From: Eledone cirrhosa
Lineage: Eukaryota
Length of the DNA: 64,000 nt
Assembly: GCA_964016885.1 (NCBI GenBank)
Contig: OZ024743.1
Location: 165,044,001-165,108,000 of the forward strand
Direction of reading: 5' to 3'
Shown here: in pieces, positions 1 to 64,000 of the stretch
Layout of the letters: each line of letters starts with the position of its first letter
Position numbering within the stretch: the first letter of the stretch is position 1
Made by a program: the position numbers and the translations under genes
The notes under the pieces: model-generated
The model's input: only the letters and a program-made list of their open reading frames with translations
Database searches by the model: none
What the model was told of the DNA's origin: nothing

Positions 1-1000
1 TAAGTGGTGCTAAATCGAAACCATTCAATGAGTTGGATTCTGCCAAGGGTGTGTACTGTCACTTCTCCTGCTCATTATTTTCATGAACAGGGCGGTGGAT
101 TGGCAGTATCGGTAGAGGGTCGGACGCCATGCTTTCCAGCATAGTTACGTCCCTTTACGATCTGAGTTCAAATCCCGCCGAGGTTGACTTTGCCTTTCAT
201 CCTTACGGGGTCGATAAAATAAAGTACCAGTAATGCACTGGATAATTGCTGGCCTTGTGCCTAAAGTAGAAACAATTATTTTCATGAAAAGGATTGACAT
301 CTGCAGCCGGGTTGGAAGTAGTATCATGATTGGCAAGTGTAAAATCTGCCAGCTGGTGTTTGCAGACAACATGGTGTTATTTAACTGGACAGAAGGTGAT
401 CTGCTACTTGCACTTGATAGGTTTGATGCCAAGTGCTACATGACTGGAATGAAATTCAGTGCTGCGAAAACTGAGACACTCATCCTCTCAAGGAACCCTG
501 TGCACTGCACTCTACATTTGAATGGAGTTCCACTGAAGCAGTAGAAGTTCAACTATCTCAAGGCCATGTTCACAAGTGATGGAAGGCTGAATTCAGTGCA
601 AGAATTGCAGGAGCTATTGCAGTAATGCGCCAGATCACCATTCAGTAATATGAAGGGAGGTAAGTGTAAAAGTCAAACTTTCTATCAATTCGGTATTCAT
701 GCCAACCCTTACCTATGGTCATGATTCTTGGGTAATGAATGAAAGAATATGATCGCGAATACAAGCGGCCATAATGTCTCGAATACAAGCAGCAGAATGT
801 CTCAGGAAAGAATCGCTGGACAGATTTTACAGGCAAAACCAACAGACAGGACACCCAGGAGCAGACTCCAAGCAAGATGGTCTCACTTGGGGGTCCAGTC
901 AGATCAGTTGGCGACAGATGCTTCTGACAGGACCCACTTCAAGGGGTGTTTCAGGACTCTCCCTCCATGATCCTCTCAGGAATAAGTGGGAGAAGAAGAA
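1..1000 (+). mobile_element. Degenerate RTE-clade LINE 3' fragment, interrupted by a SINE
   Basis: ORF 233..544 has LVFADNMVL (YADD-like) and downstream RT motifs; ORF 749..970 resembles an RTE C-terminus; (GAA)n tail near 990. Confidence 0.75.
88..274 (+). mobile_element. tRNA-derived SINE, family 1 (Nin/Deu-domain-like core), with TSD attattttcatgaa
   Basis: A-box-like tggcagtatcgg, B-box gagttcaaatcc, core gcctttcatcc..ggtcgataaaat; the TSD occurs on both sides (about 74-86 and 275-287). Near-identical copies elsewhere in the window. Confidence 0.9.
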
Positions 1001-1651
1001 GATATAGTGTATTCATACTGTCACCTACTTACTTACACTCGAAACTGCACATTCATACATGTGAACATACATACATACATAATTGTATATGTATGCATAA
1101 ACATGTGATCCAATTGGAAAGAAACTACAGTAGAGAAAGGCAAAAGAAGTACTAATAGCTGATCTCACAGAGGAGATGATGAAGCAACACAATGAGTGGA
1201 AGAATGCTGTGTTGGAAAAGACCTATCCCACCCATGCAAACATGGGAAAATTGATATATGTATGCACGTGTGTGTGTGTGTGCATGTGTATATTGGTGAC
1301 CAACAAGATAAATGCACCTAGTTTACTTTTAAAGTGGTTGTGATAGGAAGGGCATTCAGCCATAGAAAACTTGCTTAGCAAAGGATCAGGATGACTCTTC
1401 AGTTGTATTAACGACATGACCATCTTCCCCGTGCTGGTGCCATGATAACATGCACTTGGTAGAGCATGGAAATGTTTGGCTTGGAAGATGTGGGGCCCCA
1501 TCGGTCTATCTGAGAGGTCTGTAGCTCCACTTAAGTACTGATTTGGTATGTGACACCTCATTGAACTCTTGCTAGCAGGAAAACTGGACTTTACATTGTA
1601 ATGATGATATATATGTGTAGTATGTACATATATGTATATATATATATACAT

Positions 1652-2435
1652 ATTTTTGGCTTAGGTGGTTAATGCCTTCTTGACCACTTTTCAGTTTGTA
1701 TGGCGTTTTAACATATTGTTTAGCTCTAGTTTTCTTAACTATTGGAGCGCTTGCCAGCATTTCTATGATTTTGCGTTTCGTTTCGCTTTTTCTCCCAGCC
1801 GAAATACGATTCTCGCTGAATATATATTTATATTAATCTCCCGAGTCTTACAATTAACCTGTTAATAATTCTATTGACAGATTAATTGCATAAGTTTATT
1901 TTAAAAACTACCCGGTTGAGTGCTTATTCGATTTGTGCTATCTATGCAATTTTTTGTATGATATACACATACTGAATTCATTTGCCAAAACCTGGGGAAT
2001 TTTCCCCTCGTGACTTACACATGTGCCTTTTCAAGGTTCTGTGTCACTTACAAAGTTGGTTAAAGAGCAAAATACCTGTTGATAACGTGATATTCCTCGT
2101 TCGATCTTTATACTGAAAGTTTATAGTTTTAAGCAGACAGTATTATTGATTTAGGTGTCATAGAAACCCTGCATTTGGATTTTACCATCAATTCCACTTG
2201 GGTCCAGGTCTGTTTATATCATTTATTTTGTTTGACCCGTTTAGCTTGACTTGTTTTTTGGCTTAGGTGGTTAATGCCTTCTTGACCACTTTTTCAGTTC
2301 GTATAGCATTTTAACATATTGTTTAGCTCTAGTTTTCTTAACTATTGGAGCACTTGCCAGCATTTCTACGATTTTGCGTTTCGTTTCACTTTTTCTACCA
2401 GCCGAAATACGATTCTCGCTGAATATATATTTATA
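1652..2435. repeat. About 180-bp direct repeat pair (about 1652-1832 and 2255-2435) flanking about 420 bp; possibly a Penelope-like partial tandem
   Basis: tttttggcttaggtggttaatgccttcttgacc...tctcgctgaatatatatttata occurs twice with few differences. Family assignment is an inference. Confidence 0.6.
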
Positions 2436-3084
2436 TATATATATGTCATCATCACTGTTTAACGTCCATTTTTCCATGCTAGCATGGGTTAAATGGGTTG
2501 TTTCAACTTCTCTTCTTATTCCAACCACCTTATTATTTGGGACCTGAGAGTATTCAGGATACAATTTTCTTCTAAACATTTCTAATAACTTAGAAATTTA
2601 TTTAGATGTAAACAAACATTCTATGCAGTGCTGAGATATTATGAAGTCCTTAGAAAATATAGTATGCTCTGATGCAGAAAATAACTGAATACAGTCACTT
2701 GCTATAAATAGCTTAGAAAACCAAGCAAAGCGTCCTTGTAGAGGGAAAAAGTTGCAAGTGACTGTTACAAAGAATCTAACCTCATATCTCTCACATACTG
2801 GCTGAGTGCTCTAGCCATCTAGCTAAGGGACCTCTGACAACAAATACCATCTAAATTAGGAAACTGAATCAAACTGCTTTGAAAATGTAAACAAATTTTT
2901 GTGTAAACCAAATCTTATGAAGGGAATAGATATAATAATCATCATCATCATCACGTCCGTTTTCCATGCTGGCATGGATTGGAGAGGTTGTGGTGTTCTG
3001 AGACTACACAGGTGAGATGAACACATTTGGCTCATACATTTCATTATGACATGGTTTCTATTGCCTTTCTTGCTAAGTGATGAG

Positions 3085-3350
3085 GGCCAAGAGATGTGTC
3101 TTCATAATTCAGCTTAGGTGACACTGACGACTGACTGACTAGAAGCCAGAGGTGTGTTTTTACTGCTAGGCTAAGGTAACACTGACTAACACACAGCTGA
3201 GGGTCAAAGGTGTGTTTTTACTGCTCAGCTAAGGTAACACTGACTAACACACAGCTGAGGGTCAAAGGTGTGTTTTCATTGCTCAGCTAAGGTAAAACTG
3301 ACTAAATGACTGTTGACTGCCGAAAGCCAGATTGTGTATTTTTACTGCTC
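3085..3350. repeat. Minisatellite, unit about 57 bp (ctaaggtaacactgactaacacacagctgagggtcaaaggtgtgtttttactgctcag)
   Basis: About 4 diverged tandem units visible. Confidence 0.8.
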
Positions 3351-4267
3351 ATAAAATATGATACTTGTAATAGATTTTCAAACAACCCATACCTTACAAA
3401 CTTAGTGATATAGTTAACTCTTAGTGATATAGTAAACTCTTGTACTTTAATCAGAGAGTGAAAAGTGACCATTTCTAGAGATTTTAACTCATTGAAATAA
3501 CCATCATCATCATTTTAAATCCATTTTCCATGTTAGGATGGATTAGACAAAATAAAATCGAAGAAATTGCTTTTCTATGCTTTAAGGACACTCTAGTTGA
3601 GAAATTTCCTTTGCAACCACATGGATATAGGTTTGATCCCACTTTACGGACCTTGGGATAATGGCTTTTACCATAGTATCATCAGTTTAATTGGGAATGA
3701 AGTTTGGTAGACAAAAACTATGTGAAAACCCATCATGTGTGTAAGTTTATGTATATATTTATGGATGTAAACGTATGTATGTGTGTATGTATGCCTATAT
3801 GTATGTAAGTTTATGTAAGTGTGTGTATGTAAATCTATGTATGTATGAGTATGTGTGTGCATATAATATATGTGTGTCTGTATGCTGATGTAAACTGGTG
3901 TGTTGACTTGCTTCTCTTTGCAACAATAGCATGTAAATGTTTGATTGTTAAAATTAGCACCAGACTGCAATAAGTATGGATATCTTCATCATCATTTATT
4001 TACAGCCATTTTCCATGCTGAAATGATTTCTAAGGCTGGTTGTCCTTCCTAATGGCAACCACCTTACAGTATATACTGGGTGTGTTGTGTCATGGCACTG
4101 GCACTACCACTTTACAGAGTGTGCTGGGTGCATTTTATTGCGGCACCAACATTACCGCTTGCAGAGTGTACTGGATGCATTTTATCATGGCCAACTAAAA
4201 CTTTTGAAGACAGTGTTCTAGTATGGCCACAGTCTTGTAAAAGATTAACTGATATAAACATCCTTAC

Positions 4268-4384
4268 CTCTCTTAGAGTGTTGAGTTCTTTTAGTGAGCG
4301 ATATTCCTCAATAAGTGGTACTCTATGTGACTCCCATTGGTTAGCCAAACTAACCAATCGCTGAGCACTGTTATCAACAACTGA
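4268..4384 (-). CDS. CCDC22: CCDC22 coding exon 10 (SVVDNSAQRLVSLANQWESHRVPLIEEYRSLKELNTLRE); gene continues beyond the left edge
   Basis: atgtag/gtaagg sites, 117 nt; close to human VVENSAQRVIHLAGQWEKHRVPLLAEYR (from memory). Confidence 0.95.
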
Positions 4385-4804
4385 CTACATTTGAAAATAA
4401 ACAAATAAGTATATCAGATAATTTTCAATAATTAGCAAATTAAATTACATATAAATAGCATGGCAGCAGTCAAATAACTGAAACAATAAAAATATTATTG
4501 AAATTTGTTTTTAACTCTTTCATCGCTAAAACAATACAGCCAAAAATTTTAAAGGTTAATATCAATAACAATACAAGAGCATTATATGTTTGACTGATAC
4601 TCGTTTTTATCTATGTTATCTACTCTGATGTATCAGCCTTGCAACACTAACAATATTAATTAATATTTCACTGGTACTTTATTTTATCAACTCTGGAAGA
4701 ATGGAAGGCAAAGTTGACCATGGCAGCATTTAAACTCAGAACATAAAGAGTCCGGAATAAATACTACAGAGCATTTTATCTGATACTCTAACAATTTTGC
4801 TATA

Positions 4805-4990
4805 CAGGTAAAATTCCGTTATAATAAATACCATTATAATAAATTTTTCAGTATAACAAAATTTGTTTCAATCCCCAAGGTAATAAACAAACAAACACTC
4901 AATTTGTTTTGATCGATCTCATTATAAAGAATTTTTCATTACAACAAATTTTTTTATACCCCTTGAATTTCATTATAATGGAATTTCACA
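4805..4990. mobile_element. Probable pogo/Tigger-type MITE
   Basis: Imperfect inverted ends aaattccgttataat...attataatggaatttc, with TA to the left. Confidence 0.5.
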
Positions 4991-5689
4991 ATAATGAAGG
5001 CTGTATTTTGCCCCTGCTAAAACAGGTGTTAACCTTATAGACTTAACAGCAGGTTTCATACTCATCATGAATTCATTTTTGTAATACTGTTTTATGGTTA
5101 AATTCTCATCTTGACATCAAGCCTTTTAGTTACCTCTTTCAACAGGCAGGATATTAACAGATATTAGTTGACAATATTTCAATACAAAAACAGAGATGGC
5201 CCATGCTATACATCACATGGTTAACAAGAGTATGATCTGGAAACAGAATATAGGAAAGTATATGTAGGTGCAGTGTATGTAGGTTTTGAAACTTCCAAGC
5301 TATAGGTCTACCGCAACAGAGGTAACCAGAACTACTCAACAGCAATTTTGGAGAATAACTCCACACAAAATCTTTTACATTTAAAGAGTCCTTAAACAGA
5401 CAAGTATTTTAAAGACTGCTATATTTCTTGAGTCGTAGATTTAATTAGTCAGCCAGTCAAACATTTGGGTCTTTGGTGCCTTTAGCCAAGACCAGTCTAA
5501 CCCACGCTAGCGTGGAAAATGGACGTTAAACGAAGATGATGATGATGATGATGATTCTATTGCAAGCATTTAGGCTAATTTACAAATACCTTCCCTCATT
5601 CCTCCCACCGGCGTTGAAAAACTGAAAAAGGGTCATAGGCACTGCCATTCCCCACTAATTCATCATTTTCTTCTTGCTCTTGCTCGATG

Positions 5690-7065
5690 AGGCCGGGGTC
5701 ATCCTAAGCCAGCAATACCAGAAGCATCATCATGTAGAGCCGACCAGGTCCACCAGTGCCCTCCATCGCTGGCGGTCCCATGCCAGTTCCTCTGCACCTT
5801 CCAATTCCAAGGTGAAGTCAAGCCTCTGGAGATATTCCTGATGACATCCAGCCATCTGGTGCAGGGCCTGCCACGGGGTCTCTTCCAGCCTGCAGCTGCT
5901 GCATCAAATGAAAGTAAAGCCCTGGTATGATGATCGGGTGGAAAGCGGAGGACATGTCCATACCAGCGCATGCGGTGGATAGCTATGAGGCAGGTAGCTG
6001 TGGGCTGATGCATGTGCACACACAACACTTTGCTGGAAGCATGGTGGTGCCATCTGATGTTTTTGATGGTCCTCAGGGCTCTGCTATCGAAGTTGTTGAT
6101 CCTGTTTGCCAGGGTCTTTGTGAGTGCCATGTTTCTGCTCCATAGAAGACAATAGAGAGGACTGATGCATTGTAAATATGGAGCTTTGTCTTCTAGAAGA
6201 TTGAGCAGTGGAGCCAAAGGGGCTTCCATAAGGAGTGCATGACCCCAGGAGCTAGGTCACATCTGCGGTTGATCTCCGGGGTCAGGTCTCCATTGCTGGT
6301 GACAGTTGGGCCTAGGTAAATGAAGGAGCTAACAAACACCATGGCTTTGGGGCCAATATGAGGCGGAGGAGGATCTGGGCCATTGCTGACATGTGTCAGC
6401 TTTGTCTTTGCCCAGCTTTCTTGAAGGTCACGCATTGCTGACTCCTCACAGTATATGGTCTGTGCGTCTCTGAGCAGATTTATCAAGTTGCTGAATAGTG
6501 TGCTGGTGTCATCTGCGTAATCCAGGTCAGTTAGGTGGTATTTCCCGAAAGTAACGTCAGAAACTCGCTCATAAACCCTGGTCATCAGATAGTCACTGAC
6601 ACAATTGAAGAGGTCAGGGGACAGCCATGCAAACCTGTCTGACCCCATTGTTGATGCGGAACAAGTTGGAGTCCTGCATGCAGCTCTCGGCACTGCTATA
6701 GAGCCGCTGGTACAGGATGGTGATATTGGGAGATGCACCGACAAGCTGGAGAATTTTCCAGAGGGATACATGGTTGAACATGTCAAAAGCTGCCTTGAGG
6801 TCGATGAAGGCAACATAAGGGCAGCAATCTCTACAGAACTCCCGAGATCTTTCAACAATGAGGCAGTGGATTAATTAGGCATGAATCCGGCTTGTTGTGG
6901 GTGACATCCGCTTCTAGTGATGGGAAGAGCACGGTTGAGGAGGATCTTGGTAAAGACCTTGCTTGGGATGGAGAGAAGGGTGATGCCCCTGTGGTTGCTG
7001 CAGAAGAGTTTCTCACCTTGCTGTTTCCAGAAGGGAAGGATAATGCCTTGAGTCAAGTCATTTGT
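5690..7065 (-). mobile_element. RTE-clade LINE fragment (RT pseudogene)
   Basis: Pieces NHRGITLLSIPSKVF, QQAGF, LSPDLFN, DLDYADD, RMRWYGHVLR, KRPRGRP across frameshifted ORFs. Confidence 0.9.
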
Positions 7066-7207
7066 TACTTGTATCATCAGCAAAGTAAGGATGTCAGAGT
7101 GGCTCTCAAATGACTGGACCCCCACTAATGAGACGAAAAAAAAAAACAAAAAAAAATAATATACTAAAATGATAAAAAATCATAGGAGATTACTGTAGTG
7201 ATCTTAC

Positions 7208-7447
7208 CTTCAACATTTTTATGTTGTTTTCAGCATCTGGCAGTAAATCAAGTGTCCTTTTCTTGACATGGTATTTTTCTTCTTTCTCAGCATTTTTACT
7301 CTTAGTTAGTTCAATTTCCTCCATCATTTTCTGCTTCCCAGCTACAAACTTCTTCATTTCCATATCTATCTGGTCTGCTTTGGAACGGTAGTCATTTAAT
7401 TCATCATTCAATGTCTGGATCTCCTCTTCCCGGTTCAATTTCTGCTC
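7208..7447 (-). CDS. CCDC22: CCDC22 coding exon 9, coiled coil (EQKLNREEEIQTL...KKRTLDLLPDAENNIKMLK)
   Basis: ttatag/gtaaga sites, 240 nt; K.R...LLPD...N motif. Confidence 0.95.
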
Positions 7448-7952
7448 CTATAATGAAATATATTTTAAAGCACACATTGGAATCAATTTGTGCATGTGTG
7501 TGTGTGCATCCATATATACATATAGAGAAAGATATTGTACATATATATATATGTGTGTGTTGATATACACCCATATGTGTGTGTGTGCATGTACACACAC
7601 ATACATATAAAGATATTTTATGCCAGCATGGAAAAGTAAAAATAATGATGATGATGATATATATCTATGTTTCCAGATACACACCCATATACATGTGTAT
7701 GAGTAAGGGTGGGTGTACCGTAAACAAGCTTCGGCCTCCAGGACGCATGGTAGACTTTTTAGACTTATTTTCGGAAAAAAATAGCGTATCGACACCGAGA
7801 AATATGGTATATAAAACTGACTAGGTTTATTTATCATAGATATCACCAAATGTGAGTAAAGAATGAATGTGGCCTTTACTTAGAGTCACAAGCATGGCCG
7901 TGACTCTAAGAACACATAAATTCAGGTTAGATCCCTCTACATGGCATCTTAA

Positions 7953-8169
7953 CCCTTTAGCATTCACATTACTCTATATATACTATTATATTTCCATGAT
8001 AAAAGCTTTATCTCGCATAATTATCTCTCATAATATCGAATCTATGAGATTTTGAAAGTATTTATTTTGAGAACAATACCTTATCAGTTTGAGTGACCAG
8101 TTACAGCCAGTTTCAACAGAAAAAGGTAGAGAATTCTGGCCAGTTTTGGCCAGTTTGAACATTAAAGAG
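7953..8169. mobile_element. piggyBac-type MITE
   Basis: TTAA|ccctttagcattca ... tgaacattaaagag|TTAA: imperfect TIRs flanked by TTAA. Confidence 0.6.
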
Positions 8170-8655
8170 TTAAGCAAGCATTTTACAGTGAGATTTGATA
8201 GACAAAAACCATGCAAAATTCCATCAGATTGAATTTATCATTTCTTTCACATCACTAATCAAGGAGACCATCCCCAAAAAGGTCATAGGCACTGCCTTTC
8301 TTTTTTGGTTATTCCTTTTAATACCAAACTGCCTGAAATTACCTTCAGTTATATGACACAAGACAATTTATTTTAAATTACTTATATTCATCACAAAACC
8401 TTCCAACATAATTTATGTAAGAACCTTTAAGTTATGTTCCAAACACCAACTTAATGAGAAGGTTAGTTATATTACAAAACCTTCCAAATTCTTGATTATT
8501 TTCAGAATTATTTGAAAAATATTGGAGGTGTCTTTCATATGAAAAATGGAAGCAAAAGAGTAAGCCATGATTCTTTTTTTTTAATGTCTCTACAGCAACC
8601 ACTTAATATTACACATACACATTATGCACACAGCAGAAAGTCACATTTTACTTAC

Positions 8656-8718
8656 TTCTTCTGAATCTTCTAAAACTTTAGCAGTGGCATCACTAATTTG
8701 AGCAATTTTTTCATCTTC
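8656..8718 (-). CDS. CCDC22: CCDC22 coding exon 8 (EDEKIAQISDATAKVLEDSEE)
   Basis: ttgcag/gtaagt sites, 63 nt open phase-0 exon between exons 7 and 9; low-conservation acidic linker. Confidence 0.75.
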
Positions 8719-8740
8719 CTGCAACAAAAGGAATAATAAT

Positions 8741-8837
8741 TGTTTCTACTTTTGGTACAAGGCCAGCAATTATCCCAGTGTATTACTGGTACTTTATTTT
8801 ATCGACGCCGTAAGGATGAAAGGCAAAGTTAACCTCG
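8741..8837 (-). mobile_element. 5'-truncated SINE family 1 with 12-bp TSD aggaataataat
   Basis: Reverse complement of the SINE 3' half; TSD at 8729-8740 and 8838-8849. Confidence 0.85.
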
Positions 8838-9040
8838 AGGAATAATAATAGTGACAAAATAGTTTTGTAAGATTTATATTGAAATAACAAGATCATTATT
8901 GTAGTAGCTGATAAGGTCAAGGAGTTATAATCTATGTGTGTATTGCAGTTTAGCCACAGGTCTGACCCAGTCAAGCAGACCTATAATTGATCTTCAATTA
9001 TATATGGTGTTTTAGAATAAATCTTCATTATTTAATTCAT

Positions 9041-9227
9041 CAGGGCGGTGGATTGGCAGTATCGGTAGAGTGTCGGACGCCATGCTTTCCAGCATAGTTA
9101 CGTCCCTTTACGATCTGAGTTCAAATCCCGCCGAGGTTGACTTTGCCTTTCATCCTTACGGGGTTGATAAAATAAAGTACCAGTAATGCACTGGGTAATT
9201 GCTGGCCTTGTGCCTAAAGTAGAAACA
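9041..9227 (+). mobile_element. SINE family 1, full length, TSD attatttaattcatca
   Basis: Near-identical to 88-274; TSD at 9027-9042 and 9228-9243. Confidence 0.9.
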
Positions 9228-10985
9228 ATTATTTAATTCATCACAATAACAAACATCCTTAAAATCCCTCCTTACTGACTAAAAAGAAAAAAAAGATACA
9301 TTGGCTAATGTGGTGGTATGGTATGGTCCTGTAACTCCTGATGGAGTCATAAGGGTGCTGTAGTGACATACAGCATTTCTTGGGTATTTTAAGCCTGGCA
9401 GAGCCCATCCCTCTCCAGATTTCTTCCAGAGGAAGAGAAATAGAGAAAGCATTTACCCCCAGTACTAGACAGGTATTTATTTTTATCGAACTTGAATGGA
9501 TGAAAGGCAAAGTTGACCTCAGTGGGATTTGAACTCAGAGAACCAGAATGAATACCGCAAAGCATTCTAATTGGATAATGTATTCCATGATAAATAACGA
9601 CAGGATGGTAATAGTTGGAAACTTTTGATCATAGGTTCATAGGCCTGTTTGATCAGAGCTGTCCTGGGGCTAAACATCAACAGCAAAGGACCTACAGGGA
9701 CTAGGGACTCCACCCATGGCTTTTTACAAATCTGTGTATGCATGTATGTATATGTATATACTACTTTGACGCTAAACTCCACAGGTTGCAGACTGCGCAT
9801 CAACATGAGGTATTTTTCTCCACAAAGTTCAATTCCCAGCAGCAGAGATTAAAGAGCAAAGATCAAGTCCAGTCCATAAGTTGACATTATCAAGCCATCA
9901 TTTTTGCTGCCAGCCTCTGTTTCTCTTACAGCCAACCTTCCTTCCAGGTATAACCTACTCATACCACGAGGATCTATATGACCGTTGATTTATATGACCA
10001 TGTAGTTTTAGTACTCTTGACTTGACAATTGATGCAATTGGTCTAAGCCTGGTAATGTTGAGCAGCTCACTGATACAGATACGGTCACTGAGCCTAACCC
10101 TAACACATACAACCAAAGTATGAACACTTGTAACTTATGCAATCTTGAGTTATATTACATAATTATGGGGGTTGAACTATAAAATAGCAGGATCGAACGT
10201 GTCTTCAACTGTAAACATAAAATTGCAAATACATTCTCCTACTACCACCTGGGATAGCCTAAGATTCAATCCATCTACCATTCTACTCAGACATATATAA
10301 ACCTTATCTCCTAGACTCTTTCACTTCCTTATTATACCTTCCATGTACACTTTGACGCCACTGAAAAAACATTAAACTAAGTCTTATCGGAATGGCCATA
10401 AAACAATGGCAATTCCTTATCTATAAATCTATTAACACCCTTTCGCAACCATAGAAATCAATGACACGGTGCATGTCAACAAGTTTCATTGGTCAATACA
10501 ACAAAACATTTTCAACCAATCAGCATCCAACCCCGTCAACTCTGACATGCCACGCCCAGCCGGAATATCCATCCAAAACAAGTAGAGAACAACATCTGAT
10601 CTTTACCATGAACTCTCTGTATATGATTACTTACTGTTTTTCTTTCTTTTTTATGTCTACTCCTCTTCCCATCTACACACCTACCCTTCTTATAAGGTCC
10701 TAACTAGCTTAGGTAATTATTCTATTTTGATAATTTGATGTGCTGGAAGTTAAAAAAAATTTTGCCATATTTGAATTCGATTTTTCCCAATAGATTATTG
10801 GGATTAGCGATTTCTAGATGATCTTCCATACATGTCAATGAAACCTATGTAAATGTTTGAGATAATTTCTATTGTACAGTGTATTGCGAATGCCCTGTTG
10901 GTTCACATTCACTTCAAAATATTTTTTAAAAATCATGTTCACTTAAAAATAATTTTTTAAAAATCAAAATATTCACAGACATGTA

Positions 10986-11300
10986 TCATCATCATCATCA
11001 TCATCATCGTTTAACGTCTATCTTCCACGCTAGCATGGGTTAGACGGTTTTGTTCCATTTGATGCAGGAATGGTTGGGAGACCGCGTCTCACTCGTACGG
11101 AAGTGTCTCAGGCAGGTTTTCTATGGCTGGATGCCCTTCCTAACACCAACCACCTTCACAGTGTGGACTAGGAGCCTTTTTACCGTGTCTCCTACACGAC
11201 CACCTTACAGTGTGGACTGGGTGCTTTTTTTGTTGTGTCATCGACACAGTGAATGGAAATGCGAGGATGGGGTAGGGTGTGTGGGGTGTATATTGGGTTA
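10986..11300 (-). mobile_element. Non-autonomous element or 3' fragment sharing the RTE 3' UTR and (GAT)n tail
   Basis: (cat)n cgtttaacgtc...ggatgcccttcctaacaccaaccac is the reverse complement of the RTE tail at 29380-29542. Confidence 0.8.
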
Positions 11301-11765
11301 AGAGGTGCCTACTGACTGTAGGTTTGTATGCAAGGGAAGGTGGATCTTCTGTACAACTGCGCCCTTATATATATGTGTGTGTGTATATATATGTGTGTGT
11401 GTGTATACATATATATATATATATGAGTGTGTGTGTGTTTGTATATATGTGGGTGTCTGTGACATATATACTCTGGTCGCACACACACACACACATATAT
11501 ATATACACACACACACACATATATACACACACACACGCATATACACACGCACTTCCTATTTAGCAGGAAATATTTGCTATACACACCCTGTCCTAACTCA
11601 AGTTATATTATACATATGACTTAATATTCAGTCACCAAATTCGGGCTAGATACAGTAATGCCGTATTTGATTGTTTGAAGTAATTTCATCCAACAACACC
11701 ACCAGCTCTCTCTCTTCCATTTTCCTTCTTTCTCTCTCTTTCAATCTACTCTCTCACAACCACTA

Positions 11766-12441
11766 TCTCTTTCTCTCTCTCTATTTATGAAGGTACCCGG
11801 AAAAACCCCATAACACGGGAACCTGTGCTCCGATTTACGCGAAACTTGTTTTATTCCATTTGTATTCCCATTTCAGGGGCAACGTCCTTTCCAACTATTT
11901 TCCCATTATGCGCCATTTTGACTGTATTAATTTATACACAAGAACACAATCACAGTTTCAGTAGTATATATATAAACTATAATAAAGGAAAGTCTGCAGG
12001 ATTGTGTACGGTTTATTTTTTTATCCCGTTTGTAAAATAAGTTGGATTACTTTGAATAAATATTGAATGAATATTACATACAAATTTCATGGCTGTTCAT
12101 TAAATATATTTTGTTTATTTAAAGATTCACTTCTTTAAAATTTCTGAAATGTCAACACTTCCGGTGGTGATCGCTTAAATAAACATACTAATTTTCCGTC
12201 ATTAATTTTCTCCTAATGCAATTTATATATAATATCGTCTTTTTTAATGTATCATGGATTACGTTACTGATTACATAAGACAGTGTAACGCAGTCTTCGT
12301 TCAATTTCTATGTATTATATATTGTCAATTACGATTTTATTTGATGTATCATATCAACATGTATATATACCTGCATATAATATCAATATACACACTACAC
12401 ATGCTAGGAGAAAATCACCCGAAGGGTGATTTTTCTGCTAG
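11766..12441 (+). mobile_element. Probable non-autonomous Helitron
   Basis: A|TC start, 3' hairpin gaaaatcaccc-gaa-gggtgattttt then CTAG|T. The 5' boundary is uncertain. Confidence 0.5.
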
Positions 12442-12469
12442 TATATATAACAATAATACTATTTATTAA

Positions 12470-12679
12470 TCCTTTTGATACCAAACTGCCTGAAAACACC
12501 CCAGTTCTGTTTATTCTACAATGTTTATACTTATCTAAAATCCTTCAATTATAATTTTATGCAAATACTTTTGTTAAGTCATGTTCTATCTTACTAGATC
12601 CTTCAAATTCTTGATTATTGTCAAATTGATTTGAAAATCATGGGCAGTGCCTTTCATTAAAAATATGGTAATGAAAGGG
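12470..12679. mobile_element. piggyBac-type MITE whose right TTAA is split by a solo LTR
   Basis: TTAA|tccttttgatacc...ggtaatgaaaggg|tt[LTR]agttaa; related sequence at about 8310-8563 and 13480-13575. Confidence 0.5.
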
Positions 12680-12681
12680 TT

Positions 12682-13101
12682 TGTAGTGACCTACATTCCG
12701 CGGGCTCATATACATTCTCCGTGCGTTGTTTGGCTCAGTGCAATCAATCGCCGCCAGCGGAGGAGAATGTATCTCTACACGCCCTGAGGGAAAAATTGCT
12801 GCATCGATTCTAGAAATCTCTCTCTTGCAGCTTGAACTCTGAAGGATGAACACAAACAATATGTAACGGTGAGATTTGTACTTTGGCCTGTCGGCCTTCC
12901 TTGGGCCTGGCACAATGCCACATTCCTTTTGTAACCCTTTTATGTTTTACTTCAACTATCAAATTAAACAAACATTACTTTGTGCTACAACAAATAAATA
13001 TACATATCATCTTTTATTTCTCTCGTTGTCAATATTACTATCATATCTTTCTGCTAAAGTGGTTACTCGTGGCATATATATATAATATACCAACTGCTAA
13101 A
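12682..13101 (+). mobile_element. Solo LTR, TGTAG...CTAAA, near-TSD ggtt/agtt
   Basis: GC-richer 5' part, AATAAA near the 3' end, inserted at the MITE terminus. Confidence 0.55.
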
Positions 13102-13170
13102 AGTTAAAGATAAAAAACTTTCAACTGATTTGAATTCAATAGAGACTAGCATAGAAAAATGGTAACTTAC

Positions 13171-13371
13171 TTTAGTGAACTGCAGTTTCTCTGTATGAGT
13201 GAAGCGAGAACCTTTCAATTTTGGCACGTCAGATGCTGCTATTGCTTTAATCACTTCTTTTAGGTCTTCAGACGACTGCAAATCAATTCGAATATTTTGA
13301 TGTTCTATATTTTGACGAATATGGACAGCCAGGCGCTTCTTAATTCTTTGCCGCTTCTTTTCATAATATTC
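13171..13371 (-). CDS. CCDC22: CCDC22 coding exon 7 (EYYEKKRQRIKKRL...KGSRFTHTEKLQFTK)
   Basis: ttaaag/gtaagt sites, 201 nt; KGSRFTH.EK is a conserved CCDC22 motif. Confidence 0.95.
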
Positions 13372-13617
13372 CTTTAAAACAACAATGAATACATTATATA
13401 TATCAACACTCATCATCAAGGGCCTGCATCTCTCTTACAAAAATGTTCCCATGCTCTGCCAAATGCAGTTTATTATGTTTGGTTACTAAATCCCATCAAA
13501 TTATTGATTATTTAAAAAATTATTTGCAAATCATAGTCAGTGTATTTCACTAGAAATATGGTAACGAAAGGGTTCAGAAAACAACAAAGCCCAAGAAAAC
13601 AAGAAGTATAATCATAC

Positions 13618-13787
13618 CTGCTCTGACATACGTGATGTTAAAGCAGCTTTGCTTAATTCGTTCTCCAGTTCCTGTTGTGCAGTTACCTCTTTAGCATTGA
13701 TTGCCAGTAAAGAAGCTAAAATATCGCTGTGTCTAACAGTTTGTTTAGTAACAAGTGGCAATTGATTCACATAGTAATTTTGTAACT
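13618..13787 (-). CDS. CCDC22: CCDC22 coding exon 6 (ELQNYYVNQLPLVTKQ...ASLL...TSRMSEQ)
   Basis: ttacag/gtatga sites, 170 nt; lies in ORF 13612..13806; ASLL and SR motifs as in CCDC22. Confidence 0.9.
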
Positions 13788-14437
13788 CTGTAAGAAACAA
13801 AAACAAAATGATATTCTTTTACTCTTTAACACTTTTACTTGTGTCAGGCTGTTTGGATCATGGTCTACTGGAGCACTGCTTTAAAGAGTTAATCGATTAT
13901 ATCAACCCCAGTACTATTTTTTCAAGTCTAGTAAGATTATAAAATTAACGGCTTTCTTCTTTCTTTTGTGTACAAATATCAAATGGCAACGGCAGTGGTG
14001 GTGCTGACACATCTTCTTCCTCCTCCTCCTCCTTCTTCGCCCTCCTGAGAGTGCCATGGGGGATGAGAGTCCTCAAAGACTCCAGTAGGTTTTGTCAGAA
14101 GCAACCAACCCCAACAGATCTAGCTGGATCCCCAAGCGAGACCAGCTGAGCTCGTGGATGTTATCCAACCATCTTGCTCGGAGTCTACCCCTGGGTCTCT
14201 TGCTGGATGGTTTTGCCCTCAACATTTGTCCAGTGATTCTTTCCTGAGACATTCTAACCACATGTATAGTATCATAGCTGTGAACTCTCAATTCAAAAAA
14301 GTAGCTGCTCTACCAGGAGCAATTCTCTGACCTATGAGCTACGCACTCTATCGAGTAACATTACTCGAGATTTTAATGCCTAATTCATTGATGCTGGAAC
14401 ACTTTGAACAAGTCAGTAGCTATGTATCCCTTCAAGA

Positions 14438-14469
<32 letters not shown>

Positions 14470-14949
14470 CATTATTGGATATCCATACTTACCTAACTAT
14501 AAACATTCCTCGCTTTTGATTGTTATTCTCACTGTAAAACGATCTGAGTGTAGACTAACTGCAGTGAAAGGATTCATGAGAAGATTCCTTTAAATGAAAA
14601 GGGTTCCTTGGTAATGGAAAGGTTGGGAACCACTGACATAGTAAAAGGAGGTAGGGTAATGCCTATAACCCTATACATGTCATCTATGACTAGTGAGAGG
14701 AATTTATCCTAAGATGGTAAAGCAGACTAAGGTGATTAGGGACTCTAGACCAACATTGAGTACTGGAGTGACTTCAGAAATGCACAGAAGACAAGTTGTT
14801 CCTACACAGCAATACTAATTTCAGCTGGGTAGACTTGGATCATTTGATAATTAAATATCTAACCCATGCTAGCATGGACGATGGACGTTAAACGATGATG
14901 ATGTTACAATGCACTTCTGGTTAGTGGCTGCCAACCCTTTCTCATATAA

Positions 14950-15450
14950 ATCCTTCTCATGTGGCATCAGATGATCTATGAAGCAACACTTCTTACCAAG
15001 TCCAAACCCGACTGTCCCATCCATGAAGACCTGGAAAACCTTCCCAACATCCGCTTGAAATCACGCAAACCATACTGGGAATCAATGAAGACCCTTCAAG
15101 ACACTAACTTTGATTTGAAGGAAGAGTGGCAAAGATCATGAAATGAGTCCAAATTTGCCAAACAAGACTTCATCCAGGACCCCACATCTAAACCAGCCGG
15201 CTTTGACTTTCCTAAAAAGCAATGGATCTCCCTTAATTGGATTTGCACAATACATGCCAGGACAGACCATCATCTCCAACGATGGAAAATGAAAGACAGC
15301 CCAACATGTGACTGTGGGGACCCTGACCAGATAGTGCTGCATGTTGTTCGGGATTACCATCTTAGACATTTTCCCGGTGGCCTGGAAGCAATCCATAATA
15401 CTACAAATGGCACCTCTGTCTGGCTCACCAATCTCAATCTGTCTCTCTAA
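14950..15450 (+). mobile_element. Degenerate non-LTR retrotransposon C-terminal fragment
   Basis: RLKSRKP, W.SLN, WKMKDSPTCDCG and HFPGGL-type motifs in broken frames. Confidence 0.6.
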
Positions 15451-15605
15451 TCATTGTGCATATGGCTTATGACAAGATGAAGAATCATGACACTGGCACC
15501 ATGTCCTTAACATTACTGAAGAGTCCTTTCCACTCTTTTTGGCATTGTTTCTATACCTGGATACCAAAATATATATTTGCTATCCTTATTCAATTAAATA
15601 CTTAC

Positions 15606-15690
15606 CTTTGGGGATCTTCTTGGACAAATCGCCAATATTAATCGGCCATTTCAATGGATATGCATGGAAACCAGAAATATCAGCAACTCC
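15606..15690 (-). CDS. CCDC22: CCDC22 coding exon 5 (GVADISGFHAYPLKWPINIGDLSKKIPK)
   Basis: ttttag/gtaagt sites, 85 nt; phase links exon 4 to exon 6; FHA motif. Confidence 0.85.
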
Positions 15691-16371
15691 CTAAAAAGTA
15701 CGTACAAAAACCATTTAAGTCACAGAGTTATTTACCTTGCTTAGACAGAAGTTAAAAGTATGCAGAACTTCTGCCACCCATCAGCCATTAAACATTCACT
15801 ATAGATATAAAATGATAACAATGATGATAATTATACGTGTATATTGTTTAGTCTCTGATTATAAATTAGTAGTTTTAACTTTTACTACAAAACCGAATAG
15901 TGGATTGTTTAAGGAAGAGACCTACGAGGGTGGGCTGAAAGATTCATAGGCTGACAATGAAAGAGTGATGCTAAAGCTGCAAAATCTTGCATGCATTAAT
16001 TTCAACTCTTCTTATTAATAACTGTATTGTTTCTTTCCAAGTAAACTGACATCTGACTGTTCAAAGAAGACTTCAAAAGTAACTAGTAGCAACTTCTCTT
16101 GAAAATGGACAAAATTTGGCATCATAGTAGTATCAAGAAAAAGTGCAGAAAAAGTGTTTAGTCCCCCCCCCAAAAAAAAAAGATTCATGCTAACATAGTT
16201 GCTACATTAGGGGATGACACTCCAGCTTTAATAACAGTGCAAAAGTAGGCAGTTGAATTTAAGAGGGAAAGAGAGAGTTGTGAAGATGACCCAAGTTATG
16301 GACGTCCTGCAACTGCTAGCACCGAGGAAAACATTGATTATGTTCACCATATGGTGATGGATGACAGTCAA

Positions 16372-17152
16372 TCTATCTATATATCTATATATATAAAACT
16401 GTGGTTGTCTGTCTGTCTATCGATTTTTGGCACACATCTCCTCTTAGAATCTCTCACGGAATTGCACCGAAATTGCTATACTTGTACATTCAGCCCTAGC
16501 GAAGACATCGGAAAAAAAAAAATTTCAAATTGACCCACCCTATGTGACGAAATCGAATATAATGTATCGATTTTTGAGCGTAAGTTATCAGTTATTTCCC
16601 TTTGTTCTGTTTACATTGAGCGTCTTACGTAAAAAATTACGCTGGCTTTCTCAGCGTTTAAAATGACATTAACACAATACGTTCGAACACTAAGCTTCCG
16701 TTTTGCTTCATTTCCATTTCAAAGCATTTTAAAACAATATTTTTACTTGAAAACAAGTCTATTTAAAGACTACGTAAAACAAGCAAATATTTCAGGCGTG
16801 CAGACAGACAGTCGTGCAGAGAGGTGATATAGGCGTGCAGACAGACATAACTGATAATTTGGTTACGCTAATGTTTTTCTCTGCGTTGCAGTGTTTACAT
16901 TTTCGATCTTTGTTAATAAATAACCAGTGCAGTTTTTATCCCCAGCATCCTCTTTTGTTATAACATTCGGGTTATCGTTATGTTTTCTTAACTTCATAAG
17001 GCATATTGTTGGTTGAGGGAATATTAATCAAAAACACCACATGCAAGTCTGCACAGTAGACATTACAGTTTTTAAGCCAAAAAAGAAACTTAACATTGTA
17101 ACTTTAACACAGCTACTGAGCGACCCCGAGCAACGCCGGGCTTTACTGCTAG
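16372..17152 (+). mobile_element. Non-autonomous Helitron, copy 1 of tandem dimer
   Basis: A|TC start, GC hairpin cccgagcaacgccggg, ends in CTAG. Confidence 0.85.
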
Positions 17153-17994
17153 TATATATATATATAAAACTGTGGTTGTCTGTCTGTCTATCGATTTTTG
17201 GCACACATCTCCTCTTAGAATCTCTGACGGAATTGCACCGAAATTGCTATACTTGTACATTGAGCCCTAGCGAAGACATCGGAAAAAAAATATTTCAAAT
17301 TGACCCACCCTATGTGACGAAATCGAATATAATGTATCGATTTTTGAGCGTAAGTTATCAGTTATTTCCCTTTGTTCTGTTTACATTGAGCGTCTTACGT
17401 AAAAAATTACGCTGGCTTTAACAGTTGTCGAGCCAGCAAAATATTGACCTGCAAAATTCATCAGTTCGAACACTAAGCTTCCGTTTTGCTTCATTTCCAT
17501 TTAAAAGCATTTTAAAACAATATTTTTACTTGAAAACAAGTCTATTTAAAGACTACGTAAAACAAGCAAATATTTCGTCGTTAGGCGTGCAGACAGACAG
17601 TCGTGCAGACAGACAGTCGTGCAGAGAGGTGATATAGGCGTGCAGACAGACAGTCGTGCAGAGAGGTGATATAGGCGTGCAGACAGACATAACTGATAAT
17701 TTGGTTACGCTAATGTTTTTCTCTGCGTTGCAGTGTTTACATTTTCGATCTTTGTTAATAAATAACCAGTGCAGTTTCTATCCCCAGCATCCTCTTTTGT
17801 TATAACATTCGGGTTATCATTATGTTTTCTTAACTTCATAAGGCATATTGTTGGTTGAGGGAATATTAATCAAAAACACCACATGCAAGTCTGCACAGTA
17901 GACACTACAGTTTTTAAGCCAAGAAAGAAACTTAACATTGTAACTTTAACACAGCTACTGAGCGACCCCGAGCAACGCCGGGCTTTACTGCTAG
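17153..17994 (+). mobile_element. Non-autonomous Helitron, copy 2 of tandem dimer
   Basis: Near-identical to copy 1, ends CTAG|T; mariner sequence resumes with no TSD. Confidence 0.85.
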
Positions 17995-18462
17995 TTGACT
18001 ATAAATCAAATAGAAAATGCTGTTAGCATATCCTGTCAGAGAGTTGAGAATATTCTGCATAATGAATTTGACATGGCAAAGGATTCTGCTTGGTGTGTGC
18101 CACATCCTCTGACACCAGATCAAAAGTGCACCAGGCTGAAAATCTGACATTGTTTGAGGCAGATCCAGCTGCTTTCCTTGAATGTTTCCTAACCCAAGAT
18201 GAACGTTAGGTTCATTACTTTCAGCTAGAGACAGACAATCCATGCAGTGGAAACATCCTTCCTCACCTGTTCCAAAAAAGGTCAAGGTCGTTTCATCTGC
18301 AGAGAAGGTGATCACCTTAGATTTTTCGGGATGCAAAAGACATTGTATTTATTGACTATCTTCAAAAGGGCCACACCATCAATAGAGAGTACTATGCCAA
18401 CTTGCTAAGGCAGTTACAAAAGGCTATAGAGACCAAATGCCCAGGAAAACTGACAAAAGGGG

Positions 18463-18826
18463 TGTAGAAGATCACGCCATCTAGCGTCGACTGTGAAGGC
18501 AGTCGATTAACTGCCTTTAGTTCTGACGTCACGTTCTGACGTCAGTAGCTGAGACTAGCTCTTGGACGATGATAACTCGGAGACAATAGACGTGCTATCT
18601 CTCTGCAGTGATCCAAAGGATGATATCACACCATGTGGCAGTATATGACGACTAAAATATATCCCAACCTAGGAGCACTAATGTATTTGAATATATTCTG
18701 TAATTGCTCCTATTAAAAAATGTTTCTATAATATAAAATTGAGGTATGTTCCTTATTCCTTGATTGACTATGTGCCAGTAAACAATATCCAATTAGACGG
18801 GATGACTGACGACCACCCCGCCTAAA
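18463..18826 (+). mobile_element. Solo LTR, TGTAG...CTAAA, 4-bp TSD gggg
   Basis: gggg|tgtagaag...ccgcctaaa|gggg. Removing it restores mariner aaaaggggttttgtttcatcaggac (compare 34610-34635). Confidence 0.8.
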
Positions 18827-19469
18827 GGGGTTTTGTTTCATCAGGACAGTGCTCAGCACACAAGTCATTGGTTTCAGTGGCTGCTGTGTAAGACTGTGGC
18901 TTTGAACTGGTTGATCACCTTCCCTATTTGACCCCATCTGACTATTATCTGTTCCTCAACATAAAAAAATACTTGGCTGAGAACCAGTATCGCAATGATA
19001 ACGTCATATCTGTTGATGACTTTTTTGACCAACAGGATGAAAGCTTCTTCACCAATGGGATCCTAGCACTGCAACACTGAAGAAGTGTGTGAACTGCAAG
19101 GGGACTGTGTTGAAAAATAAACTTCATTTGGTCACATTACATGAGAGTATCTTGGTCAGGCTATGAACTTTTCATCTGACCCTCATACTAAAATAAGTCT
19201 TTCAAAATTAATTTCCTTGTTAACAGAGGTTAGTCTTATAGGCCTCATGACAAGATTCATACAAATTGTGAAGTCCTTTTTGAGGCAATGTGTTAAAATC
19301 AGATGCCCTTTCAGACACTAGCTAGCCCCTTTAATCGCATCTTATGGCATGCAGGGATATAGTGTATCTATGAGGTGACTAAAAGGGCTGTACGAGGAAC
19401 AAATCATTAAATTCAATAATTCACAGATTGAAAAATTAAAATTAAATAAAAAGACCAGAGAAAATTTAC

Positions 19470-19600
19470 CTTTTGCAGTAATTCAGGTGGTTCACCTCTC
19501 CACTGCATACTTTGTCGGTGCATATATGCTGGTGTCCAAGCAGACTTTAACTGTGAAGCAAGTTTAGCTGCAATACGCCTCTGCAGAATGACAGATTTGT
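19470..19600 (-). CDS. CCDC22: CCDC22 coding exon 4 (DKSVILQRRIAAKLASQLKSAWTPAYMHRQSMQWRGEPPELLQK)
   Basis: tttcag/gtaaat sites, 131 nt, phase fits exon 3; QL..PW.P-like motif. Confidence 0.9.
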
Positions 19601-20014
19601 CTGAAATAACAGTTTTTTTTTCATATAATAGACAGAATTGATTTTGAAAGTCTATTGATTTTAATGGTTGTACCTCAATTTGGTCACAGCCAATAGTAAA
19701 AGAGAATTTAAATTTATGTTTAAAATAAGTTTATATCAGTGCTTCACTCATATATTTTCAGATCATTCATCTTTCATCAACAGCATCATTATTGTATGTA
19801 ACATAGGTTGAATGAGGCATCATGTTTTGAAACTAGAAAGATCAGAGAATCCTCATCTTGATCATACACTCCCTATTTGGCATGGGTTCTATGGCTAGAT
19901 GCCCTTCCTAACATCAGCAACCGTTACAGGCTGAAATGGTGCATTTTATTGTGACACCAACACTACCATATAGAGTGTACTGAGTAGATTTTATCCACAT
20001 GATAGGATGAATTG

Positions 20015-20232
20015 AGTACATTTTATCATGGCACTGGTACTACTACTTTACAGTGTCAAGTGATGCATTCTATCATGGCACCAGCACTACCACTTTACAG
20101 TGTCAACTGGGTGCATTCTATCAGGGCACCAGTACTACCACTTTACAGTGTCAACTGGGTGCATTCTATCATGGCACCAGTACTACCACTTTACAGTGTG
20201 TACTGGGTGCATTTTATCATGGCACCAGTACT
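20015..20232. repeat. 45-bp tandem repeat (tcatggcaccagtactaccactttacagtgtcaactgggtgcattcta) inside a SINE-like element
   Basis: About 4.5 units; related units at about 4060-4190 and 24290-24480. Confidence 0.85.
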
Positions 20233-20423
20233 AGAGTGGTTGTCATATACTTGGCTAGACTGAAGAGACCTTTCTGCCCTATATTGTCTCCGTTTTCGAT
20301 AAATTCAAGTTGTAGCAGGAATGAAATATATGCTAACAGTTGATGAAACTGAATAATGACAAATTCGGAAAGACTATAAATCTGAATTTAGTTTTAACTA
20401 CCTCGATGGTTCTAAAGACTTAC

Positions 20424-20556
20424 CAAGAGTTTCATTTGTAGTGTCAACAGATTCTTTAGGAAGTTTCTCAATGAGAAAAATAAAAATTTTTCTGATATCA
20501 TTTTCATTAGAATAGAGAAATGTTTGGTATCCAATTTCACCTTGATACCCCAATTC
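20424..20556 (-). CDS. CCDC22: CCDC22 coding exon 3 (ELGYQGEIGYQTFLYSNENDIRKIFIFLIEKLPKESVDTTNETL)
   Basis: ttacag/gtaagt sites, 133 nt; conserved LGY..E.GYQ.FLY motif of CCDC22. Not in the ORF track. Confidence 0.95.
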
Positions 20557-20866
20557 CTGTAAAGAATCACAGAAATTTGAAGAATTTATTGTATAAAACA
20601 GAAATTTATATTCTCATTTTCTTTTTTGTTTTCTCAATAAAATAATAACTGCAGTTAATCAACAACTGGCAAACAGAATGTGACTTATATTTAGAAAAAT
20701 ATGAAAGTGAGATACAGACTTCCTCAGCCTGTCTGTGACGTCTGTGGCCCAGATTAACTACTGACTTAGTCTACGTAGACCCATCCAGGCCTTGCTAGCA
20801 GGGAAAGTGGATATTAAATGGTGATGATGATGAATGTGAATTACAATTAACAAAATATCATTAATA

Positions 20867-21148
20867 AATTAGTCTGTTATTTGAATGTTATGGAAATGCA
20901 AAATGGACAGTAAATTTTGAAAAATTGAAGGCAACAAAGAGGTTTGTGTGTTACATATCAATCTGGTAGTTTATTTATCTGTCTTTATATTTCAGGATTA
21001 AAATCCTTTCTTCAGGGTTGTTCTTTTTGTTGATTATAGAGTCAGCATCTTACTACAAGGTAACATAGAAACATCTTCGTTGCCTTCAATTTTTTGAAAT
21101 TTACCGTCCATTTTGCATTGTCATAGCCTTCAAATAACACACTAATTT
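20867..21148. mobile_element. MITE or foldback element with about 90-bp imperfect terminal inverted repeats
   Basis: aaattagtctgttatttgaa...gaaggcaacaaagagg...gttac pairs with gtaac...catcttcgttgccttc...ttcaaataacacactaattt. Confidence 0.75.
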
Positions 21149-21246
21149 CTACACTACACACAATACTTCAAGCAAACTACAACACTTTCTTATTATTATT
21201 AAATGTTATATGTATTGGAACTAGTGAAGGTGCATAGCCAGTGATG

Positions 21247-21360
21247 GCATATGGCTTAATGGTTAAAATGTTGAACACACAGTCATAACGTCATGTGTTC
21301 AATCCCTGGACCAGGTAGCGTGTTGCATTCTTTAGCAAGATGCTTCATTTCACATTGTTT
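21247..21360 (+). mobile_element. tRNA-head/CORE-like SINE, family 2, degenerate
   Basis: tggcttaatggtt...gttcaatccc...ttagcaagatgcttcatttcacattg; similar to the element starting at 36634. Confidence 0.6.
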
Positions 21361-22280
21361 TTCATGATAGGACTAGGGCTCCTATCACTGAAAAACTCCA
21401 AAAGACTCTTAAAAGATGCAAAACCAGCATAGGTGTGAGCTGTAGCAACAACATACATATGTGTGTGTGTGTGTGTGTGATAGGACAGAGGCACCTATCA
21501 ATAAAACACCCAAAAAACCTCCTACGAGGTTGTATCTCATAAGAGGCCAGCTAAACCTGCAGAGGTGTGAGCTGTAAGAACATGGTAGAATTGGGGATAC
21601 CTATCATCAAAACACCCACGATACCTCCTATGAGATATAACCTTATAGAAGGCCAGCTAAACTTGTACATGTGTGAGCTGTAAATTTAATTTCCATTTCA
21701 TTTTCATTGGGAATTGGTTATGGTGACTTTAACAAATTTGTTTGTAATGCTGAAACTTTTGGAAATGACAAATGTGGCTAAATCAGGAGTCAAACTCAGG
21801 GACTCAAAAGGATCATTGCAAGAGAGAGGCACAATAGTTCAAAAGTGAGTTGGGGGTATGCATCATTTCCATCAGTTGCAATGCTAATTTTCAATACAGC
21901 TGATAGGCTGCTATTTATTTCTCCATCAAAATGAATACACATATGATAGTAAGTGGGATATGTGAATTAGTACAAAATGTAGGGGAACAAATTTTCCATT
22001 TCAAATTTTCCTTAATTCTATTTTTACTTTTGGTGAATTCCTTTTTTCTATTTTCACTTTTGATAAATTCCGTTTTTCTTTTCCATTTTATTGTATTTCA
22101 TGGGTAAATTACAATAAATTGTACTATAAATATTATTAAAACAGGGACAAATTAGCATGTTTAGGAAATGTTCTACCATGGGCCATAAAAAAGTAGTTTG
22201 TAGGCCATGTGTTTGAGACCTCCTGGTCCAAATTCTAATGGAGGGCCCAGAATAAGAGGGTAAAGTGTGCATGTATATAT

Positions 22281-22466
22281 AATAATTGTTTCTACTTTAG
22301 GCACAAGGCCAGCAATTACCCAGTGCATTACTGGTACTTTATTTTATCGACCCTGTAAGGATGAAAGGCAAAGTCAACCTCGGCGGGATTTGAACTCAGA
22401 TCGTAAAGGGACGTAACTATGCTGGAAAGCATGGCGTCCGACCCTCTACTGATACTGCCAATCCAC
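22281..22466 (-). mobile_element. SINE family 1
   Basis: Reverse complement of 88-274, near-identical. Confidence 0.9.
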
Positions 22467-22507
22467 ATAATAATGAGAGTAAATGAGCATGCTTCTCATT
22501 ATAAACT

Positions 22508-22830
22508 ACAAGGTACACTCAAGAGGTTTTGAGACTTTTATTATAGAGAGACATTTATTTAACTCAGATCAACATAAAACTCTTGTCTCCTTCAAAGTAG
22601 GATCCTCCAACTTCAATGCACTTGTTTAGTAGTCCTCCAAAGTGAAGATGTCCAGGGCGCTAGTCACAGCCTCCTTCATCTCCTCCATATCCACAAAGTG
22701 GATACCCCTGAACTTCTCCTTCAGCTTCAGGAACATCCTGAAGTCACATGGGGCTAAGTCTGGACTGTAGGGAGGATGAGCGACAGTTTTGATTCCCATA
22801 TCGGCCAGGTAGTTGGTCACCAGGATAACT
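22508..22830 (-). mobile_element. Mariner transposase 3' fragment (different family)
   Basis: HPPYSPDLAPCDF motif in ORF 22626..22970. Confidence 0.85.
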
Positions 22831-23548
22831 TGAAGAGTTCTGGTCTCTTGCAACAAAATCTCTTTCTGAAACTTAAATAAGTTCACTTCATTTTGCTCCT
22901 CTCTCATATATTCAAGGATTGAATGAAGAATATATTCCATGTATTCTTCTCTATTCATTATTATCATCATTTAACATTTATATTTCCATGCTGGCATGAG
23001 TTGGACAAGTTATAACAAAGTAAATACTTTTGGGTCTCAATTTTCAACCCCACCCACCCATTATTTGGGACCCTCCTAGATGAGCCAGAAGCTATGTCTC
23101 ATATTTGTTCCAGTTTTGCCAATATTTCTACAGCCAGATGCTAATCTTATCACCAACCAATTTACATAGTATGTTAATTCTCACTTTTGGTTGTGTTTTA
23201 TATGTCCTATAGGACTGATTGACCAAAGAATACAGTCTTTAAATTAATAGATATTGGACAAAAGAAAATATAATTAATTTATCATGAATATAAATAAATG
23301 TGTATATCTGCATGAGTGTGTGAGTATACACATTCCTTAGATGTATTGAGTGGGTATACACATAAGATGTGTGTTTATACATATTCTTTAGATATATTGG
23401 GTGATACTGACACCTTGACACTATTTCTTAGAGTCATAGAATAAGTAAATAGCATCAACAATTCACACAAATTCATAGACTTTATCAAATACCAAAAAGT
23501 AATGTAATTATTAAAACAATTTTTGAAGAAATGATTTATGCACCTCAC

Positions 23549-23720
23549 CTGGATATGGTGAGCCAATGCAGTTCCAATTCTGTAGCGTGCCGACATACCT
23601 GCCGGCAATTTATTGGGGAGCTCAAGTGCATTGTTAATGGCTTTCAAACACTTTGCTGCTGCTGACACTATTAAATCAGTTGAAAACTGTTGGAGGTTTG
23701 TGATGTCATCATCAATGGTA
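23549..23720 (-). CDS. CCDC22: CCDC22 coding exon 2 (TIDDDITNLQQFSTDLIVSAAAKCLKAIN...LPAGMSARYRIGTALAHHIQ)
   Basis: ctacag acceptor and gtgagg donor; 172 nt completes the split TG+T codon; MSARYR matches the CCDC22 MSARFR motif. Confidence 0.95.
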
Positions 23721-24048
23721 CTGTAGAAAAGAAAAACAAAGATATAAAAATGCACCTAGTTCAACCTGTATGGCAGTTGGGCATTAGGAAGGGCATCCAG
23801 CCATAGCAACCATGCCAAATATGGTACATATTTTTGCTGCTATCCCATCATTTTGCTCAAACTGTTTTCTATTCAACCTCCCACAATCTACCAGCATGTA
23901 GCTATCACTGTCTTTCTCCCATACCATCATATCACTCCTACACACTCGTATTTGTTCTTCTTTCAACCTCTTAGTAATCATTCCACTTCTATTCACGCTC
24001 TGTTTGCCTTGAAATAATGATTTCTACTATAATAATTTCTGAAATAAT

Positions 24049-24231
24049 TGTTTCTACTTTAGGCACAAGGCCAGCAATCACCAGTTCATTACTGGTACTT
24101 TATTTTATCGACCCCGTAAGGATGAAAGGCAAAGTCAACCTCGGCGGGATTTGAACTCAGATCGTAAAGGGACGTAACTATGCTGGAAAGCATGGCGTCC
24201 GACCCTCTACCGATACTACCAATCCACGGCC
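24049..24231 (-). mobile_element. SINE family 1 with 18-bp TSD aataatttctgaaataat
   Basis: TSD at 24031-24048 and 24232-24249. Confidence 0.9.
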
Positions 24232-25601
24232 AATAATTTCTGAAATAATGGTGACAACATAGAATAGAGAGAACTGTTTTATCTTGCAGGGGACAAAGCA
24301 ACCTCACTAGTGTTGGTATCATGATAAAATGAACCCAGTATACTTTCTAAAGTGGTTGGCGATGAAATAAAGACAATGTAGTGTTTACAGTGCTTTTTAA
24401 CCTTGTTGAGAACATGGCAACCTCTCTAGTGTTGGTGTCAAAATAAAATGCACCCAATACACTCTGTTAAGTGATTGGTGTTAGGAAGGGCCTTCAGTCA
24501 TAGAAACCAGACCAAAAATAGAAAGTATATGTGAGACATTGTTCTTCAACTCATCTAAGATAGCAGTAATTCTGAATAAACTGACTTGGACCATAACCTA
24601 TGATCCAATCGATGCTAACATGGAAAGCAAACATAAAAGGAGAATTCCAGCTTAACCCCAAATTCCTCCCATGTCTTAATTTTGGATGCTTTTACTGTCT
24701 CTGCTGCGATTTTTCACGCCTGCTTATACTGCAAGTGCAAGAAGGAGGACTTATTTCCAAGTCAAGCTTTGTAAGCCTCCTTCTTTGCTCAGATGGCATC
24801 TTTGACCTCTTGATTGAACCAAGGGGGTCTTCCTGTTATCTGGCGCCACACCAAGCCTTTTTCACCCGCAGCATTTAACAGCTGAAGCAGAAACTGCTGC
24901 GCTGAACAATCTCCACTCTCTCAATGTCTTCAGTTTGATCAGAGAGTTCTCTGAATTTGAATGCAATAGTATCTGCATGCCTGGTCCTGACTTTCTTATC
25001 CTCCAACGCTTCCCACTTTATCCTGTAGGTTGCCCTGGACCTGCCAGCAGATAACTAGATGGTGATCAGTTGACAGCTCAGCCCCTATTTTAACGCAAAC
25101 ATCCAGCACAGAATCAAAGAGATCACAGACAATAACAAAATCATCTAGCCTCCTCCACTAGTTCCTGCTCCTTATCTGTAAGAGTTGTGATGTTCCAGGT
25201 TCCAACTGTCAAGGTTTGCTCCCTTCCAGACCATCTTTGGGATCTCAGGATATGCAACCTTTATGCATCCATCCCATGCCTCCCAGGTCAGGTCGCAAGC
25301 CTATCAACAGTTTTGATGATGAATCATGTCTCTTAAAATTTGCTCAATCATTAGAACCAAACACACATAATGTAACATACACACTTTCACTTTGTATTTA
25401 ACAGTTTTGATACTAACTTGGCCAAAACCAGCTCTGGCTATATGAAACGAAACCATCTATTTTAAATGGTTTGAATTAAAATGTTTTAACATAACTCTAT
25501 ATAAGAAATGTTAGGTTACTATCTTAGTAATGCAATAATTGATATTTTAGTAAACCTCTTGAAATTCTTCATTAATCTATTTAAATAGTATTATATTATT
25601 C

Positions 25602-25684
25602 TACATTTCGTAGAAGTGGACTGACCATTAATAAGAGCTGACCATCAACTCTTATTAATGGTCAGTCCACTTCTACGAAATGTA
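25602..25684. repeat. Perfect 36-bp inverted repeat with 11-nt loop
   Basis: tacatttcgtagaagtggactgaccattaataagag / ctcttattaatggtcagtccacttctacgaaatgta. Confidence 0.95.
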
Positions 25685-25939
25685 ATGTAAAAATACCATT
25701 TTCTTCTTGTCTCCCCACCCTTCGGTTCATTCATCCATATATCTGTATAATCGCCCAGAATCCAATCCTACTTTCTCAATGCTATTCCATAATTCTGTCT
25801 GATTGTTCTAAATAATCTTGTGTATTTTAAAATCCCAGTATATCGCTTGTTACTGTTATATGCTTTATTTAAAACCTTCTCCTCGCTAACTACCCCATAC
25901 CCCTCCCGCCCACCCCCACTCTCCACCATTATTATTTGG

Positions 25940-28900
25940 ACCAATCATAAGCCAGCGGCCTATGCTATCACTTCTCCTGGTTGCTTTTCGATATGATGGA
26001 TGGACTAAGGAATTTCTGGAGAGTCTGAAGAATCTGGACACTCGGAGACAATGCCAAAGATAACGACAAATTCACCTCATGCTGCCGGACGAAAGGGCAA
26101 GGACTCCTCTTTGTTTCGGCCGCGGATGGCCAACATAACCCCAACCCCATCCCCCTCAACCCTCCCCGCGCCCCACCCACCAAACGCAATCCAAAACTTC
26201 AGAGTTGGTACCATGAATGTAGGCACCTTAAAGGGCCGCTCTAACGAGGTTGTAGAAATGCTTTAACGAAAGGAGGTTGATGTTTGCTGTATCCAAGAGA
26301 CCAGGTGGAGGGGCGGGTCTGCTAGATTCATTGTGGGTAAAAAACGATGCTATAAGCTTTTCTGGGTGGGGTAGGAATCATGTTAGCAGAAAAATGGGTG
26401 GATAAGATAATAGACTTAATAGAGTGAATGACAGAATAATTAAAATAAGACTTGTTCTAAATAGAACTACTGTGACAGTAATATCTGTGTACACACCCCA
26501 ATCCGGACTGCCTGGCGCTATAAAGGACAGATTCTATGAGACACTGATGCTCACTACCTCCCAAATAACCGACAGTGACTATATAATTATTGCTGGTGAC
26601 CTAAATGGTCACGTTGGACAACATTGTGACGGCTATGACGGAATCCATGGGTTTGGTACTAGAAATGAGGAAGGCTCCAGAATCCTGGAATTCTGTGACG
26701 CAAATAACCTAACTATCTGTAACACTAACTTCAAAAAACGAGACAATCACTTGATCACCTACAGATCAGAGGAACATACCAGCCAGGTAGATTATATCCT
26801 TACCAGAAGACGTGACAGAGTGTCTGTTGTAAACACTAAATCCCTCCCCCATGAAGAATGCACCTCCCAACATAGACTCATAATTAGCGACCTCATAGTC
26901 AGGACGAGACGTACTCGACAACAGAAGAGGACTATCCTCAGGAGAAAAATATGGAAGCTAAAGAACCCCACAGCCAGTAATAAATTTAAAAGCATATTAC
27001 TTGACGCTTTCGACAGTAAGGAAGAGCGATTAGAGTTGTACAATATAGAGGAACAGTGGGAATTCCTGAAAGCAAACCTGCTGATGGCGGTAGATGAAGT
27101 CTGGCTGGAGCAGGCCTATAGGCAGGAGGAGAGTAACGTGGTGGTGGAACAGTAAGGTGGAGGAGTCAATTAAGACCAAAAAGCAGGCTTGGAAAGTATG
27201 GCAGGATGGGGGAAGTAGAGAAGACTATCAAGTGGCCAGGAGGGAAGCTAGGAGACAAGTGTACTTCGCAAGAAGGGAAGCAGAGGAAAGAAAGTTCAAG
27301 CATGTTCTACAACGCGAGGACCAAAAACGTGAGGTGTTCAGGATTGCTAGGCAATGTGTCAAGGAAAACCGTGATATTGTCGGGGAGAAGTGTGTCCTTA
27401 ATGATGATGGTGTACTTGCCATCACTGACACTGATAAGAAGGTAGCTTGGAAGTGTCACTACGAAAGGCTACTAAATGAGAATAAATGGGAGAAAGACAG
27501 TCTCCCCCACATCGACCCAATAGAGGGACCAGCAGTGTTAGTCGAAGGTAGTATAATAAGTAAGGCAATTAAAGATATGAAGACGGGTAAGGCGGCTGGG
27601 CCTTCAGAAATAGTTGCTGAAATGCTGAAAGCTTCTGGAACGGTGGGACACACCATGGTCACCCAGATAGTAAACCAAGTCATACAAAATGGGGTTGTTC
27701 CGAAGGACTGGCGTAGCAGCAGCATCATTAACTGCTACAAGGGTAAAGGAGATGCCCTAGATAGGGGTAACTATAGAGGCATTAAATTAATCGACCAGGT
27801 CATGAAGGTCACAGAAAAAGTAATAGCGCAACTAATCAGAGAGCGAATTGATCTAGATGAAATGCAGTTCGGGTTTGTGTCAAGTAAAAGTACCACAGAC
27901 ACTCTTTTCATTGTACGACAACTACAGAAGTACCTACCTAAAAGTAAACCCCTATACTTAGCTTTTGTTGACTTGGAGAAAGCCTTTGACAGAGTCCCCC
28001 GTTCCATTATCTGGTGGGCTCTTAGAAAACTAGGTGTTGATGAATGGCTTGTGAGAGCTATACAAGCCATGTATAAAGAAACAGTGAGCAAGGTTAGAAT
28101 TAACAACGAATATAGTGAAGAGTTTAGCATAAAAGTTGGTGTTCATCAGGGCTCCGTTCTTAGCCCCCTACTATTTATTATTGCCCTTCAGGCTATAATA
28201 GTGGAGTTCAAGACCGGCTGCCCATGGGAACTCCTATACGCAGATGATCTAACGCTCATAGCTGAATCAATGGCTGAACTAGAGAAGAAATTCCAAACAT
28301 GGAAGCAAGGCCTAGAATCAAAAGGCCTTAAAATTAACCTGTCTAAGACTAAAGTTCTAGTTTGTAGGAAGCAAAATAGGGCAGCGGTCCCATCCGGGAA
28401 ATGGCCATGCTCAGTGTGTAGGAAAGGAGTAGGTAGAAACTCCATTTTATGTCCCAAATGCAAAGTATGGGTGCATAAAAGGTGTAGTGGGATCACAGGT
28501 AAGCTAACTAAGAATATAGATTTTATATGTGACCGGTGCTCTGGTGCAATAAGTAGCAGCAAGTGCCCACAGAATACTAGCTCATTCCATTGCACAGATG
28601 GTTCTATAGAAATAGTGGACACCTTCCGTTACTTGGGTAACAAAATCATCAGTGGTGGAGGGTGCTCTGAAAGTACAATAGCTAGAGTCAGAACTGGATG
28701 GAAAAAGTTCAGAGAGCTTATACCACTATTAGCCGCTAAAGGGTTCTCTCTAAAAATGAAAGGCAGACTGTATGATGCCTGCATACGAACAGCAATGTTA
28801 CATGGCAGTGAGACCTGGGCATTGTGTGCAGAGGATATACGCAGACTGGAGAGGAACAAAGCTTGCATGCTCCGCTGGATGTGTAATAGTAATATACGTG

Positions 28901-29542
28901 AACGGCAAAGCATAGACGAACTAAGGAAAAAATTAGAAATAAGAGGGATCAGATGTTGTTTACTTGAGAGAAGACTACGTTGGTATGGTCACGTGATGCG
29001 CATGAAAGACGACAGCTGTATAAAAAAGTCCAGGGCAATAAAAATAGATGGTAGCCATGGAGGCAGACCCAGAAAAACCTGGAACGACTTGATAAATTCC
29101 GAATGTCACTGGACCGAGATCTTTGGCGCTACACAGTAATACAGAAGACCCGCCTTACCTAAGTACAAAGTGAAACCTACTACAGTCAGTAGGCACCTCT
29201 AACAAAATACACCCCTGTCCCAGCACCCCCACCCCATCCACACCGCCCCTTTCAATGTAAAGTTATGTTGGTACCACAACATCCAGGCTGAAACAAATGA
29301 GGTTGTGTAGGTGTGACGACAAAAAAACAGTCCACGCTGTAATGTGGCCGTGTAGGTAACACGGTAAAAACCTCCCAGTCCCACACTGTAAATGTGGTTG
29401 GTGTTAGGAAGGGCATCCAGCTGTAGAAAACCCGCCAGACAGTCCTATGCGAGCAAGACAACCACTCTTGCCTCAAGTGGGAAAACTCCCGTCCAAACCC
29501 ATGCAAGCGTGGAACACGGACGTTAAACGATGATGATGATGA
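25940..29542 (+). mobile_element. Near full-length RTE-clade LINE (APE + RT with inserted Cys/His finger), disrupted
   Basis: APE motifs VGTMNV, CIQET, GDLNGHVG, QVDYIL, SQHR; RT motifs QFGF, FVDLEKAFD, GVHQGSVLSP, LLYADD; (GAT)n tail. Stops/frameshifts near 26264, 26372 and about 27100. 5' end approximate. Confidence 0.95.
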
Positions 29543-29550
29543 TTAGGCAT

Positions 29551-29734
29551 TGAATTGGCAGTATCGGAAGAGGGTTGGACGACATGCTTTCTAGCATAGT
29601 TACGTCCCTTTACAGTCTGAGTTCAAATCCCGCCGAGGTTAACTTTGCCTTTCATCCTTACGGGGTCGATAAAATAAAGTACCAGTAATGTACTGGGTAA
29701 TTGCTGGCCTTGTGCCTAAAGTAGAAACAATTAT
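29551..29734 (+). mobile_element. SINE family 1 inserted at the RTE tail, TSD attaggcat
   Basis: TSD at 29542-29550 and 29735-29743. Confidence 0.9.
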
Positions 29735-29859
29735 ATTAGGCATACAGTAATGAATGCAGTTTAATTTCTACCTTGATTTTAACTATATTCTATGTATTAT
29801 GAAGCTGAACTCACATCATGTGTAATTAATACCACTACCCACGAGTATTATCTCTGACA

Positions 29860-30053
29860 TAATTGTTTCTACTTTTGGCATAAGGTCAGCAATTATGCCA
29901 GTGCATTACTGGTACTTTATTTTATCGACCCCGTAAGGATGAAAAGCAAAGTTAACCCCGGCGGGATTTGAACTCAGACCGTAAAGGGACATAACTCTGT
30001 ACTGCAATGCATGGCATCCGACCCTCTACCAATACTGCTAATCCACCGCCCTG
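29860..30053 (-). mobile_element. SINE family 1 (more diverged)
   Basis: Reverse complement copy; flanking ctgacataat/ctgatataat. Confidence 0.88.
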
Positions 30054-30504
30054 ATATAATGCCATTGTCAGTAACTGTTTTATTCCTCCTTACATCTTAG
30101 ATGCTGCATCAGAGATGGAGGTCACTGCATTCAGAGGTGAACAGAATAAACTGTTGAAATACCATGAATTACATTTTCCAGCTAGTAGCATTCAAGATGT
30201 TCAGGTGAGCTGGATTGCTAACAAAGTTTGGTCATAATTGCTGATTCCTCTTACTAAGTATTAGGTGATGCTCATGAAGGCACTTTGCTATTCCATCACC
30301 TGCAGTAATACATTGAGGGTCTTGACATACCTCAAAAGGCCACACGAGTATCCTCCATTGTAGACTGTAATTAAGTGTGTATATCTTCTTTCCGACTCTT
30401 TGTTGATTTGTTTATTTGTAAACCATAAACAATATAAATTAGTATACTTTAATTTCCAAGTATAAAATCTTTGATGAAAATCAATTAACTTTTAGATTAT
30501 ATAC

Positions 30505-30990
30505 ATGGTAAGCTTCCATGCTTCGATGGATGTGTAATAGTAATATAAACAAACAGCAAAGCATAAATGAACTGAGAGAGAAATCAAGCATAAGAGGGAT
30601 CAGATGCAGGAGAGGAGATTGTGTTGGTATGGACATGTGATGCATATGAAGGATAACAGCTGTATGAAAAGCTGCAGAGTGCTCAAAGTTGATGGAAGCC
30701 ATGGAATGGGTAGGCCTAGGAAGACTTGGGATGAGGTGATAAAAGCTGACCTCGCACAATTGCACTTCTCAAAAACGATGACACAGGGCTGTGACTTCTG
30801 GTGCTATGCAGTACACACTGTAAATGTGGTTGGTGTTAGGAAGGGCATCCAGCTGTAGAAACCAAGCCAAAATCAGTTCTGTGTGAGCAAAACATGGTCC
30901 TCTGACTTCGCTGTCTCACAACGGGACAGCATGTCTAACCCATGCTAGCATTGAAAATGTTCATTAAACGATGATGATGATGATGATGGT
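30505..30990 (+). mobile_element. 3' fragment of the same RTE family as 25940-29542
   Basis: ERRLCWYGHVMHMKD...GRPRKTW plus shared 3' UTR and (GAT)n tail. Confidence 0.9.
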
Positions 30991-31354
30991 GACTTAGAGG
31001 TGCCATATTGGCATGCTGTGTTTCTTGGGTATTTTAAGCCTAGTGGAACCCAACCCTCTCCAGGCCTAAGTACAGCAGATTTCTTCCAGAGAAGGATAGA
31101 GAGCGAGAGAAATAAAGTAAGAAAGAGATATAGAGGAAGAATCGACCCCAGTACTAGAATGATACTTTTTTATCGACCTCGAAATAATGAAAGGCCAAGT
31201 TGACCATCAGCGGGATTTGAACTTAGAGAACAAACACCATAAAGTACTCTATCCAATGTTCTAATGACTCTGCCAAATAAACAAGTTCAAAACAGATAAA
31301 ACGCATAGTCTATGTTTTTGTTAATAAAAATTATACACTTATCTCTCTAATCTG

Positions 31355-31355
<1 letters not shown>

Positions 31356-31426
<71 letters not shown>
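31356..31426. repeat. (CT)n(TA)n microsatellite
   Basis: Directly visible. Confidence 0.95.
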
Positions 31427-32049
31427 AGCAGAATGGATATTCAATTTGTTGGTAATTCAACAAATATAAATGTTTATAACTGATTCAGAGCACTCAACAA
31501 GTTTTCTGGAGTATAATATTCAATGATATTAAATAATTTTTTTAAGTAAAATACAAAATCAACATCCTTCGTAACTCATATTAGAAATATAAATAACTAA
31601 TAATTGTAAATTATTTCTATTTCTATAATACTAATACATACGCAATTTTTAATCTATATAGATATTTATATACATATAACCTATTGTAATGTAAATAGAA
31701 TAAAAATACTTACAACCATAATTCTTCATATAATCTAATTGATTAATACAATATTATAACTCATAATATAGGTAAATTATTTTTTTCCACCAAATTGACA
31801 TAAATGCTAGCTCTTCTTCCTTTCTCTTCTTTCATACGCATACAATAACTTATCACAATTATTTAAGTTTTCCATAGCGTCTAAAATAACGGGGTTTTTT
31901 TCAGCCCTTTACCTAAACCTCATTTGCATACTCATCTTAATAATTTGAAATATCTGACTTTTCTTCTCTTATCCCTTCACTATCCAAGGAAAACTTGAAC
32001 CGTTAAGGTATTTTCCTTGGTTATGTCAAAATTTATAAAACACACTTCG

Positions 32050-32109
32050 TATTTTATCTGATGATAGCGTATCAAATTTTGGTACCCTTGAAATATATAT
32101 AATAGAATA
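32050..32109 (+). ncRNA. Minimal type I hammerhead ribozyme motif (Penelope-associated)
   Basis: tattttat-CTGATGA-t-agcgtatcaaa/ttggtaccct-t-GAAA-tatata-TA-atagaata: stem I, core, stem II, palindromic stem III. Confidence 0.6.
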
Positions 32110-32204
32110 AATATGGTTTTATAAATATAGTTTCCATTTATTTAATATCATTGTATATATATACAAAATATAGAACAATCAAATTTTAGTTTAATACATT
32201 TAAT

Positions 32205-32251
32205 TGCTGACAATTGTTTCTTCCAGACGAATGTCTGGAATCATCGGAGCA
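32205..32251 (-). ncRNA. Minimal type I hammerhead ribozyme motif, antisense, core variant CCGAUGA
   Basis: Minus strand: tgct-CCGATGA-ttccagac-attc-gtctggaa-GAAA-caattg-TC-agca. Confidence 0.6.
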
Positions 32252-32399
32252 TACACAATGTTTAAACAAGTAATTATAATCCTAGTCTTCAGAACATTGA
32301 TAAAGATAACATAACTATTGATATACATAACTTATTTCACATAATATGGCCATGAATAAAATTAAATATACTCATAGTATTGAAGATCCTGACTCCAAT

Positions 32400-33410
32400 A
32401 CCGAGGGTATCAACAAAAGTTAACTCGCACCACAACAATAATCCTAGGAAAAACCACAAAGAAAAATTATGTTAAAAACAAAAATATAAATAATATTGTA
32501 CCTAACACCACATGAAATAATATAGTTAATTACAATAACATAAATATAAATAAAAATCATAAGAAGAATAGAAGTAATACATTTTTTAATCCTCCTTTCA
32601 ACTTAAATGTCTTCACCAACATACTTAAAGCTTTCTTCTCAATTATAGATAAAAACTTCCCCATTAACCATAAATACCATAACCTATTTAACAAAAATAC
32701 TATTAAAATCTCTTACTCTACCACACCTAACATTGCGGACCATATAGCTAACAGTAACAAGAAGATTAATAAATACTTCAAATTACACCAAGTTAATAAT
32801 GTCCAACATAGAAATAACCTTAATAATAACTCAATACAGGACTATATTGCAAGTAATAGAAATAATACTAATAATAATGACATTAATACTTACCATAATC
32901 TTAATACTAGAAGTATAAACAGTAATAACTGTTCAATATCATACCCGCTTAACCAAAATACTATTAACCATAACAGTTGTAATTGTAGACCTAATAGAAC
33001 TTGCCCATTAAGTAATAATTGCCTTATTAAAGACATTATCTACTCCTGTACTGTCACTGCTAATCAAATTTTGAAAGTTTATATAGGTTCAACATCGAAT
33101 AGTTTTAAGGCCAGATATAACTGGCACCTTCATTCGTTTAGAAACCCTAGACTTAGTAATGCCACTTCACTATTTATCTACCTACATACACTCATTAAAA
33201 ACAAATAGTATACCATATACCCTAGAATGGGAAGTGATAGCTAAGACCTCTTCTTATAAACCACCTCACAAACTCTGTAACCTTTGCCTCCTTGAGTCTC
33301 GTACTATTATGCATTCAAATCTCAACCTACTAAATAGAAAATCAGAAATTTTCTCCACGTGTCCACATTATCACAGATATTCTTCCTACTATTTCAAACC
33401 AAATAGCTAA
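32400..33410 (+). mobile_element. Penelope-like element fragment: linker and GIY-YIG endonuclease, no RT in window
   Basis: Open frame 32516 to about 33170: KKNRSNTFFNPPF...NTIKISYS...CNCRPNRTCPLSNNCL...IIYSC...VYIGSTSNSFKARYNWH; after a frameshift KLCNLCLLES...LLNRKSE..CPH. Confidence 0.88.
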
Positions 33411-33714
33411 TATATAACAATGTTGGATATATTACTATATTACTACTACCTTTAAGTTTATTTCATTCGCTTTTTGTAACTATATAACTACACCTTTAAC
33501 TTTAACAAACCACACCACCCTATATCCTATCTAATATCCTTTTCTCTTATTTAATTATCATATCACCATAACATACATATATATTAATAAACTCCTTCCT
33601 ATATCTCATATCTAATACAATTCATATTTTTCTTCATAACCAAATAAATAAACAATTTAGGCACCCTACTATGCTCTCCATCCTTACTACTAAAATAATA
33701 TATAACACTAATTA

Positions 33715-33965
33715 AATAGCTGACAAGGTATTAAAGGAACAAAGAAACAAAGTATGAAATCATATTGCAACTACAAGATATGTTACATAGAAGAAGATAT
33801 ATTAGAGAAAATGCACCTGTAGAAGAACTCACAATACTGATGAATGCTGATAGGAGACCACCAGGAGAGCATTCATGTTGTTATAATGCATCTGAATGTA
33901 ATGAAGTTGTTATTGTAATATCTGGAGAAGAGCATGGTGAACGTGACATAATCCTTCATAGTTAT
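33715..33965 (+). mobile_element. Helitron RepHel coding fragment
   Basis: ADRRPPGEH..YNA..CNEV.IVI.G...RDIILH resembles the pre-Rep region of Helitron RepHel proteins. Confidence 0.65.
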
Positions 33966-33974
33966 CAACAGTAC

Positions 33975-34975
33975 AAAAGTGGGCACCTGGATTTAGGAGG
34001 GGAAGGGAGAGTCTTGAAGATGACCCAAGGTATGGACGTCCTACAACTGCCACTACTGAGGAAAACATTGATCGTGTTCACCACATGGTGATGGATGACT
34101 GGCGATTGACTATAAATCATCATCATCATCGTTTAACATCTATCTTCCATGCTAACATCATATAGCCAATGCTATTAACATATCCCATATGAGAGTCGAG
34201 AATATTCTGTGCAATGAACTTGGTATAATGAAGGTTTCTGCTCAGTGGGTATCATGTCTTCTAACACTTGATCAAAAGCACACCAGGCTGATCACATCAT
34301 AGGAAAATCTGACATTGTTTGAGGGAAATCCAACTGGTTTCCTTGATTGTAATCCAGGATGAATGGATGAATGTCAGAGACAAAGAGACAATCCATGCAG
34401 TGGAAACATCATTCCTCACTTGCTCCAAAGAAGGCCATGGTCGTTTGATCTGCAGAGAAGGTGGTGGCCTCAGTTTTTTGGGGAGATGCGAAAGGCTTTA
34501 TGCTTATTGACTATCTTCAAAAGAGCCACACCATCAATGGAGAGTACTATGCCAACTTGCTGAGACAGTTATGAAAAGCTATCAAGACCAAACGCCCAGG
34601 AAAACTGATGAAAGAGGTCTTGTTTCTTCAGGACAATATTCCAGTACACAAGTCCTTGGTTTCAATGGCTGCTGTGTGTAACTGTAGCTTTGAACTGGTT
34701 GATCACTCTCCCTATTCTCCTGATTTGGCCCCATCTGATTATTATCTGTTCCCTAACATGAAAAAACAATTGGCTAGGAAGCAGTGTCATAGCTGTTCAT
34801 GACTTTTTGGACACCAACAGAATGAAAGTTTCTTCACCAACAGGAGCCAAGCACTGCAACAACCATAGAAGAAGTGTATGGACTGTAAGGGAGACTATGT
34901 TAAAAAATAACCTTTATTTGGTCATATTCAATGAGAGTTTCTTGGTCAGCCTATGAACTTTTGAGCGAACCCTCG
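33975..34975 (+). mobile_element. 5'-truncated mariner relic, same family as 15925-19185
   Basis: LQDN..VH, HSPYSPDLAPSDYYLF; right TIR gtcagcctatgaacttttgagcgaaccctcg|TA. Confidence 0.9.
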
Positions 34976-35229
34976 TAAGTTGACCCTCCAAGCTAATGGA
35001 ATGTACATTCCTGGTATGGCGCTGTTGTAAGGACTGGCCTTAATAATTATAAATATATGTGTGTGTGTATGTATGTAAAATGTCACTCTCTCTCTCCTCT
35101 GTGAAGTGGTGAAACATTAAACACCCAAGCAAAGCTCTCCTTCCAGTTGGAGCAATGAAGATTTAAACTGTATATGAAACATCTAATTTGTGTCTTCAAC
35201 GCTCTGATGACCTAATCTTTGAGAGACTC

Positions 35230-36240
35230 GAGTGCTTGGTTAATGTCAGACTCTCTTTAGAGTCCCGTGATCAGGCTGCATTGCCCAAGTAACTTGGGGA
35301 TCTTGGTCTTCGTCCCTCTCTCTCCCTTGCTTCCTTTCCTCCACCCTGGTGAGCAACATCCTCTCATCTCCAACATGGACTAATTCCAATAGGGAGTTGG
35401 ATGAAGCTCTCCAACAATGGAGTGAGTTGGACTTGTCTGTTGCTAACAAGGTGGAGGACAGTCGAAGTCAGAGAGCTTGGGACAGCATAAGTTTGAAGGC
35501 ACCTTCGACTCCCTCTTCGACCAGTCGGATCAGTTTTTAAGGTGCTGCTTACTGGCTGCCAGTGCTAAATACTCAGGTGACTGGGTTGATACCCTACCCG
35601 TGGCTTAACGTTGGTGGCCTACTCAGCTTGAACGAACTTCATGTCTCCATTGCCCTCAGAGTAGGAGCTTGCATCTGTATGGGTTTGAGGTGCCGATGTG
35701 GTGAACTCCTTGACTCCACGGTCTTTCTTGCCGCCTGAATGCTGGTCGTTTCGTGTGTCACATGGAGTTAAACCCTATTCTCAAGAGAGCCTTGACCCGG
35801 GCAAACATCTCCTCAATCTTGGAACCATCTGGGCTGTCCAGAAGAGATAGGAAAAGACCTGACGGCCTTACCATGTGCCCCTGGTAGAGAAGCAAATGCC
35901 TTGTCTGGTTTGTCACAGTTAGTGACTCGTTTGCTTCTTCCCACATCCTGGATGCTGCAATTAGGGCAAGAGCCAGTTTCCACAGCTGAATGGAACAAAA
36001 TCCTAAAATACCATGATCTGTTGGCCAACTAGATTTTCCAGCCTGTGGCGTTTGAGACGTTTGGAGGAGTCGGGCTACCGACTGCGAGATTCCTATCTTC
36101 ACTGGTGGCTTTCCTAACAGAGGTAACTGGGGAAGCTCGTGAGGGCGCTTGGTTGTTCCAGCGCATCAGCCTCGCCATCACCCGATATAACGCTGCAAGC
36201 ATGCTGGCTTGCCTCAAAAATCATTAGAGAGGTTTCCCAG
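35230..36240 (+). mobile_element. CRE-like non-LTR retrotransposon 3' relic (restriction-like endonuclease)
   Basis: RH.ELN.I.KRAL, EPSGLSR.D.KRPDG, PVAFETFGG, WLFQRISLAITRYNAAS motifs in broken frames. Confidence 0.75.
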
Positions 36241-36633
36241 TGCTCCTCGCGATACTGTTATCTTTTACTCTGGTAGCAGCTCAGTTGTCCACTCCTTTCA
36301 CCTGCCTTTTGTTGTATGTGGTTCCAGATGTTTTTTTTCTTTCTTTTCTTCTTTTTTTTTCAGTATTCAGCCCCTAGTTGTCATTGTCATTTCTTCCAGT
36401 CAAAAAATAGAACATATGTTCTTATTTGGAAATGTAAAGCTCTTTGCAAGGGTACTCAGTGAGCTTTGTTTTCATTCCGATTTGAAACTAATTGACTACA
36501 CTTCAAAAAGATATATACAAAACAGAATTACAATCAAATTTCCTAGAAATTCACGGTCTTGTGGCTGAATAAAAAACCTTTATAGCTGACAATATAAACA
36601 AAAATGAGCCGGAAAGAAAAAAAGAAAATACAT

Positions 36634-36968
36634 GCACATGGCTTAGTGGTTAGAGCATTGGCCTTGCAATCGAAAGGTTGTGAGTTCAATTCTCAGACCG
36701 GGTGATGTGTTGTTTCCTTGAGCAAGACACTTTATTTTACATTGCTCCAGTTTACTCAGCTGTAGAAATGAGATGATAGGGACTGGAGTCCATATCATTC
36801 ACTGCAAAGTGGTCGTGGAGGTGCCATGGCAAAAAAGCACCCAGCACTCACTGTAAAATGGGATTGGTGTTAGGAAGGGCATCCAGCTGTAGAAATCAAG
36901 CCAAAATCAGTTCCCGTCCCACCCTTGCAAGCAGGGAAAAAGAGGACGTAAAATGAAATGATGATGAC
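36634..36968 (+). mobile_element. Composite SINE family 2: tRNA head, CORE-like domain, RTE-type 3' tail
   Basis: tggcttagtggttagagc...gagttcaattc; ccttgagcaagacactt; ggtgttaggaagggcatccagctgtagaaa...ggacgtaaaatg..(atg)n. Confidence 0.75.
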
Positions 36969-37770
36969 TTCCTCAATTACACTCTATAGTAAGGAGGCTG
37001 ATGTTGCTCTCTAAATATTTTGGCAGTCATCCAAAATACGATAGTATAGCGAGTAATGGCGAGGCTGAGGCGTTAGAAGAGTCAAGTCACCCTCATGAGC
37101 ATCACCTAATACTTTCATTAAGATCTGTTAATTATGGTAAACATATCGTTGTTAGCGACCCAGCTCCTTTGACGTTTCCTATGTCACGGACTAAAATATG
37201 TAATTCACCGGCAAATTACGGTATTTCTGTAACTCATTTCGTTCGGCTGCAGATGCGCTAGCATCTAGAATGTGTGATGGGTGGAAAGAGTTACTAGCAG
37301 TGGAGACTCATATGAAACTTCTCTTTGGCATCTTCCAATAAATCCCGGACAATTCAAATATCTCCAGAAATGAGAGAATATTAATTTTGGTTAAGTTTTA
37401 TATCCATATTCAATTCGGTGTGGCAAAGGAGCTAATTTCATGTTTATTTCACACATTTATACTGCAAATCCTTTTGGGAAAGGCATGAACGTCACAATAT
37501 CCTAAAGTTCAACAAATATGAGGGTTTGTGTCTAGTTAAGAGAAATCATTATACACACTCATATATATATATATATATATATACATACGTTTATTTGTAT
37601 TCATTGTTTCACATAGAAGTAGGCGTACATAAGTCGAACTTAAAAACATGCACGAATAAAGTAAAACGAAGCAAGCTTTTACGAAGGAAATTCCTAGTGT
37701 ATTCAAAACATATATTTAGGTTGTAAAATAAAGCTGAACTCGAAAAATATATACTATTGTATATCCTTAC

Positions 37771-37820
37771 CACTTCAAAGTCCGTAATGAATGGATAATA
37801 ATTTTGTCAACTTCTTCCAT
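37771..37820 (-). CDS. CCDC22: CCDC22 coding exon 1 (MEEVDKIIIHSLRTLK-C)
   Basis: Reverse strand reads ATG GAA GAA GTT GAC AAA ATT ATT ATC CAT TCA TTA CGG ACT TTG AAG TG|gtaag. Resembles the CCDC22 N-terminus (human MEEADRILIHSLRQ, from memory). 50 nt, phase 2. Confidence 0.92.
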
Positions 37821-38018
37821 TTTAGACAGACGATCATGTGATAGTTAAGGAAAAAATAACTTGGACTGTCAACAATAACAAATATTTTATTTATAAACTA
37901 ACTTTTTTTACTTAAAATATCGAAGTTAATAAATAAACATATTTAAATATTTTTCCAAATACATTATAGTTAAGAATAGTATAACCTAATAAATTTCATT
38001 AGAAAAAAATATATATTT

Positions 38019-38059
38019 ATATTTACATGCAGAGTCGCTTGATTATTTGCTGCTGAACG

Positions 38060-38116
<57 letters not shown>

Positions 38117-38156
38117 GTTCAGCAGCAAATAATCAAGCGACTCTGCATGTAAATAT
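38019..38156. repeat. Palindrome with 46-bp perfect arms around a (TA)n core
   Basis: atatttacatgcagagtcgcttgattatttgctgctgaacgtttat-(TA)n-ataaacgttcagcagcaaataatcaagcgactctgcatgtaaatat. Confidence 0.95.
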
Positions 38157-39029
38157 TTATTTTTTAATTATGTAGTTTATGTGAAAATGGTGCAACTTCT
38201 TGGTGATTTTAAGCCCAGGTCAATACTGGTTGGGCTGACCTCTAGTCACAGGCGTTCCAGCCGAGGTATCAGTGACAATAGATGTACTTAGAAAAAATAT
38301 TTCGTCCGATTCTTGCATTCATTGCGCACATACACGTTAGAGTTCTCGTCATTTCGTGTGTCTGTCTATATTTTCCCCTATGTTGACCTTGGATTCGTTT
38401 GACTTGCAATATTACTGATGATAATAACACTTTAATGCATCTTGATAAATAAAAGTTTAGTGGATATCTCGATTTATAAAACTTCCTTTTATGCATTATT
38501 GCTCCTTTTGTTGAGGTGAACACTCTTATTGTCAAAATGCTAACTAAAGACTTTACCAATGTCCCTAAAAATATACCCATACGGGATAACAAAACACGTA
38601 AACATTTTTAATAAACAATGTTAACTCATTTGTCAAGAATGAGCCCGACTAATTCACAGTAATAAGAAGTTATAAGGCTTTATTCAAATCTTTGATAATA
38701 CAAAATTATGGACATTTGCAATTTGTGTTGCTGGATTCATATGTAACTATGTAGTCTGCACCAACGAACGTGATGGCAGCTGATTGGTTGATTCAAACGA
38801 ATTTTATAATATTTTCCCTTTGTTGCGAGGAAGTTGTAATGTTTAATAATTCGACCAGAACGAGTGCGAATTTCACTTGAATTGATTTAAATTTGTTTGT
38901 TTCTGGACTAATTTCTTCCTCTGACATTTGCCGATCGACGTCGTCTAGCAGTTCGGTAGTAAGAGATGCGTCGTTTTCTGAAATGATATTTCTAGGTGCC
39001 GCTTACTTTCTGCTAGCGCAAAGTTCTCG

Positions 39030-39639
39030 GGGGACTGGATTGATGCCCTGCCTGTGGCCAACATTGGTGGCCTTCTCAGTCAGGACGAACTCTGTATCTC
39101 CATTGCACTTCGTATGGGAGCCGACGTCTGTGGGGGTCTGAGATGCCGCTGTGGTAGGACTCCATGGTTTGTCCTGCCGCCTGAATGCTGGTCGTTTTGC
39201 CCGTCACACCGAGCTAAACCTGATCATCAAACGGACCCTGGCTCGAGTTAATATTCCCACAGTTCTGGAGCAGGCTGGTTTATCCAGAAGTGATGGGAAG
39301 AGACCAGATGTCTTACACTTTGTCCCTGGGTGAGAGGTAGATGTCTCATATGGGACATCACAGTCGGTGACTCTTTTACCCCCTCCCACATCATAGACGC
39401 CGCGATGAATGCGGGAATCACTGCTTCCGCTGCCGAACGGAATAAAATTCGGAAATAACAGGATTTATCAAACAATTATTTTTTCCCGCCAGTGACGTTC
39501 GGTGGAGTTGGGCCGCTGACAACAAAGTTCTTGTCTTCACTGGCAGCTCGCCTTACTGAGGTGCCAGGTGATGCCTGTGAGGGTGCCTGATTATTTCAGC
39601 GCCTTAGCCTCGCCATCACCCGTGGTAATGCTGCAAGCG
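39030..39639 (+). mobile_element. Second CRE-like endonuclease relic, cut by the Gypsy nest
   Basis: RHTELNLIIKRTLARVNIPTVLEQAGLSRSDGKRPD; homologous to 35580-36200. Confidence 0.75.
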
Positions 39640-39840
39640 TTTAGACGACGTGTATTAGTCTATTTATGACTTGCAAAAATATTCAGAAGAATACGAATGG
39701 CTGGTGCGTGTTTGTACAATCAGCTCCAAGAAAAATGCGTGTTGTCGCTCTGCATTTTTTTTACCGGAGTGTCTGTATTATTTTTATGACGTCCGTTTGT
39801 GACGTCAGAGCTATCACACCATAGGTGTCGCTTCGCTACA
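39640..39840 (-). mobile_element. 3' LTR (201 bp, TGTAG...CTAAA) preceded by a PPT, probably of Gypsy element A; copy at 51522-51722
   Basis: Minus strand ggaggaggg-ctata|TGTAGCGAAG...GTCGTCTAAA|cgct, then CRE relic. Confidence 0.65.
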
Positions 39841-39882
39841 TATAGCCCTCCTCCAGATGACCAATCGATGAAGAAGTAAACA

Positions 39883-40224
39883 TGTAGCAAGAGTTGCTTC
39901 CCTTGTTGTGACGATCACATCACCAGTAGCGCTCTCTAGACCGGAAGTGGTTGGAGTTACTTCCCGTTGAGGTGGCAGAACCTTCTTTGTCACTTCCGTC
40001 CTGGGACCCTATAAAGGAGAGAGCTGAAAGCTATCTCCCTCTCTTTTAACCTGCCTGGCCCTTCGGCCAGGCGTGTTCTGCCAGAGGGTATACTCTCTGG
40101 CAACCTGAACATGGTAATGTAAAGACCTCTTGGTCTCTCGCTTCCTGACCAGTCAAAAAGGGTAAACAAATAACTTTAATTCATTCTTTCATCTCTTTTG
40201 GCATGTCAACTATTCTGCTCTACA
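39883..40224 (+). mobile_element. LTR-like element, TGTAG...CTACA with TATA box; copy at 51765-52106
   Basis: Inverted termini, cctataaagg near 40010 followed by a CT-rich tract; no clear TSD. Confidence 0.55.
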
Positions 40225-43200
40225 TAGCTCAACCTTGTTAAATAAACATTGTACATACAACCGAGTGTCTTGTTATATTCATACAACCCAGTGCGCTGTT
40301 ATACATATGTAGTGAGAAGCAAGGCAAAGATAGGTAATAAACAAAAGAAATGTTTGCACAAGCAGCAAACAAAAGGCAAGGCACCCAAAATGTAACAACA
40401 TAAACATGCAAAACAATCAATTAAATGCAACAAATCGTAAGAAAGACAAAAGCAAAGGGCTGCAACAAGGGCAGCTTAAATGTACACAGTTTGACACAGT
40501 TTGTTTCCAAAAAGGCTCCAGTGGCCAGTTCATATAATACAAGTTTGGAAGAGTTATTTGGGCCAGTGGACTCTTCGACCGGAACGGGTCGTGGTCTTGT
40601 ATCTTGGTGATGGGGTGGGGGCAAAGAAACAGGTGTGTGGGCAAAAGAGAAAGATGGGGGTGTATGTGGCTCAGGTGTGTGGGCCCGTTTAAGTCTATCA
40701 ACCGCAATGGTCTCTGGATCCCTTAATGTCTACAGTGAAATGTTTATCAGAACGAGCCAATACACGGTAGGGTCCAGAGTACGGTTGTGTGAGAGGTGGT
40801 CTCACAACATCGTTTCTTACGAACACATGGGTCCACGAGGCAATATCCCTCGGGACTGCAGCTTTTAGTCTGCAGTTTGTTTCCTCGTGTCCACCGGCGG
40901 CAGGTCCTGAAAATAAGAACGTAGACGGGATACGTAGGAAAGCGGATCTTGTGCAGCAAGATCGACAGGGGCAAGTATTTGCCCAGGTAACGCTAGAGGA
41001 GCACCATACAATAATTCGGCCGGGGAGAACCCAGGGTCCTCCTTTATTGATGACCGAATCCCCAACAACACAATAGGGAGGTACTCGCTCCAACGCGTAG
41101 AGTCAGGAGAAGTCTGTAGAGCGGCTATTAGTTGTCGGTGGAAGCGCTCCACCATTCCATTAGATGCAGGATGATATGAAGTTGTTCGGATGCGTTTAGC
41201 GCCAATGATCTTCGTCAATTCGGAGAAGAGATTCGATTCGAACTGCCTTCCACGGTCCGTTGTAATCGTGGTTGGCACTCCAAAGCGGGCAATCTATCCT
41301 GATACTAGGGCACGCGCTGTCGTTTCAGCAGTGATGTCTTTCAAGGGGATGGCTTCAGGCCATCGCGAAAAACGATCAATAATAGTCACTAGATAAGTAT
41401 GACCACCACTGACTGGCCAAGGTCCCACGATGTCCACATTCTTCTGGCCAAATATTCATGTGGACATCCCACGATGTCCACATGAATCTGGCTGTTATGA
41501 GCTTTACTGTGGCAGAAGATCCTGGGTGGGAAATGCTGTGTAAAGCAAGAAACACAGTACGACGATGGTTTAGCGGGACGATAGGTCTCGGTGAATCCTC
41601 GGAAACGTCGCAGAGAATCTGTCCGTTTGCGGTGGGCAATGGTAGGTATTTCAAATTACTCGTCGTAAATTCGGCTGATGTAATATCCAACGATTCCAGT
41701 GCAGGTTGGTCTGCTGCCAAGTGATTTGAATTGCTGTCGTGGGATGACGCAATCGAACTGATAAGCAATCGAGACAGGGCGTCAGCCGCTGTGTTCAATG
41801 AACCTGGAATGTGTTGGATGTCGTTTGTGAATTGCGAGATAAAGTCGAGATGCCTTGTATCTCTGGGCGAGTACTTGTCAGACTTTGCCCTTAAAGCGAA
41901 GGTCAACAAAGGTTTATGGTCAGTATAGATTGTAAAACACCTTCCTTCGAGCATATGTGAAAAATGTTTCACGGAAACGTAGATGGCTAACAGCTCCCGG
42001 CCAAAGGAACTGTAGCGAGTTTCTGCAGGCTTCAACTTCCTGGAGAAAAATGTCAATGGTTGTTGGTGATCGTCACTATTCTGTTGTAAGACTGCACCCA
42101 CTGCACTATCCGACGCATCAACACAAAGCGAAAGCTTGACATTGAACACTGGGTGGGGCAGCAAAGATGCACTAGCCAATGCTGATTTGGCTTTTTGAAA
42201 ATCCTCGAGCTGAGTCCGAGTCAAAGAGATTTCCTTGTTCTTCTTGCGACAATTTTTCAGAATCTCAGTAAGAGAGAAGAGTAGATTAGCACAATGCGGA
42301 ACAAAACGACTATAGAAATTTATCAGTCCTAGAAATTGTCGCAACTGACGAAGTGAGGTCGGCGGAGGCAAATCCTCTATAGCCTGAACTCGTTGAGGGA
42401 GGGGTCGAATACCCTCGGAGTTAATGGCATGACCTAAAAAATTCAGTGATTCCGCACCGAAAACACATTTTGTGGGATTTATTTGAACACTGTAATCCTT
42501 GAGTCGACAAAACAAAAGATTCAAATGACGTAAGTGCTCTTCTCTGGAGGAACTAGCAATAAGAAGATCATCAATATAAGTGTAGACGAAGTCTAAACCA
42601 CGAGTGACCTCATCCATGAACCGTTGAAGTGCTAGCAGCATTCCTAAGTCCGAAAGGCATGGTAAGAAATTCGAATGATCCAAATGGAGTCGTAATGGCC
42701 GTTTTCGGAATATCTTCTTTCTTGACAGGAATTTGATGATAGGCTTCGAGAAAATTTTACATCCCTGCAATGACGATGCAAAATATTTCAGGTGTGGGAT
42801 AGGGTATCTATCCGGGACAGTTATAGCATTTAACTTCCTATAATCCCCAGTGGATCTCCAGTCGCCAGAAGTCTTGGGTAACATGTGCAACGGAGAAGCC
42901 CAAGGGCTCGTAGAAGGGGGAATTATGCCAAGCTGCAGCATGTGGTCGAACTCGGACCGTGCTGCCTTCAATTTGTCCGCAGGCAAGCGACGAGGATGTG
43001 AGAACACTGGGGCGCCAGTTGTAGAGATAAAATGCTCCGTTGCGTGAGTCGGTTCGACAACTCGAAAATTTCCCTGTGTAAGCTGTGGAAAAGAATTCAA
43101 CAATGCATGATAGGGATTCCCAGCATTAGCGATGAAAAAGGTCGGGCTAACCGTTGGAAAATTAGCTTTCTGGCCACGAAGAGAAAAACCAGTAATGTCG

Positions 43201-43491
43201 TCTACTAGGCGTCGGCCACGGACGTCCACCGTCAATGCAAAATGGTGTAGAAAATCCACTCCAAGATCGGATATGGTAGGTCAGCAACCGTAAAAATCCA
43301 TTTGAATTCTCGTCAAAGATTTCTGAATTGCAGAGGAAGCGAGATTTGTTCAAAAGTCCGTATCGGCGAATGATTGACAGCTTGTAGATTCATTGATGAC
43401 TCAGGAGGAGTTTCTTTAACACAGTTTACCGGCCAAATGCTGCAGGAGGCTCCCGTATCTACGAGGAAAGAGCTTCCCGACAGGAGGTCCT
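40225..43491 (-). mobile_element. Gypsy (CsRn1 lineage) element A, pol region PR-RT-RH-IN, degenerate
   Basis: [53 protein letters not shown]. Confidence 0.92.
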
Positions 43492-43512
43492 TTTAGAATG
43501 TTAGTATCAGTG
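43492..43512 (-). mobile_element. Stub of element C 3' LTR
   Basis: tttagaatgttagtatcagtg is identical to 50768-50788; TSD tcct at 43488-43491 and 51211-51214. Confidence 0.85.
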
Positions 43513-46500
43513 TATAACGGCGGCGAAGATTCGAAACCGAATCTGAGCTTTCCCGCCTCTGGGGCAAACCGTGGTAACTTGTTTACGCTCAGGAGACTAA
43601 CCCCTTGGGAGAGGCTAAACACAGGTCAGAGGTGTTTACGCCTGACAGAAAATAGGTCAGAGGATATATCCATCTTTCTGACTTGTTTACGCTTGGCAAA
43701 CTAATCCCTTGGGAGACTAACCAAAGTTCAGAGGATATATCTATCCTTCTAACTTCAACTCTTATAAAGACAGGGATTGTTTACGCCAAAAATAGAAAAG
43801 AAGTGGATACAGACAAGACAAGACGTCTTTACAGGCTCTCGTCGCGAAAAACCAGTCTGCCATTTATTCTCACCTTCCTGGCTGATCGCTGACTCCTGCA
43901 ATACAAATAAGTAAATATACTGATACGCCGCACATACGCATTCATAGTGAGTCCAGCATTTGTACACGCACCATTCATTTCTGTTTACACATATTATAAT
44001 CGTATTCTGTGATATTTGAATTTACGTGGCTCGAAGAGCCACCAAATTATTGTATGAATATTTTGTGTCAATTATTTTATCATTCAATATTCAAATTGAA
44101 TATTGTTGTAATAAAATAAACTTTGTAACAACACTCCTGGTATGTTTCTCTACGCCGAAACCACCATACCAACAGTTACATCCATCCATCCACTTGTCGT
44201 TACAACCACACATAATATTCCGTTACAACTGGTGACCCCGTAAAACAGACACACAACCTTTTGATCATCCACAACAAACGATGTCTCTAGCACACGACGA
44301 TTCATCTACGGCAGAAATGGCAGTCAGGTCGACATTAAGGATTCCACTATTCTGGGTGCACGATCCAACACTGTGGTTCGCGCACATCGAAGCGCAGTTC
44401 GCATCGAACCGGATCGTTAGCGAGGCATCCCGTCTCACACATCTAATCGGTTCGATGTCTCCGGAGATTATGAATGAGGTTCGGGACCTCATTTTAGCAC
44501 CACCCGGCTCTGCGTCATATGACACATTTAAAAGAACATTAGTTAAGCGAACGTCGGAGTCGCAGCAGAAGCGTTTGCACCAGCTTCTCATATCGGAGGA
44601 ATTAGGAGATAAAAAGCCGACGCAACTCCTACGGAAAATGAAGCAGCTTCTGGGTGAACATAAACTCCCGGATGAAATTTTCGAGCAACTCTTCCTCCAG
44701 CGTTTACCTTCTGCCACACAAGTTGTACTAGCATCCACCAGGGAGTCCGCCACCATAGAAGAACTTGCCGAGCTGGCAGATAAGATCATGGAGGTACCAC
44801 ATCCGCACTCAACTTTAGCGAATGTGACGCCAGCCGTGCCTTCCACCAATCCTTTCCTTCAGCCCTCCAGTGCCACAGAGATGCCCGATCTACACCAGTT
44901 ACTGGCACAGCAAGCAACACAGATACAGGCCTTGACGTAACAAATTCAGGCCTTGTCACTGGGCAACCCTGCCACACGTCGGTCCAACAGCCGAACTCGC
45001 CGATTTGGTGGTCGCTCAAGAAGTCCCAGCGCATCTCGAGATTCACCAGAAATGTGTTGGTACCACCAAAGATTCGGGAGACGAGCGCAAAAGTCCAGCC
45101 ATCCCTGTTCATTTGTTTCGAAAACAAATCAGGGAAACAACACAGCCAGAAACTGAATGCGACAGACGTTTCTGGCCCTCATAACCAAAGTCGCCTATTT
45201 TTTATTCAGGATCGCGTCACAGGCACGCGTTTCCTGGTCGACACCGGTGCTGAAGTCAGCATCATCCCGGTTTCCTGCGTTCCTGGAAAAAGGAGAGAGA
45301 CACCAGCCTGGCTCCAGGCGGTGAATCACTCACATATTCCGACCTACGGAGAACAGTCCCTGATACTAAATTTGGGACTACGCCGCACTTTCCAGTGGGT
45401 ATTCGTTGTTGCTAAGCTGCCGACCCCTATTTTAGGAGCTGATTTTCTTCAGCACTTCTCGCTTCTAGTGGATCTGAAAAACCAACGTCTCGTTGACAAC
45501 TCCACTGGTCTCGCTGTGCGCGGCATAGCCGCTAGGACAGCCACAGTCAGTCCAGTCATTTCAAGATCGACAACAACAACCCGGCACAACCACATCATCA
45601 ACAAATACCCAGACGTAGCTCGACCACTATTCAACGCTTTCCCTGTAAAACATGATGTCACACACCACATAAAAACTCACGGCCCACCTGTCGCTGCGCG
45701 ACCTAGAAGGCTACCACCAGACCGTCAAACAAGAATTTCAGAACATGCTGGATCTCGGCATCATACGTCTGTCCAGCAGCAACTGGTCCTCACCCATACA
45801 CTGTGTACCCAAGAAGTCGTCGAACGACTGGCGAATCTGTGGCGACTACCGTGCACTAAACAACTGCACAGTTCCTGACTCTTATCCAGTGTCTCATCTA
45901 CAGGACTTCTCTAGCGCGCTGCACGGGGCTCGCATATTTTCGAAGATCGATCTTGTGCGAGCTTACAATCAGATATCCGTTGAGCCCGCAGATATTCCAA
46001 AGACCGCAGTCACAATACCCTTTGGAATGTTCGAATTTCTGCGTATGCCTTTCGGTTTGCGAAATGCAGCGCAGACATTCCAGCGATTCATCGATACAGT
46101 CACCAGGGGGTCTACCTTTTGTATACGCATACATTGACGACTTACTGGTGGCCAGCAGCTCCGATGAATACATGAGGAACACCTGGATCTCCTATTCACA
46201 GCGGATCAACAGAATGACGAGGAACTGCTGCAACTCCGGAAATCATCCTTGAAATTGAAGGAATGCCCGCTGCCCTCTTCTTCGGGTTATATTTGGTGCG
46301 ACATCTCCACAGGCCACGAGCGCCCATACGTGCCCCGGAAACATCGACGCGACGTTTTCTCGGCACTGCATTCTCTGGCACATCCTGGCGTCCGCGCCAC
46401 GCAGAAACTGATGGTTGCCCGCTTTGTGTGGCCCAACATCAACAAGGACACCCGCGAATGGGCTAGGAATTGCATCGCGTGCCAGAAGGCGAAAATTCAC

Positions 46501-47224
46501 CGGCACATCAAAGCCCCGATCGGTTCTTTCGCAACACCTGATGCACGGTTCCAACATGTGCATATAGACATAGTTGGACCTTTGCCTCCTTCTCACAACC
46601 ACACTCATCTTCTCACCTGTGTCGACCGATTTTCTCGCTGGCCAGAAGCTTTTCCCCTGACGGATATTACTGCGGAAACTATCGCCAAAACGCTAGTGTT
46701 TCACTGTGTTTCGCGTTTCGGCAAACCCGCGACCATCACTACGGATAGAGGACGTCAGTTCGATTCGCACCTATTTACTGAGCTGACTCGTCTCCTCGGG
46801 TGCAAACACATCCGTACAACAGCGTATCACCCTGCCGCTAACGGCATGGTAGAACGCTTACACCGCCAGCTAAAATCATCTATCAAGGCTTACGAAGACT
46901 CCACTAACTGGTTCGAATACCTCCCACTCATTCTTCTTGGTATTTGTTCCACTGTTAAGGAGGGAGTCGGAAATTCTCCGGCTGAAATGGTGTATGGCAC
47001 CGTACTCACTCTACCCGGACAAATGATTGCTCCTGTTTCGCCACAAGAACTTCCAGACCCTACAAAATTTGTGCACCGTTTACGGTCATCGATGTCGCAT
47101 CTGTCTCCTTCAGCCCCTAAACAACAGTACGTTACTTCACACATACCAAAAGACATCGATACATGGACGCATGTTTTCGTTAGAAATGACGGTATTCCAT
47201 CGCAACTTCGTCCGCCGTATTCCG
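43513..47224 (+). mobile_element. Gypsy (CsRn1 lineage) element B: 5' LTR 43513-44227, tRNA-Trp PBS, gag from 44281, pol; 3' end deleted
   Basis: LTR t(a)taacgg...ccgttaca; PBS TGGTGACCCCG; Gag FW..DP.LWF and CWYH..FG..A; GGGAAAC slippery site at 45132; [19 protein letters not shown]. Confidence 0.93.
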
Positions 47225-50200
47225 AGTGGAGTCCGGATGTGTCTGTGGACTTTAGATCTCTGACACTGTGTGCAGGAACGGCACCAGACAGTAATTTCTC
47301 GCCTCATTTTGGGCCAGAAAAATCTAGCTGTTATGAGCTTTACTGTGGCTGAAATTCCTGGGTGAGAAATGCTGTGCAAAGCAAGGAACACAATTCGACG
47401 GTGAGTCTCAGGAACATAAGGTCGTGGTGAATCCGTAGATACATCACACAGAATCTGCCTGTCGGTGGTCGACAAGGGCAGATATTTGAAGATGCAAGTC
47501 GCAAACTCGACAGAAAGAGTATCCAACGATTGGAGTGCAGGTTGGTCTGCAGCTAAACGACTTAAGTCGATCTCCTGGGATGACGAGATGGAGCTGATTA
47601 CGAAAACGTGACAATGCGTCTGGAAGCTATGTTAAGCGAGCCAGCAATGTGCTGGATATCATTTGTAAATTGCGAAACGTAATCCAGATGCCTTGTCTCT
47701 CTGGGTCAATATCTGTCGGCTTTAGACCTCAAAGGGAAGGTCAGAGGTTTGTGGTCAGTTAAAACAGTAAAATTTCTCCCCTCAAGAATGTGAGAGAAAT
47801 GTTTTACCGACAGATATATGGCTAATAATTGCCGCCCAAACGTGCTGTAACGCGTTTCTGTTGGTTTCAGCTTCCTTGAGAAAAATGCCAAAGGTTGTTG
47901 GTTTCCAGCGTTGTACTGCTGTAAAACTGCTCCCACAGCGGTATCAGATGCATCAACACAAAGCGAAAGCTTGGCCTCTGGTACCGGGTGGGCTAGCAAA
48001 GATGAACTAGCGTGTGCTGTCTTGGCAGTCTGGAAGTCTTTAAGCTGTCCTTGTGTCAAGGAAATATCCTCATTCTTCTTACGACGATTTTTCAAAATGT
48101 CAGTAAGGGAAGATAGCAAATTAGCACAATGAGGAACGAAACGCCTATAGAAATTGATTAGGCCTAAGAAGTGACGCAACTGGTGAAGTGTAGTAGGCGG
48201 AGGTAAATCCTGTATGGCTTGAACTCGCTGGGGAAGCGGCCTAATACCTTCGGCGTCGATGAGGTAGTCTAAAAAATTTAGCGAAGTGGAACCGAAAACA
48301 CACTTTGCGGGATTCACACGAACGCGGTAATCCTGAAGTCGCCGAAATAAAAGATGCATGTGACGCATATGCTCTTCCGGAGAGGAACTAGCGACGAGAA
48401 GATCGTCTATGTATCCATAAACGAAGTCCAGACCACGAGTGACTTCGTCTATGAACCGCTGAAAATTGATAGCGGCGTTCCTGAGTCCGAAAGGCATAGT
48501 AAAAAAATTCGAAGGAACCGAAAGGAGTTGTAATCGCCGTTTTCAGAATATCCTCCTTCCTGAGCGGAATTTGGTGGTAAGCTCGCACTAAATCTAGTTT
48601 TGAGAAAATCTTACACCCCTGCAATGAATGTGCGAAATCCTGGAGATGGGCGATGGGATACCTATCCGGGACGGTTATAGCATTTAACCTCCTATAATCC
48701 CCAGTGGGTCTCCAGTCGCCAGAGGTCTTGGGCACCATGTGGAACGGTGAAGCCCAAGGACTCGTAGATGGTCGAATAATGCCCAACTGCAGCATATGGT
48801 CGAACTCGGACCGTGCTGCCATTAATTTGTCCGCCGGTAAGCGGCGTGGACGCGAAAACACTGGAGCACCGGTGGTGGAAATGAAATGTTCAGTTGAGTG
48901 GGTTGGCTCAGTGACTCTAAAATTTCCATTGGTGAACTCCGGGAAAGAACCTAACAACGAATGGCAGGCGTCTCCAGCGGCAGCGATGAAGAATATGGGG
49001 CTGACTGTTGGAGCATTGGCTTTCCGGCCACGAATTGAAAAACCGGTGATGTCATCCACCAGGCGTTGACCACGGACGTCCACAGTCAAAGAGAAGTTGT
49101 GGAGGAAATTCGCTCCTAAGGTAGTGTATGGCAAATCGGCAACCGTAAAAATCCACTTAAAATCCCTACGAAGATTTAGGAATTTGAGAGGAAGCGAGAT
49201 TTGTCCGTACGTCTTTATAGACGAGTGGTTAACGGCCTGCAGAGTAACGGATGACTCCACGGGGGTATCTTTCAGGCAATGGACTGGCCAAATACTACAA
49301 GAGACTCCTGTATCCACAAGGAAACCTCTTCCCGACATAAAGTCCTTAATGAAGAAATGGCGGTTTGGTGGCTTTATGTTGAGGTCAACTGCCCCCATCA
49401 GCGGACCTCTTTGGCGTTTCCCGCCTTATGAAACGAGCAAGGTTGCACGCAGTGGTTCGCGCTCTCGGCAAAACGCTCGTGGTACCAGCATAAAGATGAA
49501 TCTGGTGACCTGGGGCGGCATCTAAAAGATTGAGATCTCCCGCAGCTGTGCGAACGGGCACCACACCAGACCTTCATCTTCTGGAGCTCCAGGGTGAGTT
49601 CCTGAATGAACCTCTGCATCGCCATAATGGCTGAACTCTCTGTAGGAGCTGCCGCGCAGATGGAATGGCCAGGTGTGGCCTGAGCTGGTTGGGAAACAGC
49701 GGTAAGGGCTTCCCTGCCTCCAGCACCCATGACTTCGAAAACTTTGTCCGCAGAGGCGGCAAGCTGATCCACTGTGCAAGTGTCCCTAATGGGGGCCAAA
49801 ATTGCCTGTACGTTGGTCGGTAGGCGCGAGAAGAACAACTGCTTCAATATGGCAGATTCCGCTACCGACCCCTCCATTAGGTCCTTCATTCACCTTAGGA
49901 GGTTCGATGGGGTGCCATCACCGATATGCTCCAATGGACCAGAGCCCTAAATCTTTTCTCTGCGGACTGTGCAGTCCGGCTGAGTATTTCAGCCTTCAGA
50001 GACTTGTACGTCGCGTCGGTTGGTGTCTCTAACACCAAGTCCATAATCGCTGGGATAAGTGCCGGCGGAATTGCACTAAGGACTAGGGGACGTTGTTGTG
50101 CTTCGACGATTCTGTCCGCCTCGAAAAATGCTTCGAGTTGGGCGAACCATAACCTTACGTCGCCCGTGTATGTAGGTAGACCAGAATGAGATGCCATTGG

Positions 50201-51210
50201 TATGCCGTAGGTAATCTGCAAAAAATTGTCTCCGTTCGGAAAAATATCTCCAAAACAAGGGCAAAAGAAAACAAAATCGCTTGTTTTTCTCTGTAAAACA
50301 ACTGGACAGGAAAAAGAATGCATCCGAGACAATGTGTAAAGGAGCGACTAACCGAGCGATGTCATTAATAAGGTATAGGCGGCGAATTTAAAACAAAAAC
50401 CAATATGGCGGACGATTTCGCGCCAAAAATACTTTTGATGGAGAAAAAAGCTGCCATCTTGTCACCCTCAAAATTTTTAGCCAGAGAAAAGTAGAAAAGA
50501 CATTCATACAATTGTTGTCTTGCTAGGAAGCTAGCAGCAATATCATCTTAATATATATTTTTTTTTGTGTGTGTTTGTGTGTAAATAAATGGAATGTTCG
50601 CTTTGCACAAATGAGGAGTTTGGTTGTTAAATGTTACAGATAAAGATGCTGAAATCAGTAAAATACAGCCAGATCAGAATGAAGCGTGTTGTTCTGTATT
50701 AAATGTTTTTTTGTTTTTTTTATATACACATAATACCACTTCCTATTTTTTTTTTCGGTGTCACCAATTTAGAATGTTAGTATCAGTGTATATTTATTAT
50801 TAAAAATAACAATAATTGCAGGTGCATGGTTTTATTTCACAGAAGTCAAATAAATTAATAGAAATAATTTTTACCACATGTTGATGGTCAGTTGGTCGCA
50901 TCTCCCAGACTGGAGCGTGTAGAGAAAGAGAGAGAGAAGACAGGATTCATCTCTAGGGAGAGAAAGCAGGAATCGTCTCTTGAAGGTTGAAGTCGTTCTT
51001 TTCAGCTGCGGCATAGGAAGTGAGAGAGAATTGCCTCACGTTCTCAAATATATAGTCCCCAAGGGGACGTAACTCCATTTAGTGCATGGATGTACCACTA
51101 GGGGTCACGACCGTCTCAAAGGGACGCTTAGTTCATGGATGTGACACTAGGGGTCACGACCGTCGCAACTCTTATCCGTTCTGAGTTCCAGCCGTAAGGG
51201 GGTCGCTACA
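47225..51210 (-). mobile_element. Gypsy (CsRn1 lineage) element C: 5' LTR 50768-51210 (TGTAG...CTAAA), PBS TGGTGACACC, gag and pol to the IN zinc finger
   Basis: Gag LWFAQLEA and CWYHERFAESANHCVQPC; GGGAAAC at 49416-49422; FLVDTG, YGYIDD, TDHKPL, HHCC. Confidence 0.93.
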
Positions 51211-51400
51211 TCCTCAATAAAGAAGTGGCGGTTTGGGTGTGTAGCACAGAGATCAGCTGCCGCCTTCAGTGGTTCTGGTCTGCGTTTCCCGAAGTTGAAT
51301 AGTTACACGGTGGCCGGCAGTGTTTTACTTTATCAGCGAAGGTGGCATGATACCAGCAAAAAGACGAATTGCTGGCGGGCGAGCTGGCGTGAAGTCGCGA
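51211..51400 (-). mobile_element. Element A gag end and pol start, separated from the rest of A by insertion of C
   Basis: Minus strand CWYHATFADKVKHCRPPC..SGN, GGGAAAC at 51284-51290; HPNRHFFIE joins DLLSGSSFLVDTG at 43491. Confidence 0.88.
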
Positions 51401-52106
51401 ACAACAAAGTTCTTGTCTTCACTGGCAGCTCGCCTTACTGAGGTGCCAGGTGATGCCTGTGAGGGTGCCTGATTATTTCAGCGCCTTAGCCTCGCCATCA
51501 CCCGTGGTAATGCTGCAAGCGTTTAGACGACGTGTATTAGTCTATTTATGACTTGCAAAAATATTCAGAAGAATACGAATGGCTGGTGCGTGTTTGTACA
51601 ATCAGCTCCAAGAAAAATGCGTGTTGTCGCTCTGCATTTTTTTTACCGGAGTGTCTGTATTATTTTTATGACGTCCGTTTGTGACGTCAGAGCTATCACA
51701 CCATAGGTGTCGCTTCGCTACATATAGCCCTCCTCCAGATGACCAATCGATGAAGAAGTAAACATGTAGCAAGAGTTGCTTCCCTTGTTGTGACGATCAC
51801 ATCACCAGTAGCGCTCTCTAGACCGGAAGTGGTTGGAGTTACTTCCCGTTGAGGTGGCAGAACCTTCTTTGTCACTTCCGTCCTGGGACCCTATAAAGGA
51901 GAGAGCTGAAAGCTATCTCCCTCTCTTTTAACCTGCCTGGCCCTTCGGCCAGGCGTGTTCTGCCAGAGGGTATACTCTCTGGCAACCTGAACATGGTAAT
52001 GTAAAGACCTCTTGGTCTCTCGCTTCCTGACCAGTCAAAAAGGGTAAACAAATAACTTTAATTCATTCTTTCATCTCTTTTGGCATGTCAACTATTCTGC
52101 TCTACA

Positions 52107-55100
52107 TAGCTCAACCTTGTTAAATAAACATTGTACATACAACCGAGTGTCTTGTTATATTCATACAACCCAGTGCGCTGTTATACATATGTAGTGAGAA
52201 GCAAGGCAAAGATAGGTAATAAACAAAAGAAATGTTTGCACAAGCAGCAAACAAAAGGCAAGGCACCCAAAATGTAACAACAGAAACATGCAAAACAATC
52301 AATTAAATGCAACAAATCGTAAGAAAGACAAAAGCAAAGGGCTGCAACAAGGGCAGCTTAAATGTACACAGTTTGACACAGTTTGTTTCCAAAAAGGCTC
52401 CAGTGGCCAGTTCATATAATACAAGTTTGGAAGAGTTATTTGGGCCAGTGGACTCTTCGACCGGAACGGGTCGTGGTCTTGTATCTTGGTGATGGGGTGG
52501 GGGCAAAGAAACAGGTGTGTGGGCAAAAGAGAAAGATGGGGGTGTATGTGGCTCAGGTGTGTGGGCCCGTTTAAGTCTATCAACCGCAATGGTCTCTGGA
52601 TCCCTTAATGTCTACAGTGAAATGTTTATCAGAACGAGCCAATACACGGTAGGGTCCAGAGTACGGTTGTGTGAGAGGTGGTCTCACAACATCGTTTCTT
52701 ACGAACACATGGGTCCACGAGGCAATATCCCTCGGGACTGCAGCTTTTAGTCTGCAGTTTGTTTCCTCGTGTCCACCGGCGGCAGGTCCTGAAAATAAGA
52801 ACGTAGACGGGATACGTAGGAAAGCGGATCTTGTGCAGCAAGATCGACAGGGGCAAGCATTTGCCCAGGTAACGCTAGAGGAGCACCATACAATAATTCG
52901 GCCGGGGAGAACCCAAGGTCCTCCTTTATTGATGACCGAATCCCCAACAACACAATAGGGAGGTACTCGCTCCAACGCGTAGAGTCAGGAGAAGTCTGTA
53001 GAGCGGCTATTAGTTGTCGGTGGAAGCGCTCCACCATTCCATTAGATGCAGGATGATATGAAGTTGTTCGGATGCGTTTAGCGCCAATGATCTTCGTCAA
53101 TTCGGAGAAGAGATTCGATTCGAACTGCCTTCCACGGTCCGTTGTAATCGTGGTTGGCACTCCAAAGCGGGCAATCTATCCTGATACTAGGGCACGCGCT
53201 GTCGTTTCAGCAGTGATGTCTTTCAAGGGGATGGTTTCAGGCCATCGCGAAAAACGATCAATAACAGTCAATAGATAAGTATGACCACCACTGACTGGCC
53301 AAGGTCCCACGATGTCCACATTCTTCTGGCCAAATATTCATGTGGACATCCCACGATGTCCACATGAATCTGGCTGTTATGAGCTTTACTGTGGCAGAAG
53401 ATCCTGGGTGGGAAATGCTGTGTAAAGCAAGAAACACAGTACGACGATGGTTTAGCGGGACGATAGGTCTCGGTGAATCCTCGGAAACGTCGCAGAGAAT
53501 CTGTCCGTTTGCGGTGGGCAATGGTAGGTATTTCAAATTACTCGTCGTAAATTCGGCTGATGTAATATCCAACGATTCCAGTGCAGGTTGGTCTGCTGCC
53601 AAGTGATTTGAATTGCTGTCGTGGGATGACGCAATCGAACTGATAAGCAATCGAGACAGGGCGTCAGCCGCTGTGTTCAATGAACCTGGAATGTGTTGGA
53701 TGTCGTTTGTGAATTGCGAGATAAAGTCGAGATGCCTTGTATCTCTGGGCGAGTACTTGTCAGACTTTGCCCTTAAAGCGAAGGTCAACAAAGGTTTATG
53801 GTCAGTATAGATTGTAAAACACCTTCCTTCGAGCATATGTGAAAAATGTTTCACGGAAAGGTAGATGGCTAACAGCTCCCGGCCAAAGGAACTGTAGCGA
53901 GTTTCTGCAGGCTTCAACTTCCTGGAGAAAAATGTCAATGGTTGTTGGTGATCGTCACTATTCTGTTGTAAGACTGCACCCACTGCACTATCCGACGCAT
54001 CAACACAAAGCGAAAGCTTGACATTGAACACTGGGTGGGGCAGCAAAGATGCACTAGCCAATGCTGATTTGGCTTTTTGAAAATCCTCGAGCTGAGTCCG
54101 AGTCAAAGAGATTTCCTTGTTCTTCTTGCGACAATTTTTCAGAATCTCAGTAAGAGAGAAGAGTAGATTAGCACAATGCGGAACAAAACGACTATAGAAA
54201 TTTATCAGTCCTAGAAATTGTCGCAACTGACGAAGTGAGGTCGGCGGAGGCAAATCCTCTATAGCCTGAACTCGTTGAGGGAGGGGTCGAATACCCTCGG
54301 AGTTAATGGCATGACCTAAAAAATTCAGTGATTCCGCACCGAAAACACATTTTGTGGGATTTATTTGAACACTGTAATCCTTGAGTCGACAAAACAAAAG
54401 ATTCAAATGACGTAAGTGCTCTTCTCTGGAGGAACTAGCAATAAGAAGATCATCAATATAAGTGTAGACGAAGTCTAAACCACGAGTGACCTCATCCATG
54501 AACCGTTGAAGTGCTAGCAGCATTCCTAAGTCCGAAAGGCATGGTAAGAAATTCGAATGATCCAAATGGAGTCGTAATGGCCGTTTTCGGAATATTTTCT
54601 TTCTTGACAGGAATTTGATGATAGGCTTCGAGAAAATTTTACATCCCTGCAATGACGATGCAAAATATTTCAGGTGTGGGATAGGGTATCTATCCGGGAC
54701 AGTTATAGCATTTAACTTCCTATAATCCCCAGTGGATCTCCAGTCGCTAGAAGTCTTGGGTAACATGTGCAACGGAGAAGCCCAAGGGCTCGTAGAAGGG
54801 GGAATTATGCCAAGCTGCAGCATGTGGTCGAACTCGGACCGTGCTGCCTTCAATTTGTCCGCAGGCAAGCGACGAGGATGTGAGAACACTGGGGCGCCAG
54901 TTGTAGAGATAAAATGCTCCGTTGCGTGAGTCGGTTCGACAACTCGAAAATTTCCCTGTGTAAGCTGTGGAAAAGAATTCAACAATGCATGATAGGGATT
55001 CCCAGCATTAGCGATGAAAAAGGTCGGGCTAACCGTTGGAAAATTAGCTTTCTGGCCACGAAGAGAAAAACCAGTAATGCCGTCTACTAGGCGTCGGCCA

Positions 55101-55373
55101 CGGACGTCCACCGTCAATGCAAAATGGTGTAGAAAATCCACTCCAAGATCGGATATGGTAGGTCAGCAACCGTAAAAATCCATTTGAATTCTCGTCAAAG
55201 ATTTCTGAATTGCAGAGGAAGCGAGATTTGTTCAAAAGTCCGTATCGGCGAATGATTGACAGCTTGTAGATTCATTGATGACTCAGGAGGAGTTTCTTTA
55301 ACACAGTTCACCGGCCAAATGCTGCAGGAGGCTCCCGTATCTACGAGGAAAGAGCTTCCCGACAGGAGGTCCT
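52107..55373 (-). mobile_element. Element A pol, duplicate copy
   Basis: ORFs 53258..55141 and 52747..53160 are near-identical to unit 1. Confidence 0.92.
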
Positions 55374-55394
55374 TTTAGAATGTTAGTATCAGTG

Positions 55395-58300
55395 TATAAC
55401 GGCGGCGAAGATTCGAAACCGAATCTGAGCTTTCCCGCCTCTGGGGCAAACCGTGGTAACTTGTTTACGCTCAGGAGACTAATCCCTTGGGAGAGGCTAA
55501 ACACAGGTCAGAGGTGTTTACGCCTGACAGAAAATAGGTCAGAGGATATATCCATCTTTCTGACTTGTTTACGCTTGGCAAACTAATCCCTTGGGAGACT
55601 AACCAAAGTTCAGAGGATATATCTATCCTTCTAACTTCAACTCTTATAAAGACAGGGATTGTTTACGCCAAAAATAGAAAAGAAGTGGATACAGACAAGA
55701 CAAGACGTCTTTACAGGCTCTCGTCGCGAAAAACCAGTCTGCCATTTATTCTCACCTTCCTGGCTGATCGCTGACTCCTGCAATACAAATAAGTAAATAT
55801 ACTGATACGCCGCACATACGCATTCATAGTGAGTCCAGCATTTGTACACGCACCATTCATTTCTGTTTACACATATTATAATCGTATTCTGTGATATTTG
55901 AATTTACGTGGCTCGAAGAGCCACCAAATTATTGTATGAATATTTTGTGTCAATTATTTTATCATTCAATATTCAAATTGAATATTGTTGTAATAAAATA
56001 AACTTTGTAACAACACTCCTGGTATGTTTCTCTACGCCGAAACCACCATACCAACAGTTACATCCATCCATCCACTTGTCGTTACAACCACACATAATAT
56101 TCCGTTACAACTGGTGACCCCGTAAAACAGACACACAACCTTTTGATCATCCACAACAAACGATGTCTCTAGCACACGACGATTCATCTACGGCAGAAAT
56201 GGCAGTCAGGTCGACATTAAGGATTCCACTATTCTGGGTGCACGATCCAACACTGTGGTTCGCGCACATCGAAGCGCAGTTCGCATCGAACCGGATCGTT
56301 AGCGAGGCATCCCGTCTCACACATCTAATCGGTTCGATGTCTCCGGAGATTATGAATGAGGTTCGGGACCTCATTTTAGCACCACCCGGCTCTGCGTCAT
56401 ATGACACATTTAAAAGAACATTAGTTAAGCGAACGTCGGAGTCGCAGCAGAAGCGCTTGCACCAGCTACTCATATCGGAGGAATTAGGAGATAAAAAGCC
56501 GACGCAACTCCTACGGAAAATGAAGCAGCTTCTGGGTGAACATAAACTCCCGGATGAAATTTTCGAGCAACTCTTCCTCCAGCGTTTACCTTCTGCCACA
56601 CAAGTTGTACTAGCATCCACCAGGGAGTCCGCCACCATAGAAGAACTTGCCGAGCTGGCAGATAAGATCATGGAGGTATCACATCCGCACTCAACTTTAG
56701 CGAATGTGACGCCAGCCGTGCCTTCCACCAATCCTTTCCTTCAGCCCTCCAGTGCCACAGAGATGCCCGATCTACACCAGTTACTGGCACAGCAAGCAAC
56801 ACAGATACAGGCCTTGACACAACAAATTCAGGCCTTGTCACTGGGCAACCCTGCCACACGTCGGTCCAACAGCCGAACTCGCCGATTTGGTGGTCGCTCA
56901 AGAAGTCCCAGCGCATCTCGAGATTCACCAGAAATGTATTGGTACCACCAAAGATTCGGGAGACGAGCGCAAAAGTGCAGCCATCCCTGATCATTTGTTT
57001 CGAAAACAAATCAGGGAAACAACACAGCCGGAAACTGAATGCGACAGACGTTTCTGGCCCTCATAACCAAAGTCGCCTATTTTTCATACAGGATCACGTC
57101 ACAGGCACGCGTTTCCTTGACGACACCGGTGCTGAAGTGAGCATCATCCCGGTTTTCTGCGTTCCTGGAAAAAGGAGAGAGACACCAGACTGGCTCCAGG
57201 CGGTGAATCACTCACATATTCCGACCTACGGAGAACAGTCCCTGATACTAAATTTGGGACTACGCCGCACTTTCCAGTGGGTATTCGTCGTAGCTAAGCT
57301 GTCGACCCCTATTTTAGGAGCTGATTTTCTTCAGCACTTTTCGCTTCTAGTGGATCTGAAAAACCAACGTCTCGTTGACAACTCCACTGGTCTCGCTGTG
57401 CGCGGCATAGCCGCTAGGACAGCCACAGTCAGTCCAGTCATTTCAAGATCGACAACAACAACCCAGCACAACCACATCATCAACAAATACCCAGACGTAG
57501 CTCAACCACTATTCAACGCTTTCCCTGTAAAACATGATGTCACACACCACATAAAAACTCACGGCCCACCTGTCGCTGCGCGACCTAGAAGGCTACCACC
57601 AGACCGTCAAACAAGAATTTCAGCACATGCTGGATCTCGGCATCATACGTCTGTCCAGCAGCAACTGGTCCTCACCCATACACTGTGTACCCAAGATCGT
57701 CGAACGACTGGCGAATCTGTGGCGACTACCGTGCACTAAACAACTGCACTGTTCCTGACTCTTATCCAGTGCCTCATCTACAGGACTTCTCTAGCGCGCT
57801 GCACGGGGCTCGCATATTTTCGAAGATCGATCTTGTGCGAGCTTACAATCAGATATCCGTTGAGCCCGCAGATATTCCAAAGACCGCAGTCTCAACACCC
57901 TTTGGAATGTTCGAATTTCTGCGTATGCCTTTCGGTTTGCGAAATGCAGCGCAGACATTCCAGCGATTCATCGATACAGTCACCAGGGGGTCTACCTTTT
58001 GTATACGCATACATTGACGACTTACTGGTGGCCAGCAGCTCCGATGAATACATGAGGAACACCTGGATCTCCTATTCACACGTTTGCGTGAATACGGAAT
58101 CGTTATCAACCCCAGCAAATGTGAGTTCGGAGTTGCGTCCCTTCATTTTCTGGGACACATCATTGACAAAGATGGTATTCGCCCACTTAAGGAGAAAGTC
58201 AAATCCATCATTGATTTTCCGCAAACTGCGAGAATTTCTTGGCCTGGTAAACTTCTACAGAAGATTTATACCCCACTGTGCAGAGATAGCCCAACCACTC

Positions 58301-59874
58301 ACAGATTTGCTGCGGCAGCGTACAACCAAAAACGCAAACATCAAGCTCAGCGAAAAAGAATGTACCGTTTTCGCTGAGTTGAAGAAAATGTTGTCCGAGG
58401 CTACAATGCTGAGTTACCCCAAACCTGACGCCCCAATGTGTTTATTGACTGATGCATCCGATTTCGGAGTTGGAGGTGTGCTTCAACAACTCTGGCGATA
58501 TTTGGCGACCTGTATCTTTTTTCTCTAAGCGATTAAAACCCGCCGAAACTAAGTACGGCACATTCAGTCGTGGATTATTGGCAGCATACCTTGCTGTCAA
58601 GCATTTTCGACACATGCTAGAAGGTCGTGTGTTCTCTATATACACCGACCACAAACCACTAGTGTACGCGTTCAACGCCAAGCCTGACCGACACTCACCC
58701 AGGGAGGTCCGACATCTGGACTTCATTTCTCAGTACACTACTGATATTCGGTACATTAAGGGTGCCACCAACTCAGCAGCTAATGCCCTATCGCGCATGG
58801 AGCTTAACGCAATCCACAACACTGCCACTATCGACCTCCAGAGGATTGCAGCGGATCAACAGAATGACGAGGAACTGCTGCAACTCCGGAAATCATCCTT
58901 GAAATTGAAGGAATGCCCGCTGCCCTCTTCTTCGGGTTATATTTGGTGCGACATCTCCACAGGCCACGAGCGCCCATACGTGCCCCGGAAACATCGACGC
59001 GACGTTTTCTCGGCACTGCATTCTCTGGCACATCCTGGCGTCCGCGCCACGCAGAAACTGATGGTTGCCCGCTTTGTGTGGCCCAACATCAACAAGGACA
59101 CCCGCGAATGGGCTAGGAATTGCATCGCGTGCCAGAAGGCGAAAATTCACCGGCACATCAAAGCCCCGATCGGTTCTTTCGCAACACCTGATGCACGGTT
59201 CCAACATGTGCATATAGACATAGTTGGACCTTTGCCTCCTTCTCACAACCACACTCATCTTCTCACCTGTGTCGACCGATTTTCTCGCTGGCCAGAAGCT
59301 TTTCCCCTGACGGATATTACTGCGGAAACTATCGCCAAAACGCTAGTGTTTCACTGTGTTTCGCGTTTCGGCAAACCCGCGACCATCACTACGGATAGAG
59401 GACGTCAGTTCGATTCGCACCTATTTACTGAGCTGACTCGTCTCCTCGGGTGCAAACACATCCGTACAACAGCGTATCACCCTGCCGCTAACGGCATGGT
59501 AGAACGCTTACACCGCCAGCTAAAATCATCTATCAAGGCTTACGAAGACTCCACTAACTGGTTCGAATACCTCCCACTCATTCTTCTTGGTATTTGTTCC
59601 ACTGTTAAGGAGGGAGTCGGAAATTCTCCGGCTGAAATGGTGTATGGCACCGTACTCACTCTACCCGGACAAATGATTGCTCCTGTTTCGCCACAAGAAC
59701 TTCCAGACCCTACAAAATTTGTGCACCGTTTACGGTCATCGATGTCGCATCTGTCTCCTTCAGCCCCTAAACAACAGTACGTTACTTCACACATACCAAA
59801 AGACATCGATACATGGACGCATGTTTTCGTTAGAAATGACGGTATTCCATCGCAACTTCGTCCGCCGTATTCCG
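55395..59874 (+). mobile_element. Element B, duplicate copy retaining the RT C-terminus and RNase H
   Basis: Gag 56163..56990; RT, RH and IN through ORF 58452..60002. Confidence 0.93.
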
Positions 59875-62800
59875 AGTGGAGTCCGGATGTGTCTGTGGAC
59901 TTTAGATCTCTGACACTGTGTGCAGGAACGGCACCAGACAGTAATTTCTCGCCTCATTTTGGGCCAGAAAAATCTAGCTGTTATGAGCTTTACTGTGGCT
60001 GAAATTCCTGGGTGAGAAATGCTGTGCAAAGCAAGGAACACAATTCGACGGTGAGTCTCAGGAACATAAGGTCGTGGTGAATCCGTAGATACATCACACA
60101 GAATCTGCCTGTCGGTGGTCGACAAGGGCAGATATTTGAAGATGCAAGTCGCAAACTCGACAGAAAGAGTATCCAACGATTGGAGTGCAGGTTGGTCTGC
60201 AGCTAAACGACTTAAGTCGATCTCCTGGGATGACGAGATGGAGCTGATTACGAAAACGTGACAATGCGTCTGGAAGCTATGTTAAGCGAGCCAGCAATGT
60301 GCTGGATATCATTTGTAAATTGCGAAACGTAATCCAGATGCCTTGTCTCTCTGGGTCAATATCTGTCGGCTTTAGACCTCAAAGGGAAGGTCAGAGGTTT
60401 GTGGTCAGTTAAAACAGTAAAATTTCTCCCCTCAAGAATGTGAGAGAAATGTTTTACCGACAGATATATGGCTAATAATTGCCGCCCAAACGTGCTGTAA
60501 CGCGTTTCTGTTGGTTTCAGCTTCCTTGAGAAAAATGCCAAAGGTTGTTGGTTTCCAGCGTTGTACTGCTGTAAAACTGCTCCCACAGCGGTATCAGATG
60601 CATCAACACAAAGCGAAAGCTTGGCCTCTGGTACCGGGTGGGCTAGCAAAGATGAACTAGCGTGTGCTGTCTTGGCAGTCTGGAAGTCTTTAAGCTCTCC
60701 TTGTGTCAAGGAAATATCCTCATTCTTCTTACGACGATTTTTCAAAATGTCAGTAAAGGAAGATAGCAAATTAGCACAATGAGGAACAAAACGCCTATAG
60801 AAATTGATTAGGCCTAAGAAGTGACGCAACTGGTGAAGTGTAGTAGGCGGAGGTAAATCCTGTATGGCTTGAACTCGCTGGGGAAACGGCCTAATACCTT
60901 CGGCGTCAATGAGGTGGTCTAAAAAATTTAGCGAAGTGGAACCGAAAACACACTTTGCGGGATTCACACGAACGCGGTAATCCTGAAGTCGCCGAAATAA
61001 AAGATGCATGTGACGCATATGCTCTTCCGGAGAGGAACTAGCGACGAGAAGATCGTCTATGTATCCATAAACGAAGTCCAGACCACGAGTGACTTCGTCT
61101 ATGAACCGCTGAAAATTGATAGCGGCGTTCCTGAGTCCGAAAGGCATAGTAAAAAAATTCGAAGGAACCGAAAGGAGTTGTAATCGCCGTTTTCAGAATA
61201 TCCTCCTTCCTGAGCGGAATTTGGTGGTAAGCTCGCACTAAATCTAGTTTTGAGAAAATCTTACACCCCTGCAATGAAGATGCGAAATCCTGGAGATGGG
61301 CGATGGGATACCTATCCGGGACGGTTATAGCATTTAACCTCCTATAATCCCCAGTGGGTCTCCAGTCGCCAGAGGTCTTGGGCACCATGTGGAACGGTGA
61401 AGCCCAATGACTCGTAGATGGGCGAATAATGCCCAGCTGCAGTATATGGTCGAACTCGGACCGTGCTGCCATTAATTTGTCCGCCGGTAAGCGGCGTGGA
61501 CGCGAAAACACTGGAGCACCGGTGGTGGAAATGAAATGTTCAGTTGAGTGGGTTGGCTCAGTGACTCTAAAATTTCCATTGGTGAACTCCGGGAAAGAAC
61601 CTAACAACGAATGGCAGGCGTCTCCAGCGGCAGCGATGAAGAATATGGGGCTGACTGTTGGAGCATTGGCTTTCCGGCCACGAATTGAAAAACCGGTGAT
61701 GTCATCCACCAGGCGTTGACCACGGACGTCCACAGTCAAAGAGAAGTTGTGGAGGAAATTCGCTCCTAAGGTAGTGTATGGCAAATCGGCAACCGTAAAA
61801 ATCCACTTAAAATCCCTACGAAGATTTAGGAATTTGAGAGGAAGCGAGATTTGTCCGTACGTCTTTATAGACGAGTGGTTAACGGCCTGCAGAGTAACGG
61901 ATGACTCCACGGGGGTATCTTTCAGGCAATGGACTGGCCAAATACTACAAGAGACTCCTGTATCCACAAGGAAACCTCTTCCCGACATAAGGTCCTTAAT
62001 GAAGAAATGGCGGTTTGGTGGCTTTATGTTGAGGTCAACTGCCCCCATCAGCGGACCTCTTTGGCGTTTCCCGCCTTATGAAACGAGCAAGGTTGCACGC
62101 AGTGGTTCGCGCTCTCGGCAAAACGCTCGTGGTACCAGCATAAAGATGAATCTGGTGACCTGGGGCGGCATCTAAAAGATTGAGATCTCCCGCAGCTGTG
62201 CGAACGGGCACCACACCAGACCTTCATCTTCTGGAGCTCCAGGGTGAGTTCCTGAATGAACCTCTGCATCGCCATAATGGCTGAACTCTCTGTAGGAGCT
62301 GCCGCGCAGATGGAATGGCCAGGTGTGGCCTGAGCTGGTTGGGAAACAGCGGTAAGGGCTTCCCTGCCTCCAGCACCCATGACTTCGAAAACTTTGTCCG
62401 CAGAGGCGGCAAGCTGATCCACTGTGCAAGTGTCCCTAATGGGGGCCAAAATTGCCTGTACGTTGGTCGGTAGGCGCGAGAAGAACAACTGCTTCAATAT
62501 GGCAGATTCCGCTACCGACCCCTCCATTAGGTCCTTCATTCGCCTTAGGAGGTTCGATGGGGTGCCATCACCGATATGCTCCAATGGACCAGAGCCCTAA
62601 ATCTTTTCTCTGCGGACTGTGCAGTCCGGCTGAGTATTTCAGCCTTCAGAGACTTGTACGTCGCGTCGGTTGGTGTCTCTAACACCAAGTCCATAATCGC
62701 TGGGATAAGTGCCGGCGGAATTGCACTAAGGACTAGGGGACGTTGTTGTGCTTCGACGATTCTGTCCGCCTCGAAAAATGCTTCGAGTTGGGCGAACCAT

Positions 62801-63860
62801 AACCTTACGTCGCCCGTGTATGTAGGTAGACCAGAATGAGATGCCATTGGTATGCCGTAGGTAATCTGCAAAAAATTGTCTCCGTTCGGAAAAATATCTC
62901 CAAAACAAGGGCAAAAGAAAACAAAATCGCTTGTTTTTCTCTGTAAAACAACTGGACAGGAAAAAGAATGCATCCGAGACAATGTGTAAAGGAGCGACTA
63001 ACCGAGCGATGTCATTAATAAGGTATAGGCGGCGAATTTAAAACAAAAACCAATATGGCGGACGATTTCGCGCCAAAAATACTTTTGATGGAGAAAAAAG
63101 CTGCCATCTTGTCACCCTCAAAATTTTTAGCCAGAGAAAAGTAGAAAAGACATTCATACAATTGTTGTCTTGCTAGGAAGCTAGCAGCAATATCATCTTA
63201 ATATATATTTTTTTTTGTGTGTGTTTGTGTGTAAATAAATGGAATGTTCGCTTTGCACAAATGAGGAGTTTGGTTGTTAAATGTTACAGATAAAGATGCT
63301 GAAATCAGTAAAATACAGCCAGATCAGAATGAAGCGTGTTGTTCTGTATTAAATGTTTTTTTGTTTTTTTTATATACACATAATACCACTTCCTATTTTT
63401 TTTTTCGGTGTCACCAATTTAGAATGTTAGTATCAGTGTATATTTATTATTAAAAATAACAATAATTGCAGGTGCATGGTTTTATTTCACAGAAGTCAAA
63501 TAAATTAATAGAAATAATTTTTACCACATGTTGATGGTCAGTTGGTCGCATCTCCCAGACTGGAGCGTGTAGAGAAAGAGAGAGAGAAGACAGGATTCAT
63601 CTCTAGGGAGAGAAAGCAGGAATCGTCTCTTGAAGGTTGAAGTCGTTCTTTTCAGCTGCGGCATAGGAAGTGAGAGAGAATTGCCTCACGTTCTCAAATA
63701 TATAGTCCCCAAGGGGACGTAACTCCATTTAGTGCATGGATGTACCACTAGGGGTCACGACCGTCTCAAAGGGACGCTTAGTTCATGGATGTGACACTAG
63801 GGGTCACGACCGTCGCAACTCTTATCCGTTCTGAGTTCCAGCCGTAAGGGGGTCGCTACA
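59875..63860 (-). mobile_element. Element C, duplicate copy (5' LTR 63418-63860)
   Basis: Near-identical to 47225-51210 at offset 12650. Confidence 0.93.
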
Positions 63861-64000
63861 TCCTCAATAAAGAAGTGGCGGTTTGGGTGTGTAGCACAGA
63901 GATCAGCTGCCGCCTTCAGTGGTTCTGGTCTGCGTTTCCCGAAGTTGAATAGTTACACGGTGGCCGGCAGTGTTTTACTTTATCAGCGAAGGTGGCATGA

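What the first reader, a model, noticed from the sequence alone, without database searches (positions are those of the whole stretch)
12682..63860. Four different LTRs end in TGTAG...CTAAA instead of TG...CA
Seen: solo LTR 18463-18826 (gggg|TGTAG...CTAAA|gggg), solo LTR 12682-13101 (ggtt|TGTAG...CTAAA|agtt), the PPT-preceded LTR 39640-39840 (minus), and both LTR ends of element C (CTAAA|t-PBS at 50768; CTAAA|TSD at 43492). They differ in sequence and length (364, 420, 201, 443 bp). Established: retroviral-type integrases normally join a conserved CA-3' at both ends. Inference: the same C-to-A change in independent insertions is unlikely to be decay, so a CsRn1 sub-lineage may use an asymmetric AA-3' right end. 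TG..CA-constrained LTR finders would miss these. Element B and LTR 39883-40224 end in CA and act as internal contrasts. I cannot tell whether this has already been described.
Basis: partly seen in the sequence, partly recalled or inferred. Interest (0 to 1): 0.72.

Follow-up and report, generated by a model that had tools for sequence, protein, structure and literature searches.

The report
Known non-CA ends of CsRn1 retrotransposons
Several jumping-gene families here really do end in AA (others in TA) instead of the textbook CA and multiplied that way, but this quirk was already described for their group, the CsRn1-type elements, and likely reflects an insertion enzyme that tolerates change at the second-last base.

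Summary
All four LTRs start TGTAG and end CTAAA. In genome copies 88 of 99 scored ends are AA and none is CA. An exact 4-bp target duplication sits at that boundary in 21 of 39 insertions, against at most 2 at any shifted 4-bp boundary. The elements carry the CsRn1 marks: tRNA-Trp-type PBS, CHCC Gag, GPY, 4-bp TSD. Bae et al. 2008 (PMC2582038) already report TGT...AAA and TGT...ATA ends for CsRn1-like elements. Corrections: the two 'CA contrasts' are themselves non-canonical (39883-40303 is TG...TA on the + strand; element B is TA...CA); two of the four LTRs share nearly the same pol; AA is not one clade (p-AU 0.0001), although AA+TA families together separate from CA families in this genome. 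Both ends of all six families read Y-T-A-N-A-3', so integrase likely tolerates change at the penultimate base (inferred, not assayed). An unchecked earlier scan note reports a related TT...AA element in another genome. Interest is low, with a real annotation caveat.

The parts
12682..13101 (+). Solo LTR, family S2, TG...AA; holds an earlier CTAAA at 13058 followed by a decayed PBS-like stretch (duplicated U5 end)
   Evidence: TSD ggtt/agtt
18463..18826 (+). Solo LTR, family S1, TG...AA, inserted in an older repeat
   Evidence: TSD gggg/gggg
39640..39840 (-). 3' LTR of host element A, TG...AA (second copy 51522-51722); PPT just upstream at about 39841-39856
   Evidence: TSD cgct shared with the 5' LTR beyond the window
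39883..40303 (+).
   Evidence: TSD imperfect in this copy, exact in 11 of 14 family insertions
40304..43491 (-). Internal region of A: protease remainder, RT, RNase H, integrase (broken frames), 3' UTR
43492..43512 (-). Last 21 bases of the 3' LTR of element C, ending CTAAA, then TSD agga (second copy from 55374)
43513..44227 (+). 5' LTR of element B, TA...CA, inserted in C's 3' LTR; PBS follows after a 2-base spacer (second copy from 55395)
44228..47221 (+). Internal region of B: Gag (DUF7041), protease, integrase; 3' part missing; this copy lacks about 770 bases present in the second copy
47222..50767 (-). Internal region of C: PBS, Gag with CX2HX9CX3C, RT, RNase H, start of integrase
50768..51210 (-). 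5' LTR of element C, TG...AA, 1-base spacer then PBS (second copy 63418-63860)
51211..51400 (-). Gag end (CX2HX9CX3C) and protease start of host element A, upstream of the C insertion
51401..64000 (.). Near-identical tandem second copy of the whole nest 39519-51400 (99.4-99.7%); not an independent observation

Best explanation
These are CsRn1-type Ty3/Gypsy retrotransposons whose LTR ends read Y-T-A-N-A-3' on the joined strand, and whose integrase likely tolerates C, A or T at the second-last base, so that a chance change there is copied into all descendants and becomes fixed in a family. Shown: the ends, their constancy within families, the 4-bp duplication at exactly those ends, and the spread of three variants (TG..AA, TG..TA, TA..CA) beside TG..CA. 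From established retroelement replication (own knowledge; the same logic is argued for TARE1 in PMC3701649): the right end of the cDNA is templated by U5 of the 5' LTR and the left end by U3 of the 3' LTR, so a change at one end is passed to both LTRs of the progeny without a matching change at the other end, which gives the asymmetry. Inferred: integrase trims the 1-2 spacer bases between LTR end and PBS, joins the terminal A, and relies on the inner Y-T-A and the terminal A rather than on CA.
For: 88 of 99 AA, 0 CA in four families; TSD register 21 of 39 against at most 2; position-wise tallies give the same YTANA pattern at both ends of six families; very young pairs (LTR identity 99.5-100%: L275, L276, L287, L313, L326, L331) have TA ends in both LTRs with exact TSDs; in a PBS-anchored sample not chosen by LTR similarity, 28 of 60 loci had LTR pairs and 19 resolved: 11 TG..TA, 4 TG..AA, 3 TG..CA, 1 TA..TA; genome-wide exact patterns before TGGTGACCCCG: TATA 421, TAAA 356, TACA 202, reversed-pattern controls 1-2 each; catalytic D, D, E and the YHPxxNGxxERxHRQLK stretch are the same in AA, TA and CA families and in foreign homologues; L332 ends CA while its close relatives L313 and L326 end TA; published TGT...AAA/ATA.
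Against: No biochemical test. End type follows the pol tree in this genome (AA+TA on one side, CA on the other, SH-aLRT 100, after dropping three rows), which a fully indifferent integrase need not produce; 25 integrase columns separate the two lineages. GA ends appear only in single copies, so tolerance may not be complete. No family has both ends non-CA, so one CA end may still be needed.
Confidence: 0.75

Rival explanations
1. One lineage of these integrases changed specificity and now prefers a non-CA right end (co-evolution of enzyme and att site).
For: The AA+TA lineage is one well-supported branch with no CA-ended row among 23; it carries W five residues after the first catalytic D where B, E and 113 of 116 foreign proteins have L, among 25 diagnostic columns.
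Against: One origin gives no independent contrast; the same enzyme must still join its own CA left end (TG start in 93 of 99 copies); both A and T occur in the lineage; two AA rows fell in the CA lineage in the full tree (L293, a long-branch copy; L318, an S2-type LTR on an E-type interior); B changed the left end instead.
Confidence: 0.15
2. Integrase needs one canonical CA end per cDNA and tolerates loss at the other (a restricted form of the best explanation).
For: All variant families seen keep CA at one end: C, S1, A, S2, D, G, H at the left, B at the right; 18 of 19 resolved pairs start TG.
Against: L320 has TA at both junctions with an exact TSD, though a later 2-base deletion explains it equally well; AtRE1 is listed as TA...TA in 10.1101/137141; an unchecked scan note reports TT...AA in another genome.
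Confidence: 0.3
3. The AA ends are decay after insertion or mis-set boundaries of ordinary TG..CA elements.
For: The window copies are old and nested (A's LTRs are 91% identical); a 5-bp duplication with the end one base earlier fits 10 of 39 insertions; S2 ends were set by hand.
Against: 0 of 99 CA ends; the 4-bp register fits 21 of 39 and every 5-bp fit is explained by an A just outside the duplication; no shift restores CA; natural empty sites fix the C boundary.
Confidence: 0.02

Closest known systems
CsRn1 clade of Ty3/Gypsy: PwRn1 and AgCR-1 to -14 (Bae et al. 2008, PMC2582038; passages and sections 5 and 9 read; Additional file 1, an image of the termini, not seen)
   Same: TGT...AAA and TGT...ATA ends, 4-bp TSD, tRNA-Trp PBS, CX2HX9CX3C Gag, GPY/F motif, no env
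   Different: Here TG..CA and TA..CA families occur beside them; a flank preference R|NNNN|Y is seen, whereas that paper saw no target preference; per-family copy counts and a tree of end types are added
CsRN1 LTR model of Benachenhou et al. 2013 (PMC3601003; passages and Table 3 read)
   Same: 3' integrase motif MSYYAMA, that is A or C at the second-last base
   Different: Does not include T at that position or a TA start; its 5' motif is TGTGGYG rather than TGTAG
TARE1 of tomato, TA...CA (PMC3701649; passages read)
   Same: Same end type as family B and the same route: one end change multiplied by retrotransposition
   Different: Plant Copia element with 5-bp TSD; B is an animal CsRn1-type Gypsy with 4-bp TSD
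Other non-TGCA elements: Tos17 TG..GA, AtRE1 TA..TA, soybean TG..CT (10.1101/137141; passages read, Table S2 not seen) and Drosophila errantiviruses AGT..AnT (PMC5408687; passages read)
   Same: Show that CA is not required by all LTR-element integrases
   Different: Other lineages and other end sequences

Membership tests
CsRn1 clade (Ty3/Gypsy) | Gypsy domain order PR-RT-RH-IN | tested here: met
   Pfam hits in order along A, B and C; best solved relative Ty3 Gag-Pol, E 3.4e-35
CsRn1 clade (Ty3/Gypsy) | tRNA-Trp PBS, TGGTGA(G/C)CCCGT/A as given in PMC2582038 | tested here: met
   TGGTGACCCC or a near variant 1-2 bases after the 5' LTR in all six families; C has TGGTGACACCG; not compared with the host's own tRNA gene
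CsRn1 clade (Ty3/Gypsy) | 4-bp target-site duplication | tested here: met
   21 of 39 (AA families), 11 of 14 (D), 14 of 16 (B) exact at the stated ends
CsRn1 clade (Ty3/Gypsy) | Gag motif CX2HX9CX3C | tested here: met
   Found in window A and C and in copies of S1, B, E, G, H (22 of 38 pol-bearing copies scanned); not found in the window stretch of B scanned; S2 and D not scanned (no pol)
CsRn1 clade (Ty3/Gypsy) | GPY/F motif in integrase; no env | tested here: met
   GPY, GPF or a one-letter variant in the 36 of 38 rows that cover the column; elements of 4.5-5.9 kb and no env hit among 17 window ORFs scanned; chromodomain not searched separately
CsRn1 clade (Ty3/Gypsy) | LTR ends TGT...AAA or TGT...ATA | tested here: met
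   Met for C, S1, S2, A, D; B and E differ (TA..CA, TG..CA), within the MSYYAMA right-end motif
CsRn1 clade (Ty3/Gypsy) | Pol phylogeny with named CsRn1, Kabuki or PwRn1 references | not testable with these tools
   No named reference among the 120 listed of 3049 hits; the nearest named hits are from tapeworms, a fluke and a sea cucumber at 47-51%; my trees have no named clade member and no outgroup

The most novel reading that the evidence does not exclude
CsRn1-type integrases recognise Y-T-A-N-A rather than CA at either cDNA end, and one lineage in this genome has abandoned CA at its right end together with a change beside the active site (L to W after the first catalytic D); about four in five Trp-primed LTR ends counted here are non-CA, so motif-bound LTR finders would miss most of this clade in animal genomes, and the clade offers a natural series (CA, AA, TA; left or right) for testing why the CA is conserved elsewhere.
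Probability: 0.15. Interest if true: 0.5.

Novelty: new member of a known kind. Interest (0 to 1): 0.22.

Why it matters
Mainly for annotation: 777 of 979 exact pattern hits before a Trp PBS have TAAA or TATA rather than TACA, and many of the TACA hits belong to a family that starts TA, so searches that demand TG..CA with no mismatch (the setting used in the LTR_retriever benchmark) would not match these ends. I did not run such a finder, and whether TG..AA is among LTR_retriever's seven extra motifs could not be seen. For mechanism, the clade is a natural test of how much of the CA rule an integrase needs. The core observation has been in print since 2008.

Tried and rejected
Decay or wrong boundaries: rejected. 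A 5-bp TSD with a CTAA end: rejected, 10 of 39 against 21 of 39. AA as a single clade: rejected (L318, L293 and L301 were left out of that tree, L189 had no usable pol on its strand, and rows with low coverage were left out of both trees). The two CA contrasts as canonical controls: rejected. A compensating change in the integrase catalytic helix: none seen. Base contacts from the Ty3 intasome paper (PMC8632968, passages): nothing on the terminal CA in the passages returned. Literature: eight searches; one search returned only PMC2582038 for the written forms of TG..AA and TG..TA; one search returned no animal Gypsy TA..CA paper among 14 of 15 listed (titles and abstract starts only); one search gave nothing usable on single-end att mutants. 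PMC12471100 (passages) gives TGT..ACA for Saci2, a different clade; PMC6238403 (passages) lists CsRN1 in molluscs without end sequences in the passages seen. The journal version of the LTR_retriever paper was not held under the recalled id tried. Repbase, Dfam and GyDB could not be searched. No tRNA gene in the window. No structure prediction, complex job or read mapping was run.

Full report
Observation. The region 39519-51400 is a nest: host element A (minus strand; 3' LTR 39640-39840, 5' LTR just past the window) holds a solo LTR D in its 3' UTR and element C in its protease; element B sits in C's 3' LTR, and the 3' parts of B and C are missing. The nest is repeated in tandem from 51401, so second copies were not counted. 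A has cgct on both outer sides; C has agga on both, and natural uninterrupted copies of A carry agga once there (4 of 5 printed).

Genome copies. Each LTR was searched in G000; 40 candidates were scored per search out of 117-2126 and the best 30 fetched. After removing 7 duplicate loci, 99 of 113 could be scored; the last two bases were read from each copy after a motif ending two bases earlier. AA: C 18 of 23, S1 27 of 29, S2 17 of 18, A 26 of 29; CA: none. S2 ends were set by hand from motif hits, and one C end (L027) was mis-called by the script (one search shows CTAAA with an exact TSD). For 39 insertions (solo LTRs and pairs; L104 enters twice) the 4-bp duplication is exact at the stated boundary in 21, one mismatch off in 13, absent in 5; shifting either boundary by 1-3 bases gives at most 2; the best 5-bp reading gives 10. 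Limit: these copies are the best hits to the window LTRs.

The contrasts. Homology of D runs to 40303, the PBS follows TTATA in paired copies, and 26 of 26 scored copies (of 29) end TA with exact TSD in 11 of 14 insertions: D is TG..TA on the plus strand. B starts TATAAC at 43513, after the PPT in 3' LTRs, and ends TTACA; 27 of 28 copies agree at each end and the TSD is exact in 14 of 16. So none of the six LTR families in the window is TG..CA. Read as the joined strand, all twelve ends fit Y-T-A-N-A-3'.

A sample not chosen by LTR similarity. An exact 17-base Trp PBS occurs 428 times. Of the first 60 taken (all on C1), 28 had an LTR pair and 19 resolved with an exact TSD: 11 TG..TA, 4 TG..AA, 3 TG..CA, 1 TA..TA; two of these lie in TA repeats, where the register is ambiguous; 9 did not resolve. 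Whole-genome counts of TAAA, TACA and TATA 1-2 bases before TGGTGACCCCG are 356, 202 and 421. These are pattern hits, not copy numbers; other ends (TTTA, TTCA) were seen but not counted, and family C's variant PBS is excluded.

What they are. PR-RT-RH-IN order, Trp-type PBS, 4-bp TSD, CX2HX9CX3C in Gag and GPY in integrase are the features PMC2582038 gives for the CsRn1 clade. A tree with named references could not be built; the nearest named proteins come from tapeworms, a fluke and a sea cucumber. The host was not determined by my calls. The copies examined are mostly broken by stops and frameshifts.

Is AA a lineage? In a quick IQ-TREE tree of 51 rows (35 own copies, 16 foreign; the careful search did not finish) own copies form two branches: A, S1, C, G, H and others (18 AA, 5 TA, no CA) and B plus E (10 CA, 2 AA, 1 ambiguous). 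The two AA rows in the second branch are a long-branch E copy and a chimera. Without those three rows, AA as one clade is rejected (p-AU 0.000112) while AA+TA against CA is one branch at SH-aLRT 100 (unrooted, no bootstrap). A and S1 intermix, so they are one integrase family with two LTRs. The catalytic residues and the helix after them do not differ between lineages; 25 other integrase columns do, among them W for L five residues after the first catalytic D, but a single origin cannot show cause.

Mechanism. Shown: inherited, family-fixed ends with A, T or C at the second-last base, on the right end or (B) the left. From established knowledge (recalled; argued for TARE1 in PMC3701649): each cDNA end is templated from a different LTR, so a one-sided change is copied into both LTRs of the progeny. 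Inferred: integrase removes the 1-2 spacer bases seen before the PBS, joins the terminal A and tolerates the base before it. Rivals are lineage-specific co-evolution (0.15) and a need for one CA end (0.3, compatible with the main reading; every variant family here keeps one).

What is known. PMC2582038 says the usual TGT...ACA is changed to TGT...AAA or TGT...ATA in PwRn1 and the AgCR elements; PMC3601003 gives MSYYAMA. Non-CA ends are also known in plants and errantiviruses. I did not find TA..CA for an animal Gypsy element, but Repbase, Dfam, GyDB, most subscription papers, the image supplement of PMC2582038 and Table S2 of the LTR_retriever preprint were not seen and may list it. Two earlier scan notes bear on this; I did not test them.

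Verdict. Real, inherited and already described for this clade; the window adds new families, a TA..CA variant, counts, and a target-flank bias. Novelty: new member of a known kind. Interest 0.22.

Noticed in passing
window 43513-44227 (+); L151-L180, L201-L205: Family B starts TATAAC and ends TTACA (27 of 28 copies each; TSD 14 of 16): a TA..CA Gypsy family with an autonomous-type interior. I found this end type described only for plant Copia in the searches run.
   Followed up: yes
46 insertions with exact TSD, L005-L179: Target flanks are biased: purine before the duplication in 38 of 46, pyrimidine after it in 44 of 46 (28 and 35 of 36 away from microsatellites); weaker purine/pyrimidine bias at TSD positions 2 and 3 and at 3 bases out. 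PMC2582038 reported no preference.
   Followed up: partly
window 18463-18826 and 39640-43491; L186-L198: Families S1 and A have unrelated-looking LTRs (364 and 201 bp) on about 92% identical pol; L318 joins an S2-type 5' LTR to an E-type interior. LTR exchange between families seems common.
   Followed up: partly
window 12682-13101; L063, L065, L081: Some S2 LTRs contain an inner CTAAA plus decayed PBS and then a second CTAAA end 43-82 bases on, as if the LTR grew by duplicating its U5-PBS end.
   Followed up: no
window 39519-51400 and 51401-64000: Tandem duplication of the whole nested cluster at 99.4-99.7% identity, one copy lacking about 770 bases of B; real duplication or assembly artefact not tested.
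   Followed up: no
L320: Young element (LTR identity 99.5%) whose 5' LTR lacks the first TG yet has an exact 4-bp TSD; over-trimming at integration or a later deletion.
   Followed up: no
L189 (G000:C1:223530500-223536600): S1 element with LTR pieces and pol in opposite orientations, yet ctag on both outer sides; an earlier scan note describes inverted-ended CsRn1 insertions in this genome.
   Followed up: no
window 26406-29139 (+): LINE with endonuclease and RT frames; a PHD-finger hit lies right after the RT domain.
   Followed up: no
L190, L191, L206-L211 and many of L274-L333: Abundant 2-3 kb non-autonomous Trp-primed elements without pol, several with 99-100% identical LTRs.
   Followed up: partly
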